Shown: in pieces, positions 1 through 64,000 of the stretch
How the letters are laid out: every line of letters starts with the position of its first letter
How positions within the stretch are numbered: position 1 is the first letter of the stretch
Source of the DNA: Candidatus Eiseniibacteriota bacterium
Lineage (GTDB): Bacteria > Eisenbacteria > RBG-16-71-46 > JABDJR01
Direction of reading: 5' to 3'
DNA: 64,000 nt
NCBI GenBank assembly: GCA_963783375.1
Contig: CAWANH010000029.1
Location: 1,344,001-1,408,000 of the forward strand
The notes under the pieces: generated by a model
Database searches by the model: none
What the model was told of the DNA's origin: nothing
The model's input: the letters and a program-made list of their open reading frames with translations, nothing else
Translations under genes and position numbers: made by a program

Positions 1-122
1 CGCCGCAGCTGATCCCCATGGTGTCGTGCACCGGGACGTGGAGGGCGAGCACCGCCCCGGTCTGCCCGGTCTGGGCCCATCCTTGCGTCCAGGCCGGCAG
101 GGTCGGCGGCCGCCGTTTTCAT
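1..122 (-). pseudogene. 5' part of a further Cys-rich-domain paralog, apparently frameshifted in the signal peptide; runs off the window edge
   Basis: RBS GGGGAG then ATG at 122 (MKTAAA). A shifted frame reads WAQTGQTGAVLALHVPVHDTMGISCG, matching AQIGQTGAKVVLHAQPHNTKGIVCSG of the 187-2769 protein. Confidence 0.65.
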
Positions 123-144
123 GGCGGAACTCCCCCTTTGAGAA

Positions 145-176
145 TCGAACGCCCGGCGCGAGCACCGGGCGTCCGA
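145..176 (-). terminator. Hairpin just downstream of the 187-2769 gene
   Basis: Inverted repeat acgcccgg...ccgggcgt; the T-tract is weak. Confidence 0.35.
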
Positions 177-186
177 TCGGATCGGA

Positions 187-2769
187 TCAGTGATACTGAT
201 TCTTGAGCCTTCCCCAGGTCGTCTTGACGGTGGGGGTGACCACGCTGGTGCAGGGGTTGAATCCGCTAGTGGCGCCGAAGGCGACGAACCCGGCGTGCCC
301 CGGGTACGCCATGTCGGAGAGCGCCGGCCCCGGGCAGTCCACGATCTGGAATTCGTCCGGAGTGTGCAAGTTCCGGTTCATGTCCACCCGGAACACGTCC
401 GGGCCGTAGGCGTACACGTAGAACGCGCACACCGTCACGTGCACCCCGTAGGGGGGTAGCTCGTGCCGCTGGCAGTTGTCGGTCCGCACCCAGATCAGCC
501 GGTTTCCCCCGCCCGCAGCCGGGAAATCGGTGCTGGAATCCCCGCTGTTCACGCCGTTGGTGTACTCGAGGTCCGAACAGGACACATACCCGAACACGTC
601 GCAGGCTTGTCCGTCGGTCTGGACACCGGCGGTGTTCCCGTATTGCACCCCCAGGCTCACCCCGCTCACCCCGAAGACCGGGTCTGCCTGGGCAATCACG
701 AAATACACGTCGGCTGGGGATTGGATCGGCCACCCCGTGGTGAACTGGTCGCACCGCAGGTTCGGGTCCAGGGCCGCGCAGTCCAGACCCTTCAGGTTGT
801 GGGCCCGGACATGAACGGTCACCACCGCCCGGCTCTGATCCCCCATTCCCCCCCCGGAAGTCCCGGTGGTGAAGCTCACGGTCGAATTCGGAGCGATCGC
901 GTTCCCCGACGCGTCCTGAACGTTCGAAACCTCCACCGTGTAGGAGGTGCTGGCACCCAGGACCGTGGTCAGGGACAACGTCACCTGGGACCCGACCGCC
1001 GTCGCCGAGTTGATGGTGAGGGTCCCCGCGGGATTGGCGGTCGGGTAGACGGCGTAGTTCGGCACCGCGGTCGCGCCCAGGGCCACCGGCTCGCTGAACC
1101 ACACCACCACGGCGTTGGCGCCGGTCGCCCCGGCGGCGTTGGTGAGGGTCGGCGGGGTGGTGTCCACGGTCCCGGTGGTGAAGCCGGCGGTCGAACCCGG
1201 AGCGATGGCGTTACCCGCCAGATCCTGGACGTTCGAGACCTCCACCGTGTAGGCCGTCGACGAGGCCAGGTTCGAGGCCAGGGTGAGGGTCACATTGGAC
1301 AGGGAGGGCGCGGCCGAGTTCACGGTGAGCGGCGACGAAGGATCGGCGGTGGGGTACACGCTGTAGTTGGCGGGGACGTCGGCCCCGGTCCCCACCGTCT
1401 CGCTGAAGCTCAAGCTCACGGTGTTCTGGCCGGAGGTTCCGGTGGCGCTTACCAGCTCGACGGGGGTTGCGTCCCCGGGACCGGTGGTGAAGCTCGCGGT
1501 CGAGTTCGGCGCGACCGGGTTCCCGGCCGGGTCCTCCACGTTCGAGACCTCCACCGTATACGAGGTCGATCCGGCCAGGTTCGGGGACACGGTCAGGGTG
1601 ACGCTATTGTTCAAGGGCGAGGCCAACGTGACGGTCAGGGGCGAGCCGGGATCGCCGCTCGGGTACACGCTGAAGTTGGAAGGCGTGCCGGCCCCGCTGG
1701 ACACGTTTTCACTGAACGCCACGACCACGTGGTCGGTCCCGGCGGCGCCGGAAGCGCTCACCAGGGTGGGGGGCGTGGTGTCCAGATAGCCGGTCACGAA
1801 GCCGATGGTCGAGTTCGGCGCGATCGTGTTCGCGGACAGGTCCTCGACGTTCGAGACCTCCACCGTATACGTGGTGGAACCGGCCAGGTTCTGGACCAGG
1901 GTCAGGGTGACGATGTTGAGGGACACCGCCGCCGAGGTCACGGTCAGGGGGGACGAGGGGTCGCCGGTCGGGTAGACGGCGTAGTTGGATGGGGTGGTGG
2001 CCCCTCCCGACACGGCCTCGCTGAAGGTGATCGAGACCGTCGGAGATCCCGCGGTCCCCGAGGCGCTGATCAGGACCGGCGGGGTCAGGTCCCCCGTTCC
2101 GCCGGAGCCGCAGGGGTTGTACCCCGGCTGGCCGAATCCGACCTTCCCGGCATGGCTGGGATATTCCAGGTCCCAGCCGGCGGGAGTCGGACAGTCGATG
2201 ACCTGGAGCTCGGGCCCGTTCAGCAGATTCTCGTTCCGGGTCACCTCGAACTCGTCGGGACTGTAGGCGTACACGTAGAACACGCAGGCCACCGCGTGCG
2301 CCCCGTCGCTCCCCCGCACCGTCTGCTGGCAGTTGTAGGTGCGGACCCAGATCAGCCGGTTCCCGCCCCCGGAGTACGGCCATTCGTGGGCCACGGTCCC
2401 GTCGGGGCTGTTGGTGTACTCGAGGTCGGAGCAAGCCGTGTAGCCGAAGACGTCACAGCCGATGCCGTCGTTTATGGTGACCGGGTTGGAATACCGGATG
2501 CCGCAGCTCACGCCGCTGATTCCCAGAACCGGGTCGGCCTGTCCCACCACCAGGTAGACATCGGCGCCCGTAGCGAGCGGCCAGGTCGTGGTGAAATCGC
2601 TGCAAGGGAGATTGGGATCCAGCCCGGAGCACACGATCCCCTTGGTGTTGTGGGGCTGGGCGTGGAGGACGACCTTCGCCCCGGTCTGGCCGATCTGGGC
2701 CGAGGCGGGAGCGGAGAGGACAAGGCTCACGAGGGCAAACAACGAGAGGATACCCAGGGTCGGCTTCAA
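187..2769 (-). CDS. Secreted protein: Cys-rich domain, four Ig-like (Big_5/SbsA-like) repeats, second Cys-rich domain, C-terminal TTWGRLKNQYH tail
   Basis: GGAGG RBS before TTG at 2769; signal peptide ending ASA-Q; four ~103-aa repeats starting D(L/T/A)TP; the Cys-rich domain (GGGNRLIWVRTxNCQ...YNPC/FNPC) occurs twice. Confidence 0.9.
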   Translation of the reverse strand: MKPTLGILSLFALVSLVLSAPASAQIGQTGAKVVLHAQPHNTKGIVCSGLDPNLPCSDFTTTWPLATGADVYLVVGQADPVLGISGVSCGIRYSNPVTINDGIGCDVFGYTACSDLEYTNSPDGTVAHEWPYSGGGNRLIWVRTYNCQQTVRGSDGAHAVACVFYVYAYSPDEFEVTRNENLLNGPELQVIDCPTPAGWDLEYPSHAGKVGFGQPGYNPCGSGGTGDLTPPVLISASGTAGSPTVSITFSEAVSGGATTPSNYAVYPTGDPSSPLTVTSAAVSLNIVTLTLVQNLAGSTTYTVEVSNVEDLSANTIAPNSTIGFVTGYLDTTPPTLVSASGAAGTDHVVVAFSENVSSGAGTPSNFSVYPSGDPGSPLTVTLASPLNNSVTLTVSPNLAGSTSYTVEVSNVEDPAGNPVAPNSTASFTTGPGDATPVELVSATGTSGQNTVSLSFSETVGTGADVPANYSVYPTADPSSPLTVNSAAPSLSNVTLTLASNLASSTAYTVEVSNVQDLAGNAIAPGSTAGFTTGTVDTTPPTLTNAAGATGANAVVVWFSEPVALGATAVPNYAVYPTANPAGTLTINSATAVGSQVTLSLTTVLGASTSYTVEVSNVQDASGNAIAPNSTVSFTTGTSGGGMGDQSRAVVTVHVRAHNLKGLDCAALDPNLRCDQFTTGWPIQSPADVYFVIAQADPVFGVSGVSLGVQYGNTAGVQTDGQACDVFGYVSCSDLEYTNGVNSGDSSTDFPAAGGGNRLIWVRTDNCQRHELPPYGVHVTVCAFYVYAYGPDVFRVDMNRNLHTPDEFQIVDCPGPALSDMAYPGHAGFVAFGATSGFNPCTSVVTPTVKTTWGRLKNQYH

Positions 2770-3283
2770 GGTCAGCCTCCTTTCCGGTGAATCGATCACG
2801 GTGGGGGGCCAGGATCGACCTTGCTCCATCTTTTTAGCCCTTTGCCCGAGGATTCACAAGCTTCGAATTGCCCGAAGGGCACGGCGGCTCGATTGTGGCC
2901 GGTGGCTGCGCCGCCGCACCGGAGCCTTGGAGATCATTGGGCGGGAGGGCCCGCGTCGGGGGACGGCGCAACGGGTCCCGGGCGACGGCACAGCGAGTCC
3001 CGGGGGACGGCGCGGTCGGCGTCGGCGGACGGGGTGACCGGCGCCGGTTCCCAGCTGGACGCCCCATGGGGGGACCTGCAACCCGGGAATCGCCCGGGCC
3101 AAGGGCTTGAATCGCGTCCCCCCACTTCAAATATATTAGACGATGTACAAGCCGTCGGTTACGAAAAAAACGGCGTGGGGAGCCCCGGTTCGGCCCGCGA
3201 ACGGTGGGCGGCGCCGACGTCGAAGGCGACCGGATTTGTCCTCTTGCACGGGCGGTTTCAGGTGCGGGCCGTTCGGTCCCGCC

Positions 3284-3466
3284 GTGCTTCCCCGGGGAAG
3301 CAATGTTCGCAATAAAGCTCCGGTCGCGATCCCCGGCCGATAACCCCCGCGTGCTTCCCCGGGTACACAATGTTCGCAATAAGGCTCTGGCCGTGCTTCC
3401 CCGGGTACACAATGTTCGCAATAAGGCTCTGGCGGTGCTTCCCCGGGGAAGCAATGTTCGCAATAA
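3284..3466. repeat. Four copies of a 32-bp repeat GTGCTTCCCCGGG(GAAG/TACA)CAATGTTCGCAATAA
   Basis: Copies start at 3284, 3351, 3393 and 3435. The last three have a 42-bp period. Copies 1 and 4 contain the perfect palindrome TGCTTCCCCGGGGAAGCA. Confidence 0.9.
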
Positions 3467-3494
3467 CGTGTTTATCGCGACGCGGCCTTTGAGA

Positions 3495-4290
3495 CGGTCC
3501 GCGTGCGGGTGGCTGGTCCGGAGCCCGGAGCGCGACCGCGCGGGGCGGCCTGCCCCGGAGCGAGGCGCGAATCGGATACCGCGGTGGGCGCCTCCGACGA
3601 GCCGGCGGCGAGACGGAGGCGGGGTCCCACCGCGGGGGCCGAGCGAGCGAGGAAACGTCCGGGGGACGTTTCGAGCGAGCGCTGAGCGCCGAGACGAGGG
3701 GGCACCGGCCCGAAGGCCGCGTGCCGGCCGGCCGCGCCTCGGGCACGCCCCCTGAATCGGTCCGCGTGCGGGTGGCTGGTCCGGAGCCCGGAGCGCGGCC
3801 GCGCGGGGCGGCCTGCCCCGGAGCGAGGCGCGAATCGGATACCGCGGTGGGCGCCTCCGGCGAGCCGGCGGCGAGACGGAGGCGGGGCCCCGCCGCGGGG
3901 GCCGAGCGAGCGAGGAAACGTCCGGGGGACGTTTCGAGCGAGCGCTGAGCGCCGAGACGAGGGGGCACCGGCCCGAAGGCCGCGTGCCGGAGCCCGCCCG
4001 CCGAGACGGCCCGTGTGCGAGCGGCCGCCCCGGGATACCCGGCCCGAAGGCCGCGTGCCGGGCCCGCCCGCCGAGACGGCCCGTGTGCGAGCGGCCGCCC
4101 CGGGAGACCCGGCCCGAAGGCCGCGCCTCGGGTCCGCCGCACCCGGGACTGCGTTTGGAACCGCGCCAGGTAGCACGCCGGGGGCACCGGCCCGAAGGCC
4201 GCGTGCCGGACCCGGCCCGCGCCTCGAGGTCGCCCCCTGAATCGGTCCGCGTGCGGGTGGCTGGTCGGAGTCCCGGAGCGCGGCCGCGTG
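3495..4290. repeat. Nested palindromic (REP/BIME-like) repeat tract
   Basis: ~263-bp duplication (3495 vs 3758, partial third copy near 4243); ~70-bp tandem unit at 3968-4125; CCGGCCCGAAGGCCGCG hairpin core at 3705, 3968, 4039, 4109 and 4187. Confidence 0.85.
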
Positions 4291-4332
4291 CCGGCCGCGT
4301 GCCGGGGCCGCCCGCGCCCAACCCCGTCCCCG

Positions 4333-4370
4333 AATAAAGAGAGCGGCGGCTCCGTTGGGAGCCGCCGCCC
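4333..4370 (-). terminator. Intrinsic terminator of the 4430-5176 gene
   Basis: Minus strand reads GCGGCGGCTCC-CAAC-GGAGCCGCCGC followed by TCTCTTTATT. Confidence 0.75.
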
Positions 4371-4429
4371 TTTCGATCAGATCTTCGGCCTGGACCGAAG
4401 AACCAAACCGTTCGACCGGTGAGGGTCGA

Positions 4430-5176
4430 CTAGTTGTACTGGTTCTTCAGGTGACCCCAGGTGGTGTTCTCGGTCGGGGTCGAGATGTCGGTACAAGGAT
4501 TGTACTCGGCACCGGTGCCGCCGAACGCGAGCACGCCCGCATGGGCCGGCCAGTCCATGTCGGAGAGCGCAGGACCGGGGCAGTCCACGATCTGGAACTC
4601 GTCCGCGGTCACCAGGTTCCGGTTCATGTCGACGATGAAATTGTCCGGGCTGTAGGCATAGCAGTAGAACACGCAGGCCACGGCCTGAACGCCGTAGGGA
4701 GCCACCACGTTCCGCTGGCAGTTGGTGGTCCGGACCCAGATCAGGCGGTTTCCGCCGCCGGACCAAGGGAACTCGTCCACCGCGGTCCCGGACGGGCTGT
4801 TGGTGTACTGAAGGTCCGAGCAGAACGTGTAACCGAACACGTCCACGCCCACACCGTCAGTGATGGTGTCGTACTCGCTGTACAGAACGCCAAGGCTCAC
4901 GCCGCTGACGCCCAGAGCCGAGTCGGCCTCGGCGATCATCATGTACACGTCGGCGCCGGTTCGCAGCGGCCAGGTGTTGACGAACTGGTCGCAGGGCAGA
5001 GCGGTGTCGATCCCGCCGCACTGGATACCCTTGGTGTTGTGGGCCTGGGCGTGGAGCGCGACCATCGCACCCTCTTGGCCGTTGTGGATCTGGGCGAAGG
5101 CGGATCCGGCGAAAACCATGCCGACTACCGCGGCGATAGCGGCTGCTTTCCCCATCGTCATTAGCACGCGCTTCAT
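4430..5176 (-). CDS. Secreted single Cys-rich-domain protein with C-terminal TTWGHLKNQYN tail (paralog of 187-2769)
   Basis: GGAGG RBS; signal peptide MKRVLM...SAFA-Q; closely similar to both Cys-rich domains of 187-2769. Confidence 0.9.
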   Translation of the reverse strand: MKRVLMTMGKAAAIAAVVGMVFAGSAFAQIHNGQEGAMVALHAQAHNTKGIQCGGIDTALPCDQFVNTWPLRTGADVYMMIAEADSALGVSGVSLGVLYSEYDTITDGVGVDVFGYTFCSDLQYTNSPSGTAVDEFPWSGGGNRLIWVRTTNCQRNVVAPYGVQAVACVFYCYAYSPDNFIVDMNRNLVTADEFQIVDCPGPALSDMDWPAHAGVLAFGGTGAEYNPCTDISTPTENTTWGHLKNQYN

Positions 5177-5429
5177 GAGAGGAGACCTCCTTATTGCGAT
5201 ACGCATCGTTGCGAGAGACTCTCTTTGGTTTGCTGCGGTTCCTCAGGAAACCGCGTCCCCCGGGAGCGCTCCCGGAGGGCTTTTCGGCCACCGGACTCCC
5301 CCGCCGGGAAGCCGACGGGGGGCCCGGGTCCGAAAACGTTGTCCGGCAGTCATCCGACTGCGGGAACTTGATACCCAGTAAGTCTACCAGAGATCAAGCC
5401 CCCCAGCCAAGGGCCATTTGCCGACCAGG

Positions 5430-6170
5430 TTACGGGCAGACGCCCATGACGTGGCAGATCAGGCTCTTGGAGTTCTTGATGTAGTCGGCCGCGATGGACG
5501 CGTCCGCACCGGAACCGCCGTCCCCGTAGTCGTGTCCAGTCACGCCGCCGGTGTAGTCGCTGCAGAGATCGACCAGACCGTTCTTGAACTGGGGCGCGTG
5601 GTAGGCGCCGTCGTTCGCCGAAACGGTGCTGACACCAGCCTCGCAGGTGCTCTCTCCGTCGGGGTTGACCTGCGTGTAGGTGCACTTGTGGCCGACGCCG
5701 TTCACCACGTCGGGCGAATTGACCTGGGACTGGCGCAACGGCACGAAGTCGGCATCGATCTGCGTGATGTACAGGGTCCCGTTGGCGGCTGCGTAAGGGG
5801 CGTTCTCGATGCAGGCGCCGCCGGCGATGTTGAAGGTAGCTTCCCCGTTCGCGTCGGCCACCGCCGTGTAGGTCCGGTAGGGCTCGTCCGTGCACTCCAG
5901 GTGAGAGGGTGCGTCCCCAAGCTGGAGGGGATCGGACCAGGCAATGAGCCGGGTGGCGTCGGGCGAGAACGTGATGGTCACCACCGCGCCCTGGACCGGC
6001 CCGAGCTGGCCGTTGACGACGATGACGACGGGAAAGTTGCCGTCCGGGGTGATCGTGATGAAGTCCGGAACGACGCTGAGACTGGCGTCAGGAATGTTGG
6101 CCATGGCCCCGGTGGACACGATGGCGAGGGCCGCCGCCGCGATGAGGCCGGCACGAAGGAAACGAGTCAT
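5430..6170 (-). CDS. Secreted hypothetical protein: Ig-like N-terminal part plus degenerate dockerin/EF-hand-like C-terminus
   Basis: GGAGG RBS; signal peptide MTRFLR...GAMA; motifs SPD...VSANDG and CSDY...DGGSGADASI; several Cys. The dockerin-like call is by eye only. Confidence 0.8.
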   Translation of the reverse strand: MTRFLRAGLIAAAALAIVSTGAMANIPDASLSVVPDFITITPDGNFPVVIVVNGQLGPVQGAVVTITFSPDATRLIAWSDPLQLGDAPSHLECTDEPYRTYTAVADANGEATFNIAGGACIENAPYAAANGTLYITQIDADFVPLRQSQVNSPDVVNGVGHKCTYTQVNPDGESTCEAGVSTVSANDGAYHAPQFKNGLVDLCSDYTGGVTGHDYGDGGSGADASIAADYIKNSKSLICHVMGVCP

Positions 6171-6436
6171 GGATGCACCTCCGAGTTGATATGCGCTGTA
6201 TCGTCGCTCTACGGGTCCTGGAAGACCCCGATAGGCTTCGGGAACGTCGAGCGGTGGCGGAAATCCGTTGGTCCCCCCGGGGAACCGCCGCCGGTGAACC
6301 GACCCTCTCGGGCCGCCTCCGGTGGCGCTTCGGGAGATTTGCCATCCCACGGTCGCGAGCCACCGCCCGCTCCCAGGAGCCCCCAGGGCCGGTCTTCAAG
6401 GACCCAACCGTCTCCGGGGATCTCCAGGCTGTGAAC

Positions 6437-6465
6437 AGTGTAGGCGGGGGTTAACGAAATGTCAA
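6437..6465 (-). promoter_or_regulatory. Sigma70-type promoter for the surface-protein cluster
   Basis: TTGACA-17 bp-TACACT on the minus strand, in an AT-rich patch. Confidence 0.7.
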
Positions 6466-6521
6466 GGAAACTTTAAGGGGACTTCACATTCAGGGGGGGA
6501 TCCGGCCCCCCTTCCAAGGGG

Positions 6522-6598
6522 TGGTGGGCGAAACAGGGTTCGAACCTGTGACCTCTTGCGTGTAAGGCAAGCGCTCTAACCAGCTGAGCTATTCGCCC
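6522..6598 (-). tRNA. tRNA-Val(TAC) with encoded CCA
   Basis: Reverse complement GGGCGAATAGCTCAGCTGGTTAGAGCGCTTGCCTTACACGCAAGAGGTCACAGGTTCGAACCCTGTTTCGCCCACCA folds as a canonical cloverleaf. Confidence 0.97.
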
Positions 6599-6894
6599 TT
6601 CTGCGGATCCTCCCCCGTGGCGGCGGCCCCACGCTCCCCCCGGCCCGCGGCCAGGCCGTAGGGGACGAGCACGCAGTACCCCAGGACGAGGAGGATGGGG
6701 GCGGCGGTGATCGACCCCCGGCTCAAGAGCAAGAACCCCAGCAGGATGGACACCAGGGCCCCGGCCAGGGCCAGGTAGTTCCGGTTCCCCAGCACCAGCC
6801 CGGCGGGGGCGGAGCGCGGGCGGGCCCGGTCGGCGGCCGCGCCCCCGGTCTTGTGAGCCTTGCGGGGTCGGACCTTGGTCGTTTCGTTCACCAC
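6589..6894 (-). CDS. Small membrane protein, DUF3098-like
   Basis: GGAG RBS then GTG; NY...GFLLL...SITAAPILLVLGY two-TM pattern; the stop codon lies inside the tRNA 5' end. Confidence 0.75.
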   Translation of the reverse strand: MVNETTKVRPRKAHKTGGAAADRARPRSAPAGLVLGNRNYLALAGALVSILLGFLLLSRGSITAAPILLVLGYCVLVPYGLAAGRGERGAAATGEDPQKGE

Positions 6895-6955
6895 GTGAGG
6901 ATCTCCTTCCGGCCTAGACCGGCGCGAGGGGGCATTCCCCCACCTCCGCCTCGTT

Positions 6956-7975
6956 TCAGGGCGGCCCCGGGGCACGACGGGCCTCGCGGCGGCGGTACTC
7001 CTCGGCCCGCTTCCGGTTCCGGCGGTGCTCGTCGAAGTCCCGGGCGAACAGATGGGTGCCGTCCCCCCGGGCCACGAAATACAGCTCCTTGGACTCCGGG
7101 GTCGGCCAAAGAACCGCCCGGAGCGAACCGAGCCCCGGGCTTCCGATCGGACCCGGGGGAAGCCCGGGCCACCGGTACGTATTATACGGGGAAGGGTTCT
7201 CCAGGTCTTCCAGGAGGGTTTTCGGCCGCCGTTCCCCGAGAGCGTAGTTTACGGTGGGATCCGCCTGGAGCGGGAGCCCCACACGGAGCCGGTTCAGGAA
7301 GACCGCGGCGATCCGGGGCCGCTCCTCGGGCACCCGGGCCTCCGCCTCCACGATCGAGGCCAGGGTCACCACCTGGTTCAAGTCGAGCGGCGTCGATCCC
7401 GCCCGCGCGGCCAGATGCGTCCGCCAGACCCGGAAGAACTGGCCCACCATCTCCCGAACCGCCTCCCGGGCCGGGGAGCCGGGAACGATCCGGTAGGTGT
7501 CGGGGAACAGGTAGCCTTCGGCGGTCGGGCCGGGGACCCCCAGGGAGCGGACGAAGGCGCTGTCGGTGGCCGCGGCCATGAAACTGTCCGCGCCGCCCTC
7601 CACCCAGGGGTCCACGCGCCGGGCGATCTCGGCCATCCAGAGCCCTTCGGGAATGGTGACCGAGGTGTCCTCGACGTCTCCCGCGGCCAGCCGATTGACC
7701 AGCTCCCACGCCCACTCGTCCGAGGACCCGCGGTAGGGTCCGGCCTTCAGATCCCTGGACTTCCCCATGACGACGGCCAGAGCGGAGAACGCCCGCCGCT
7801 CGCGAATCAGCCCCACCCCGTGCAGGGTCACCGCGATCTCGGACAGGCCCTCCCCCGGCTCCACCACGAAGGAGGTCTCGTAGGGGTGGGACGGCTGGAC
7901 CGGGGAGAGGAGCGCGAGGAGGAACGCCAGGATCCCGGCCGCCAGGACCACGGGCAGGAGCCGGAGCTTACGCAC
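6956..7975 (-). CDS. mltG: Endolytic transglycosylase MltG
   Basis: TIPEG, EGYLFPDTY, LASIVEAE, LQADPTV and SPYNTY...GLPPGPI motifs. Confidence 0.95.
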   Translation of the reverse strand: MRKLRLLPVVLAAGILAFLLALLSPVQPSHPYETSFVVEPGEGLSEIAVTLHGVGLIRERRAFSALAVVMGKSRDLKAGPYRGSSDEWAWELVNRLAAGDVEDTSVTIPEGLWMAEIARRVDPWVEGGADSFMAAATDSAFVRSLGVPGPTAEGYLFPDTYRIVPGSPAREAVREMVGQFFRVWRTHLAARAGSTPLDLNQVVTLASIVEAEARVPEERPRIAAVFLNRLRVGLPLQADPTVNYALGERRPKTLLEDLENPSPYNTYRWPGLPPGPIGSPGLGSLRAVLWPTPESKELYFVARGDGTHLFARDFDEHRRNRKRAEEYRRREARRAPGPP

Positions 7976-8393
7976 CCCGCTCTCCCCGGGCCGCCGCCGC
8001 GAGATGCTCCTCCAGGAGCAGCAGGGCCGCGGTCTGATCCACCCGTCCCGGCGCGGGGCGGGTCTCTCCCCGCTCCCGGAGGAAGTCCCGGGCCGCCTCG
8101 GAGGTCAGGCGTTCGTCGAGGTAGCGGACGGCGAAGCCTCCGGCGGCCAGCGCCGCCCCCAGCTTTCGCGCCCGCGCCGCCGAGGCCCCCTCGCTGCCGT
8201 CCATGTTGAGGGGGAGCCCCACCAGGACCAGGTCGGCGCCGGTCTCCCGGGCCGTCTCCAGAACCTTCGAGGCGGCCTCGCGCGCGCTGTGAACGGCCAG
8301 GGTGGGAAGCGGCCGCGCCACCACCCCGGTGGGATCGCTCACCGCCAGCCCCACCCGCTTCGTTCCCCAGTCCACGGCCAGGACCCGCGTCAC
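7968..8393 (-). CDS. ruvX: YqgF/RuvX family nuclease (pre-16S rRNA processing)
   Basis: VLAVDWGTKRVGLAVSD, VGLPLNMDG, DERLTS and VDQTAA; GTG start overlaps the upstream stop. Confidence 0.93.
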   Translation of the reverse strand: MTRVLAVDWGTKRVGLAVSDPTGVVARPLPTLAVHSAREAASKVLETARETGADLVLVGLPLNMDGSEGASAARARKLGAALAAGGFAVRYLDERLTSEAARDFLRERGETRPAPGRVDQTAALLLLEEHLAAAARGERGA

Positions 8394-8818
8394 CCCTTCT
8401 CCTCGGCGTCGCCCCCGTCCCGCTTGCTGCGATGCTTGACCAGGCGAACCAGGGTTCCCCGGGAGAAGTCGAACTCCACCTCGTCCATCATCGACCGCAT
8501 GATATAGATGCCGCGGCCGCGGGTGGCCAGAAGGTCGGGAGGGGGAAGAGCCCCCGCCCGCTGGGGATCGAATCCCCCTCCCACGTCTTCGATGGTGATG
8601 GTGAGGGTGTCCTTCTCGATCTCGAAGGTGACGCTCACCGACTTCTGCGCTTCGGCGTGATGGCCGTGCTGAATGGCGTTGGTGCAAGCCTCGATCACCG
8701 AAATGGCCACCGCGTCCCGGTCCACATCCTCGAACTCCATGTGCTCGGTGATTCCGTCGGCCAGCTTGTCCACGACTCCCAGCAGCTCGAGGCGACTCGG
8801 CAGGCTCAGCTGAATCAT
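8390..8818 (-). CDS. RsbW-like anti-sigma factor / Ser kinase (HATPase_c_2)
   Basis: EACTNAIQHG, D-x-G-x-G-F-D and GRGIYIMRSMMDEV. Confidence 0.9.
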   Translation of the reverse strand: MIQLSLPSRLELLGVVDKLADGITEHMEFEDVDRDAVAISVIEACTNAIQHGHHAEAQKSVSVTFEIEKDTLTITIEDVGGGFDPQRAGALPPPDLLATRGRGIYIMRSMMDEVEFDFSRGTLVRLVKHRSKRDGGDAEEKG

Positions 8819-8849
8819 GTGTCCACCCTTGGGGTCAGGCATGGTCGGG

Positions 8850-9185
8850 TCAAAAGCTCGCGAGGGCTCGGGTTTCGTCGTCGAAGGACTCGAAAATCGT
8901 GTTCAGCTTGGTGACCATGAAGATCTGGTCGATCCGCTTGTTGACGTGGAGGAGTTTGAGCATCCCCCCGCTGTTCTGGAGGGTGGTGTACCCGGAAATG
9001 AGGATGCCGAGGCCGGTGGAGTTCACCCACGAGACCTTGCCCATGTCCACCAGGACCTTCTTCCGGTCGGTGCCCAGAAGATCCTTGATGGCCTTCCGGA
9101 ACTCGTCCGAATCGGGGCCCCCCATGAGCTTACCCTCCATACGGAGGATCGTGATCTCCCCGTTGTCCTCACGCTTCAGCTTCAT
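8850..9185 (-). CDS. STAS-domain anti-sigma factor antagonist (RsbV/SpoIIAA-like)
   Basis: VDMGKVSWVNSTGLG phospho-Ser motif; 111 aa. Confidence 0.92.
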   Translation of the reverse strand: MKLKREDNGEITILRMEGKLMGGPDSDEFRKAIKDLLGTDRKKVLVDMGKVSWVNSTGLGILISGYTTLQNSGGMLKLLHVNKRIDQIFMVTKLNTIFESFDDETRALASF

Positions 9186-10189
9186 ACTTCCTCCTTCGAA
9201 CCTACCGTCATCGCCCCGGGGGGGACGCCGAGCAGTCCGGCCGCCCGGCTCATGTCTTCCGCCAACCTGCTCGTGAACTCCAACCGGGCCCCGGAGACCG
9301 GATGCCGAAAGGCCAGGATCACGGCGTGGAGGGCCTGGCGATCCAGGACCCGGAGAGCTTCCCGGATCCGCGACCGCTCCGCCTCCGAGGGGGAGAACCC
9401 CCGAACCGAGCGCCCACCGTACTCCGGGTCCCCGAAGACCGGCCACCCCTGATGTTTGAGGTGGGCGCGAATCTGGTGAGTCCGCCCGGTTTCCAGGGCC
9501 AGGGTCAGGACGCTCACCCCGTTCCCCGACCATCCCACCCGATACCGGGTCGCCGCCGCCCGCCCTCCGGTCCCCACCACCCGCATCCGGCGCCGGTCGG
9601 CCCGGCTCCGGGCCAGCGATCCGGTGATTCTACCTGTTTCCGCGCCCGGCGCACCCCAAACCAGAGCCCAGTAGCGACGCGACACCTCCCGGGCGGCCAG
9701 GGCCGCCGAGAGCCGCCGGTGGGCGGCGTCGGTCTTGGCCACCACCAGGAGCCCGCTGGTTCCCTTGTCCAGCCGGTGGACGATCCCCGGGCGGAAGGGC
9801 GCCCCCACCGTGCTGAGCGGCGTCCCCCGGCCCAGGAGCGCGTTCACCAGCGTCCCCCGGCTCCGCCCCGCGCCGGGGTGCACCACCAGGCCCGCCGGCT
9901 TGTCCACCACCAGGATCGACTCGTCCTCGAACACGACGTCGAGCGGGATATCCTCGGGCTCCGGGACCACCGCCGGCGGCGGCGGGACCTCGATCTCCAC
10001 CCGCTCCCCGGCGCGAACCGGGTGACCGGCCTTGACCGCGATCCCGTCCACGGTCGCCCGGCCCTCGTCCATCAGCTTCTTGATCCGGGACCGGGTGAGC
10101 CCGGGGTCCGCCTCCGTGAGCCTTCGGGCCAGGAGCCGGTCCAGCCGCTCCCCCGCCTCAGCGCTCGTCACGCGATGACGCCATCGCAT
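9182..10189 (-). CDS. rluD: RluA/RluD family pseudouridine synthase
   Basis: S4 domain, KPAGLVVHP, GIVHRLDKGTSG, TGRTHQIR and RQALHA. Confidence 0.93.
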   Translation of the reverse strand: MRWRHRVTSAEAGERLDRLLARRLTEADPGLTRSRIKKLMDEGRATVDGIAVKAGHPVRAGERVEIEVPPPPAVVPEPEDIPLDVVFEDESILVVDKPAGLVVHPGAGRSRGTLVNALLGRGTPLSTVGAPFRPGIVHRLDKGTSGLLVVAKTDAAHRRLSAALAAREVSRRYWALVWGAPGAETGRITGSLARSRADRRRMRVVGTGGRAAATRYRVGWSGNGVSVLTLALETGRTHQIRAHLKHQGWPVFGDPEYGGRSVRGFSPSEAERSRIREALRVLDRQALHAVILAFRHPVSGARLEFTSRLAEDMSRAAGLLGVPPGAMTVGSKEEV

Positions 10190-10808
10190 GAGGGGGTTCC
10201 TCCGGGCCGGGGGGCTCCGCGTCTCCGGCTTCGTCCGCGGCGCCGGGTTCGCCCACCGAGGCCTCGTCGTCTTCCTCCCGTCCCCAGAAGACCAGCCCCA
10301 CCGCCAGCCAGCACACCCCGATGGTCACCGCGGAGTCGGCCACGTTGAACACCGGCCAGTAGAGGTCGGGGGGGATCCCGATCTGGACGAAATCGACCAC
10401 CTGGCCGGCCAGGACCCGGTCGACGAGGTTTCCGATCGCCCCGCCCAGGATGAGGCCGAGGGGAAGAATGGTGTGGAGGCGGGTGCTGCGGCGCCAGGCC
10501 ACCGTGACCACGATGATCACCGCGGCCACCGACACCGCCACCAGCACCGGGCGGCTCCCGGGGAAGAGACCGAAGGCCGCGCCGGGGTTGTGAATGAAGG
10601 TCAGCCGGACCCAGTCCCCCACGATCCGGACCACGCCATGGTATGGGATGCTCTCCACCACCATCCGCTTGGTGATCCAGTCGGCGATGAGGATGACCGC
10701 GGCCAGGGAGAGGAAGATCGCCCGGTTCCGGGTCGGAGACCCCGCCCCGGTGGATCGGGACCCGGGATCGGCCGATGGGGGCCCGGCCGGGAGCGGCGGC
10801 CGGTTCAG
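10158..10808 (-). CDS. lspA: Lipoprotein signal peptidase II (start uncertain)
   Basis: DWITK, NPGAAFG, GGAIGNLVDR, VVDF and FNVADSA. Confidence 0.9.
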   Translation of the reverse strand: MNRPPLPAGPPSADPGSRSTGAGSPTRNRAIFLSLAAVILIADWITKRMVVESIPYHGVVRIVGDWVRLTFIHNPGAAFGLFPGSRPVLVAVSVAAVIIVVTVAWRRSTRLHTILPLGLILGGAIGNLVDRVLAGQVVDFVQIGIPPDLYWPVFNVADSAVTIGVCWLAVGLVFWGREEDDEASVGEPGAADEAGDAEPPGPEEPPHAMASSRDER

Positions 10809-11185
10809 CGGGCGCCTCGCCGCTTCTCTTCCTTGGCCTTGCACTCGATGCAGAGCCGGGCCTGGGGAAGAGCCAGGAGCCGTTCCCGGCCGATGGGCTC
10901 CCCGCACGACTCGCAGGCGCCGAATTCCTTCCGGTAGAGCCGGCGAAGGGCGTCGATGGTGTCGTAGAGCATTTCCCCTTCGGCCGAGGAGCGAAGGAAA
11001 CTCATGTCCCGCTCGAAGGCGTCGGATCCCAGGTCGGCCATGTGGAACGAGTAGGACGAGAGGTCCCCCGAGGACTCCTTCACGTTCTGAAGCAGGCCCG
11101 ACTCGAGATGTCCCAGCTCCTTGATGAGCCGCTCGCGCTCCTCCAACAACTTCCGTTCGATGAGGGCCAAATCTTTCTTGTTCAT
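10805..11185 (-). CDS. TraR/DksA C4 zinc-finger protein
   Basis: Coiled coil with HMADLGSD tip; CESC...RLLALPQARLCIEC. Confidence 0.9.
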   Translation of the reverse strand: MNKKDLALIERKLLEERERLIKELGHLESGLLQNVKESSGDLSSYSFHMADLGSDAFERDMSFLRSSAEGEMLYDTIDALRRLYRKEFGACESCGEPIGRERLLALPQARLCIECKAKEEKRRGAR

Positions 11186-11255
11186 CGGGGTTCCCTTCCT
11201 CGCTCGCATCCCGAGGTCCCCCTGCGTTACCTCTTGGCCGGGCGGAGCCGGTTGC

Positions 11256-14200
11256 TCAATCCTTTTTCTCGAGTCGCACGGTGACCCGCGCCCCCTCCAC
11301 GTCCCACGCATCGTCTTCCGGAACCGGCGGGCCGAGTTCCAGCTCGTCGGCCAGAAGCTCGGCCTGCATGAATCCCCGGTGCTCCCCGGCCGCCTCGGCC
11401 AGGGGGCCTTCCGCCCCCACCCGGACCCGGACCCGGTCGGTGATGGCCAGGCCCCGCTCCTTGCGGAGGTTCTGGAGCCGGTGCACCAGCTCCCGCACCC
11501 GCCCCTCCCGCTCCAGGGCGGGGTCGAGCCGGGTGTCCAGAGCGACCCGGAGCCCTCCCTCCTCCATCGCGGCCAGGCCTTCCCTCGCGGTGGTCTCCAC
11601 CTGGATCTCCTCGCCCCCCACCCGGACCGGCTCCATACCCTCGGGGGCCACCAGCCAGGAGGCCTCGGCCAGGCCCGCCCGCACCGCCTCGGCGTCGAGG
11701 GCCTTGACCGCCGCCGCCACCCGGTTCACCTCGCCCCCGAACCGGGGCCCCAGCGCCTTGAAATTCGGCTTCAGACGCGCGTCCATCAGGGACTCGGAGT
11801 CGGTGAATTCTACCCGCTTGACGTTGATCTCGTCCCGGATCACTTCGAGAAACTCCTCGTCCAGCGCTCCTCCCCCCCCCGCCACCAGCAGCCGGGCCAG
11901 GGGTTGGCGCACCTTGATCCCGACCTGGGTGCGGGCGGCCCGTCCCAGCTCGGTGATCCGGAGCGCCCGGTCCATGGCGGCTTCCAGGGCGGGATCGCGC
12001 CGGTCGTCGCCGGGGGCGGGATAGCGCGCGAGGTGGACGCTCTCGACGGCGCCGGAATCATACGGAACCACGAGGGCCCGGTGCAGGGTTTCGGAGAGGA
12101 AGGGTGCGAAGGGGGCGACCAGCCTCGCCACCGTGCCCAGAACCTCGTGGAGGGTGGCGTATGCCGACTCCTTGTCCGGCCCCCGCTCCCCCTTCCAGAA
12201 CCGGCGGCGGCTCCGGCGCACGTACCAGTTGGAAAGCTCGTCCTGAACGAAGGCGGAAAGGGTGCGGGCGGCCCGGGTCATCTGGTACCGGCGCAGATCC
12301 TCGCGCATGGAGACGGAGACCGCGTCCAGCCGGGCCAGGAGCCAGCGGTCGAGGACCGGGCGCTCGGCGAACGGGGGCGGCTCCCCCGGGGGCGTCCAGC
12401 CGTCCACGTTGGCGTAGGTGGCGAAGAAGGACGCCACGTTCCTGAGGGTGCCGAAGAACTTCCGGGCCGCCTCGGTCACCCCCTCGCGGGCGAAGCGGGT
12501 GGTGACCCAGGGCGGGGAATTGGCGGTGAGGTACCAGCGCAGGGCGTCGGCCCCCTCCGCCTGGAGCACGTCCCAGGGATCGACGGTATTGCCCAGGCGC
12601 TTGGACATCTTCCGGCCCTGATCGTCCAGGATCAGCTCGTTGGCCACCACCGCCTTGAACGGGGCGCGTCCCTCCACCAGGGTGGCGATGGCCAGGAGCG
12701 AGTAGAACCAGCCCCGGCTCTGGTCGATCCCCTCGCAGATGAAGTCCGCGGGAAAGCTGTGGCGGAAGACGTCCTCGTTCTCGAAGGGATAGTGCCACTG
12801 GGCGAAGGGCATGCTCCCCGAGTCGAACCACACGTCGGTGACCTCGGGGATGCGCCGCATCTCCCCGCCGCACTCCGGGCAGGGGAAGACCACCCGGTCG
12901 ATGAACGGGCGGTGGAGGTCGTCGGGAACCCCGGCCCCCCGGTCGGCGATCTCCTTCCGGCTCCCGATGCAAAGGGTATGGGCGCATTCCTCCGCCCCGC
13001 AGCGCCAGATCGGAAGCGGGGTGGCCCAGAAGCGCTCACGGGAGATGGCCCAGTCCACGTTGTTGTCGAGCCAGTTCCCGAACCGGCTCTTCCCCACCTG
13101 GGGCGGGAACCAGCTCACCCCGGCGTTCTCCGAGAGCATCTTCTCCTTGAGCGCGGTGGTCCGGAGATACCAGGAGTCCCGGGCGTAGTAGAGAAGGGGG
13201 GAATCGCAGCGCCAGCAGAAGGGATAGCTGTGCTCGTGGTCCTCGCGCTTCACGAGCAGGCCCTGTTCATCCAGGAAGGCGATGATCTCCGGGTCCACCT
13301 CGCGGACCTTCCGCCCGGCGAAGACGGGGACGTCGGCGGTGAAGTGGCCGGTGGGATCCACGGTGTGGAAGGCGGGAAGGTCGAGCTTCATGCCGAGGGT
13401 GTAGTCGTCGGCCCCGTACATCACCGCGGTGTGAACCACCCCGGTCCCCTCCTCGGTGGTGACGAAGTCCGCGTCGGCCACGTAGTAGGCGCGCTTGCCG
13501 GTTTCGGCTTCGAGGTCCAGTCCCTCGAAGAGGGGCCGGTAGCGGAGGCCGACCAGGTCCGCGCCCTTGAACGTTCCTCGACCACCTCGGGGGCTTCCTC
13601 GTGGTGGGGCCGTTTCAGGACCTCCAGGCGGTCCTTGGCCAGGACGAGGTACTCGGTCTTCCCGGTGCGGGGGTTCCGCTCCCGCACCTTCACGTAGTCG
13701 ATGTGCTTCCCGACGGCCAGGGCCACGTTTCCGGGGAGGGTCCAGGGGGTGGTGGTCCAGGCCAGGATGTAGGTATCGGGCTGGTCCACCACCGGAAATC
13801 TCACGGTGACCGAGGGATCGACGACGGTCTTGTAGCCCTGGGAGACCTCGTGGTCGCTGAGCGCGGTCTGGCAGCGCGGGCAATAGGGCACCACCTTGAA
13901 GCCGGCGTAGAAGAGCCCCGCGTCCCAGAACCGCTTCAGGAGCCACCACACCGTCTCCATGTAGTCGTTTTCGAGGGTCACGTAGGGGTGCTCGAGGTCG
14001 AGCCAGAACCCGATCCGCTCGGTGATCCGGTCCCACTCGTCCTTGTACTTGAACACGCTCTTCCGGCAGCGGGCGTTGAACTCGGCCAGCCCGAAGCCCT
14101 CGATCTGGTCCTTCCCCTCGATCCCCAGCTCCTTCTCGACCTCGATCTCCACCGGGAGGCCGTGGGTGTCCCAGCCTCCCTTCCGGCGGACCTTGTACCC

Positions 14201-14473
14201 CTCCATGGTCCAGAAGCGGCAGACCAGGTCCTTCACCGTGCGGGAGAGGACGTGGTGAACGCCGGGGCGGCCGTTGGTGGTGGGCGGGCCTTCGAAGAAG
14301 ACGAAGGGCTTCTCCTCGGGGCGGTCCTCCATGGACTTCCGGAAGATGTCCCGGTCCCGCCAGAACGCGAGGACCCGCTCCTCCTCGGCGGTGGCGGAAA
14401 GCCCGGTGTCGAACGCCGGGAACGGGGGCGCAGGCTGGTCGGGCGCGTTGGGCGTGGCGGGACGGTCGGTCAT
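11256..14473 (-). CDS. ileS: Isoleucine--tRNA ligase (type 2), split by an apparent 1-nt indel near 13575
   Basis: EGPPTTNGRPGVHH, GWDTHGLPVE and WTTTPWTLP in one frame; GTGVVH, DWAISRER and KMSKRLGN in another frame. Confidence 0.93.
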
Positions 14474-15355
14474 CTAGAGACGCTCCAGCATCTTGGTGAT
14501 GAGCCGCTTCAGGGCGGGTTCGGCCGAGGCCGCGGTGGCCAGGATGCGGGTGATGTCCACCGGCTCCAGGGCGTCGGGAAAACAGGCGTCGGTGATGACC
14601 GAGAGCCCGAGCACCTTCATGCCGCCGTGCACCGCCACCAGGGTCTCGGGGACCAGGCTCATGCCGACCACGTCGGCGCCGATGCCCCGGAGGAAACGGT
14701 ACTCGGCCCGGGTCTCCAGGTTGGGCCCCGACACCGCCACGAACACGCCCTTCCGGAGGGGGATCCGCTCCTCGAGGGCGATCTCCTCGACCAGCTCCAC
14801 GAGCTTCCGGGAGTAGGGCTCGCTCATGTCGGGAAAGCGCGGACCCAGCTCGTCGGCGTTGGGCCCGATCAGGGGGTTGTCCCCCATCAGGTTGATGTGA
14901 TCGGTCACCGCCATGATGTCGCCGGGGCTCATGAGCGGGTTCATGCCGCCGACCGCGTTGGAGATGATGAGGGCTTCCGCGCCCAGCGCCCGCATCACCC
15001 GGACCGGGAAGGTGACCTCCAGCATGGAGTACCCCTCGTAGTAGTGGACGCGGCCCTCCATGGCGACCACCGGGGTGTTCTTGATCCTGCCCAGGACGAG
15101 GTTCCCGGCGTGGCTCTCCGCGGTGGAGCGGACGAAGCCGGGGATCTCCCCGAAGGGGATCCGGTCGGGCTTGTCCACCGCGCCGGAGAGGTCTCCCAGG
15201 CCGGTGCCCAGGATGAGCCCCACCCGGGGGGCGACCTTCGAGCGGCCGCGGATGAAGTCGACCGCGGTCTGGATCCGTTCGAGCAGGGAGGCGGCCGCGT
15301 CCGGAGTGGACGCGGGGTGGTCTGAGGCTGCCGGGTTCCGGGGGGTCGGGGTCAC
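14474..15355 (-). CDS. punA: Purine-nucleoside phosphorylase
   Basis: ILGTGLG, GRVHYYEG, GPRFPDMS, GPNLETRAE and VGMSLVPE. Confidence 0.93.
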   Translation of the reverse strand: MTPTPRNPAASDHPASTPDAAASLLERIQTAVDFIRGRSKVAPRVGLILGTGLGDLSGAVDKPDRIPFGEIPGFVRSTAESHAGNLVLGRIKNTPVVAMEGRVHYYEGYSMLEVTFPVRVMRALGAEALIISNAVGGMNPLMSPGDIMAVTDHINLMGDNPLIGPNADELGPRFPDMSEPYSRKLVELVEEIALEERIPLRKGVFVAVSGPNLETRAEYRFLRGIGADVVGMSLVPETLVAVHGGMKVLGLSVITDACFPDALEPVDITRILATAASAEPALKRLITKMLERL

Positions 15356-15393
15356 GTCGGTCTCCTAGGTCATGAGGCGGTTTGATTGTCTCG

Positions 15394-15440
15394 GTTACGG
15401 GGTCGTCGGCTTCCCCGGGTACGGGGTCGTCGGCTTCCCG
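15394..15440. repeat. Short tandem duplication (~24-bp period)
   Basis: tacggggtcgtcggcttccc occurs twice. Confidence 0.7.
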
Positions 15441-15465
15441 GATCGTCCTACCCGGTTGCGGGCGG

Positions 15466-16248
15466 TCAGGCGCGGGAACCGAAGAGATCGGTACCGACCC
15501 GTACCTGGGTCGCCCCCTCCTCGATTCCGATCTCCAGATCTCCGCTCATGCCCATGGAGAGCTCCGGGAACTCCCGGCCGAGGCGCTCCCGGAACCGGTC
15601 CCGGATCTCCCGGAGACGCCGGAAGGCGGGCCGGGCCGCCTCGGGGTCGTCGGCCAGGGGGCCGATGGTGAGGAAACCCCGGGGGTCCACCCCGGCCGGC
15701 GGCTCGGCCAGACGGCGGGCGAGCGCTTCGAATTCCTCCGGTTCGAACCCCCCCTTGGAAGCCTCCCCCGAGCAGTTGAACTCCAGGAGCACCGGGACGG
15801 TGCGACCGGCCCGGACCGCCTCCCCGGCGATCGCGTCCAGAAGCCGAAAGGAATCGACGCTGTCCACGGTGTCGAAGAGCGCCAGGGCCTGTTTCACCTT
15901 GTTCCGCTGGAGGTGACCGATCAGCCGCCAGGTGAGCGGCGGGCCGCTCCAGACCCGGTTGACCTCCGGGACCTTGTCGCGGGCCTCCTGCACCCGGTTC
16001 TCGCCGAAGACGCCCTGACCGGCCGCGGCCAGCTCCGCCACCCGCGCGGCGGGAACGGTCTTGGACACCGCGACCAGCGTGATCTCCGCCGGGTCCCGGC
16101 CCGCCCGCTCCGCCGCCTTTCGGATGCGGTCCCGGACGGTTTCCAGGCGGCCGGCGGGGCCGGCGTCCTCGGTGCGGCCGGAGTCTTCGGGAGGCCCGGC
16201 TTCGCCCGGTCTCCCCCGGTTCTGGGCTCGATCCCTCTCCTCGGACAT
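15466..16248 (-). CDS. yggS: YggS family PLP-binding protein
   Basis: LVAVSKT, FGENRVQE, IGHLQRNKV, LSMGMSGD and VRVGTDLFG. Confidence 0.93.
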   Translation of the reverse strand: MSEERDRAQNRGRPGEAGPPEDSGRTEDAGPAGRLETVRDRIRKAAERAGRDPAEITLVAVSKTVPAARVAELAAAGQGVFGENRVQEARDKVPEVNRVWSGPPLTWRLIGHLQRNKVKQALALFDTVDSVDSFRLLDAIAGEAVRAGRTVPVLLEFNCSGEASKGGFEPEEFEALARRLAEPPAGVDPRGFLTIGPLADDPEAARPAFRRLREIRDRFRERLGREFPELSMGMSGDLEIGIEEGATQVRVGTDLFGSRA

Positions 16249-16356
16249 GAGGCGGCAACTATACGGGAAGCGGGAATGCGGGGGAAGAGGCGGGTGGGCC
16301 CGGGGGCGGGGGGTATGGGCCGCGGGGAGGATCGAATCGGTGGAGCCGGGCCGCCA

Positions 16357-17505
16357 TCAGAACAGGGTGAGGTCCTCCGCGCCCGGCAGGGGCTCGGATT
16401 CGGACGCGAGAATGCGGGCCAACCGCTCCGGCCAGGATCGAGAGACGGAGAGGACCGCCCTCCCCCCGGTGAGTCTCCCCGGCGACCGCAGGTCAAGCTC
16501 CTGGAGGCTCCGGCGAAACTCCCGGACGAGGGTGGGATCCCACCATCCCTTGCCCGCTTCCTCGGCGAGGATGTTGAAAGCCCCCTCCACGCTGAACGAG
16601 GGGCGATAGGGTCGCGTGCTGGTGAGCGCGTCGAAGACGTCGGCGATGCTGGTGATCCGGACGAGGAGCGGTATGGCCAGGCCGCTCAGCCCCTCGGGAT
16701 AACCGGATCCGTCCAGTCTTTCGTGATGAGACAGCACGATCGGAAACACCCGGGAGAACGTGCGAAGGTGGCCGACGATCCGGGCCCCCTTGGCCGGGTG
16801 AGTCTGCACCTCTCTCCGCTCCTCCGCGGTGAGGGCGCCATCCTTGAGCAACACCGCGTCGCCCACCGCGACCTTCCCGATGTCGTGGAGCAAACCGCCC
16901 AGACGGAGCGTTCGTAGATCCCGGGGATCCAGGGCGATCGTCCGGCCGAGGGCTTCGGCGTACAGGGAGACCCGCTCGCTGTGACCCGCGGTGTAGGGGT
17001 CGCGGGCGTCGATGGAAGAGGCCAGGGTCAGGATCACCCGCGTCGCGTCCTCGAGGACGTCGGTGAAGGACTTGAGACGAACCAGGGACCGCACCCGGAC
17101 CAACAGCTCCTCCGGATCGAAGGGCTTCTTGAGAAACTCGGTCGCTCCCTCCCGGATGGCGGTGAGCTTCTCCGTCGCGACCTCGGTTCCGCTGAGCATC
17201 ATGATCGGAATCAGCCGGGTATCCGGGTCGAATCTCAGCTTCCGGAGAATGTCGTGGCCGTTGGCGTCGGGCAGGTCCAGGTCCAGCAGGATGACGTCCG
17301 GGTCGGCGACCCCGAGAACCCGCCAGAATGCCGCCCCGGAATCCGCCTCGAGCACCACGAATCCGGCCCCGGTCAGGAGCGTGCGGAGAAACTCCCGGAA
17401 GGGGCGATGGTCGTCCACCACGAGCACGACCCCACCTTGAACGGGATCATCGGCATGAAGAGAATACGGAACCGCGCTCGGTGGTTGGCCTGGGGCGGTC
17501 GACAT
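16357..17505 (-). CDS. Response regulator with HD-GYP c-di-GMP phosphodiesterase domain
   Basis: REC domain (VVDD, ILLDLDLPD, KPF) followed by GHSERV, LHDIGK and HHERLDGSGYP. Confidence 0.9.
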   Translation of the reverse strand: MSTAPGQPPSAVPYSLHADDPVQGGVVLVVDDHRPFREFLRTLLTGAGFVVLEADSGAAFWRVLGVADPDVILLDLDLPDANGHDILRKLRFDPDTRLIPIMMLSGTEVATEKLTAIREGATEFLKKPFDPEELLVRVRSLVRLKSFTDVLEDATRVILTLASSIDARDPYTAGHSERVSLYAEALGRTIALDPRDLRTLRLGGLLHDIGKVAVGDAVLLKDGALTAEERREVQTHPAKGARIVGHLRTFSRVFPIVLSHHERLDGSGYPEGLSGLAIPLLVRITSIADVFDALTSTRPYRPSFSVEGAFNILAEEAGKGWWDPTLVREFRRSLQELDLRSPGRLTGGRAVLSVSRSWPERLARILASESEPLPGAEDLTLF

Positions 17506-17771
17506 GCTGATTGTCCTCGTTGAATCCGGCGAGCCCAGTCGCTCGTGCGGACGCACGGTAGGGGGTGAACTGAACAGATTACAACTTTGATGCATTTTTT
17601 CCAATTTATTTAATTTTCCCAGGTCGTCAACTCCGTACTGCGGCGGGGGTTCGGAGGACGCGGGGACGATCGGACGGACGGGCACGGGGGGATCGAACCG
17701 CAACCGGACCCCTTCGGGTGGGGCGAGCGGGGAGGGGCGTGGCCGCTCCCCACCCCGCGCGGCGCGGCCGC

Positions 17772-18323
17772 TCAGGGCCGCTGGAGCGCGGCTTCGACCT
17801 CGTCGCGCCTGAGGCGTCCGGCCAGGACTTCGACCAGGGTGAGGGCGAAGTCCATGGCCGTTCCCGGACCCCGCGAGGTCACCACCGCGCCGTCCACCAC
17901 CACCGGCTCGCTCCTGAGGGTCACCTTCTCGAGGTTCATCTCCTCGAGCACGCCGGGGTAGCCGGTGGCGTTCTTCCCGGCCAGGACGCCGGCCTTGGCG
18001 AGAACCATCGGCGCCGCGCAGATGGCCGCGGTGAACTTCCCCGACTTCGCCATCTCGCGGAGCAGGGAACCGACGCGCTCGTCGCCGGCCAGGCGCTCGG
18101 CGCCCGGCCCGCCTCCGGGAAGGGCCACCATGTCGAAGTCCTGGTGGAGGACCTCGTCCAGGAGCACGTCGGGAAGAAGAACCGTCCCCCGGCTGGCCCG
18201 GATCGGGCCTTCGGCGAGTCCGGCCGCGACGACCTCGATCCCCGCCCGGCGGAGGAGATCGATCACGGTGACGGCTTCGAGTTCTTCGCATCCTTCGGCG
18301 AGGGGTACCAGTACGCGAGGCAT
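17772..18323 (-). CDS. DJ-1/YajL family glyoxalase/deglycase
   Basis: EELEAVTVIDLLRRAG, LPGG, AAICAAP and TSRGPGTA. Confidence 0.92.
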   Translation of the reverse strand: MPRVLVPLAEGCEELEAVTVIDLLRRAGIEVVAAGLAEGPIRASRGTVLLPDVLLDEVLHQDFDMVALPGGGPGAERLAGDERVGSLLREMAKSGKFTAAICAAPMVLAKAGVLAGKNATGYPGVLEEMNLEKVTLRSEPVVVDGAVVTSRGPGTAMDFALTLVEVLAGRLRRDEVEAALQRP

Positions 18324-18503
18324 GGGAGTTCCTTTCGATAGCGACAACGCACCCTCTACCAGAGTACCACCGCCGCGGCCCGGGTTTGAGCGCCACCCGG
18401 CGACGGGCCCGCCCGGGCTCCCGCGCGCCGCCCGCCACGCTCCGGGAATCCCCCGCCGGCGCCCTTGAGTCCCCCCCCCCGCATCTGACACGCTTCCCCC
18501 GCC

Positions 18504-19411
18504 ATGCCCGAACTCCCCGACGTCGTCGTCTACCTCGAGGCCCTCCGCCCCCGCATCCTGGGGGAGCGGCTCGAACGGGTCCGGATCGCGAGCCCGTTTC
18601 TGCTCCGGAGCGTGGAGCCGCCCGTCGCCCAGGCCGAGGGGCGGGCGGTGACCGGGCTCCGCCGCCTCGGGAAACGGATCGTGATCGCGCTCGAGGGCGA
18701 CGTCTTCCTGGTTCTCCACCTCATGATCGCCGGCCGCCTGCGGTGGCGCGATCCGGGGGCCGTGGTGCCGCGAAGGCTCGGCCTGGCCGCCTTCGACTTC
18801 CCCGCCGGCGCCCTGCTCCTCACCGAGGCGGGAACCCGGAAGCGCGCCTCGCTCCACGTGGTGCGGGGCGCCGGCGCGCTGCGCCGCCTTCGATCGCGGC
18901 GGCCTCGAGGTGCCCGAAAGCACCCGCGCGGCCTTCGCCGAGGCCCTCACCCGGGAGAACCACACCCTGAAGCGGGCGCTGACCGACCCGCGGCTCCTGA
19001 GCGGCATCGGCAACGCCTACTCCGACGAGATCCTCCACCGGGCGCGGCTCTCCCCCATGAAGCTCACCTCGAAGCTGGACGACGACGAGACGACCCGTCT
19101 CTGGGGGGCGGCGCGCGAGGTGCTCCTCGAGTGGACGGATCGCCTCCGCGCCGAGGCCGGGACGCGGTTCCCCGAGAAGGTGACCGCGTTCCGCGAGGGG
19201 ATGGCCGTCCACGGCCGCTTCCGAAAGCCCTGCCCGGTGTGCGGGACCGCGGTCCAGCGGATCGTCTACGCCCGGAACGAGTGCAACTACTGCCCGCGCT
19301 GCCAGACCGGGGGGCGGGTGCTGGCCGACCGGTCGCTCTCCAGGCTCTTGAAGAAGCGACTGGCCGCGGCGGATCGAGGATCTGGAGGAGGGGCGGAAGG
19401 CGGCGGAGTGA
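18504..19411 (+). CDS. Fpg/Nei family DNA glycosylase/AP lyase, with apparent indels near 18882 and 19357
   Basis: MPELPDV start, [17 protein letters not shown] and CPVC...CPRCQ. The C-terminus [10 protein letters not shown] lies in a third frame ending at TGA 19409-19411. Confidence 0.88.
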
Positions 19412-19523
19412 CGCGTTCCCGAGGCGGGGAGCGGGCCCCGGGATTCCGGAGGAGGCGCGGGAGGCGCCGGAGTGACCCGGGCGCGGCGGAATCGCGGGAC
19501 CGGCGCGGCGACGGCCCGGCTTC

Positions 19524-21431
19524 TCAACCCCGCCGGGTGTGGACGGACTGCTCGATGTAGAGCTTCTCCGGGTAGGGGTCGGTCGGACCGACCCGCCGGC
19601 CCCGGATGAAGACCTCGGGGGGCGCGGCGAACCGGACCGCTTCGACGGCCACGGACGCCACCAGGACGCCTCCGGCCAGAAGCGCGGCCCAGCGCCTCGG
19701 GCGCGTGGAGCGCGCGAGCAGCCATCGGTCCACGGCCACCGCGGCCAGGACGAAGAGCGCCGGCGCCATGGTGGCCCCGATCCGCGCGTACCCGAAGAAG
19801 AAAACCACGGTGATCGCCTTGGCGGCGAGGAAGAGCACCCAGGGAACGATCGCCGCCGCGCGCCGCCCCGCGACGATCCCCGCCGCCGCCGCGGCCAGGG
19901 CCAGGATCCTCCAGACCGCGGCCGTCCCTCCCCCGCGGGGCACGGTGAGGTCCACCGGCTTTCGCGCGCCGTCCATCCCCACCGGGAACCCGTAGCCGGT
20001 GAATCCCAGGGACGCTCCGGCCCACGCCTGGTCGAGCTTCCGTCCCACCAGGTCCAGCCACTCTCCGGGGTGGCTCCGGATCCAGCGCCATCCCAAGGCG
20101 TAACCCCGGTTGATCGCCTCCAGGTGCGGGGGGTAGGCGAGGGAGAGCCGGTCGACCGGAGGAAACCCCGCGATGAGCCGCTTGGGGTAGCGGTCCGCGC
20201 CCCCGGCCAGGGGAGGCGGAGTTTCCATGACCTCCCGGGAGAACCCGCCTCCCCCCTCGGGGCGGTTGGCCAGGTAGAAGTTCAGCGGACCGTAGAGGGT
20301 GAGGAACGGCGCCGGATTGAAAGGCCGGGGGCGACAGCCGAAGGCATCGTCGAGGATCCGGAAGTCCTCGGCGCGGATCTCCTTCCCCCCGCGATAGACC
20401 ACGGTCCCGACCACGAAGGCGCTCCAGTAGTCCCGAGCGAATCCGGGGAGCTTCGCCGCCTCCGCGCGCGCCTCCGGAGTCCAGGGAAGGTCCCTCGTCG
20501 CCCCCAGCACCACCTTCGCCACCTCGTCGATCTCCGGGTCCAGCTCCACCGTCCGGGTGTTGAACCGGTGGACGGTCCGGATCACGTGCGCCTCCCAGGG
20601 GAGGACGGCGAGCGCGAAGAACGCCGCCGCGAAGGCCCCCCGGGCGGCGATCCTCGCCGCGCCCGGTCCCCGCCCTCGTTCGCTCTCGCCCCCGCGACCG
20701 CCTTCGCCCCCGCCTTCGTCCCCACGCTCGCGCTCGCGGCGCGACCAATAGACGGCCAGGAAGACACCGCAGAACAGAACGTAAAGCACGTGCTCCACCC
20801 GGAAGAGACAGGTGAGGCCCGAAAGCGCCCCCCACGCCCCCAGGGACACCGGGCCGGGTCGGCGGGCCGCTCTCTCCAGCACGGCGATTCCCAGGGCGGT
20901 GAGGACCAGGTACGGGGTCTCGTTGTTGAGGGAGGTGGAGAGCACCAGCATGGCCGCGGCCGGGACCAGGGCCGCACCGGCCAGAATCGCCGTCCGGAAC
21001 CCGAACCAGCGCCGGGCGGCCAGGAAGAAGAGCGGCGGGACCAGGGCCCCGAGTCCCACCATGGCGAGCTTCGCCCCGGTGAAGCCGGCGTCCCCTCCCG
21101 GCCAGACGAGCGCGGTGAGCCAGGCCATCCCCGGAGGGTGCATGGGGAGCCCCCACTCGAAGGGGCGGTGCTCGTGCATGGCCCGGGCGAACTCGACCCA
21201 CTTCGGTGCGTCCCCCTTGTACCAGGCGGAATAGGCCCACGCGGCGTCGGGGGTCGCCCGCCAGAAGAGGAACCGCACCAGGAACGCGGACGCGAAGAGC
21301 AACGCCGCCGCCCCGGCGATCCACCCGCGACCCCCCTCCGCCGCGCCGGATCGACCCTCACGCGCGTCCGGCGCGGGGGATCGCGCGCGGCCCCCGTTCT
21401 TCGCCGGGACCGGGGGCCGCCGTCCCCTCAT
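19524..21431 (-). CDS. Multi-TM GT-C fold (ArnT/PMT-like) glycosyltransferase
   Basis: TM helix then GDA..W, HPPG, LNNETPY and LFR motifs; many TM segments and a large extracytoplasmic loop. Confidence 0.65.
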
Positions 21432-23871
21432 CGATCCCGGTCCCGCCCCCGCGCCCCGTTCCGCCGGTAGGCCTGATAGGCCGACACCACCCGCTCGGCT
21501 CCGGCGCCGTCCCCGCAATCCACCCGGAGACCCGCCCCCACTCCCGCGGTTCCCTCGCCCCCGTTCAGATCGAGGGTATCGGTCGGGAAGGTGAAGCTCA
21601 CCGTGCGACTTCCGGCGGCGGTGAGTCGTACCTCGGCATTTTGGGCCGGCGCGTCGAAGAAAAACGCGCGCACCATGATGCGGACCTCTCCGGGAGCGTC
21701 CTCCGGGGTCCAGCTCAGGATGACCTTCACGGTAACGCTTCCCCCCGGGCTCACGTCGGGAGGAAAGGCATGGGAGGGAAGCTCCAGGCGAAGCTCCCCC
21801 GCCTTGCATCCGCCCGAGGCCGTGGTGCGGGTGAGGGGCACGCCGGCGGCGATGAAGCGGGCCGCGCGATGGACGGCCCCGGTGTCCGCCGCCGCTCCGG
21901 TCCCCGCCGCCTCCTCGTCCCCCGGCGCGGTGACCGTCGGAGCGGGGGGCTCTTCGTCTTCGGAGACCGGCCCGGAGACGGACGCGTAGTCCCCGGAGTC
22001 GCCCCACGCCGGGTTCCCCGCGCCGGAGTCGGGCGGAGCCAGGATCCCCGCGGTCTCGGCGGTGGGAGCCAGATCGAGCACCAGGTCCACGCCCCGCCGC
22101 TCGGGGCCGAGGACGGTGAGACGGGTCGAGGCGGCGGCGTCCAGCCGGATCGTCCTGACGGTGAGCGCCTCGTTCTGGGCCGCCTGCACGATGAGCCGAT
22201 AGGCGCCGTCGATCCCCGTGATCGACCGGGCCACGGTGCCGCGAACGGTGCCGGCGGTCACCTCGGCCCCGCGCACCGGGATGCGGGAGCCGCGGTGGTA
22301 GACGCGCCCCAACACCACGAACGGTTCGGGAGCCGGGTTGAGCTGGAAACGGCGATCGGCGAGAAGGCGGGTGGGCAGGACCCCGGTCTCGGTCACCGCC
22401 TGGTAGCCGGCGAGGCTCACCGTGCCCCGGTAGACCCGTCCCGGAGCCCCGGGGAACGCCACCCCGAAGCGGCCCCGGGCATCGGTCCGGTCCGAGGCGG
22501 GTTCCCCCCCGCGGCGAAGGTGACCGAAGCTCCGCTCAGGGGACCCCTGGTGCGGGCGTCCATCACCCATCCCGCCACGTAGGCGTGGTTCTCGTGAAGC
22601 GCGGCCAGGCTCTCGGCGCGGGCGGCGAAACCGGGATCGAGCAGGGCGCGGGCGCGGAAGGTTGCGGGGGGAAGGTTCAAGGCCTCGGCCAGGGGGCGCG
22701 CGCACCCGAGGGCGGCGAAGAGCGCCCGGTCCCGCGCCCCCCATCGCCGGAGTCGGGCCTGGAGGGTATCGGCCCGGACCGACGCTTCGGGGCCCACCCT
22801 CCCGGCGTCCCCGGCGAACGCCGCCGCGTCGCCGGGGGGAGACGGAACGAGGAGCCGGCGGTAGCGCCGGACCGTCTCCGCCCGGTCGCGGGGGACCAGG
22901 AATCCCTCGCGAGTGGCGGGATCGAACAGGAACACGTCGGCCGCGGACTCCCAAGCCGGGGCTTCGATCCGTGGGTACGCGGAGGCGAAGAGGAAGTCGC
23001 GGCAGTCGGCCAATCCCTCACGCCCGGCGGCGGCCCGAAGAAAGGCGCGGCGGGCGCCGTCCCAGCGGCCGGGGTCGCCGCAGAGGGGCTCGCGGGGAAA
23101 TCGAGCCGAGGCCTCGACCAAGCGCTCACCGGCGGCGGCGTAGAGCGCGGCCGCCTCGTCCCAGGTCTCGCCCCAGAGCACCAGGGCGGCGGAGCGCGGA
23201 AGGGCCTCCCGGACCGGGTCGAGCCGTCGCCGGCCGATGCGGAAGAGCTCCGCCGGGCGCCGGATGACCGCGGGGAGTTCGCCGTCGGGGGCGGCGGGAT
23301 CAAGGCCGCGGGCCAGGTCCGCCAGGTCGCCCGCGTCGGGGGCGGTCTTCTGGAGCGCCTCCAGCCCGGCAGCCAGCGCGGCCACGGTGTCGGGGAAGCC
23401 GTTCGATTCGAGACGGTCGAGGGCGCGGACGAACGCGCCCAGCCGGTCCGCGGCGCCGTCCTCGTCCCATCCGAGGGCCCGCCGCGCGTCGGCCAGCCGG
23501 CGGGTGGAGTCGGGGTCGGCGGCGATCGACCGGTAGGTTTCGTACTCGGTCCGGAACACGGTGAGCTTACGGGCGGTCCGGTCAAGGGCCCGGGTCCAGG
23601 CCGCCCAGTCGGAGCGGGTCGCATCCATGGCCCGGTGCCAGGCGTCCAGATCGGCGGCGGCGGAGTCGGTGGCGGACCGGGCCGGCGATGCCGCGGGCGT
23701 CCCCGCCGGCGAGGCGGAGTCGACGGAGGCGGACGGCCGGGGCGCGGACGGACCCCCCGACGTCGCCTCGGCCGCGCCGGCCAGGGCCGCCCCGATGAGG
23801 ACCGCGATCATCGTCGCCCGCAACCGGAACCACCTCCTTCGCCCCGCGCTCCGGGAGGGGGCGCGAGGCAT
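21428..23871 (-). CDS. Secreted hypothetical protein with two carboxypeptidase-regulatory-like beta-sandwiches; apparent frameshift at the C7 run near 22505
   Basis: Signal-like N-terminus and helical region; GWVMDARTRGPLSGASV continues in another frame as TDARGRF...GRVYHRGSRIPVRGAEV...TGIDGAY; ATGA overlap with the downstream gene. Confidence 0.6.
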
Positions 23872-24068
23872 GACGTCCACGAGCCCGCCCCTTCGGGGCG
23901 GAACCAGGAGACCACGACTCCGCGGGGGGGGGAAAGGGAAAAGAGCCGGGCGGAGGCGAGGGTGCTTTGCGTGTTGCCCCGGCGTTTCCCGCACTGCAGT
24001 ATGGAGGGCGGCCCCCCCCGCGGACCGCCGGCCCGCGCTCTTATCCCCCAACCGAGGAGGCATCCCCG

Positions 24069-24770
24069 TTGTCCTATCACATGGATCGTATCTCGAGCCC
24101 GTGGGCCGGGTTCCCGGCCCACGCATTTCTGGCCGCCACGTTCCTGGCCGTCTCCCTGGTCTGGCTCCCCGGCGCCGCGCAGGCCGCCGCCGTATCCGCG
24201 GAATTCAATCCCTCCTCCGGGAACTCCAGCTACGGGGGTTTCGGGAAGGACGGCTCGATCGACAGCCGGGCGCAGATCTTCCTGGCCACGGTCGGAGGCC
24301 GGGTGGACAGCGTGTCGCTCCGGGTGTCCCGCGACGTGGAGAACGCCGGCGACCTGGTGATCGCGATCGCCGAGGCGGACACCGGCGGGCTTCCCACCGG
24401 CGATCCTCTCGGGAGCATCACCGTCCCCGAGGCGGAGGTCCAGCTCAACACCTACGCCCTCCAGACCTTCTCCTTCGGGGACACCGGCCCGCTGCTGGTG
24501 GCGGGACGGAAATACGCCATCGTGGTCACCCCGGTCACCCTGAACCCCGACACCTCGCCGTTCGGCCTGAACGGGGCGAACCACGAGAGCGTCGACTACC
24601 CGGACGGGAACTCGGCCTACCGGCTCGGGGCCGGCGCGGCCTGGAACTACACCGACATCACCAACTACGTCTTCCGGGTCGTCGTGGACGAGACCACCCC
24701 GGTGGAGCGGACGAGCTGGGGCGGGGTGAAGCGGCGCTTCGGCGGAACTCCCGGGTCCCCTGCTCCCTGA
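24069..24770 (+). CDS. Secreted beta-rich protein with C-terminal TPVERTSWGGVKRRF tail
   Basis: GAGGAGG RBS then TTG (alternative ATG at 24081); signal ending AQA-A; domain resembles choice-of-anchor-R-like modules (AQxF...GxKYAIVV). Confidence 0.8.
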   Translation: MSYHMDRISSPWAGFPAHAFLAATFLAVSLVWLPGAAQAAAVSAEFNPSSGNSSYGGFGKDGSIDSRAQIFLATVGGRVDSVSLRVSRDVENAGDLVIAIAEADTGGLPTGDPLGSITVPEAEVQLNTYALQTFSFGDTGPLLVAGRKYAIVVTPVTLNPDTSPFGLNGANHESVDYPDGNSAYRLGAGAAWNYTDITNYVFRVVVDETTPVERTSWGGVKRRFGGTPGSPAP

Positions 24771-24922
24771 TCCGAGCCCTCGGAGGGGCGGACACCGGGA
24801 GCCGGGCGGGCGATGCCACCGACGGTCGGCTGCCGGCCACCGATGCCGATGGGCCCGGACCGGCCCCGGCCCGGGAGCGGCGAGCCCCCGGGCCGGCACG
24901 GATCGCGGAAAGACCGCCCCGA

Positions 24923-25531
24923 TCACATGGTCCGGGTGTAGGCGATCTCCATCATCTTGAATTCCTTGCCGTCGGGCCCCTTGTCGTACATCACGAACGT
25001 GTGATGGTCCTTGTCGGTCCAGGTGTCCACCACCCGGTAGGTGCGGTTCTTACCGCTGATCGGGTCCGGGCTCTCCGCGGTGAAGGTGTACACCTTCCCC
25101 GCCTCGTCGGCGGTGCCCCGCGAGATCATGAACCCGGTGCCCATGTTGTCCCACCACACGTTTTGGTACTGCTGGTTCAGATTGTCGTAGCCGGTGATGC
25201 TCATGCCGTTGAAGGGCTGGCCCATGTAATCGCCGTGGGTGCTCTCCGTCAGGTACCGCCCGCCCAGGACCATCTCCCGCTCGGACGTGCCGCTCGATTC
25301 CACCGGCGGCGCGCCCGGGGCCATCCACATCGTGTTGGTGAAGGTCCACTTCCCGGCCGACTCGGCCAGCAACTTGTGGGGCGCTCCGGGGGTGGCGAAG
25401 GCCATCCACTTCTGCATGGCCTCCTGCTCTTCCGGGGACATCTTCTGCTGCTCCTGGGCCAGGGCGCCGGAGGCGAAAGCCAGGGCCGCGGCCAAGGCGA
25501 GCAATCCGATCAGATACCGCCGTGCCTTCAT
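24923..25531 (-). CDS. DUF1579 family exported protein
   Basis: ATPGAPH..L...AGKW, LGGRYL, GYDN...WWDNMGTG and MEIAYTR. Confidence 0.85.
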   Translation of the reverse strand: MKARRYLIGLLALAAALAFASGALAQEQQKMSPEEQEAMQKWMAFATPGAPHKLLAESAGKWTFTNTMWMAPGAPPVESSGTSEREMVLGGRYLTESTHGDYMGQPFNGMSITGYDNLNQQYQNVWWDNMGTGFMISRGTADEAGKVYTFTAESPDPISGKNRTYRVVDTWTDKDHHTFVMYDKGPDGKEFKMMEIAYTRTM

Positions 25532-25714
25532 GAGATTCGATCTCCTTTCGGGACGTTGCGCGGGGGGGTTCGGGTGAAGTCTGGCTCGGTCCTCCGGGCG
25601 GATCGCGCCGGGGACCGAGGTGCGGGAGAGGCTATCAGATACGAAGAAAAAGGCAAATACCATGAATCCCGGCCCCATCCAGGGCCGGGATCCAACAAAA
25701 CGGCCGCCCGCCGG

Positions 25715-27293
25715 CTAGTCCCCGAACTTGATCCCCTGGGCCAGGGGCAGCTCGGTGCTCCAGTTCACGGTGTTGGTCTGGCGGCGCATGTAGGCCTTCC
25801 AGGCGTCGGAGCCCGACTCGCGCCCGCCGCCGGTCTCCTTCTCGCCGCCGAAGGCGCCGCCGATCTCCGCCCCGCTGGTCCCGATGTTGACGTTGGCGAT
25901 CCCGCAGTCGCTCCCGCGATGGGAGAGGAAGTACTCCGCCTCGCGGACGCTGTCGGTGAAGATGGCCGAGGAGAGCCCCTGGGGCACGTCGTTGTGGATG
26001 CGGAGGGCGTCGGCGATCTCCTCCACCGCCTTCCGGCCGGTCCGAGTCCTTCTTCCCGTACCCGATGATGTAGAGAATGGGGGCGAAGGTCTCCTCCTGG
26101 ACGATGGCGTACTCGTTCTTGACCGAGGCGATGCACGGCTTCACGTAGTGGCCGCCGGGGTAGCCGGGGCCGTCGAGCTTCTCGCCGCCGTAGAGGATCT
26201 TTCCGCCTTCCTCCTTCACCCGCTGGATCGCCTTCTGGAGATCGTTCACCGCGTCGTGGGTGACCAGCGGCCCCATCAGGGTCCCGGCCTCCCGTGGATC
26301 GCCGATCGGGATCCCCTGGTAGGCCTTGACCAGCCGGGTCTCCAGCTCCTCGCGGATCGACTCGTGGACGAGAATTCGCCGGGTGCTGGTGCAGCGCTGG
26401 CCCGCGGTGCCCACCGCGCCGAAGAGGATCGCCGGGAGCGCCAGTTCCAGGTTGGCGCTGGGGGTCACGATGATGGCGTTGTTCCCGCCCAGCTCCAGGA
26501 TGGTCCGCCCCAGACGCTCTCCCACCACCGAACCCACCCGGTAGCCCATCCGACAGCTGCCGGTGGCCGAGATGAGCGGCACCCGCTTGTCGTGGAGCAT
26601 GCGGTCGCCGACCGTCGATCCCTTACCGATGGTGAGCGAGAAAACCGCGGGATCGACCCCGTTCTCCTTGCACACCTGCTCGGCGATCCGGGTGCAGGCG
26701 ATGGCGGTGAGCGGCGTCTTCGACGCCGGCTTCCACACCACGCTGTCGCCGCACACCGCGGCCAGGGCGGTGTTCCAGCTCCACACCGCCACCGGGAAGT
26801 TGAAGGCGCTGATCACCCCCACCACCCCCAGCGGGTGCCACTGCTCGAACATCCGGTGGTCCGGGCGCTCGGACGGCATGGTGAGGCCGTAGAGCTGCCG
26901 GGAGAGGCCGACCGCGAAGTCGCAGATGTCGATCATCTCCTGGACCTCGCCCTTTCCCTCGGGGAGGATCTTTCCCATCTCCAACGTCACCAGCGCGGCC
27001 AGATCGTCCTTCATCTCCCGGAGCCGGTTCCCCAGCTGGCGCACCACCTCGCCCCGCTTGGGACCGGGGACCTTCCGCCACTCCAGGAACGCCCGATGGG
27101 CGCGTTCCACGATCCGGTCGTACTCCTCCTCGGTCACCTGCTCGACCACGGCGATCCGGGAGCCGTCGATGGGGGTGATCACCTCGAGTTCCGGGCCCGA
27201 TCCCATCCACTCCCCACAAAACCCGCCCGGGTTCTTCTCGCCGATCCCCAGCTTCTTCAGAAATTCATGCGTCGCGGTCGTCGTCGTTGCCAT
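25715..27293 (-). CDS. Aldehyde dehydrogenase (ALDH7/antiquitin-like), apparent indel near 26035
   Basis: [27 protein letters not shown] and EETFAPIL; the C-terminal [22 protein letters not shown] is in a shifted frame. Confidence 0.9.
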
Positions 27294-27533
27294 TGTTCCA
27301 CCCATGATCGTGCCGGTGCGTTCAGGCGCGCCCCTTGCGCGCCCTGAACGGCCCGGACTCGTGATTGAAAAGCCGGTGTGCGCGGGGTCCAAGGCCTCGC
27401 CGCCGGCCCCCGCCGTTCCTGAACCGGAAAGCTTACCACGGGGTCGGAAGGCGGGGCAGGCCGCGGACGGGGACGGGCGCGCCGGCCGCGGAACCCGGGT
27501 TGGAGGACGGGCGGCGGGCGGGGACGGGAGCGG

Positions 27534-28844
27534 CTACTTCAGCGCCAGCCGCATCACCCGCGGGTCGAGGAACTTCGCGTCCTCGGGGAGCGAGCCGTCC
27601 TTGGCGAACTTGCTCCACTGGCTGTCGGCCACGTAGATGAACGCGCTCCCCCGCACCTGACCCAGGGTCGGCTCGTCCCAGTCCGGGAGCGCGGCGGCCA
27701 GGACCGTCACCGAACGGACCCGGGTCCGGTCGTCGTTCAGGGCCACCTCCACGATCCGGTGGGGGCGGATGCCGTTCTGGACCGCGATCAGCCGTCCCCG
27801 GTGGATGTCGAGCCCGTCGACTCCAAGGAGGGTGGCGTTGGGGGGGCAGTCCAGGAGGAGCACGTCCCTGGATCGCATGTCGATCCGGAAGATGCCGTTT
27901 CCGTAGTCGGCGGCGAAGAGATAGCGTCCGTCCGCCGACACGCAAAGACCCTGGAGGGAACCGAAGACCGGGTCGCCCTTGAAGATCTCCAGGGTGTCGG
28001 CCCCGGCCCGGTGCACGTAGATCTCGCCCCGCACGCTGTCGGTGAGGTAGACCGCGCCCCGGGGGCCGAGACAGAGATCGCCGAACCAGTAGGGCTTCTC
28101 GCTCGCCGGGGGAACGAACCGCCCGGTCACCTTTCCCGAGGCCGGATCGAAGGCCACCAGCGCCGCCTTCCCCATCTCCGCCTCGGTCGTCCCTTCCCCG
28201 TTCACGCACGCGGTGGTGGTCACCCAGAGAACGTTTCGCGCGGGATCGACGCGCATGCCCATGACCGACCAGAGCCCGTCCTCGCGGTCGGCAAAGGGCT
28301 CGGCCTTCCCGTCCCGCACCCGGACGATGGTCCGCCGGTGCACGCTCCCCAGGAAGTACGCGCCCGACGCCGGGTCGTAGGTCACCCCTTCGGGGATGAA
28401 GCCGGTCGCGGGGACGGTGAACACGGTCGCGCCGTCGCCGTGGGGCTTCCCGTTCCCCTGGAGCTGCTTGGTCGCCTCCACGAACTGCGGGTCCATGAGG
28501 AGGGAGGCGAAGTCGGGGTCGGCCACCGGGTCCACGTAGACCCCCATCTCGATCAGGCGGCCGAGCGCGCCCAGCGAGGCCTCGGCCTGGCCGTTCAGCG
28601 CGTAGGCCGCGGCGAGGTTGTAGACCAGGGTGGGATGGTTCGGCCTGAGATCCGACGCCTCCTTGAAGAACCGGGCCGAAGCCGGGTAGTCGTGGCGGTC
28701 GTGGGCGGCCAGGCCCTGGCGGGCCAGGTCCCGGGACTGCTGGACGGGGTCCTTCTCCCGGGTCACGGTCTGGGCCGGGGCCCGAGAAACCGCCAGGACT
28801 CCCGCGGCCAGGATAGGCACGAGACAGGCGACGATTCGTTTCAT
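27534..28844 (-). CDS. Exported TPR + SMP-30/gluconolactonase-like beta-propeller protein
   Basis: Signal peptide; YNLAAAYALNG TPR; PEGVTYD, VYLTDS and GVDGL blades. Confidence 0.8.
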   Translation of the reverse strand: MKRIVACLVPILAAGVLAVSRAPAQTVTREKDPVQQSRDLARQGLAAHDRHDYPASARFFKEASDLRPNHPTLVYNLAAAYALNGQAEASLGALGRLIEMGVYVDPVADPDFASLLMDPQFVEATKQLQGNGKPHGDGATVFTVPATGFIPEGVTYDPASGAYFLGSVHRRTIVRVRDGKAEPFADREDGLWSVMGMRVDPARNVLWVTTTACVNGEGTTEAEMGKAALVAFDPASGKVTGRFVPPASEKPYWFGDLCLGPRGAVYLTDSVRGEIYVHRAGADTLEIFKGDPVFGSLQGLCVSADGRYLFAADYGNGIFRIDMRSRDVLLLDCPPNATLLGVDGLDIHRGRLIAVQNGIRPHRIVEVALNDDRTRVRSVTVLAAALPDWDEPTLGQVRGSAFIYVADSQWSKFAKDGSLPEDAKFLDPRVMRLALK

Positions 28845-28970
28845 GGCCCCCCCTTCCGAATGTGACGACGGGCTCGGGAAACTCCGGGGATCACGGGGAT
28901 GATAGCAGCCCGGGCGGCGCGTCGCCGGGGGCGGGCGGGCGCTTCCTACCGGTGGACTACCCCCGTGCGC

Positions 28971-29819
28971 TCACCGCCCGACCGAAGCCACCGACGCCGC
29001 CCCCGCCGGGCGGGCAAAGGTGAGGGGTCCGTAGACCGCGGATGCCTCGGAGCGGGTGTTGTCGCTGTCCGTGTAGACCCCCACCGCCTTGACCGGGTCG
29101 GCCTCGCCGCCGAACACCCGCCGGTAGTCGGCGGCCAGATCGCGATCCTCGACTCTCCATCCCGCGGCCTCCCCGGATCGAACCACCAGGATCCGGATCT
29201 CCCCGGAGAAGGTGCTCTTCATGATCGTCTCGGCGGGAACGTCGCGGCTCCAGACGTACATGATCGCCCGGAGCTTCCAGGGAAGGATGGATTTCCGGTA
29301 GAGCACCACCACCGCGGCGGCGCGGTCGTCGGCTTCCTTCCGGCGGAGGTCGGCGCCCCGGGGAAACGTGTTCACCTGCCAGGACCAGGTGAGGTGAAGG
29401 GCGTCGGTGGGAATCGGGGCGATCTCGCGATAGAGGATCGAGCCGTCGGCGCGGGAGTCGGCGGCCAGGCAGGCCTTCCGTCCCATCTCGACCACCCGGT
29501 AGCGGGTGTGGCCGTGAATGACGTGTTCCTTCCAGCCCGCGTCCGGTTCGCGACCGCGAGCCGAAGCGAGGGAGACCGGAGCGCGACTCCACTCGAGAAC
29601 CCGGAGCGGGGTCAGGCGCCGCGCACAGGGGAGAGGCCCGGCGCCCACGCCGGCCGGCGCCGGGCCGGGTGAACGGGGGGAAGCGCAATCGGCCGTCCGG
29701 TAGCCCGCCCCGGCGGGCGGATCGCCCGGTGGCCGGGTCTGGGCCCGGGAGGAGGAGGCGCCGGGGGTGAGGAGCAGGGCGGCGAGGACAGCGGAGAAGG
29801 CGAGGGAGTCGGATTTCAT
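28971..29819 (-). CDS. DUF3047 family protein
   Basis: LTWSWQV, DDRAA, YVWS, RDLAADYRRVFG and TDSDNT. Confidence 0.8.
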   Translation of the reverse strand: MKSDSLAFSAVLAALLLTPGASSSRAQTRPPGDPPAGAGYRTADCASPRSPGPAPAGVGAGPLPCARRLTPLRVLEWSRAPVSLASARGREPDAGWKEHVIHGHTRYRVVEMGRKACLAADSRADGSILYREIAPIPTDALHLTWSWQVNTFPRGADLRRKEADDRAAAVVVLYRKSILPWKLRAIMYVWSRDVPAETIMKSTFSGEIRILVVRSGEAAGWRVEDRDLAADYRRVFGGEADPVKAVGVYTDSDNTRSEASAVYGPLTFARPAGAASVASVGR

Positions 29820-30120
29820 GCGGCGTCTCCAGCCCAGGTGAGTGCCTGCGCACGACCCGGGACGGGACGCGCGGCGCGACCGACGTATCGCCGGGCCGGC
29901 ACCGCGCCGCGGTCCGACTGAGGGGTTCGGAGATGAACGCCGATGGGGCTTATACCCGACCGCTACGGTCGGAGTTCCCGGAACCGCCCGGTGGGTCACC
30001 CGGACGAGGCTCCGGGCCGTCCGGCGCCCCTCCCCCGGACACCGGCCACGGAGGCGTGGAGGCCGGCGCGACCGGGTCACGAACCCGCTGCGGCGGCGGA
30101 CATCCGACCGTCGAGTCGGG

Positions 30121-30906
30121 CTAGTCCCGGCCGGGAAGACCCAGCAGCGTTTTGCCGTCCGCGAGTCGAAGCGGATGCTGGAATGAATCCAGGAGGAAGC
30201 GCCGCGCGCCGGAGCAGGCGGCCACGACCGCGTCACCGTGGGCGACCCGGGTGGCGACGGCCGCGGAGAGGATGCAGCCGCTTCCGTGGCTGGACACCTC
30301 GCGCATCCGCTCGGCCGGCCAGCAATGGAGATCCCCCCCGGTCCAGAGAAAGTCCACCGGGTCCCCGGGAAGATGACCGCCCTTCAGGAAGATCGAGGTG
30401 GAGAACATCCGCCCGAGCTCTTCCGCGGCCTCGGCCATGGCCTTCTCGGAGTCCACCTTCCGGCCGAGGAGCACCCCCGCTTCGTCCAGGTTCGGGGTGA
30501 TCATGTCGGCAAGGGGAAGGAGCCTCTCCAGGTAGGCGATCTCGGCCTCGTCCTCCAGGAGCCTCGCCCCGTTCGCCGCCACCATGACCGGATCCACCAC
30601 GAGGAACGGGCAATCGGCCGAGTCCGTGACCTCGGCGACCGTCTCGATGATTTCCCGCGAGAAGAGCATGCCCGTCTTGATCGCGGCCACCGGAAACCCG
30701 TCGAGAACCGCGGCGAGCTGCGCGCGTACCGCCGACGCGGGGATCGGGGTCACCGAGGACACCGCCTCGAGGTTCTGGGCGGTGACGCAGGTCACGACCG
30801 AGGTCCCGAAGCCGCCCAGAGCGGTGATGGTGCGAAGATCGGCCTGAAGACCGGCCCCGCCTCCGGAGTCCGAACCGGCGATGGTGAGAACCGTGGGTCG
30901 CAACAT
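30121..30906 (-). CDS. thiD: Hydroxymethylpyrimidine/phosphomethylpyrimidine kinase
   Basis: LTIAGSDSGGGAGLQAD, TAQN, KTGML, DPVMVA, TPNLDEA and HGSGC. Confidence 0.93.
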   Translation of the reverse strand: MLRPTVLTIAGSDSGGGAGLQADLRTITALGGFGTSVVTCVTAQNLEAVSSVTPIPASAVRAQLAAVLDGFPVAAIKTGMLFSREIIETVAEVTDSADCPFLVVDPVMVAANGARLLEDEAEIAYLERLLPLADMITPNLDEAGVLLGRKVDSEKAMAEAAEELGRMFSTSIFLKGGHLPGDPVDFLWTGGDLHCWPAERMREVSSHGSGCILSAAVATRVAHGDAVVAACSGARRFLLDSFQHPLRLADGKTLLGLPGRD

Positions 30907-31065
30907 GGCGGATGTCCTCCCGAAGAAATTTCTCTCCCCCAACCCGTGAGGAGCATTGTGCCATGTCCGGCGCACCGGCGTGCCGGCATATTCCGGCGAT
31001 TCGGAATATTTGCGCGCGTGAGGACCGGCGTCGAGGAGGATTGGATCCGCGTGGAGCTCGAATCG

Positions 31066-31106
31066 AAAAACCGCTCCACCGACCCGAATTGAAACAGGTC
31101 GGAGCG
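31066..31106 (-). terminator. Intrinsic terminator after iscA-ygfZ
   Basis: Minus-strand stem CGCTCC-GACC...GGTC-GGAGCG followed by GTTTTT. Confidence 0.6.
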
Positions 31107-31159
31107 CGAAACACCTCAGATAGGACTCAATGGATGCGGGCCCGAGGAGGACCGTGCGG

Positions 31160-32971
31160 TCACCCCGCGGCCGGCGTCTCGGTGATCCCGGCCAGCTTGC
31201 GGGCCATGTCGCGCTTGGGGACCAGGTCCCCCTTCCGGGTGGCGATCCCGATGCCGTCGCGAAACACCCGGGCCGCATCGTCGTTTCGACCGAGCTTCAT
31301 GAGGCAGGTTCCGAGGTGGTTCATGGCCATGCTGTAATCGGGCTGGCCCTCGACCGCCTTCCGGAAACACGGGACCGCCTCTTCGTATCGCTCCAGATCG
31401 AGGAGGATCTTCCCCAGTCCGAAGTTGGCGATCACGTCCTCGGGGTCCATCTCCAGTACCCGGCGGAAGAGTCCGATGCGCTCCTCGAGTTCGGCCCGGC
31501 GCCGTTCGGTGTCCGCCTGCGCCCGGCGCTCGGCTTCCTTCTCCCCCATCTCGCGTTTCCAGATGAGGTAGGTCACCCGGCCCTTGATTTCCTCCGCCTC
31601 CTCGATCAGGCCGCACTGGGCGCAGTACCGGCTCAGGTTCGTCCACGCCATGACGTGGCCGGGGTCCATCTCGGTGAGGGCGCGCATGGTTTCGATCGCG
31701 TCGTCCAACCGTCCGAGCCGTTCCTGACTCACCCCCATCGATTCGAAGGCGTCGGCGTGGCGCGGGTTCATGAGGATCGCGCGCTCGAAGAGGCCGAGGG
31801 CCTCCTCGAACCGGTCGGAGCGAAAGGCCTCCATCCCGCGGCGATAGAGGACCTCGGCCTGCTCGGCCGGTCCCGGCGGCCGGTAGAGCGGAAGCTCCTG
31901 CACCACCGCGGGCACCATGGCGCCGTCGAGGTTGAGATGGACCACCGTGCCCGGCTCGATCGCTTCGCGCCTCACCATGGCCAGGGCGATCGGTCTTCCC
32001 AGGTTGGGGGAGAGGCAGGCGCTCCGGCTCTCCCCCACCGGGGCCTCGTCCACGAGGAGCAGGGCGCCGGCGGGAGGCGGCGTCCCGCCCTCGATCACGA
32101 TCCCGGCCAGAAACCGGTTCACGTGACCGCGGGAGTGGACCCGGGCCACGGTCTCCTGGCCGAGGTAACAGCCCTTGTCGTGGGAAACCATCCCGCCGCG
32201 GCCCAGCTCCAGGATCAGGGTGCGCCCGTCCATGTCGACCCCGAAGGCCGGGCGCCCGCCTTCGATGCGGAGGATCTCCAGGGCCTCGGCCCCGACCTCG
32301 ACGAGCCCATGTTCCCGACCCGCGGCGGTGAGCGCGTCGCGGACCGGCGCCAGGTCCGACCGGGAAACGAGGAGCCGCCCCCCCACGTCTCCGGTCCAGG
32401 GGTCGGCCACGAACCGGACCGGACGGCTTCCCAGCCGGATCTCCCGGTGAAGGTAGGGATCGAGATCGACACGGTTCCCCGAGGCGGCCAGGAGAAGCGC
32501 CGGGGTCTCGGGGCCGTGAAGCTCCAGCGCCGCCCATTCGCGGCTCAGGTCGGTGAAGCTTGCCCGCTCGCGAAACCGATGCTCCTCGAAGCGGGCCAGG
32601 AGCCCGGCCAGGAGATCGGGCCGGGCGAGAAGAAGCATCGTTTCGCCGAGGTTCAAGAGATGGAGATCGGCGGAGATCCGTCCCTTGCGATCGAGGTAGG
32701 CGGTGTAGGCCCCGCTCCCGGGTTCCATGGCCGCCACGTCCACGGGAAGCTGGGCCTGGAGAAAGCTCACGCGATCGGGTCCGGCGACCTCCGCCACCGC
32801 CACCAGTTCGGTCCGGCCGAGCGCCACCCGGGCGCGCGCGGCCCGGGCCTCGGCGGCGGGATCGGAAGCGCGCGCGGGCGGAGAAGGCGCGGGGGGATCC
32901 GGCGAACCGGCGGGCGTCGAGGGACGGGCGGGATCCGGGAAGACGGGAGAACCGGCGCGGTCCGGGGTCAC
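31160..32971 (-). CDS. ygfZ: YgfZ/GcvT folate-binding protein fused to C-terminal TPR repeats
   Basis: GPDRVSFLQ, LRIEGG and the KGCYLGQE signature, then ~200 aa of TPRs; GTG overlaps the iscA stop. Confidence 0.88.
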   Translation of the reverse strand: MTPDRAGSPVFPDPARPSTPAGSPDPPAPSPPARASDPAAEARAARARVALGRTELVAVAEVAGPDRVSFLQAQLPVDVAAMEPGSGAYTAYLDRKGRISADLHLLNLGETMLLLARPDLLAGLLARFEEHRFRERASFTDLSREWAALELHGPETPALLLAASGNRVDLDPYLHREIRLGSRPVRFVADPWTGDVGGRLLVSRSDLAPVRDALTAAGREHGLVEVGAEALEILRIEGGRPAFGVDMDGRTLILELGRGGMVSHDKGCYLGQETVARVHSRGHVNRFLAGIVIEGGTPPPAGALLLVDEAPVGESRSACLSPNLGRPIALAMVRREAIEPGTVVHLNLDGAMVPAVVQELPLYRPPGPAEQAEVLYRRGMEAFRSDRFEEALGLFERAILMNPRHADAFESMGVSQERLGRLDDAIETMRALTEMDPGHVMAWTNLSRYCAQCGLIEEAEEIKGRVTYLIWKREMGEKEAERRAQADTERRRAELEERIGLFRRVLEMDPEDVIANFGLGKILLDLERYEEAVPCFRKAVEGQPDYSMAMNHLGTCLMKLGRNDDAARVFRDGIGIATRKGDLVPKRDMARKLAGITETPAAG

Positions 32972-33312
32972 ACCGAGAAGGACTCCCCGCAGCCGCAGGA
33001 ATTCTCGGCGTTGGGATTCGAGAAGACGAACCCCTTGCCGGAGAGCCCGCTCTGGTGATCCACGGTGATCCCCTTCAGGTAGAGGAGGCTCTTGGGATCG
33101 ATGAACACCCGGGTTCCGCCATCGAGGTCCATCACCGCGTCGCCGGGCTCCTGGAGGGTGAACTCCAGCTTGTAGGAGAGACCGGAGCACCCGCCGCCGG
33201 CCACCCCCAGGCGGAGGCCCACGCCCTCCCGCCGGTCCTCGGCCAGGAGCCGGGCCACTTCCCGGCGGGCGGAGTCGGTCAGATGGGCGATCGCGGTCTG
33301 GGTTTCAGCCAT
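32968..33312 (-). CDS. iscA: A-type Fe-S cluster carrier (IscA/SufA/HesB)
   Basis: GGGCSGLSY and NPNAENSCGCGESF. Confidence 0.95.
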   Translation of the reverse strand: MAETQTAIAHLTDSARREVARLLAEDRREGVGLRLGVAGGGCSGLSYKLEFTLQEPGDAVMDLDGGTRVFIDPKSLLYLKGITVDHQSGLSGKGFVFSNPNAENSCGCGESFSV

Positions 33313-33474
33313 GTCGTAAGTGCTCCTCGGGTTGATCGGGTCGCCCCGGCGGAGGCCCGCCGGGAATCACGACAAAGATTATACACATTCCGGGCGAAGG
33401 CCGATCCATGCAGCCACAAGCCATTACCCCACAATTGATTGCGGCCTACGGGGTCTGGAGGAACGGGGCGAAGA

Positions 33475-33789
33475 TTATTTGTAGCGGTAGGTGATCCGGC
33501 CTCGGGTGAGATCGTACGGGGAGAGCTCGACCGTCACTTTGTCCCCATTCAGGATGCGGATGAAGTGTTTCCGCATCTTCCCGGAGATGTGGGCCAGGAT
33601 TTCGTGACCGTTCTCCATGCGGACCTTGAACCGGGCGTTGGGAAGGCTGTCCACCACGATCCCCTCGACCACCACCGCGTCCGGCTTTTGCGCCGGACCC
33701 GTGGGCGTGGCGGTCTGATCGGCCGTCTTCTTCTTCTTCCGGCTGAGCTGGCGCTTCTTCCCCCGGCTTATCCTTCGTTTCCTTGCGAT
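33475..33789 (-). CDS. infA: Translation initiation factor IF-1 with basic N-terminal extension; start probably non-AUG
   Basis: [54 protein letters not shown]; AAGGAGG SD lies 5 nt before an in-frame ATC at 33789. Confidence 0.92.
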
Positions 33790-34072
33790 GGCAACCTCCT
33801 TGGGGTGGGGAACCTCCGAGGCTCCCTCGACCCATTCATTCTTCCGCGGGGCTTCGACGAGCCGCGCGAACACGCAGTCGAGCAATAACCGATTCAGTGT
33901 AGCGCATCCGGGGAATTTGCGGCAGTGGCGCCGCCCCCGGCACTTGCGGCATAGTGGAGGCGGTGGCCCGAGCGGACCCGGGCCCCCTCCGAGGCCCCCT
34001 GCCTCCCCATGAGACGTCAAACTTACGGTTTTTCAAGTAGTTACATCCCATCGACTCCGGAGGAGTACCGCC

Positions 34073-35656
34073 ATGAACCTGCCCTCCTCAAGACTCCGGC
34101 GCACCGGATCCGTCCATGCCCTCCTGGCCGGGCTGGCCGCGGCCGCGCTCGCCGCCCTCACGGCCCCGGCCGGGGCCGCCGTGGTCCTGCCCACCGACTT
34201 CGCCGACCAGCTCGTCATATCCGGCCTCGACCAGCCCACGAGCTTCGTCTTTCTCCCCGACGGGCGGGTGGTGATCACCGAACAGAACACCGCCGACGTG
34301 GAACTCCTGGTGAACGGGAGCCTGGCCCCCTCCCCCATCCTCCACATCCCCGACGTCAACACCTCGGGCGGTGAGCGGGGGCTTCTGGGGGTCGCGATGG
34401 ATCCGGGATGGCCCGCCCGCCCTTACCTCTATTTCTACTTCGACCGCACGCCGGGGAACGTCAACTACGTGGCCCGCTGGACGGCGACCGGCGACCTGAG
34501 CGACGGCTCCAGCGCGAACCTGACCCTCGGCGATCGCTACGACATCCTCACCGACATTCCGGACAACGCATCGAATCACAACGGGGGGACGCTCCGCTTC
34601 GGGCCGGACGGATTCCTCTACGCGAGCGTGGGCGACGACGCCGACCAGTGCCAAGCCCAGGACCCGACCACGCTGCAGGGAGCGATCCTCCGGCTCGACG
34701 TGTCGGGCCTCCCCGCCGGCGCGGGCGGTCCGCCGGCCAAATTCGCCATCACCCCCGGGACCAACCCCTTCGCCGGGGGAAACGCCAACGCCGGCCTCAT
34801 CTATTGCTACGGTCTCAGAAATCCGTTCCGCTTTCACGTGGACCGCTGGCCGGGACGCATCTATATCGGCGACGTGGGGCTCAGCACCTACGAGGAGATG
34901 GACGAGGCCCGCCCCGGCGACAACCTCGGCTGGCCCTGGCGCGAGGGGCCGCTGGTGCGCGCGATATCCGCCTGCCCCGAGCCCGGCGGCTCCGGGACCC
35001 AGACGTTCACCGATCCCATCGCCTACTACCTCCGGAGCTCCGGTTCGTGGGCGGTCATCGGCGGCCCGATCTACCGGCCGGTCTCCGGAGGCGCCTACAC
35101 CTTCCCCACCCTCTACGACGGGGTCGTGTTCTACGCCGAGTACTACCACGGGTTCATTCGCGCGCTGAAGCGGGTGAACGGAACCTGGGGGCCGTTGGCC
35201 CCGGTCTCCGGCCAGCCCAACGCCACCGACTGGGCCACCGGAATCAACAACATCGGCGACTTCGGCCTGGGGCCGGACGGGGCGATCTACTACGCTCAGC
35301 AGTTCCCGGGATCGCTTCGGCGAATCGTCTACACCGGCACGGTGACCGGGGTCCCGGATCGGCCGACCGGGCCCACCCCGTCGATCCGCGTGGGACCGAA
35401 CCCGTTCTTCGCCGGAGGGGCGCCGGCCCGGGTGGAGTTCGCGGGGACGGGCGAGGGCGAGGTCCGGATCGGGGTATGGGACGTGACCGGGCGCCGGGTG
35501 AGGTCGCTGTACACCGGGGATCCGGGGGAAGCGGGGGGCGCGACGGCCTGGGACGGCCGCGACGACCGCGGGAGCGCGGTCCCGCCGGGGATCTACTACC
35601 TCCGCGTGGAGGGGCCGGGGGGGGCCGCCTCGACCCGGGTGGCGCTTCTGCCCTGA
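34073..35656 (+). CDS. PQQ-dependent (glucose/sorbosone-type) sugar dehydrogenase-like protein with C-terminal FlgD-Ig-like domain
   Basis: ERGLLG, NHNGGTLRFGPDG and GLRNPFRF; tail GPNPF...WDGRDDRG..VPPGIYY. Confidence 0.88.
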   Translation: MNLPSSRLRRTGSVHALLAGLAAAALAALTAPAGAAVVLPTDFADQLVISGLDQPTSFVFLPDGRVVITEQNTADVELLVNGSLAPSPILHIPDVNTSGGERGLLGVAMDPGWPARPYLYFYFDRTPGNVNYVARWTATGDLSDGSSANLTLGDRYDILTDIPDNASNHNGGTLRFGPDGFLYASVGDDADQCQAQDPTTLQGAILRLDVSGLPAGAGGPPAKFAITPGTNPFAGGNANAGLIYCYGLRNPFRFHVDRWPGRIYIGDVGLSTYEEMDEARPGDNLGWPWREGPLVRAISACPEPGGSGTQTFTDPIAYYLRSSGSWAVIGGPIYRPVSGGAYTFPTLYDGVVFYAEYYHGFIRALKRVNGTWGPLAPVSGQPNATDWATGINNIGDFGLGPDGAIYYAQQFPGSLRRIVYTGTVTGVPDRPTGPTPSIRVGPNPFFAGGAPARVEFAGTGEGEVRIGVWDVTGRRVRSLYTGDPGEAGGATAWDGRDDRGSAVPPGIYYLRVEGPGGAASTRVALLP

Positions 35657-35878
35657 ACGGGGCAGGGCAGGCTCTCCCCGCCGGCGGACCCGGGAGGTCG
35701 CGGGGCTCCCGCGGCGGGGTGCGCGAGGCGGGGCGGCGATTGCGCGATACCGGGGGCGGGCCGATCCGGCGGCGGGAGGCGGGGTGCGCGAGGCGGGCCG
35801 ACGGGGTATAATACCGCTCCCTCGTTCCGGCCTCATCAACCACCGGATCCGCTCAGGTATCCGCGTTCTGGAGCTAGC

Positions 35879-37939
<2,061 letters not shown>

Positions 37940-38135
37940 ATCAGGGAGGCTCCCCGGAGTGAGGCGGTTGGCAGGAACGGAAGCGCCCACGGCGGCGTCG
38001 AAGCGGATTCGGCGGCCCTCGGAGGCGCGATCGGGCCCATGAACACGGGGCGGGCGCCGGCAACGGCGTCCGCCCTTTCTCATTGGTCCGTGCTGCCCCG
38101 AATTCGTTCCGGCACGCCGCTCGAATCTCACTCGG

Positions 38136-38164
38136 TTGCAAATTCAGTAAATTGTGGTTAAATT
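38136..38164 (+). promoter_or_regulatory. Sigma70-like promoter for the 38309 gene
   Basis: TTGCAA-17 bp-TAAATT in an AT-rich patch. Confidence 0.5.
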
Positions 38165-38308
38165 CAGAGGTTCCCGCGTCCGGGCCCCCGGGAACGGCTT
38201 CGCACCGCCACTCAGGCCGCCATCGCCGGCCAGGGCCCCACCGGGAGCGCGCGGCTCTACGCACTCCGGGCCCGCGTTCCTCTCCATCATCCAACAGGGA
38301 GAAACCCA

Positions 38309-39034
38309 ATGCATCCCAACGGCTACGCAAGGCTATTCCGGGTTCCCACCCTCCGACGTCCGCTCCCCGTCCTCGTCGCGGCGCTCCTCCTGGGAGCGGC
38401 CCTGACACCGGAGGTCCCGACCGCCTCCGCCGGCACCATCGTCCTCCACAGCGGGAACGGTTCGGTCGGCGACATGGATTCGCAAATCACCTACCTGCAG
38501 GAACCCTCCCTCCCCTGCTGCAGCGAATTCCTCCCCTTCACCTCCGCCGACTTCCTCGCCGCCCAGACCGGACCGCCGGCGTACGTGCGAGGCCCGTACG
38601 CGGGGTGGATCACGGGTCTGGCCTGCGACCCGACCGCGCGGTGGATCGCCGAGGATACGAACAACGACACGCACACCACGCTCTACGCCTACCCCTTCGA
38701 CGTGGACACCTGCTGTGTCGCCGGCGCGAACCTCACGTTCTGCTGGGCGGTGGACGACTATCTGGGCGGCGCCTCGAACAACCCCGCCGGTGTGTACCTC
38801 AACGGGGACCCCCTGACCTCGATCTCCGGTGGGGGCATCGGCACGGAGTCGAGCGTCGGACCCGTGGACGTGACCTCGATGATCCAGTGCGGCCGGAACT
38901 GGCTGTACGTCTACGATCGCGACACCTCTTCGATCGTCAGCGGCGTCATGTTCAGCGCCACGCTGGACATCACCCCCTGCATCGTACCCACCCGGCCTAC
39001 GACCTGGTCCACGATCAAGACGATGTATCACTGA
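38309..39034 (+). CDS. Secreted Cys-containing beta-sandwich protein with C-terminal PTRPTTWSTIKTMYH tail
   Basis: Signal peptide ending ASA-G; ARWI, AVDD...VYLNG and GRNWL motifs suggest a jelly-roll/lectin-like fold. Confidence 0.82.
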   Translation: MHPNGYARLFRVPTLRRPLPVLVAALLLGAALTPEVPTASAGTIVLHSGNGSVGDMDSQITYLQEPSLPCCSEFLPFTSADFLAAQTGPPAYVRGPYAGWITGLACDPTARWIAEDTNNDTHTTLYAYPFDVDTCCVAGANLTFCWAVDDYLGGASNNPAGVYLNGDPLTSISGGGIGTESSVGPVDVTSMIQCGRNWLYVYDRDTSSIVSGVMFSATLDITPCIVPTRPTTWSTIKTMYH

Positions 39035-39219
39035 GACCGGAGCCGCGGGTGCCCGGTCCCGGAGGCGAGCGCCATTCGGGTCCGGGCGTCCGCGGGGCCC
39101 GCGTGATTTCACCCGCATGAATCGCCGACGAGCCGGCGGCGGCCAACCTCGGGACGCCCTCGCGCCGAAGAGGGGGTTGCGCTCCCAAGATCCCGGGCCT
39201 TCTGCTAGTCTCCCGGCGC

Positions 39220-40572
39220 ATGAACGCCCCCGCATCCGTTCCCGCGGAGCGCCCCCACCACCTGCGCCGGGTCCTCGGAAGCGGAGACGCCGCGGCGCTG
39301 ATCGTGGGCGTGATGATCGGGTCCGGCATTTTCGCCACCCCGCCCCTGGTGGCCGGCCATCTCCCCTCCGCCGGAGCCATGCTGGCGATCTGGGCGTTGG
39401 GCGGGGTGCTCGCCCTCTGCGGCGCGCTCTGCTACGCCGAGCTATCGGGGATGTTCCCCGAGACCGGCGGGGCCTACGTCTTCCTCCGGGAGGGATACGG
39501 GCGGCTCCCGTCCTTCGTGTTCGGGTGGAGCGAGCTCCTGGTCACCTACCCCGCCTCGATCGCCGCGGTCTCGGTGGTCTTCATCGCCTACCTGTCCCGG
39601 CTCGTCCCCATCCCCGAACCCGCCCGGCCCGCCGCCGCCGCGGCTTTGTGCCTGGTCCTGGCCGGGCTCAACGTGCTGGGGGTGCGGCTGGGGGCGTGGT
39701 CGCTCCGGATCTTCACCGGATCCAAGGTGCTGGCCCTGGCCGCGATCGTCGGGTTCGCGTTCCTGGCCCGGCGGGGCTCGGCGGCGAACCTGGCCCCGCT
39801 CTGGGTCACGCCGGAAGGAGGCTGGTCGGCGGGCGCGGTGGCCCTCTCCCTGGTGGCGGTGATCTGGACCTACGAGGGCTGGGCCGACGGGCCGACCCTG
39901 GCCGGCGAGGTGCGGGACGAGAAGCGCGACGTGGCGCGCGCGCTCCTCTTCGGCACCCTGGGGGTGGCGGCCATCTATCTGCTGGTGAACCTGGCCTACG
40001 TCTTCGTGCTCGGGGTGGATGGGGTGAGCCGCTCGGATGCGGTGGCGGTGGACACCGCTCTCCGCGTGTTCGGCCCGGCCGGCGGGCTGTTCGTGACGTT
40101 GCTCGTCCTGGTCTCGACCCTGGGGAGCGTCCTGGCCATGATCATCGCCGCCTCCCGGGTGTTCTTCGCGGTGGGGCGCGACGGGCTCTTCTTCGAGCGG
40201 GTGGGCCGGGTGCATCCGCGCTTCAAGACCCCCGCCTACGCGCTGGCCGCGGTGGGGGGCGTGTCGGCGGCCTACACCCTGCTCGGCACCTTCGAGGAGA
40301 TCATCCGCTACTTCGTGTTCGTGGCGACGCTGTGGTTCGTCTTCATCATCGGCTCGGTCATCCTCCACCGGCTCCGCCGCCCGCATCACCCGAGGCCGTT
40401 TCGCGTCCCGCTCTATCCCCTTCCGCCGCTCGTGTACCTGGTGGTGGCGATCGGGTTGCTGGTCCAGCTCGCGCGCGAGGCGCCGCGGGACGCGGTGGTG
40501 GGGGTCGCGGTGCTCGCGGCGTCGGTGCCGGTCTATTTCCTGTGGGAGCGGAGCCGGAGCGCGCGGGGGTGA
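39220..40572 (+). CDS. APC family amino acid permease
   Basis: IGSGIFATP, YAELS..FPETGG.YV, YEGW and RPFRVPLYP; about 12 TM segments. Confidence 0.93.
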   Translation: MNAPASVPAERPHHLRRVLGSGDAAALIVGVMIGSGIFATPPLVAGHLPSAGAMLAIWALGGVLALCGALCYAELSGMFPETGGAYVFLREGYGRLPSFVFGWSELLVTYPASIAAVSVVFIAYLSRLVPIPEPARPAAAAALCLVLAGLNVLGVRLGAWSLRIFTGSKVLALAAIVGFAFLARRGSAANLAPLWVTPEGGWSAGAVALSLVAVIWTYEGWADGPTLAGEVRDEKRDVARALLFGTLGVAAIYLLVNLAYVFVLGVDGVSRSDAVAVDTALRVFGPAGGLFVTLLVLVSTLGSVLAMIIAASRVFFAVGRDGLFFERVGRVHPRFKTPAYALAAVGGVSAAYTLLGTFEEIIRYFVFVATLWFVFIIGSVILHRLRRPHHPRPFRVPLYPLPPLVYLVVAIGLLVQLAREAPRDAVVGVAVLAASVPVYFLWERSRSARG

Positions 40573-40739
40573 GTCCGTGGCGGGTGGTCTATCCACACCG
40601 GCCCGGGTACACTCTCCGGGCTCCGGGCCCCGTGGCCGGGGCATCGCCATTCCGTCGGCCGTGGCCGCGGCCCCGCCAACCGGGGCCCGATCGCCCGTCA
40701 GGCCGGCTCGCACGTTACCCATGAAGACGCAGGGAGTCC

Positions 40740-41615
40740 ATGGCCGCGAAAAAGAACGACAAGAAGCCGAAGCGGAAGAAGTTCATCAAGACGCTCAACG
40801 CCCGAAATGCGGACCGCCACATCCTCTACGAGGCGTCGGTGCAGTGTGTGGAGGCGGACCTCGACTTCTTCGAGCGCGTATTCAAGAAGAAGCGCAAGCG
40901 CCCCCTCCGCTTCATCCGTGAGGACTTCTGCGGCACCGGCGCATTGGCCTGCGAGTTCCTGCGCCGGCACCCGGACAACACCGCCATCGGAGTGGACCTG
41001 GACCAGCCGACCCTGGACTGGGGAATGCGCCATCACGTCTCCCGACTGGGTGACGCGGCCGGACGCCTGGCGTTGTTCAACGAGAACGTCCTCACCGTCA
41101 ACACCCCGCCGGTGGATCTGGTGGCCGCGCTCAACTTCTCCTACTCGGTGTTCAAGACCCGCGAGGAGCTTCGCGTCTACTTTTCCCGCGTGCGCGAGGG
41201 GCTGAACGAGGAAGGCATCTTCATCCTCGACGCGTTCGGCGGAACCGACGCCATGGACGAATTGGAGGAGGAGAGAAAGATCACCTCGGGCACCACGCCT
41301 GACGGCACGCCGCTCCCGCCGTTCGTCTACATCTGGGACCAGGCCAGCTTCAACGTGGTGAACCACCACATCCTCTGCCATATCCACTTCCGGTTCCCCG
41401 ACAAGAGCAAGATGAAGCGGGCCTTCACCTACGACTGGCGACTGTGGACCCTTCCCGAACTCCAGGAGATCATGTTGGAGGCGGGGTTCTCCCGGGCCGA
41501 CGTCTACCTGGAAGGCTGGGACGACGAAGAGGACGAAGCGGACGGAATCTTCCGCCGCCGCAAGCACTTCGAGAACATGGCGGGTTGGGTCGGCTACGTG
41601 GTGGGAAGCGTCTGA
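40740..41615 (+). CDS. Class I SAM-dependent methyltransferase
   Basis: REDFCGTG motif I, GVDLD, ALNFSY and YDWRLW. Confidence 0.85.
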   Translation: MAAKKNDKKPKRKKFIKTLNARNADRHILYEASVQCVEADLDFFERVFKKKRKRPLRFIREDFCGTGALACEFLRRHPDNTAIGVDLDQPTLDWGMRHHVSRLGDAAGRLALFNENVLTVNTPPVDLVAALNFSYSVFKTREELRVYFSRVREGLNEEGIFILDAFGGTDAMDELEEERKITSGTTPDGTPLPPFVYIWDQASFNVVNHHILCHIHFRFPDKSKMKRAFTYDWRLWTLPELQEIMLEAGFSRADVYLEGWDDEEDEADGIFRRRKHFENMAGWVGYVVGSV

Positions 41616-42604
41616 TCGAAGGCGGGCCGCGTGCCGCCGCCCCGGGAAGCCCTGACCGGCGCGCCGTGACGCGCCGCCGCTCCGGGAACCCTCCGACCGG
41701 ACCACGCCGCCAGGCCCCACACGCCGCGCCGTCCGCCGGGCGAGATGGACAGGGTCGCCCGGTTTCCGGGAAATGCGCCGGTCGAGACGGCGGACCCCCC
41801 GACGCCGGGGACGGGGCCGCCAGTGCCCGGCCACCCCCACCGCGGCTGGAACCAAGCGAAGCTCTTGGGGTCACATAAGTTAAGGTTCCATCTCCCCCTC
41901 CCCGGACGCGGCCGCGACACCGTCGAGGGGGGGCCCCGGACCGGCACGCTTTCCTTCCCTGGATTTGGGAGAAGCGGATGACGTGCCCCCCCCTGAAACG
42001 GCAAAACTCCATTATTTGTAAACGTCTAATCACCGAAGTGCGGTCGAATCCTGACCCTTATAGTGGCATTCAGAGCTTGTGCCAGGGATCGGAACACGCG
42101 AGGTCGGCGTGGCCCCGCTACGCCCTCCGCCGGTCGATCGGGTACCCCTGACGGTCGGCTCAAGAGCCGACGGTCCTCCCGGACCGTTCTCGGGGTCGCC
42201 CACCCGGCCGCCGAGGAGACCGTCAATGCCCCAGAACGAGCACAAATCGATCGCGGCGCCGGAGCGGAGGGTTCCGGCCGGGAACGATGAGGGCGCCCCC
42301 CGAAACCGGGCGCGCATCACCCCGCCGGCCGTGACCTCCGGAGCCGAGACGGCGCTCCCCCGCTCTCACCGAATCCCGGCAATGCGGCTCGTCGGCCGAA
42401 CCAGGCGCCGGCCGCGTGGCGCGATCATCCCCGGGATCGCGAGAGTGCCCGAATTGGAGCGGTTTTGAAGGACGGACCTCACACCCGGGTCAAGGGGCCG
42501 ACCGCGGTGAGAGGCCGGCGGATACTGGACGTGTTGAGCGGAGATCTGCTTCCCCGGGATCGGTTGACCGGGGGGGCGGGCCGAATGAGAAAGCGGGGTG
42601 ACCC

Positions 42605-44821
42605 ATGATGGAGATCGTCATCTTCGGACGCGGCGGACAGGGGGGGGTGACCCTGGCCAAGCTGATCGCCACCTCCTACTTCCTCCAGGGGAAGTTCGCC
42701 CAGGCCTTCGGGGTGTACGCGGCAGAACGCTCGGGAGCGCCCCTGAACGCGTTCGTTCGGGTGGACGACGAGGAGATCACCAACCGGAACCAGATCTACC
42801 GACCCGATCACGTGATCGTGCTCGACCGGAGCTTGATCGGGGAAAGGATCGTGACCGGGCTCAAGCCCGGCGGGTGGATTCTCCTCAACAGCACCGAGTC
42901 GCCGGCCGCGTTCGCCGATCGGTTCCCCGGTTTTCACATCGCCACCGTGGACGCCACCGGCATTGCGGTCGAGAACCGGCTCGGCACCCGCGCCACGCCC
43001 ATCGTGAACACCACGCTGCTCGGAGCGGTGGCTCGCATGTTCGGGGTCTCCATGGAATCGGCCCGGGCCGCGATCGAGAACCTGGGCTTCGGCGGGGCCA
43101 ACCTCACCGCCGCCCAGTCCGCCTTCGACCGGGTGGCCACCGGCGGCCGACCCGATGCCGCGCCGGCCAAGGCGCCGGCCGCGACGAAGGCCGCCCGCGC
43201 CACCAGCATCCTGGACCCCGCGGTGGGGGCGCCCCCCGCGGTCAAGACCGGCTCCTGGGCCACCCAGCGTCCGCGGCGCCGGGAGTGGACCCCGCCCTGC
43301 AACGACGGGTGCCTGGCCGGAAACGACATCCGTGGCTTCGTGGCCGCGGTCGGGGACGAGGACTACGACCGGGCCCTGGCCGTGCTCCACGAGGTCTCCC
43401 CCTTCCCCGGGGTGTGCGGGCGGGTTTGCCCGGCCCCCTGCATGGAGGCCTGTCATCGCCACGATCTCGACGAGTCGGTGAACATCCGCGAGCTGGAGCG
43501 GTTCGTGGGGGACCATGGAAAATCGACGGTGGTCCGGGAGCCCGAGCGCCTGGAGTCGGTGGCGGTGGTGGGCTCGGGACCGGGCGGCCTGACCGCGGCC
43601 TATACCCTGGGACGCCTCGGCTACCGGGTCACGGTGTACGAGGCCCTGGCCGACCTCGGCGGGGTGATGCGAACCGGCATCCCCGCCTACCGGCTCCCTC
43701 CGGAGATCCTGGATCGCGAGATCGACTTCATCCTCGAGCACGGGGTCAAGACGCGCACGAACCAGCACGTGGACCGGAACCGGCTCCTGGAGCTCACCTA
43801 CGAGCATGACGCGGTGTTCGTGGCCACCGGCCTCCAGGAATCCCGCGCGTTGAACCTGGGGGTCGAGGACCCCGACCGGATCATGCAGGGGATCACCTTC
43901 CTGGACGAGGCGCGACTGGGAAAGGTCCGGATGGACGGCGACATCGTGGTGGTGTTCGGCGGCGGAAACACCGCCATGGACGCCGCCCGCACCGCCCTCC
44001 GGTTGGGTGCGCGGCAGGTTCGGATCCTCTACCGGAGGACCCGGGCGGAGATGCCGGCCATCGCGGAGGAGATCGACGAGGCCCTCGAGGAGGGAATCGA
44101 TCTCCAGGAGCTCACCGCTCCGATCCGGATGAAGAAGACCCACGAGGGTCTCTCGGTGACCTGCCAGCGCATGGTGCTGGGGGAGCCCGACGAGAGCGGC
44201 CGTCGCCGTCCGGTTCCCGCCACCGGCCCGGGCTCGGAGTTCAACGTGGACTGCACCCGGGCGATCCTGGCCCTCGGCCAGAGCGGCGATCTCACGATCT
44301 TCCCCGAGGGCTCGGAGATCAAGAAGGAGAAGGTGCTCCTGGGCTTGGTCGGGGCGCCGGTCTTCGCCGGCGGCGACCTCTCCACCAACGAGGGGACGGT
44401 GGCCGCGGCCATCGCCAGCGGACGGACGGCCGCCTTCCACATCCACCGGACCCTGAGCGGGGAGGACCTCTTCCCCGCGGCGGATCGCGAGGTGATCCCC
44501 GCCGATGAGATGCGGTTCAACCGCTTCGAGCGGGCCCCGCGCCGGCAGGTGACCACCGTCCCGGTGGCGGAACGGCTCCAGCAGGGGTTCATCGAGGTGC
44601 GCCGCGGATTCGGCGACTCCACCGCCGAGGCCCTGGCCGAGGCCGGCCGCTGCCTGAGCTGCGGATCCTGCAACGAGTGCGACGTCTGCCGCGAGTATTG
44701 TCCCGAGGGGGTGCTGGTGCGGGAGAAGGATTTCTACGCCTTCGACTACGACTACTGCAAGGGATGCGGGCTCTGCGCCTACGAATGTCCCCGCGGCGTG
44801 GTCTACATGGAGCAGATGTAG
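42605..44821 (+). CDS. Fusion of 2-oxoacid oxidoreductase gamma subunit, GltD-like FAD/NAD(P)H domain and delta-like 2x[4Fe-4S] domain
   Basis: GRGGQGGVT...ERSGAP (gamma); PPCNDGC...CGRVCPAPC; GSGPGG; GGGNTAMD..YRR; CNECDVCREYCP and CKGCGLCAYECP. Confidence 0.9.
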   Translation: MMEIVIFGRGGQGGVTLAKLIATSYFLQGKFAQAFGVYAAERSGAPLNAFVRVDDEEITNRNQIYRPDHVIVLDRSLIGERIVTGLKPGGWILLNSTESPAAFADRFPGFHIATVDATGIAVENRLGTRATPIVNTTLLGAVARMFGVSMESARAAIENLGFGGANLTAAQSAFDRVATGGRPDAAPAKAPAATKAARATSILDPAVGAPPAVKTGSWATQRPRRREWTPPCNDGCLAGNDIRGFVAAVGDEDYDRALAVLHEVSPFPGVCGRVCPAPCMEACHRHDLDESVNIRELERFVGDHGKSTVVREPERLESVAVVGSGPGGLTAAYTLGRLGYRVTVYEALADLGGVMRTGIPAYRLPPEILDREIDFILEHGVKTRTNQHVDRNRLLELTYEHDAVFVATGLQESRALNLGVEDPDRIMQGITFLDEARLGKVRMDGDIVVVFGGGNTAMDAARTALRLGARQVRILYRRTRAEMPAIAEEIDEALEEGIDLQELTAPIRMKKTHEGLSVTCQRMVLGEPDESGRRRPVPATGPGSEFNVDCTRAILALGQSGDLTIFPEGSEIKKEKVLLGLVGAPVFAGGDLSTNEGTVAAAIASGRTAAFHIHRTLSGEDLFPAADREVIPADEMRFNRFERAPRRQVTTVPVAERLQQGFIEVRRGFGDSTAEALAEAGRCLSCGSCNECDVCREYCPEGVLVREKDFYAFDYDYCKGCGLCAYECPRGVVYMEQM

Positions 44822-44870
44822 CCGGGCCGTTCATGGCGCCCATGAATTGTCCGGACCAAGGGAGGTCGGC

Positions 44871-46046
44871 ATGACGAAGAAACTGTCCACCGGGAACCAC
44901 GTGGCGGGCACGGTCCTGGCCATGGCCGGCGAGGCCAATCGAAACGCCCGGGGGTGCGCGGCGGGGGCCTACCCCATCACCCCCCAGACCGAGGTGGTGG
45001 AGGTCCTCAGGGCGTTCAAATTCACCAAGGGGGCCGTGGTCCCGGTGGAGTCCGAGCACAGCGCCATGGGGGTGTGCATCGGGGCCTCGGTGGCCGGAGC
45101 GCGAAGCTTCACCGCCAGCTCCTCGAACGGGCTCGCCTACATGAACGAAAACGTGTTCAACGCGGGCTATTACCGCCTGCCCATCGTGCTGATCGCGGTG
45201 AACCGGACCATGGGCCCGCCCTGGAACATCTGGGCCGACCAGGGGGACAGCCTGGCCCTTCGGGACGTCGCCATGCTCCAGTTCTACTGCGAGGGACACC
45301 AGGACGTGGCCGACACCGTACTCCTGGCCTTCCGGGTGGCCGAGGATCCGCGGGTGCTCCTGCCGGCCATCGTGGCCTACGACGGCTTCATCATCTCCCA
45401 TACCGCGGCGCCGGTGGACGTCCCGTCCCAGGAGGACGTGGACCGCTACCTTCCCGAGCTGGACCTCCCCCACCGGTTGAGCCACGCCCATCCCGCCACC
45501 ATCGGCGGGCTCGCCTGGCCGGACCAGACCCTGGGTCACCGCCACGAACTCCAGGCGGCCATGGAGCGGGTCCCCGAGGTTCTGGAGGAGGCGCGCCAGG
45601 AGTTCAAGAAGGTGTTCGGCCGCCTTCCCGACGCGGCGGTCGAGCGGTTCCACACCGAGGACGCGGAGACGGTGCTGGTGGCCAGCAACACCATCGCCTC
45701 CACGGTGCGGAACGTGGTCACGGCCCGGCGGGCCAAGGGCGAGAAGATCGGCATGTTGAAGATCAAGCTCTTCCGGCCCTTCCCCCGGCAGGAGGTCGCC
45801 TGGTCGCTTCGGAACGCCCGGAAGGTGGCGGTTCTGGATCGGGACCACTCCCCCGGATCGGGGGGGATTTTCTGGCAGGAAACCGCGACCAGTTTGCGGG
45901 CGCGGGGAGAAAACCTCATCCTCCAGAATTACCTGGTGGGGCTGGGGGGCGGCGACGTCACCGCCCCCATGATCGAGGACATCATGCAGGACCTGGCCCG
46001 CCGCGACACTGAGAGCGAGCCGATCTGGAAGGGGGTGGCGGTATGA
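44871..46046 (+). CDS. porA: Pyruvate/2-oxoacid:ferredoxin oxidoreductase alpha subunit
   Basis: AYPITPQTE, ESEHSA, NRTMGPPWNIWADQGD and FRPFP. Confidence 0.9.
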   Translation: MTKKLSTGNHVAGTVLAMAGEANRNARGCAAGAYPITPQTEVVEVLRAFKFTKGAVVPVESEHSAMGVCIGASVAGARSFTASSSNGLAYMNENVFNAGYYRLPIVLIAVNRTMGPPWNIWADQGDSLALRDVAMLQFYCEGHQDVADTVLLAFRVAEDPRVLLPAIVAYDGFIISHTAAPVDVPSQEDVDRYLPELDLPHRLSHAHPATIGGLAWPDQTLGHRHELQAAMERVPEVLEEARQEFKKVFGRLPDAAVERFHTEDAETVLVASNTIASTVRNVVTARRAKGEKIGMLKIKLFRPFPRQEVAWSLRNARKVAVLDRDHSPGSGGIFWQETATSLRARGENLILQNYLVGLGGGDVTAPMIEDIMQDLARRDTESEPIWKGVAV

Positions 46047-46948
46047 AGACCACCGAACGCGAGTCGGCGGTCGACTTCGACGCCATGAAGGAGTTGATGC
46101 TCCGGCCCGGAAACACCAACTGCGCGGGCTGCGGGATGTCGGTCTCCCACCAGTGGCTTCAGAAGGCCATGGGGGACACCCCGATCACCCTGGCCATTCC
46201 CGCCTGCTGCGGGATCGTGACCGCGGGGGCCTTTCCCACCTCGGCCTACGGGGTGCCGGTGGTGGCCACCACCTTCGGTTCCGCGGCGTCGGTGGCCACG
46301 GGGATCCGGCAGGTCCAGCTCATGAACGGGGACGAAGGGGAGACGATCTGCTGGGCGGGAGACGGCGGCACCTACGACATCGGCATGGCCACCATCTCGG
46401 CGGCGGCGGAGCGGAACGAGGACCTGATCTATATCTGCTACGACAACGAGATCTACGGGAATACCGGCGGCCAGCGCTCGAGCGCCACTCCCGAGGGGGC
46501 GGTGACCAGCACCACTCCCTACGGAAAGGTCGAGGCCAAGAAGGACATCATGGCGATCCTGGCCGCCCACCGCATCCCCTACGCGGCCACTCTCTCCCTG
46601 GCCCACAGGGAGGACTTCCTGCGGAAGCTCAAAATGGCCAAGGAGATCCGCGGCTTCCGCTTCTTCCTCATCCACTCCCCCTGCCCCACCGGCTGGAAGT
46701 CCGAGCCGGCGATGAGCGTGGAGCTGGTGCGGCTGGCGGTGGCCAGCGGCCTCTTCCCGCTCTACGAGATCTTCGACGGACGCCGCTACCGGATCAACGC
46801 CCAGCCCGACGGCACGCCCCTGGAGGAGTACTTCAACCTCCAGGGCCGGTTCAAGAAGGGCACGGTGGACCTGGAGCGGGTGCGGACGGCCGTCCACCGG
46901 AACTGGGACACGCTCTCGCGGATGGAGGCGGCGTTTCCGGTGGAGTAG
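46043..46948 (+). CDS. porB: Pyruvate/2-oxoacid:ferredoxin oxidoreductase beta subunit (TPP-binding)
   Basis: CAGCG, GDGGTYDIG...YDNEIYGNTGGQ and SPCPTGW. Confidence 0.92.
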   Translation: MKTTERESAVDFDAMKELMLRPGNTNCAGCGMSVSHQWLQKAMGDTPITLAIPACCGIVTAGAFPTSAYGVPVVATTFGSAASVATGIRQVQLMNGDEGETICWAGDGGTYDIGMATISAAAERNEDLIYICYDNEIYGNTGGQRSSATPEGAVTSTTPYGKVEAKKDIMAILAAHRIPYAATLSLAHREDFLRKLKMAKEIRGFRFFLIHSPCPTGWKSEPAMSVELVRLAVASGLFPLYEIFDGRRYRINAQPDGTPLEEYFNLQGRFKKGTVDLERVRTAVHRNWDTLSRMEAAFPVE

Positions 46949-47128
46949 ACGCTCCCGCGGATCCTATAGCTCCGGCACCGGCAGGGGTGCTGCCCCCGCC
47001 GGGGTCGGAAAGCTTCATTGTGAGCGGTCGAGTAATCTGACATAATTGGTCTGTTCTTTTCCTTCCTCTAGGTCAGACGCTGCCCGGGCCGGGTACCTCT
47101 CCGCCGGCCTGTGAATCCGGAGGACCCC

Positions 47129-50100
47129 ATGCGCTTCGCCCCCCCCCGCCCCGCAAGGCTGCTCTTCACCCTCCTCATGGCCGGCGCCCTGCTGGGATGG
47201 TCCCAGGCCCGTGCCCAGGAAGAAGGGAAGGCCGACCAGCCGCCCCTCAGCGTGGCGACGCCGGGCACGGTCGCCGAAGCGACTCCGATCACCGCCGAGG
47301 CCTCGGCGGTGGTGAACTTCGGCGAGCTGGCCAGGCAGGCGGCCCGGAGCCCGGCCCAGAACCGGCCGGTCCGCACCTGGATGCCGCGGGAATTCGAGGC
47401 GCCCCCCGAGCCCTACTTTCCTCCCGCCCCGGAGAGCCGGCTCCTCTCCATGCCGGGGATTCCCCTGGCCCCGTCCCCGCTTCCCACCACCAGCTTCAAA
47501 GGCCTGGACGACGTCCCCATGGCCGACTCGAGCTACATCGTGATCCCTCCCGACGTCGGCGGCGCGGTGGGGCCGGACCGGGTCATGTGCGGCTTCAACA
47601 ACAACTACCGGATCTTCAACAAGTCGACGGGGGCGATCGTCAGCACGCTGGGAACGGCGACTTTCTGGGCCGCGGTGGTGGCGCCCTCCGAGCGGCTGTC
47701 CCTCACCGACCCGCGCACCATCTACGACCCCTACAACGACCGATGGATCGCGGTGATGCAGACGGTGACATCCGGCGCCGGGAAGATCCTGGTCGGGGTG
47801 TCCCAGACCAGCGATCCCGCCGGCTCCTGGTACCTCTACTCGTTCAATAGCGGGGCCACCATCGATTTCCCGAACCTCGGGTTCAACAAGAACTGGATCT
47901 CGGTGGCGATCAACCGCTACAGCTTCATCGGCACGTTCCAGCGGGGCATCAATCTCGTCGTGGACTATCCCTCCGCCCGCGCCGGCACCGGTTCGGGGAC
48001 CCTGGTCACGATGAGCGCGAACTCGCACTTCTGCAGCGGGCCCTGCGCCACCTATTCGGCGACGGAGGAGACGCTGTACGTGGTGACCCACCTGAGCAGC
48101 TCTGGCGCGACCTACGAGCTGGACACGATCACCGGCACCCCGGGTTCACCGACTTACACCAACGGGGGCTCCCACACCCGCACCGGCGGAGGCTGGGCCC
48201 AGGCGAGCGGAAACGCGCTTCCCCAGTCGGCCCCCAACTCCGGCTCCAGCGCCTGCGGCTCCACCCCCTGCCGGATCGAGGCCCAGGACGCCTACATCCG
48301 CGCCTGCCCCACCTACCGGGACGGTTCCATCTACTACGCCCAGACCGTGGGTCTCCCCTCCTCGGGCTACACGCACACCGCCGCCCAGTGGACGAAGATC
48401 GCCGCTCCGAGCGGCGCCTACGTGGACGGCGGACGGGTCGAGGACCCCACCGCCAACGCCACCAACGGCGGAAAGTGGTACTCCCATACCCAGATCGCGG
48501 TGAACGCCACCGGCAGCTTCATGCTGGCCTACACCCAGTTCTCCTCGACCCAGCACCCCTCGGCGGGTTACTCCATGCACGTGGCCGGCGACGCGGCGGG
48601 AACTCTCCGTGATCCCCAGGTCTACCACGCGGGCGAGGACTACTATCACAAGACCTTTTCCACCGCCAACGGCCGGAACCGCTGGGGAGACTTCAGCACC
48701 GCGCAGGTCGATCCGTCCGACGATCTGACCCTGTGGGCGCTTCAGGAGTACGGCGGGACGCGCCCCGGCACCGACGACGGCAACACCGGCGCGAACTCCA
48801 GCCGGTGGAGCAGCTGGTGGGCGGGGGTGGGCACGTCCTTCACCATCACCGCCTCGGCGGGGGCGGGCGGCTCCATCAGCCCGAACGGGGCGGTGACCGT
48901 CGCCGACGGGGCGGATCAGGCGTTCACGATCACCCCCGACACCTGCTACACCGTGCTGGACGTGCTGGTGGACGGGGGCTCGGTCGGGCCGGTCACCGAT
49001 TACACCTTCCCCGCCGTGAGCGCCGAGCCACACCATCAGCGCGTCGTTCGCGCCGACAAGCTATGCCATCGTGGCCTCCGCCGGCCCCGGGGGCTCCATC
49101 AGCCCCGTCGACACCGTCGCCGTGGCCTGCGGCGCCGACCAGGCCTTCACCATCACTCCCGACACCTGCTACGCCGTGCTGGACGTGCTGGTGGACGGGG
49201 TGTCGGTGGGTCCGACGACGAGCTACACCTTCACCGCGGTGGATACGAGCCACACCATCAGCGCGTCGTTCGCGCCGACAAGCTATGCCATCGTGGCCTC
49301 CGCCGGCCCCGGGGGCTCCATCAGCCCCGTCGACACCGTCGCCGTGGCCTGCGGCGCCGACCAGGCCTTCACCATCACTCCCGACACCTGCTACGCCGTG
49401 CTGGACGTGCTGGTGGACGGGGTGTCGGTGGGTCCGACGACGAGCTACACCTTCACCGCGGTGGATACGAGCCACACCATCAGCGCGTCGTTCGCGCCGA
49501 CAAGCTATGCCATCGTGGCCTCCGCCGGCCCCGGGGGCTCCATCAGCCCCGTCGACACCGTGGCCGTGGCCTGCGGCGCCGACCAGGCCTTCACCATCAC
49601 TCCCGACACCTGCTACGCCGTGCTGGACGTGCTGGTGGACGGGGTGTCGGTGGGTCCGACGACGAGCTACACCTTCACCGCGGTGGATACGAGCCACACC
49701 ATCAGCGCGTCGTTCGCGCCGACAAGCTATGCCATCGTGGCCTCCGCCGGCCCCGGGGGCTCCATCAGCCCCGTCGACACCGTCGCCGTGGCCTGCGGCG
49801 CCGACCAGGCGTTCACCATCACCCCCGATCCGGGCTTCGGGGTTCTCGACGTGGCGGTGGACGGCGGCTCCGTCGGCGCGGACACGACCTACACCTTCGC
49901 CGACGTCACCGCCGACCACACCATCGACGCCGCCTTCGCCGACGTCGAGTGTCCGTCGGTGACCGTCCTCGCCCCGAACGGCGGGGAGATCCTGGTGACC
50001 GGAACCAACGCCGGCTTGAGCTGGAACGCGAGCGACAACATGGGGGTCACCTGCGTGGACGTGTTGCTCTCGCGGACCGGGGCCGCGGGGAGCTACGAGA

Positions 50101-50555
50101 CCCTGGCCAGCTGCGTCCCGGACAGCGGCAGCTATACGTGGGCGGTCACCGGTCCGGCCACCACGGACGCGGTGCTCAGGGTCGCGGCCCACGATGCGGC
50201 CGGAAACCAGTGCGAGGACGTCAGCGACACCACCTTCACGATCGAGGACGCCACCGGGGTGCCCGGAGAGCTTCCGGTCACCGCGCTGGCGCTGGAGGCG
50301 GTGGATCCCAACCCCACCCACGGCCAGGCGCGGATCCGGTTCAGCGTGCCGGTCGAGGCGCACGTTCGGGTACGGGTGTTCGATACCCTGGGTCGCACGG
50401 TGGCCACCCTCACCGATCGCGCGTACCCGCCGGGCCGCTACGAGGTGGCCTGGAACGGCGAGGGGGACGCGGGCCGGCCGGCATCCGGGATCTACTTCGT
50501 CCACCTCGAAACGCCGGGGGCAAAGCTGGTGCGGCGGGTGACCTTGATCCGGTAA
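47129..50555 (+). CDS. Large secreted protein: N-terminal beta-rich domain, five 74-aa Ig-like repeats, C-terminal FlgD-Ig-like domain; apparent 1-nt insertion near 49023
   Basis: Signal peptide; PPD.GGAVGP and RWGDFS; repeats ASAG.GGSISP; APNGGE; tail DPNP...WNG......ASGIYF. Confidence 0.85.
49025..49809 (+). repeat. Near-identical 222-bp tandem repeat (about 3.5 copies)
   Basis: agccacaccatcagcgcgtcgttc starts at 49026, 49248, 49470 and 49692. Confidence 0.95.
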
Positions 50556-50639
50556 CCGCGGTCGCGGAATCTGCCGGGGCCCGGGCGTCGGGAATGGGGA
50601 GCTGCTTCCCGCCCGGCCCGCGTGGCGGCCGCCGAGCCG

Positions 50640-52163
50640 TCACCCCGGCGGGGATTTCGGAGCAAACCCGGCGGGAACGAGCAACCCCTCGGCCAGTCCC
50701 TGGCGGACGAAGTCCAGCGCCGCCTCGCGATCCCCCCCGGCGCCGGAAGCGGGATCGGCGCGGTGGCGCTCGAGGGCCTCGGCCACCGATCCGGCCCCGC
50801 CCAGAAGCTCGAGGAGGCGCAGGGTGGCGGGATTGAGCTCCCCCTCCACCCCGATCGCCCCGGGGGCGAAGCGGACGGTGAGGGCGGGGTCCACCGCCCC
50901 GGGCGCGGAACGGACCTCCACGAAGCGGGCCCCCGGCGACGGCCGGACCGCCGCTCGCAGAAGCGCCCCGGAATCGGCGGTGGCCAGGTCCAGGGATGCA
51001 AAGAGCACTTCGATCGCCGCCGGTCCGATCCCGGCCAGCGTGCGAACCGGAAGCTGAATACCGAACCGGCCCCCCGGATTTCCGTCCCGGCCGGCACGGA
51101 GGAGCGCCAGGGCCTGGTGGAACTCGGTGATGCCCCAGAGATCTATGTGCTCGCGGTAGCGACGCGCGGATTCGGCGTAGGCGGCGCCCAGGGTCGGGTC
51201 CTCGAGGGCCGCATACCCCAGGGCGATCGCGTCCGGGGAGGGCGCGCGCGTGGTCAAGAGCGCCAGGTCCAGGGGAGCCCCGTCCAGCCAGCCTCGGACC
51301 CGGTCGTGGATCTGCTCGTCGGGTCCCACCGCCGCGTCGAAGCGGACCGCGGCCCATCCCCCGGGGGCCAGGGCCTCGGAGAGGACGGACACCAGCCGCC
51401 CCACGATCGCGTCCCCCCGGGGACCTCCGTGGACGTAGGTCACCGCCTCCTGGCTCTCGGGCTGGATGACGAAGGGGGGCTGGGCGATCACCACGTCGAA
51501 GCGCCGTCCCCGCACCGGCTCCAGGAGGTCCCCGGTGTCGAACTCGGCCGGCAACCGGTTGAGCGCGGCGTTGACCCGGCCCATGGCCGTGGCCCGCGGG
51601 TTCAGGTCCGTGCCCATCGCGTCCGCCCCCCGGCGGGCGGCGAAGAGGGCCAGCGCTCCCGCCCCGCACCCCAGGTCCAGGAACCGCCCCTCAATTCGCT
51701 CGGGGAGGAGGCGGGCCAGGGCCATCGTCGCCGGGCCGGCGCCCATGACCGCGTCCCGGCCGGCGGCCGGGTCGTCGCTGAACACCCACACGTCCCCGAA
51801 CGGGAGGAGTCGGAAGCGCGCGCGAAGAGCATCGCCCTCCGCGACCAGGACCCCGGCGTCGAGGAGGGCGGACACCGTCTCCGGGCCCAGCGCATCGTGA
51901 ACCGAGGCGGCCGGAGGCATCCCGTCGTAGACGAAGAGAAGCGCGAGGCGGGCGGCGGGCGTCCCGTTTCGCTCCAGGGCGCGGTGAACCAGGGGGAGCC
52001 GGAGCCGGTCGACGAGATTGGGGGCCACCCGCTCCCCCTCCCCCAGGATGTGGTCGTCGTAGCCGGCGGTGCGCAGGGCATCCCCGAAGGCGGCCAGCGC
52101 CTCCGGCGCGAGCCCGGTCAGGCACGAGATGGGGGCGGGCCCCCGTCGTTCTTCCATGAGCAT
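50640..52163 (-). CDS. HemK/MTS-like class I methyltransferase with long C-terminal extension (start uncertain)
   Basis: LDLGCGAG, TDLNPRA, GDLLEPV and FDVVIAQPPF; the C-terminal helical segment resembles PqqD/winged helix. Confidence 0.8.
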   Translation of the reverse strand: MLMEERRGPAPISCLTGLAPEALAAFGDALRTAGYDDHILGEGERVAPNLVDRLRLPLVHRALERNGTPAARLALLFVYDGMPPAASVHDALGPETVSALLDAGVLVAEGDALRARFRLLPFGDVWVFSDDPAAGRDAVMGAGPATMALARLLPERIEGRFLDLGCGAGALALFAARRGADAMGTDLNPRATAMGRVNAALNRLPAEFDTGDLLEPVRGRRFDVVIAQPPFVIQPESQEAVTYVHGGPRGDAIVGRLVSVLSEALAPGGWAAVRFDAAVGPDEQIHDRVRGWLDGAPLDLALLTTRAPSPDAIALGYAALEDPTLGAAYAESARRYREHIDLWGITEFHQALALLRAGRDGNPGGRFGIQLPVRTLAGIGPAAIEVLFASLDLATADSGALLRAAVRPSPGARFVEVRSAPGAVDPALTVRFAPGAIGVEGELNPATLRLLELLGGAGSVAEALERHRADPASGAGGDREAALDFVRQGLAEGLLVPAGFAPKSPPG

Positions 52164-52221
52164 GGTTCCTTGGGTTTCGCGGGCATCCGGAACGGGCCGG
52201 GAGCCGGCCGCTCCTTGCCGC

Positions 52222-53559
52222 CTAGCTCGGGGGTTCCGTTTCGGCAACCAGGGCCCGGTATCGGGGATGATCATGGAGCAACACGAGGTCCGGGTCGTTC
52301 CGCATCCACTCCCGCCAGAGTTCCCCGTGAGCCACCGTCTTGGTCAGGCAATCGAGCGCCTTGTCGAACAGCCCCTGAAGCGTGTAGACGCAGGCCACGT
52401 TGTAGAGAACCTGAGGCTCATCGGGATCGATGGCCAGCGCGCGGTCGGCCCATTCCAGGGCCAGGTCCCGACGCTCCCCGATCTGGCAATAGGCGATGGC
52501 GCTGAAGTACAGGGCGCGGGTGTCCCCGGGATTCACTTCCAGGTGCTTCTGGGCCAGATCCACCGCCGACCGGTAGGCCGCGTCGGACTCCGCCTTCAGA
52601 CCCAGGCCCCGAAGTGCGCTCCCCAGGAGAGTCGGCGCCTGGTAGTCCTCGGGCCGGGCCTCGCTGGCCCGCCGAAACCAGTACACCGCCCGATCCGTCC
52701 TTCCCTGTGCGTAGTACCCCCGGGCGAAGAAGTAGTAGGCCTCGAACAGCGAAGGGTTCAACCGGATGGCGGCCCGGAACTCCAGCTCGGCGGCCGCGTG
52801 ATCGCGCCGGAGCGAGATCGCCACCCCCCGGGCCACGTGGGCTTCGGCCAGCTCCGCGTCGAGCTCCACCGCCTTCCGGCTGGCCCGGTCGGCCTCGGCT
52901 ATCACCTCTTCGCTGGAAGCCCAGAACATGCACAGATAGGAGCAGCAATCGGCCAACCCGGCGTAGGCCCCCGCATACCCGGGATCGATCTCGATCGCCC
53001 GCTCGAACTCCGCCCGGGCGACCTCGATGCTCTTCCGCCGGAACTGCCGGAAGTGCTGGCGTCCGCGCAGATAGTAATCGTAGGCATCGACCTTGGTGGT
53101 GGGGACCTTGCGGATCGCCCGCTTCTCCTCGTCGCTGATCATGACGCTGAGCGTGCGGGAGATGGTCTCGGCGATCTCCTTCTGGATCGAGAACACGTCC
53201 TTGATCTCGCGATCGAAGCGTTCCGCCCAGAGGGTGAGACCGGTCCGGGTCTCCACCAGCTCCACGGACAGCCGCAGGTGGTTCTTGGCCCGGCGGAGGC
53301 TTCCGTCCAGGACGGAGGCCACATTCAACCTGCGGCCGATCTCGACCGCGGGAACGGAGCGGTCCTTGAACGGTCGAACCGCGGAGGAGGAGGCCACCGA
53401 GAACCCGCTGATCCGCGACAACTCGATGATGATGTCCTCGGTCACACCGTCCCGGAAGTACTCGTCCTTCTTCGACCCGCTCAGATCATTGAAATACAGA
53501 ATCGCCAGCGATTTCCCGGGCCTCGCCGGCCCGGGTTCCGCCGACCAGGGCGTCTCCAT
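52222..53559 (-). CDS. Stand-alone TolB-like-domain + TPR protein
   Basis: GGAG RBS; SLAILYFNDLS...YFRDGVTEDII, LDGSLRR, WAERFDR and AYDYYLRG, followed by TPRs. Confidence 0.85.
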   Translation of the reverse strand: METPWSAEPGPARPGKSLAILYFNDLSGSKKDEYFRDGVTEDIIIELSRISGFSVASSSAVRPFKDRSVPAVEIGRRLNVASVLDGSLRRAKNHLRLSVELVETRTGLTLWAERFDREIKDVFSIQKEIAETISRTLSVMISDEEKRAIRKVPTTKVDAYDYYLRGRQHFRQFRRKSIEVARAEFERAIEIDPGYAGAYAGLADCCSYLCMFWASSEEVIAEADRASRKAVELDAELAEAHVARGVAISLRRDHAAAELEFRAAIRLNPSLFEAYYFFARGYYAQGRTDRAVYWFRRASEARPEDYQAPTLLGSALRGLGLKAESDAAYRSAVDLAQKHLEVNPGDTRALYFSAIAYCQIGERRDLALEWADRALAIDPDEPQVLYNVACVYTLQGLFDKALDCLTKTVAHGELWREWMRNDPDLVLLHDHPRYRALVAETEPPS

Positions 53560-53744
53560 CGCTCCTCTCCTTGCCCCCCGATCCGCCGCCACCGGCGTCC
53601 GGGGAGATCGCGGACCGAACGGGATGCGTCGGCCGGAGCCTCCGGGGGTCGGATACCGGTTCGATCTTAGCACCCGGCCCCGGCCCGCGCCTCCGGGCCG
53701 GCCCGTCACCGCGCTCCTCCGAGCGGCGGGCCCGGCAGACGGAG

Positions 53745-54638
53745 TCATCCCCCGGCCGTGCCGGCCGACCGCCCCACGGCGGCCTCTGCCGGCTCCTGCC
53801 GCTCCCCCCCTTCCCCGGCGTCCACGTTCTTCATGCGCACGGAGAGCGACACCACCGCCACGGTCACTCCGAACAGGCACACGATGGTGGCCCCCATCGG
53901 CCAGTCCCGGGTATAGGACAGCACCGAGCCGAGGATCGAGACCACGAAGGCGATTCCCCAGGCCCAGAAGAGCCGCGACCTGCCGTGCCGGCCCAGGAGC
54001 GTCGCGACCACCAGGGGAACGATCAGGTACGAGAACACGGCCAGGACTCCGGACACCTTCACCGCGCTGGTCACCGCCAGCCCGAAGGCGACGTAGAACA
54101 GGAAGTCCCACTTCTTGACCGACAACCCCCGGCGCCGTGCCTCCTTCGGATCCTCGGAACACAGGGCCAGCTTCCACCGGCTGAAGTACAGGAAGGCCCC
54201 GACGACGGCGTACAGGGCGGCCGTGATCACGATGTCTTTCCAGGCCACCCACCCCAGCGCCTCCCCGCTCAGCGATCCCTGCACGTGCTCCGCCCCGTGG
54301 GGGGCGTTGGAGAGCAGGATCAACGTGGCGGCGGTGGCCAGGGCGAATGAGATCCCGATGAACGCCTCCTGCAGCACGGAGTGGTTCCGGTCCCACAGGA
54401 AGCTGAACAGGGCCGCCCCCAGGATGGTGAACCCGAAGGACCAGAGGTACATGCTTGGGTCGTGCGGCTCCGCTCCGAGGAGAAACGCGACGCTCGCCCC
54501 CAGGGCCGCGATCTGGGCCAGGGCCAGGTCGACGAAGATGACCCCCCGGGCCAGCACGTGCCGGCCCAGGGTGGGAAGCATCAAGGCGAGAAGCAGGCAT
54601 GCCAGGAGCGGCATGGCCATCACGGCGATGAATTCCAT
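53745..54638 (-). CDS. Metal (Zn/Mn) ABC transporter permease
   Basis: HVLARGVIFVDLALAQIAALG and GVLAVFSYLIVP; multi-TM. Confidence 0.9.
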   Translation of the reverse strand: MEFIAVMAMPLLACLLLALMLPTLGRHVLARGVIFVDLALAQIAALGASVAFLLGAEPHDPSMYLWSFGFTILGAALFSFLWDRNHSVLQEAFIGISFALATAATLILLSNAPHGAEHVQGSLSGEALGWVAWKDIVITAALYAVVGAFLYFSRWKLALCSEDPKEARRRGLSVKKWDFLFYVAFGLAVTSAVKVSGVLAVFSYLIVPLVVATLLGRHGRSRLFWAWGIAFVVSILGSVLSYTRDWPMGATIVCLFGVTVAVVSLSVRMKNVDAGEGGERQEPAEAAVGRSAGTAGG

Positions 54639-54648
54639 GGGTCTTACC

Positions 54649-55566
54649 TCACTCGCCCGACAGGGCCTTGGCGATCGACGACACCAGGACGTCGAACTTG
54701 GAGAACACGTCGTCGGTTCCGGGCAGACCGCCGACCTCGGTGGCGATCTCCACCGCGACGCCGTCCGCCCGCTTGGCCAGCTCCTTGCTGACGTCGGCCT
54801 TGTAGTAGGACTGGTAGAGAACGAGCTTCACCCCGGCCTGCTCCATGGCGTCGGCCAGCTCGGCGATGTGGCGGGGGGAAGGGGGGATTCCCGGCTTCCC
54901 CTCCACGGTTCCGAAGAGCTTCAGCCCGAACCGGTCGGCGAAGTAGACGAAGTTCTTGTGGTAGGTCACGACGGATGTCCCCTTGTAGGGGGCGAGCTCC
55001 GCCTCCCACCGCACCAGGGACGAGTCGATCCGGGCGTCGAACGTCTTGGCGTTGGCGCTGTAGTCGGCCGCGTTGGCGGGATCGAGCTGGGAGAAGACCC
55101 GGGCCAGGTGGTCCGCCACCACCTTCAGGTTCTCCGGATCGCAGTAGTAATGCGGGTTTCCGAGGGGGTGGATGTCGCCCTCCGCCCGGCTCACCGTGCC
55201 CGTCGGCTTCTCCAGAACCTTGACGCCGTCGGAGGCGTCCACGAAACCGGGCTGGCCGGGCTGGATCTTCGGGTTCCGGCTTCCCGGCAGGACCAGGGGC
55301 AACCAGCCGTCGTCCAGCTCCAGGCCGACCGACACGAACACGTCGGCGTGCTGGATCGCCTTCATGAGGCTCGGCTTGGCGGGAACGTAGTGCGGGTCTT
55401 CATACCCCTTGCACAGGGACTTGGCGTCGACGTGGTTCCCGCCCACGAACCGGGCCACCGAGGCCAGGTCGCTGAGCGACGTGGCGACCTTGAGCTTGGC
55501 GAAGGCGGGGGTGGCCAGGGTCAGAGCCAGGGCCGTGAAGGCCAGGTACCGAAAAAGTGCTTTCAT
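54649..55566 (-). CDS. Metal ABC transporter substrate-binding protein (cluster A-I, ZnuA-like)
   Basis: DPHY, GDIHPLGNPHYY, TYH and KPGIPPS. Confidence 0.92.
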   Translation of the reverse strand: MKALFRYLAFTALALTLATPAFAKLKVATSLSDLASVARFVGGNHVDAKSLCKGYEDPHYVPAKPSLMKAIQHADVFVSVGLELDDGWLPLVLPGSRNPKIQPGQPGFVDASDGVKVLEKPTGTVSRAEGDIHPLGNPHYYCDPENLKVVADHLARVFSQLDPANAADYSANAKTFDARIDSSLVRWEAELAPYKGTSVVTYHKNFVYFADRFGLKLFGTVEGKPGIPPSPRHIAELADAMEQAGVKLVLYQSYYKADVSKELAKRADGVAVEIATEVGGLPGTDDVFSKFDVLVSSIAKALSGE

Positions 55567-55629
55567 GGAGTCCTCCTGAACTTGCGGGTCGAATCCGTGG
55601 TTGTCTCCCGTCCGTCGTTCATCCCCGCC

Positions 55630-56718
55630 TCAATACGCATGGGCGGGGTGGTAGCCGATGGTGTAGCTCATCTGCACCATCAACCGCTGGTCGTGGGGCT
55701 TGTACCCCCCGCCGTCGGCCTGGGCGTAGCTGTACTCGAGCCGAACGTAGGAGAACTCCGAAGGCGTCCAGGCCACGTTGGCCGACGCCCGGCTGATCTT
55801 GCCGGCGACCGGGTCCCCGGCGTCGTCCACCAGCACGTCGAAGAAGCTGTCCTTCGCCTGCTCGACCCGGATCCCGGTCCACCAGACCTGGGCCCACCGG
55901 TACTGGAAGGACGCATAGCCGCCGTGCTGTTCCCGGTGGTACTTGCCCGCGACGTAGGTCCCTTTCTCGAGGTACTCGGCCTGGGCGATCCAGCCCCTCC
56001 GGTTGGAGTTCCGAAGCGGAACGTTGCGGAAGGTGAGATCCGCCCCGTAGGCGGCGTGAGGATGACCGTCCTCGCCCTGCCCCCTCAGGAGCGAGGCCCC
56101 CACTTCCATCGTGGTCTCGTCGCTGACGTCGAACACGTTCTTAAGACGGCCCAGGTACGGAACGTTCCCGTGGGCGCTGGATCCGAGGTCGAGAGGGTTC
56201 TCGTCGTCAAGGGGCCCGGCCTGGAAGGCGCCGGCGATCACCTCCGAGTACCACGGGAGCGGGGTGAGCCAGGACGCTTCCACCCCGGCGTCCTTGAAGC
56301 CCTCCTCCCCGATGGTGTTGGCCATGATGACCGGGGCCTGGACGAAGGGAAACGCGTGGGTATGGAGCTGGCCGTGCTTCCCGAACGCGGCGCGGATCTT
56401 CCCCAGCTTGAGCTGGATGCCGGGGATGCTGGAGGTCCGGGCCCAGACCTCCTCCGGGGTCACCTCGTCGGGCCCGAACACCAGGTTGGCCTCGAGCAGC
56501 CAATAGGGGTCCACCACCGAGATGACGGACATCTCGGACTCCTGAAACCGGGGCCCGTAGGGCTCGTCGATGTTGGGGGCGAACTGGTCGAGAAACAGCG
56601 CATTGAACCCGATCGACGGGTTGGCGAGATTGGAATAGATCGAACGCGTCTGGGCGTGACCCGACGATGGAACGCCGGCCAGGGCCAGACAAAGACAGAG
56701 AAGCACGCATCGTCTCAT
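55630..56718 (-). CDS. Outer-membrane beta-barrel protein associated with metal uptake
   Basis: Signal peptide; NPSIG, VDPY, FG..GQLHTHAFPF, PSEFS.VRLEY and His-rich C-terminus IGYHPAHAY. Confidence 0.8.
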   Translation of the reverse strand: MRRCVLLCLCLALAGVPSSGHAQTRSIYSNLANPSIGFNALFLDQFAPNIDEPYGPRFQESEMSVISVVDPYWLLEANLVFGPDEVTPEEVWARTSSIPGIQLKLGKIRAAFGKHGQLHTHAFPFVQAPVIMANTIGEEGFKDAGVEASWLTPLPWYSEVIAGAFQAGPLDDENPLDLGSSAHGNVPYLGRLKNVFDVSDETTMEVGASLLRGQGEDGHPHAAYGADLTFRNVPLRNSNRRGWIAQAEYLEKGTYVAGKYHREQHGGYASFQYRWAQVWWTGIRVEQAKDSFFDVLVDDAGDPVAGKISRASANVAWTPSEFSYVRLEYSYAQADGGGYKPHDQRLMVQMSYTIGYHPAHAY

Positions 56719-56884
56719 GCGGACTTGACCTCCTGATTCGGATCGAATGATGGACGGAGAAAGACCGCCCGGGCGACGAAGTCCGGGTGCTTTCCCTACA
56801 CGGGTCCCACGCCGGTGGAGAACGGCCGCAGCACAGGTATCCCCATGGCGGGGCGGCCGGAGCGAGCGTGGGAGCGGTTCGGGA

Positions 56885-57217
56885 TCAGGCGGTGGGAGGA
56901 GCGCGGAGACGGATGTTGACGAGATGGGGGGCGGGAGCCAAGGGCTCGTCGACCCGGGGGAGTTCGCCGGGAGCCTCGGGAAGGCCCTGGACGACGGGGG
57001 CCGCGGTCTGGGGAACCGAATCCGTCCGGCCCGCCACCACCCGGCAGATCGCGCAGTTGGGATGCGATCCCGCCGTTTCGTGGTGATGGATACCGGTGGC
57101 CTCGACCCCCGAGGCGAAGACCATGGCGAAGAGGAAGGCCAGGGTGACGCCGAAACGCGCCACCCCCGCTCCGCGCCGCGCCGGACGCGCGTCTTCTGAG
57201 GGCCTGCCGAAGAACAT
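56885..57217 (-). CDS. DUF2946/CruR-like leader protein (TM, HHH, CxxC, C-terminal RAPP)
   Basis: Hydrophobic segment, HHHETAGSHPNCAIC and terminal LRAPPTA; lies directly upstream of the metal uptake genes. Confidence 0.75.
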   Translation of the reverse strand: MFFGRPSEDARPARRGAGVARFGVTLAFLFAMVFASGVEATGIHHHETAGSHPNCAICRVVAGRTDSVPQTAAPVVQGLPEAPGELPRVDEPLAPAPHLVNIRLRAPPTA

Positions 57218-57353
57218 GGCGTTCAGCTTAGACCGTTGACCGAAGACGACCAAGGGGAAAATCGCCCCCCGGAACCCGGCTTGCCGCGGACCCCGCCACC
57301 AGCTACGCTCTCGAATACCCCCGTGTTCGCCCCGCCGGGCGAGGGAGGCTCTC

Positions 57354-57812
57354 ATGGACGTTGAATTCAAGACCATCGTCGCCCCAACCGACTTCTCCCC
57401 CTTCTCCGAGGAAGCGCTCCAGTATGCGCGTTCCCTGGCCGGGAAGTTCAACGCGGTGATCCACCTGGTTCACGCCCTGGAGCGCCCCCAGGACGTTCCC
57501 TGGTGGGTGGCCGAGCGGGAGTACTCCGTCAGCCAGGCCAACGTCGCCGAGCGGGCCAAGGAGCGCCTGACCGAGATCATGGGCCGGCTTCTCCCCGGCG
57601 TCACCGTGGAGCCCCACGTCCGGGTGGGCTCCCCCTCCGAGGAGATCGTGAAGACGGCCCACGACAGCCATGCCGACCTCATCGTGATCGCCACCCACGG
57701 CCGGGGCGGGCTCTCCCGGGTTCTCTTCGGAAGCGTGACCGAGCGGGTGGTTCGTCACGCTCCGTGCCCCGTGCTCACCGTCCGGCCGGAGAAATCCAAA
57801 GTGCAGCAATGA
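57354..57812 (+). CDS. Universal stress protein
   Basis: IVAPTDFS, DLIVIATHGRGG and FGSVTERVVRHAPCPVLTV. Confidence 0.95.
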   Translation: MDVEFKTIVAPTDFSPFSEEALQYARSLAGKFNAVIHLVHALERPQDVPWWVAEREYSVSQANVAERAKERLTEIMGRLLPGVTVEPHVRVGSPSEEIVKTAHDSHADLIVIATHGRGGLSRVLFGSVTERVVRHAPCPVLTVRPEKSKVQQ

Positions 57813-57840
57813 CCTCCGCCCAGCTGGAAAGGAACCGCAC

Positions 57841-58647
57841 ATGCATCCCGTGAAATCCGCCGGACTCGCCCTCCTCGGGGCGGCGCTCCTCCTCGCCCCG
57901 TCCCCGGCCCGGGCCGGAAAGGACCCCAAGGCGGTGGAGCTGGCCGAGGCGAGCATGAAGGCCATGGGCGGCCGGGAGAACTTCGACGCCGCCCGGATGC
58001 TCACCTTCCGCTTCACCGTGGTCCGCGAGGGGAAGACCCTGGTGGACCGCCTGCACCGTTGGGATCGCTGGACCGGCCGCTATCGCCTCGACACCGTGAC
58101 CAGGGAGGGCGATCCCCTCCAGGTGCTCATGAACGTCAACGACAAGAAGGGCCGGGTGTGGATCGCGGGGAACGAGGTCGCCGGCGACGAGGCCGCGTCC
58201 TACGTCGATCACGCCTACGCCCAGTACATCAACGACATGTACTGGCTGCTCATGCCCTGGAAATGGCTGGACGACGGGGTGAACCTCTCCTACGACGGCG
58301 CCGCGGTCCGCGACAGCACGACCTACGACGTGGTGGGCCTCACCTTCGGAAGCGGGGTGGGACTCACCTCCAACGATCACTACTGGGCGTTCGTCAATCC
58401 CCGGACCCATCTCATGGAACGCTGGGAGTTCATCCTCCAGAAGGAGGACGGGAGCCCCGGGGACGGCCCGCCGTCGGTCTTCGCCTGGAGGGACTGGAAG
58501 AACGTGGGCGCGGGCATCACCCTGGCCACCCGGAAAGTCCAGCTCGAGACCGGCGACAAGCCGGCGACCTCGATCGTCTTCCCCCAGGTCGCCTTCTCCC
58601 GCACGGTGGACGAGGCGGCGTTCGAGGCACCCCCCGTGGCTCGCTGA
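57841..58647 (+). CDS. Exported hypothetical protein (possibly DUF6503/LolA-like)
   Basis: Signal peptide; AMGG, HRWD, NDMYWLLMPWK.LDDGV and VGLTSND.Y. Family assignment is tentative. Confidence 0.75.
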   Translation: MHPVKSAGLALLGAALLLAPSPARAGKDPKAVELAEASMKAMGGRENFDAARMLTFRFTVVREGKTLVDRLHRWDRWTGRYRLDTVTREGDPLQVLMNVNDKKGRVWIAGNEVAGDEAASYVDHAYAQYINDMYWLLMPWKWLDDGVNLSYDGAAVRDSTTYDVVGLTFGSGVGLTSNDHYWAFVNPRTHLMERWEFILQKEDGSPGDGPPSVFAWRDWKNVGAGITLATRKVQLETGDKPATSIVFPQVAFSRTVDEAAFEAPPVAR

Positions 58648-58838
58648 GAGAGGCCCCGGAAAAGGCGATGCGGAAGCCCGCAATTCCCGGCGCGCCGGTT
58701 CGCGACCGCCGGAGCCGGACCCCCGTTTGCGTTGACCCCCGAAATGAATTGAATTAGATTCTACCCTTGCTCGCAGGCGGGAAACCTCCTCCCGCCCGGC
58801 CGTCGGCCCCTGGGAACCGCACCGCGGAGGCACCGCTC

Positions 58839-59687
58839 ATGACGCGACCCCGGCCCCGAGACCTCCTCGATCGGATCTCCCGCCTCCTCACGATCGTCGG
58901 GGCGGCGCTCCCGGGCGGAGTCCTGCTGATCGGCCTCTTCCCCACCGCCACCATCGCCCAGGGTCCGGAACCCCCTCCCGAGCACCACGCGCTCCTGGAT
59001 ACGGGCCACGTTCCGGAGACCTACGCGGGGATCCTTCTTCCCGGGCGGACCGCGCTCATGAAATCCAAGCACAGCGACCAGGTGATCGAGGTCACCGCCC
59101 GGGTGGGAGCCGCGGTGAAGAAGGACCAGCTTCTTCTTCGCCTCACCGACCGGGAGGAGTCGGTGGCCAGGGACCGGGCCGAGGCGCTTCTCACCAAGGC
59201 CAAGGCGGACTACGGACGGGTGAAGAAGCTCCACCAAGAGGGCGGAACCAGCGACGACGGCCTGGAAACCGCCGAGACCAACCTCCGGCTCGCCCAGGCG
59301 GATTTCGATCTGGCGGCGATCCGCCTCGCCGACCGGTCGATCCGCTCCCCGTTCGACGGCATCCTGGCCGAGCGCTACGTCGATCCCGGGACCTCGGTGG
59401 AGGAAGGGGATCCGCTCCTTCGCGTGTCCTCGGTGAGCCCGCTCCGGATGGAGGCGATCCTTCCCGAGTCGGCGCTCCCCGGCCTCTCCGGTCCCACCGA
59501 GGTGGAGATCACCCCGAGCTACCCGGACACCGTGATCCGGGTCTCGGTGACGCTCGGCTCCATCGTGGTGGACCCGGCCAGCGGGACCTTCCCCCTCCAG
59601 GTCGAGGTGGACAACGCCCGCCGGCTCCTGGTACCGGGGGTGAGCTGCAAGGTCGTGATCCCCGCCCGCTCCGGCGCCTCCCCGTGA
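58839..59687 (+). CDS. Membrane fusion protein (RND/HlyD periplasmic adaptor)
   Basis: GGAGG RBS; lipoyl-like G..VKKDQLL, alpha hairpin, IRSPFDG, VDPASGTF and PG. Confidence 0.85.
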   Translation: MTRPRPRDLLDRISRLLTIVGAALPGGVLLIGLFPTATIAQGPEPPPEHHALLDTGHVPETYAGILLPGRTALMKSKHSDQVIEVTARVGAAVKKDQLLLRLTDREESVARDRAEALLTKAKADYGRVKKLHQEGGTSDDGLETAETNLRLAQADFDLAAIRLADRSIRSPFDGILAERYVDPGTSVEEGDPLLRVSSVSPLRMEAILPESALPGLSGPTEVEITPSYPDTVIRVSVTLGSIVVDPASGTFPLQVEVDNARRLLVPGVSCKVVIPARSGASP

Positions 59688-61744
59688 ACCCCGGCCGCAC
59701 GTACAAGCTCCGCGACGATCTGGTCATCCGCCGGCGGGTCTTCTCCGGCGACGTGAAGTACGTGGTCAAGGACCCCCTCCGCCTCGACTACTACACCGTG
59801 GACGAGCTGAGCTACACCCTCCTCTCCCTCTGCGACGGGAAGCGGGGTCTGGCCGAGCTCAGCGCGGCGGCGGACCGGTTCTTTCCGGGGATGGGGCTGA
59901 ACGCCCTGACCCTGCTCAACTTCTACGAGACCTACCGGTCCTTCCACTTCTTCGAGGACGCCTGGGAGCGGAACGTGCTCCTGATCGAACGCCGCCGGAC
60001 CAACCGGGCCAAGACCCTGAAGCGCGCCTTCGCCAACCCCCTGGAGATCCACCTCCCGGCCTGGAACCCCGACCGGTTCTTCGGAAGGATCGTGAAGCCC
60101 CTCCGAGCGCTCTTCACCGTGAGGGCCCTCCTGGTCTACGCGGCGGTGTTCCTGGGGGCGCTCTGGATCATGCTCACCAACGCCGACCGCTTCGCCCTGG
60201 GCTTCGGGGAGCTCTGGGTCATCCAGGGAAAGGCGTTTCTGGGCATCGTCACTCTGTGGTGCATCCTCCTCTTCACCGTGGTGCTCCACGAGATGGGCCA
60301 CGGCCTGACCTGCAAGCACTTCGGGGGCGGCGTGTTCAAGATCGGGTTCCTGTTCCTCTACTTCAACCCCTGCATGTATTGCGACGTGACCGAAAGCTAT
60401 TTCTTCGAGAACAGGAACCACAAGCACGCGGTGACCCTGGCCGGCGGGATCGTGGATCTCATGACCGCCTCCATCGCCACCTTCATCTGGTACCTCACCC
60501 CCTCCGACCTCTTCGTGAACCAGGTGGCGCACCGGGTGGCGCTGTTCAACGGGGTTACCGGGATCCTGGTCAACTACAACCCGCTCATGAAATACGACGG
60601 GTACTTCCTGGTGGCCGACCAGCTCGGGATCCCCAACCTCCGCGGCGAGTCCTTCCGGTTCCTGGGGATACGCATGCGTCGTCTCTTCGGCCTCCCCCAC
60701 GAGGACGAGCTGGTGACCCCGCGGGAGCGGCGCATCTTCTGGATCTTCGGGATCGCCGCCGTGCTCTACAGCGCCTTCGTGCTCTGGTTCGTGGTGCACA
60801 TGGTGGGGGGGTTCCTGATCGCGCACCTCCGGGCCGCGGGCTACCTCATCACCGCGGCCCTGGTGCTCCTCATGACCCAGCGATACATCCGGGGACTGGG
60901 AGGCTTCATGCGCTTCTTCGCCGCCGACAAGGCCGGACACTTCCGCCGCTGGCGACTGCCCTACGGAGCGGGGGCGGCGGTGCTCCTGGCGTTCCTCTTC
61001 CTGGTCCCCCTCCCCCGTCACGTGCGGGGCGGGTTCACCTTCCGCCCCGGAACCGAGATGGTGCTCCGGGCCCGGGAAGCGGGGGTGGTGGCGCGGGTCG
61101 ACGCCGGCGAGGGGGAGACGGTGGCCGCGGGGGCGGCGCCGGTGATCGTCCGCTCCGAGGCGGTCACGCTCCGGGCCGGGCGCGCCCGCGCCGCCCTGGC
61201 CGAGGCCTCGGTGGGACGCACCGCGGCCCAGGCCGCCCACGATCCCGCCGAAGCGGCCATCCGCGAAGCGGACGCGGCGTCCGGACGCTTCCTCGCCGAC
61301 CAGATGGCCCGCCGGGAGGACCGGCTGAGCCCCACCGCTCCCTTCGCGGGGATGGTCCTCACCCCACGCCTCGACGAGAGGGTCGGTTTGGCGGTGGCGC
61401 CGGGCGACACCCTGTGCGTGCTCGGGAACCTGGGTACCCTTCGGGCCGCGGTCCTGGTGGACGAGCAGGACCTGGGGATCCTCGATGCCGGCGCCCCGGT
61501 GGAGCTTCGCGCCGAAGCCGATCCCGGCCGTCTCCTTCGGGGACGGGTGGAGGGGATCGCTCCCGAACCCTCGGGAGGCGCGGTGCGGCGGCTCTACAAG
61601 GTCACGGTGGAGGTCGAGAACCCGGACGGCCGCCTCCGCCCCGGCATGACCGGGACCGCGCGGTTCGGCGCGGGGAAGGCCACCCCCTTCCGCCACCTCA
61701 CCGGGGAGATGACCCGGCTCATCCGCATCCAGTTCTGGATCTGA
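59684..61744 (+). CDS. PqqD/RRE-like domain + M50 (site-2) metalloprotease + HlyD-like MFP fusion
   Basis: YVVKDP...LLSLCDG.R N-terminus; HEMGH; NPLMKYDGY; C-terminal TAPFAG...LRPGMTG. Confidence 0.88.
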   Translation: MNPGRTYKLRDDLVIRRRVFSGDVKYVVKDPLRLDYYTVDELSYTLLSLCDGKRGLAELSAAADRFFPGMGLNALTLLNFYETYRSFHFFEDAWERNVLLIERRRTNRAKTLKRAFANPLEIHLPAWNPDRFFGRIVKPLRALFTVRALLVYAAVFLGALWIMLTNADRFALGFGELWVIQGKAFLGIVTLWCILLFTVVLHEMGHGLTCKHFGGGVFKIGFLFLYFNPCMYCDVTESYFFENRNHKHAVTLAGGIVDLMTASIATFIWYLTPSDLFVNQVAHRVALFNGVTGILVNYNPLMKYDGYFLVADQLGIPNLRGESFRFLGIRMRRLFGLPHEDELVTPRERRIFWIFGIAAVLYSAFVLWFVVHMVGGFLIAHLRAAGYLITAALVLLMTQRYIRGLGGFMRFFAADKAGHFRRWRLPYGAGAAVLLAFLFLVPLPRHVRGGFTFRPGTEMVLRAREAGVVARVDAGEGETVAAGAAPVIVRSEAVTLRAGRARAALAEASVGRTAAQAAHDPAEAAIREADAASGRFLADQMARREDRLSPTAPFAGMVLTPRLDERVGLAVAPGDTLCVLGNLGTLRAAVLVDEQDLGILDAGAPVELRAEADPGRLLRGRVEGIAPEPSGGAVRRLYKVTVEVENPDGRLRPGMTGTARFGAGKATPFRHLTGEMTRLIRIQFWI

Positions 61745-61790
61745 GTCCCCGGCCGCGGGGCCGGGTGGAGTGGACGATCGAGGGGAAACC

Positions 61791-63962
61791 ATGAACGTGG
61801 ACGAAACCGGGGCGACGAAGGCGGCCCGCGACCGCGAGCTGGAAGCGCTCTATGCCCAGCTCACCACCAGCGCGGCCCGTCTCATGGTGGTGCACGAAGC
61901 CGGGAACATCCTGAGCTCCACCCACGATGCCGAGGAGGTGGCCCGGGGGCTCCTGGACGTGATCGCCGAGGCGGCCTTCGCGGGGATCGGCTGCGTGGCG
62001 TCGATGGAGCGGGACGAGCTGAAGATCCTGGCCGCCCGCGGCCTCGAGGATCACGAGGTGGACGAGCTCTCCGCCGACCCCAACGAGGCCGCGATCTGGT
62101 TCGCGGTGGCCGACGGCGAGGGGCTCCGGCGGGCCGCCGATCTCGCCGCCGAGCTGGGTCTCGGAGGAGAGGCGGACGCGGGGGACGGCGCCGCCCCGAA
62201 AGACCGCGCCGCCCCGGAAGACGGTGCCGACGGGGAGGCGGACGCGGACACCGAGGCCTCGGAGGACGATGCGGACGACTGGGGGGATGACGGGACGACG
62301 GAGGTTACGGAAGACGGCGGCGACGCCGAGACGGGGGATGACGGCGCGGACGGCGACGCCTTGGAGGAAACCGCGGACGGCGGGGAAGACGACGACGCGG
62401 AGGCCCCCTCATCCGCCCCCCACTTCGACATCTACCTCCCCCTCCGGGTCGAGGATCGGAACCTGGGGGTGCTGGCCCTGGGGGCGCGGGTGGACCATGC
62501 CGCCTTCGGCGGCGACGACGAGGCCCTGGCCCGCTCGCTCTCCTCCCACCTGGCCCTGGCCCTGAACCACGCCTACCTCTTCGCCGAGCGCACCCGGCGG
62601 ATCGAGCAGTTGAACGCGCTCCTCAGGATCAGCCGGGAGCTCACCAGCACCCTGGACCTGGAGCGCGTGCTCTCGACGATTTCCCAGATGGTGGGCATGG
62701 TGGTCCCGAACCGTCGGACGGTGGTGGCGCTGGTCCCCGGAGGCAAGGTCGCCCTCCGCGGCAGCTCCGACCCGGACTTCAAGGTCAAGGAGGCCGGCCG
62801 GGATCCGTTCCTCCCCGTGCTCCGCTGGGTCCAGGGTTCGCGGCAAAGCCTCAACACCTGCCGCCAGCTCCTGGAAGACGACCCGGAAGCCGCGGGGCGG
62901 GACGTGCTGCTCCCGTGGCTCTCCGGCGCGGACGGCCCGCGCGGGCTCGCCGTCCTGCCGCTGGAAGACGACCAGGGCCCCCTGGGGCTTCTGGCCATGG
63001 AGACCGACGAGGACCGCCCGCCCCTGGATGACGACGACGAGGAGCTGGTGACCATCCTGGCCAACCAGACCACGGTGGCCATCCGAAACGCCGAGCTATA
63101 CCAGCAGGTCCCGATGATCGGCGTCCTGGAGCCGATGCTGGCCAAGGCGCGGCAGGTCAGCCGGGGGAACCACCGGAAGCTGGTGACCCGGGCCGCCGTC
63201 GCGGCGGTGCTTCTGGGGATCGGCTTCCTGGTGCCGCTTCCGAGCTGGGTGGCCGGCGACGCCGTGGTGCGCCCGGCCCGCCCGGTGGCGCTCCGGGCGG
63301 GGACCGAGGGCACGGTGGACGAGGTGCTGGTGCACGAGGGGGAGACGGTGCCGGCGGGAATGGTGGTGGCCCGGCTCCGCCGGGACGACCTGGAGGTCCG
63401 GCTCGCCGATACCCGGGCCGGCATCCGCCGGGCTGCGGCCGAAGGAGCGAGGGCCCGCGCCGAGGGGGATTTCGCCACCTACCGGGCCCGCCAGGCCGCC
63501 CTGACCGAGCTCCAGGCCACCGAGAGCTTCCTCACCGGACAGCTCGCGGCCACCGATCTCACCGCGACGGCGGCGGGGGTGATCCTCACCCCGGACGTGG
63601 AGCGCCTGCGGGGCATCCACCTGGAGCGCGGCGAGACCTTTCTCGACATGGCCGATCTCTCCACCATGGACGTGGAGGTCGGGGTTCCGGAGCAGGATCT
63701 CGGCTGGGTGGAGCCCGGGCGCGCCGCCCGGCTCAAGGTCCACGCCTTCCCCGGACGCACCTTCCGGGGAACGGTGGTCCGGATCGCCCCCAAGGCCGGT
63801 CCGGGAGGCGAGTTCCGGGTCACGGTCCGGGTCCCCAACCCGGAGGGGGCGCTTCGGCCGGGGATGACCGGACGCGCCCACCTGGCCGCGCCCGCGGAGC
63901 CGGTTCTCCGGAAGTGGCTCCGCCCCCTGGCCCGGCGGCTCCGGCTCAAGTTCTGGGTCTGA
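61791..63962 (+). CDS. Tandem GAF domains (acidic insert in the first) + TM + HlyD-like MFP
   Basis: LPLRVEDRNLGVL...ALNHAYLF; LPLEDDQGPLG...AIRNAELY; TM; V.EGETV; LRPGMTGRA. Confidence 0.88.
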   Translation: MNVDETGATKAARDRELEALYAQLTTSAARLMVVHEAGNILSSTHDAEEVARGLLDVIAEAAFAGIGCVASMERDELKILAARGLEDHEVDELSADPNEAAIWFAVADGEGLRRAADLAAELGLGGEADAGDGAAPKDRAAPEDGADGEADADTEASEDDADDWGDDGTTEVTEDGGDAETGDDGADGDALEETADGGEDDDAEAPSSAPHFDIYLPLRVEDRNLGVLALGARVDHAAFGGDDEALARSLSSHLALALNHAYLFAERTRRIEQLNALLRISRELTSTLDLERVLSTISQMVGMVVPNRRTVVALVPGGKVALRGSSDPDFKVKEAGRDPFLPVLRWVQGSRQSLNTCRQLLEDDPEAAGRDVLLPWLSGADGPRGLAVLPLEDDQGPLGLLAMETDEDRPPLDDDDEELVTILANQTTVAIRNAELYQQVPMIGVLEPMLAKARQVSRGNHRKLVTRAAVAAVLLGIGFLVPLPSWVAGDAVVRPARPVALRAGTEGTVDEVLVHEGETVPAGMVVARLRRDDLEVRLADTRAGIRRAAAEGARARAEGDFATYRARQAALTELQATESFLTGQLAATDLTATAAGVILTPDVERLRGIHLERGETFLDMADLSTMDVEVGVPEQDLGWVEPGRAARLKVHAFPGRTFRGTVVRIAPKAGPGGEFRVTVRVPNPEGALRPGMTGRAHLAAPAEPVLRKWLRPLARRLRLKFWV

Positions 63963-64000
63963 GATCGCCGGTTCCGAGGCGCCGCGACGGATCGCAGGGG

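Follow-up and report, generated by a model that had tools for sequence, protein, structure and literature searches.

Sorting signals of exported bacterial proteins

Short prokaryotic sorting signals that lack a transmembrane helix are, to our knowledge, rare. The PEP-CTERM/exosortase signal (TIGR02595) belongs with LPXTG, GlyGly-CTERM, and MYXO-CTERM among the tripartite signals, and dockerin-cohesin and SLH-type tethers provide an analogy of another kind, in which a portable, non-covalent terminal module occurs in repeated copies and on many passengers. Among the closest described counterparts of the element reported here is the type A C-terminal domain (CTD) of type IX secretion systems (T9SS; TIGR04183/PF18962), a β-sandwich of 70 to 80 residues with motifs B, D, and E. 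In the parts of the T9SS literature on which we draw, PorU is assigned the cleavage site X/(GSA)(VLI) (PMC4560394), motifs B, D, and E are modelled as PorV-binding elements (PMC11969387), and the +1 residues given for PorU-type cleavage do not include Pro (PMC4560394, PMC11969387). The same sections describe short T9SS CTDs in Prevotella intermedia, which measure 43 to 55 aa, form three β-strands, and retain motifs B, D, and E; they set a precedent for a reduced T9SS signal with relaxed +1 residues, and the tail described below differs from them in its length of about 17 aa and its lack of motifs B, D, and E (PMC11969387).

A 17-residue tail on proteins with predicted export

The window, by which we mean the whole 64,000-nucleotide stretch of Candidatus Eiseniibacteriota DNA analyzed here, encodes four putative exported proteins that share an end, here called the TWG tail, as a sequence-only reading of the window had proposed. 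ORF and domain searches showed that the first, of 860 aa (187..2769, minus strand), consists of a family domain, four Ig-like (Big_5) repeats, a second family domain, and the tail, placed by a motif profile in the last 20 codons (190..249, minus strand). The second, of 248 aa (4430..5176, minus strand), has a single domain of this family and the tail (4433..4492, minus strand). In the third, of 229 aa (24081..24770, plus strand, with a possible TTG start at 24069), an unrelated domain is followed by the tail (24684..24743, plus strand) and then by 9 further residues. The fourth, of 241 aa (38309..39034, plus strand), has a tail (38972..39031, plus strand) that begins just past the invariant last Cys (residue 224) of its domain. 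A crude test found a signal-peptide-like N-terminal segment in each. The 860-aa and 248-aa proteins form one family, and the four proteins make up three BLAST clusters, in agreement with the three passenger types first described. The genes of the 860-aa and 248-aa proteins form an array with two further tail genes that precede the start of the window.

Throughout this genome, a C-terminal peptide of 17 residues is common to about 70 mostly small proteins, most with predicted export, whose passengers fall into 39 BLAST clusters. Its consensus is P-[VT]-P-[TV]-E-x-[TS]-[TS]-W-[GS]-x-[ILV]-K-x-[LQR]-Y, followed by 0 to 13 residues. The regular expression of the earlier reading gave 61 matches in 37,892 six-frame ORFs, 56 of them no more than 20 aa from the stop codon, and a position-specific scoring matrix with a threshold of ≥15 bits gave 71 matches, 69 of which were C-terminal, against a background of just 13% for ORF positions no farther than 25 aa from the stop codon. 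The recurrence of the tail at ORF ends is not a matter of chance. Its distance from the stop codon is fixed (Y+0 to Y+2 in 56/69), and its W, K, and Y are near-invariant with fixed spacing. Because synonymous positions in the tail codons vary, and because Ser is encoded by both AGY and TCN, the constraint acts on the protein, and an explanation of the tail as a DNA repeat is ruled out. By a crude heuristic (not SignalP), a signal peptide was called in 59 of 65 tail proteins compared with 1186 of 3399 other genes, so the proposed co-occurrence holds; a similarly crude test predicted 6 of 66 tail proteins to be lipoproteins.

No entry for the tail was found in Pfam or NCBIfam, and none of 90 tails matched any NCBIfam model at E≤0.1, in line with the original view that it stands outside the catalogued signals. 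The tail profile matched no PDB sequence at E≤10, the ESM Atlas returned no usable match with the tail as query, and literature searches found no published account of it.

The tail has no hydrophobic run, and prediction gave no transmembrane segment for 61 of 65 tail proteins in their mature form, as had been anticipated. Its mean net charge, counted from W to the end, is about +1.8, and this charge, the W and Y residues, and the lack of a transmembrane helix would suit direct attachment of a short basic and aromatic stretch to membrane, lipopolysaccharide (LPS), or peptidoglycan, without a protein reader. Such a binding segment would, however, be only about 8 residues long and shows no helical amphipathic peak (mean hydrophobic moment of 0.34 at 100 degrees and 0.46 at 160, with no excess at 100), and the position-specific T-T-W-G and K, kept over four phyla, suggest a stereospecific partner. 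We consider direct binding improbable.

Strict C-terminal placement had been put forward as a test of the tail, and the enrichment stands but the strictness does not. Among the best 150 library matches, read by eye, 149 lay within 10 residues of the C terminus. In one family, made up of bacteriocin-like precursors, the tail core directly follows the signal peptide; two N-terminal examples initially taken for two families belong to this one. The core is also internal in some proteins and occurs as four copies in tandem. A single C-terminal transpeptidation would need neither these N-terminal, tandem, and internal copies nor the predicted lipoproteins. All of them, like the near-invariant W, K, and Y at fixed spacing, would fit a retained, non-covalent docking peptide with a dockerin-like role, which would tether small modules to a periplasmic or surface scaffold without CTD-type cleavage, its T9SS links reflecting shared ancestry and cargo. 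The tail is much shorter than dockerin-cohesin and SLH-type modules, and Pfam and NCBIfam searches of 37 tail proteins and of 90 tails gave no profile match to either. A docking role of this kind is possible, at odds that we place well below even.

The tail alternates with known sorting signals

The protein at 38309 has 29 homologs that differ at one junction: 24 end in the TWG tail, one in a T9SS CTD (TIGR04183, 28.8 bits; cut-off, 23), and four, judged by eye, in PEP-CTERM-like segments, one of which scores above the TIGR02595 cut-off. Since it alternates with a T9SS CTD or PEP-CTERM on this domain, the tail behaves like a sorting signal. PEP-CTERM relatives had been foreseen for this domain and for that of the 24069 gene; they exist for the former, and the two close homologs found for the latter are both tailed. 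The tail and PEP-CTERM have in common that they are short and mark the C termini of many small exported domains, and one tail passenger has a choice-of-anchor X domain. That the tail takes the place of PEP-CTERM on one and the same domain could mean that an inner-membrane transpeptidase akin to exosortase, rhombosortase, or sortase acts on it. Unlike PEP-CTERM and the other tripartite signals, however, it has neither a transmembrane helix nor a basic cluster, a regular expression found no PEP-CTERM-like end in this genome, and the tails matched no NCBIfam model. We give this explanation hardly any credence.

The likeness to the T9SS type A CTD extends further. Each combines a Sec signal peptide with a C-terminal tag across unrelated passengers, both occupy the same junction of the same domain, and the front of the tail, [TV]-x-[VT]-E, resembles the PorU cleavage linker. 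Unlike the CTD, the tail has no β-sandwich and no motifs B, D, or E, is much shorter, as had been noted from the outset (17 residues versus 70 to 80), mostly has Pro at +1 here, is confined to small cargo, and is also placed N-terminally and in tandem; searches of the tail proteins with TIGR04183 and PF18962 gave no match. In this genome, the tail and the CTD were never found on the same protein (0/66 tail proteins, against 118 CTD genes), an exclusivity that a docking peptide would leave unexplained. Two genes in the window exemplify it, one (49071..50555, plus strand) for a 494-aa exported protein with a type A CTD at its end and the other at 34073-35656, both with a type A CTD and without the TWG tail. 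The two tags also divide the cargo by size, with medians of 229 aa for tail proteins and 638 aa for CTD proteins, and 55/59 tail proteins versus 10/75 CTD proteins below 350 aa (p=3e-17). Seven of the 65 tail proteins have a CTD-bearing BLAST relative in this genome, and tail genes lie slightly closer to CTD genes than other genes do (13/60 versus 490/3378). The linkers ahead of the CTDs of this genome contain T-[GAS]-[VI] in 35/88 cases versus a background of 4.8%.

Distribution of the tail and its composite form in Poribacteria

The tail had been taken to be lineage specific, which it is not: in three phyla it is present in 147/151, 80/81, and 12/12 genomes, and it occurs in Poribacteria as well, compared with 2/61 genomes of a control phylum. 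Some genomes keep just 1 to 5 copies, and at least 1,788 cluster representatives of a 50%-identity library pass E≤0.001.

In Poribacteria, 19 sites in 17/41 genomes have a PorU-type cleavage motif, the tail, and a complete CTD in that order and in one frame, on passengers labeled by eye as FG-GAP-like and WD40-like. These composite sites read [TV]-[AS]-V-E-P-x-G-K-x-x-x-T-W-G-x-I-K and run straight into the NYPNP motif of the CTD; the Poribacteria tail is the segment from the cleavage motif to motif B. This front recurs in the terminal tails of Poribacteria, where +1 is A or S in 19/27, which fits the PorU site (PMC4560394). In the genome of the window, Pro stands at +1 of the putative cleavage site in 59/69 tails, a point in favor of a docking peptide, which in turn would not account for the in-frame site before CTDs. 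The Eisenbacteria tail is probably homologous to the Poribacteria form, since both have a T-W-G-x-[IL]-K core behind a [TV]-x-V-[ED] front; within the phylum of the window, none of 33 loci read (from 61/201 genomes with a pattern match) had the tail and a CTD in frame. AlphaFold2 modeling of a Poribacteria tail-plus-CTD construct (15 rows) gave a confident sandwich from residue 53, and residues 1 to 52, which contain both the tail and the NYPNP motif, had pLDDT values below 50.

As the tail matches the pre-CTD linker of Poribacteria, it might be a functionless vestige of repeated CTD truncation. This is very unlikely: the tail is more conserved than ordinary linkers, keeps a constant spacing to the stop codon, and is kept on all 39 clusters and even in genomes with the fewest copies, and no TWG was seen in the CTD linkers of this genome.

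T9SS components and a second PorU-like protease

Searches of this genome found SprA, 13 matches to the PorV family, and a PorU-like enzyme that has the His/Cys pair and scores 401 bits, slightly below the cut-off of 420. PorV and C25 matches were present in 5/5 other tail-bearing genomes, from other phyla, and SprA-like ORFs, below the cut-off, in 3/3 Poribacteria-type genomes. The sequence-only reading had left the machinery unnamed. The occurrence of SprA, PorV, and PorU-like enzymes in the same genomes is a further likeness to the CTD system, and for the putative tag function of the tail the evidence leads to the T9SS-type apparatus that these genomes encode. A possible departure from that system is that GldM (TIGR03517) had no match in 5/5 genomes; control genomes were likewise below the cut-off.

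The 1119-aa SprA-like barrel of the PorU-PorV operon was rejected as a tail-specific translocon. Because its homologs fill 117/119 metagenome loci, 94 of them below 45% GC, the barrel is probably far wider in distribution than the tail, with taxa judged from GC only; no taxon-diagnostic family was found among 32 proteins of these loci. A DUF5683-like pair adjoining PorV showed no link to the tail. Tail genes occurred within 1.5 kb at 0 of 29 PorV loci, 0 of 29 barrel loci, and 2/30 loci of a second PorU-like gene.

This second gene (G000:C29:1325027-1329202) lies outside the window, 15 kb before its start, and encodes a His/Cys dyad. Its product is a full-length PorU paralog (24% over 1168 aa; NF033707, 195 bits, below the cut-off), with the dyad His aligned in 25/26 orthologs, and the tail-gene array that includes 187-2769 and 4430-5176 lies 12.6 to 20 kb upstream of it. 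Tail genes were found upstream of its orthologs in 16/20 regions, seven of them within 6 kb, and not in the other four; the corresponding backgrounds, from windows across this genome, are 21% and 7.5%. The 20 regions were drawn, for their long contigs, from 49 genomes with a match, and they are not independent, because synteny is inherited. Of the upstream tail genes, 36/37 are on the strand of the protease and 18/37 are homologous to the first family of the window. In some genomes that carry the protease (G023, G130, G150, G152, and G340), no tail was detected. With this query there was no match in G046, which has 31 tails, and in none of five Poribacteria-type genomes was an ortholog clear, the best E values there (1e-25 to 1e-37) being at the level of ordinary PorU. 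When this genome was searched with a profile of one tail-protein family (f9), no gene passed E≤0.05. We propose only tentatively that the second PorU-like protease may read the tail directly.

Simple cleavage of the tail is argued against by the prevailing Pro at +1, by the N-terminal and tandem copies, and by the tailless protease genomes, and a docking peptide would in its turn leave the C25 protease linkage unexplained. On balance, we lean toward the tail being a T9SS-linked tag. That it is a sorting tag of a type IX secretion-type machinery, most likely read by the second PorU-like protease, has in our estimate barely better than an even chance. Under such a scheme, Sec would export the tail protein and the signal peptide would be removed, after which the passenger of about 200 residues would fold and leave free the tail, which begins after the last conserved residue of the domain. 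The tail would be equivalent to the linker that holds the cleavage site of a T9SS CTD, minus the β-sandwich, a correspondence seen in the sequence architecture of Poribacteria. Its W/K/Y core may dock on a T9SS-associated receptor for small cargo, the CTD serving large cargo, a routing suggested by the size split. As gene linkage suggests, the second C25 enzyme may then bind the tail and either cleave the front linker and, like PorU, join the passenger to a glycolipid of the surface or, where +1 is Pro, keep the passenger uncleaved. It is doubtful, though conceivable, that the four uncultured phyla have a second, CTD-free type IX branch, with a 17-residue tag at either end of its cargo, its own PorU-type sortase, and apparently no GldM motor.

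If the tail is T9SS-linked, it would be the smallest such signal, it would explain why two tags of a single cell divide their cargo so cleanly by size, and it would supply a function for the conserved second PorU paralog. The tag marks 1 to 2% of the genes in organisms of four uncultured phyla and would label thousands of unannotated proteins as envelope cargo.

A portable C-terminal tag on predicted secreted proteins

The TWG tail, a 17-residue C-terminal peptide with the core T-W-G-x-[IL]-K, is a real, portable and uncatalogued tag. The four genes that the sequence-only reading described as ending alike are all present in the window, two of them on the minus strand (187-2769 and 4430-5176; 24069-24770 and 38309-39034 lie on the plus strand), and their products form three BLAST clusters, in agreement with the three passenger types proposed there. 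Across the 37,892 six-frame ORFs of the genome holding the window (4.73 Mb, 97% complete), the regular expression from that reading matched 61 sites, 56 of them no more than 20 aa before the stop. A PSSM scan at ≥15 bits gave 71 sites (69 C-terminal, 66 distinct), and the suggested HMM, built from 39 tails, gave 72; a few copies are duplicates shared by small and large contigs. The window spans positions 1344001-1408000 of contig C29 of this genome. Only 13% of ORF positions fall in the last 25 aa before a stop; the tail codons vary synonymously as well, so constraint acts on the peptide. The proposed strict C-terminal position holds for 69 of the 71 sites but fails for an N-terminal family and for tandem and internal copies.

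By a crude test, signal peptides occur in 59 of 65 tail genes versus 1186 of 3399 other genes, bearing out the expected co-occurrence; the 65 are the 71 sites less five without a gene in a simple gene call and one N-terminal copy. The tail proteins of the genome form 39 BLAST clusters, and the 24069 protein has two close homologs only. Among 37 tail proteins scanned, family matches were few (Big_5, lamin-tail, beta-helix, and X25/choice-of-anchor X), cohesin and PepA matched weakly, and no match covered the tail itself. None of 90 tails matched NCBIfam, the tail profile had no match in the PDB, and no description of the tail appeared in literature listings covering openly accessible papers.

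The tail had been put forward as lineage specific, which proved wrong. It was matched in 147 of 151 genomes of the host's phylum (the top copy count per genome reads at least 59), in 80 of 81 of a phylum with a Krumholzibacteriia-titled record, in 12 of 12 of a third, small phylum, and also in Poribacteria; a control phylum gave matches in 2 of 61 genomes, one site each. In one family of the host's phylum, each genome has just 0 to 5 copies, which are carried by three families of small exported proteins. A GTDB pattern scan returned at least 121 loci, and among the matches listed the titles were mostly Eisenbacteria, Poribacteria, Krumholzibacteria, Latescibacteria or unnamed, and none was Bacteroidota. 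In a 50%-identity protein library, 1,788 representatives matched at E ≤ 0.001. The 150 best of these matches were read by eye, and 149 end within 10 residues of the C terminus.

Exchange of C-terminal signals among relatives of the 38309 protein

Homologs of the 38309 protein differ in how they end: of 29, 24 carry the tail, one carries a type IX secretion system (T9SS) type A C-terminal domain (CTD), and four carry VPEP followed by a hydrophobic and basic stretch, with the same junction throughout. By eye, four homologs agree with the expectation that cousins of this domain carry PEP-CTERM; of the two such ends that were scanned, one exceeded the cut-off and the other gave no match, and the CTD exceeded its own cut-off. 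The TWG tail behaves like a C-terminal sorting signal but belongs to neither the CTD nor the PEP-CTERM family. No PEP-CTERM-like protein end was found in the studied genome.

Links between the tail and type IX secretion

The studied genome encodes SprA, together with a PorU-like enzyme that has both His and Cys and adjoins PorV. It also has 96 TIGR04183 matches and 13 PorV-family matches, and the PorV ortholog is present in 41 of 41 relatives. GldM gave no match in five genomes, in a search run without a positive control. Tail and CTD never occur on one protein in the studied genome, and they divide cargo by size (medians of 229 aa for tail proteins versus 638 aa for CTD proteins). The PorU site is given as X/(GSA)(VLI) (PMC4560394). 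T-[GAS]-[VI] occurs in 35 of 88 CTD linkers of the studied genome versus a background of 4.8%. The tail front reads [TV]-[PA]-[VT]-E, and its second residue is Pro in 59 of 69 tails. Of 41 Poribacteria genomes, 17 contain a total of 19 sites where the tail is preceded by a [TV]-[AS]-V-E linker and followed, in the same frame, by a full CTD; terminal Poribacteria tails have the same [TV]-[AS]-V-E front. No such fusion was seen in the 33 loci read from the host's phylum, and AlphaFold2 gave the tail of a Poribacteria fusion no confident fold. The account that we consider most likely, taken as a whole and with scarcely more than even confidence, is that the tail is linked to the T9SS as a signal that sorts small cargo, and that it either arose from the CTD linker or was fused to it.

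Several observations fit poorly with simple cleavage. The residue just after the putative cleavage site (+1) is Pro in most tails of the studied genome. In one bacteriocin-like precursor family (four distinct sequences), the core directly follows the signal peptide. The lipoprotein-like library proteins P0042, P0044 and P0086 have either a tandem series of four tags or an internal tag plus a terminal one, and predicted lipoproteins with the tail exist (crude test). Together these lead us to favour a recognition tag with a position-independent core and optional cleavage. They also speak for the main rival, that the tail is a purely noncovalent docking tag, which we regard as rather unlikely. 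PorV is modelled to bind CTD motifs B, D and E, all three of which are absent from the TWG tail; the shortest CTDs that have been described measure 43 to 55 aa (PMC11969387).

In the bacteriocin-like precursors (loci L014:4422-5093, minus strand, L258, and L260/L268), the signal peptide is followed by the TWG core, then a pro-domain and, at the C terminus, a hydrophobic peptide rich in Ala and Cys; the precursors had no family match, and the label was given by eye. Three similar lipoprotein-like tail genes stand in tandem at G000:C28:946861-948916 (G000 being the studied genome). Most PorV-family genes of G000 adjoin a protein with a divergent CTD, which suggests cognate carrier-cargo pairs; two stand apart, C29:452812 (nearest to PorV2) and C3:124111. 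SprA (G000:C29:765039-771319) is split over frames, probably by an assembly frameshift.

A second PorU-like protease as candidate reader

A full-length PorU paralog with its own CTD-like end (G000:C29:1325027-1329202) lies 15 kb before the window, and gene linkage makes this second protease a candidate tail reader. An array of two pre-window tail genes and the first two of the window lies 12.6 to 20 kb upstream of the protease gene, on the same strand. The intervening genes (G000:C29:1329381-1341802), which by eye we take to be prenyltransferase-like, SurA-like, large membrane/TPR and sulfatase/phosphodiesterase-like, could make or modify an anchor; several recur in 5 to 10 of 20 relatives.

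In 20 regions upstream of the protease (8.5 to 20 kb, selected for long contigs), a tail gene was present in 16, in 7 of them within 6 kb; in the studied genome, the background is 21% for 20-kb segments and 7.5% for 6-kb segments. Of the 37 upstream tail genes, 36 share the strand of the protease gene, and 18 show homology to the window's first family. Related genomes are not independent, and the 16 cases amount to a single conserved arrangement rather than to separate events. Six further genomes from all three phyla, chosen because the link showed among the matches listed, have a tail 0.2 to 5.2 kb upstream.

The protease query matched in 49 of 50 genomes, strongly in the host's phylum and two related phyla and at ordinary-PorU level only in five Poribacteria-type genomes. 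Among 26 orthologs, the catalytic His aligned in 25. A Cys-His regular expression had served to select the aligned rows, with 4 of 30 loci dropping out, so the Cys is no independent count. Five genomes have the protease with no tail detected, and one with 31 tails gave no match to it. Another genome has three copies of the gene, two in tandem (G008:C12:19515-27828 and G008:C49).

Other loci

The PorU-PorV operon contains a 1119-aa uncatalogued outer-membrane protein (G000:C29:148380-151739; L178:14381-17737). AlphaFold2 (pLDDT 82.9) predicts a very large beta-barrel of about 38 long strands by hand count, whose best matches by fold are structures of the SprA translocon (E 1.7e-10, with TM just 0.23 to 0.26), and SprA is the sole match to its profile in the studied genome. 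It is present in 39 of 41 relatives, no more than 10.3 kb from PorV in 30 of 30 same-contig cases, and also in two Poribacteria-type genomes and many low-GC metagenome contigs. The modelled barrel may represent a second, compact translocon, or else a T9SS component that has not been described. A pair of DUF5683-like exported proteins follows PorV (L178:11710-12507 and 12605-13414), and homologs adjoin PorV in Krumholzibacteriia-titled and Poribacteria-type genomes.

Two further genes are each split over frames, probably by assembly frameshifts: an aminoacyl-tRNA synthetase-like gene (window 11256-14473) and a gene paralogous to 187-2769 (G000:C28:705482-708056). At window 58839-63962, a gene for a membrane-fusion-like protein precedes two large genes whose starts look peptidase-like and GAF-like; by eye, the three form a putative export cassette.
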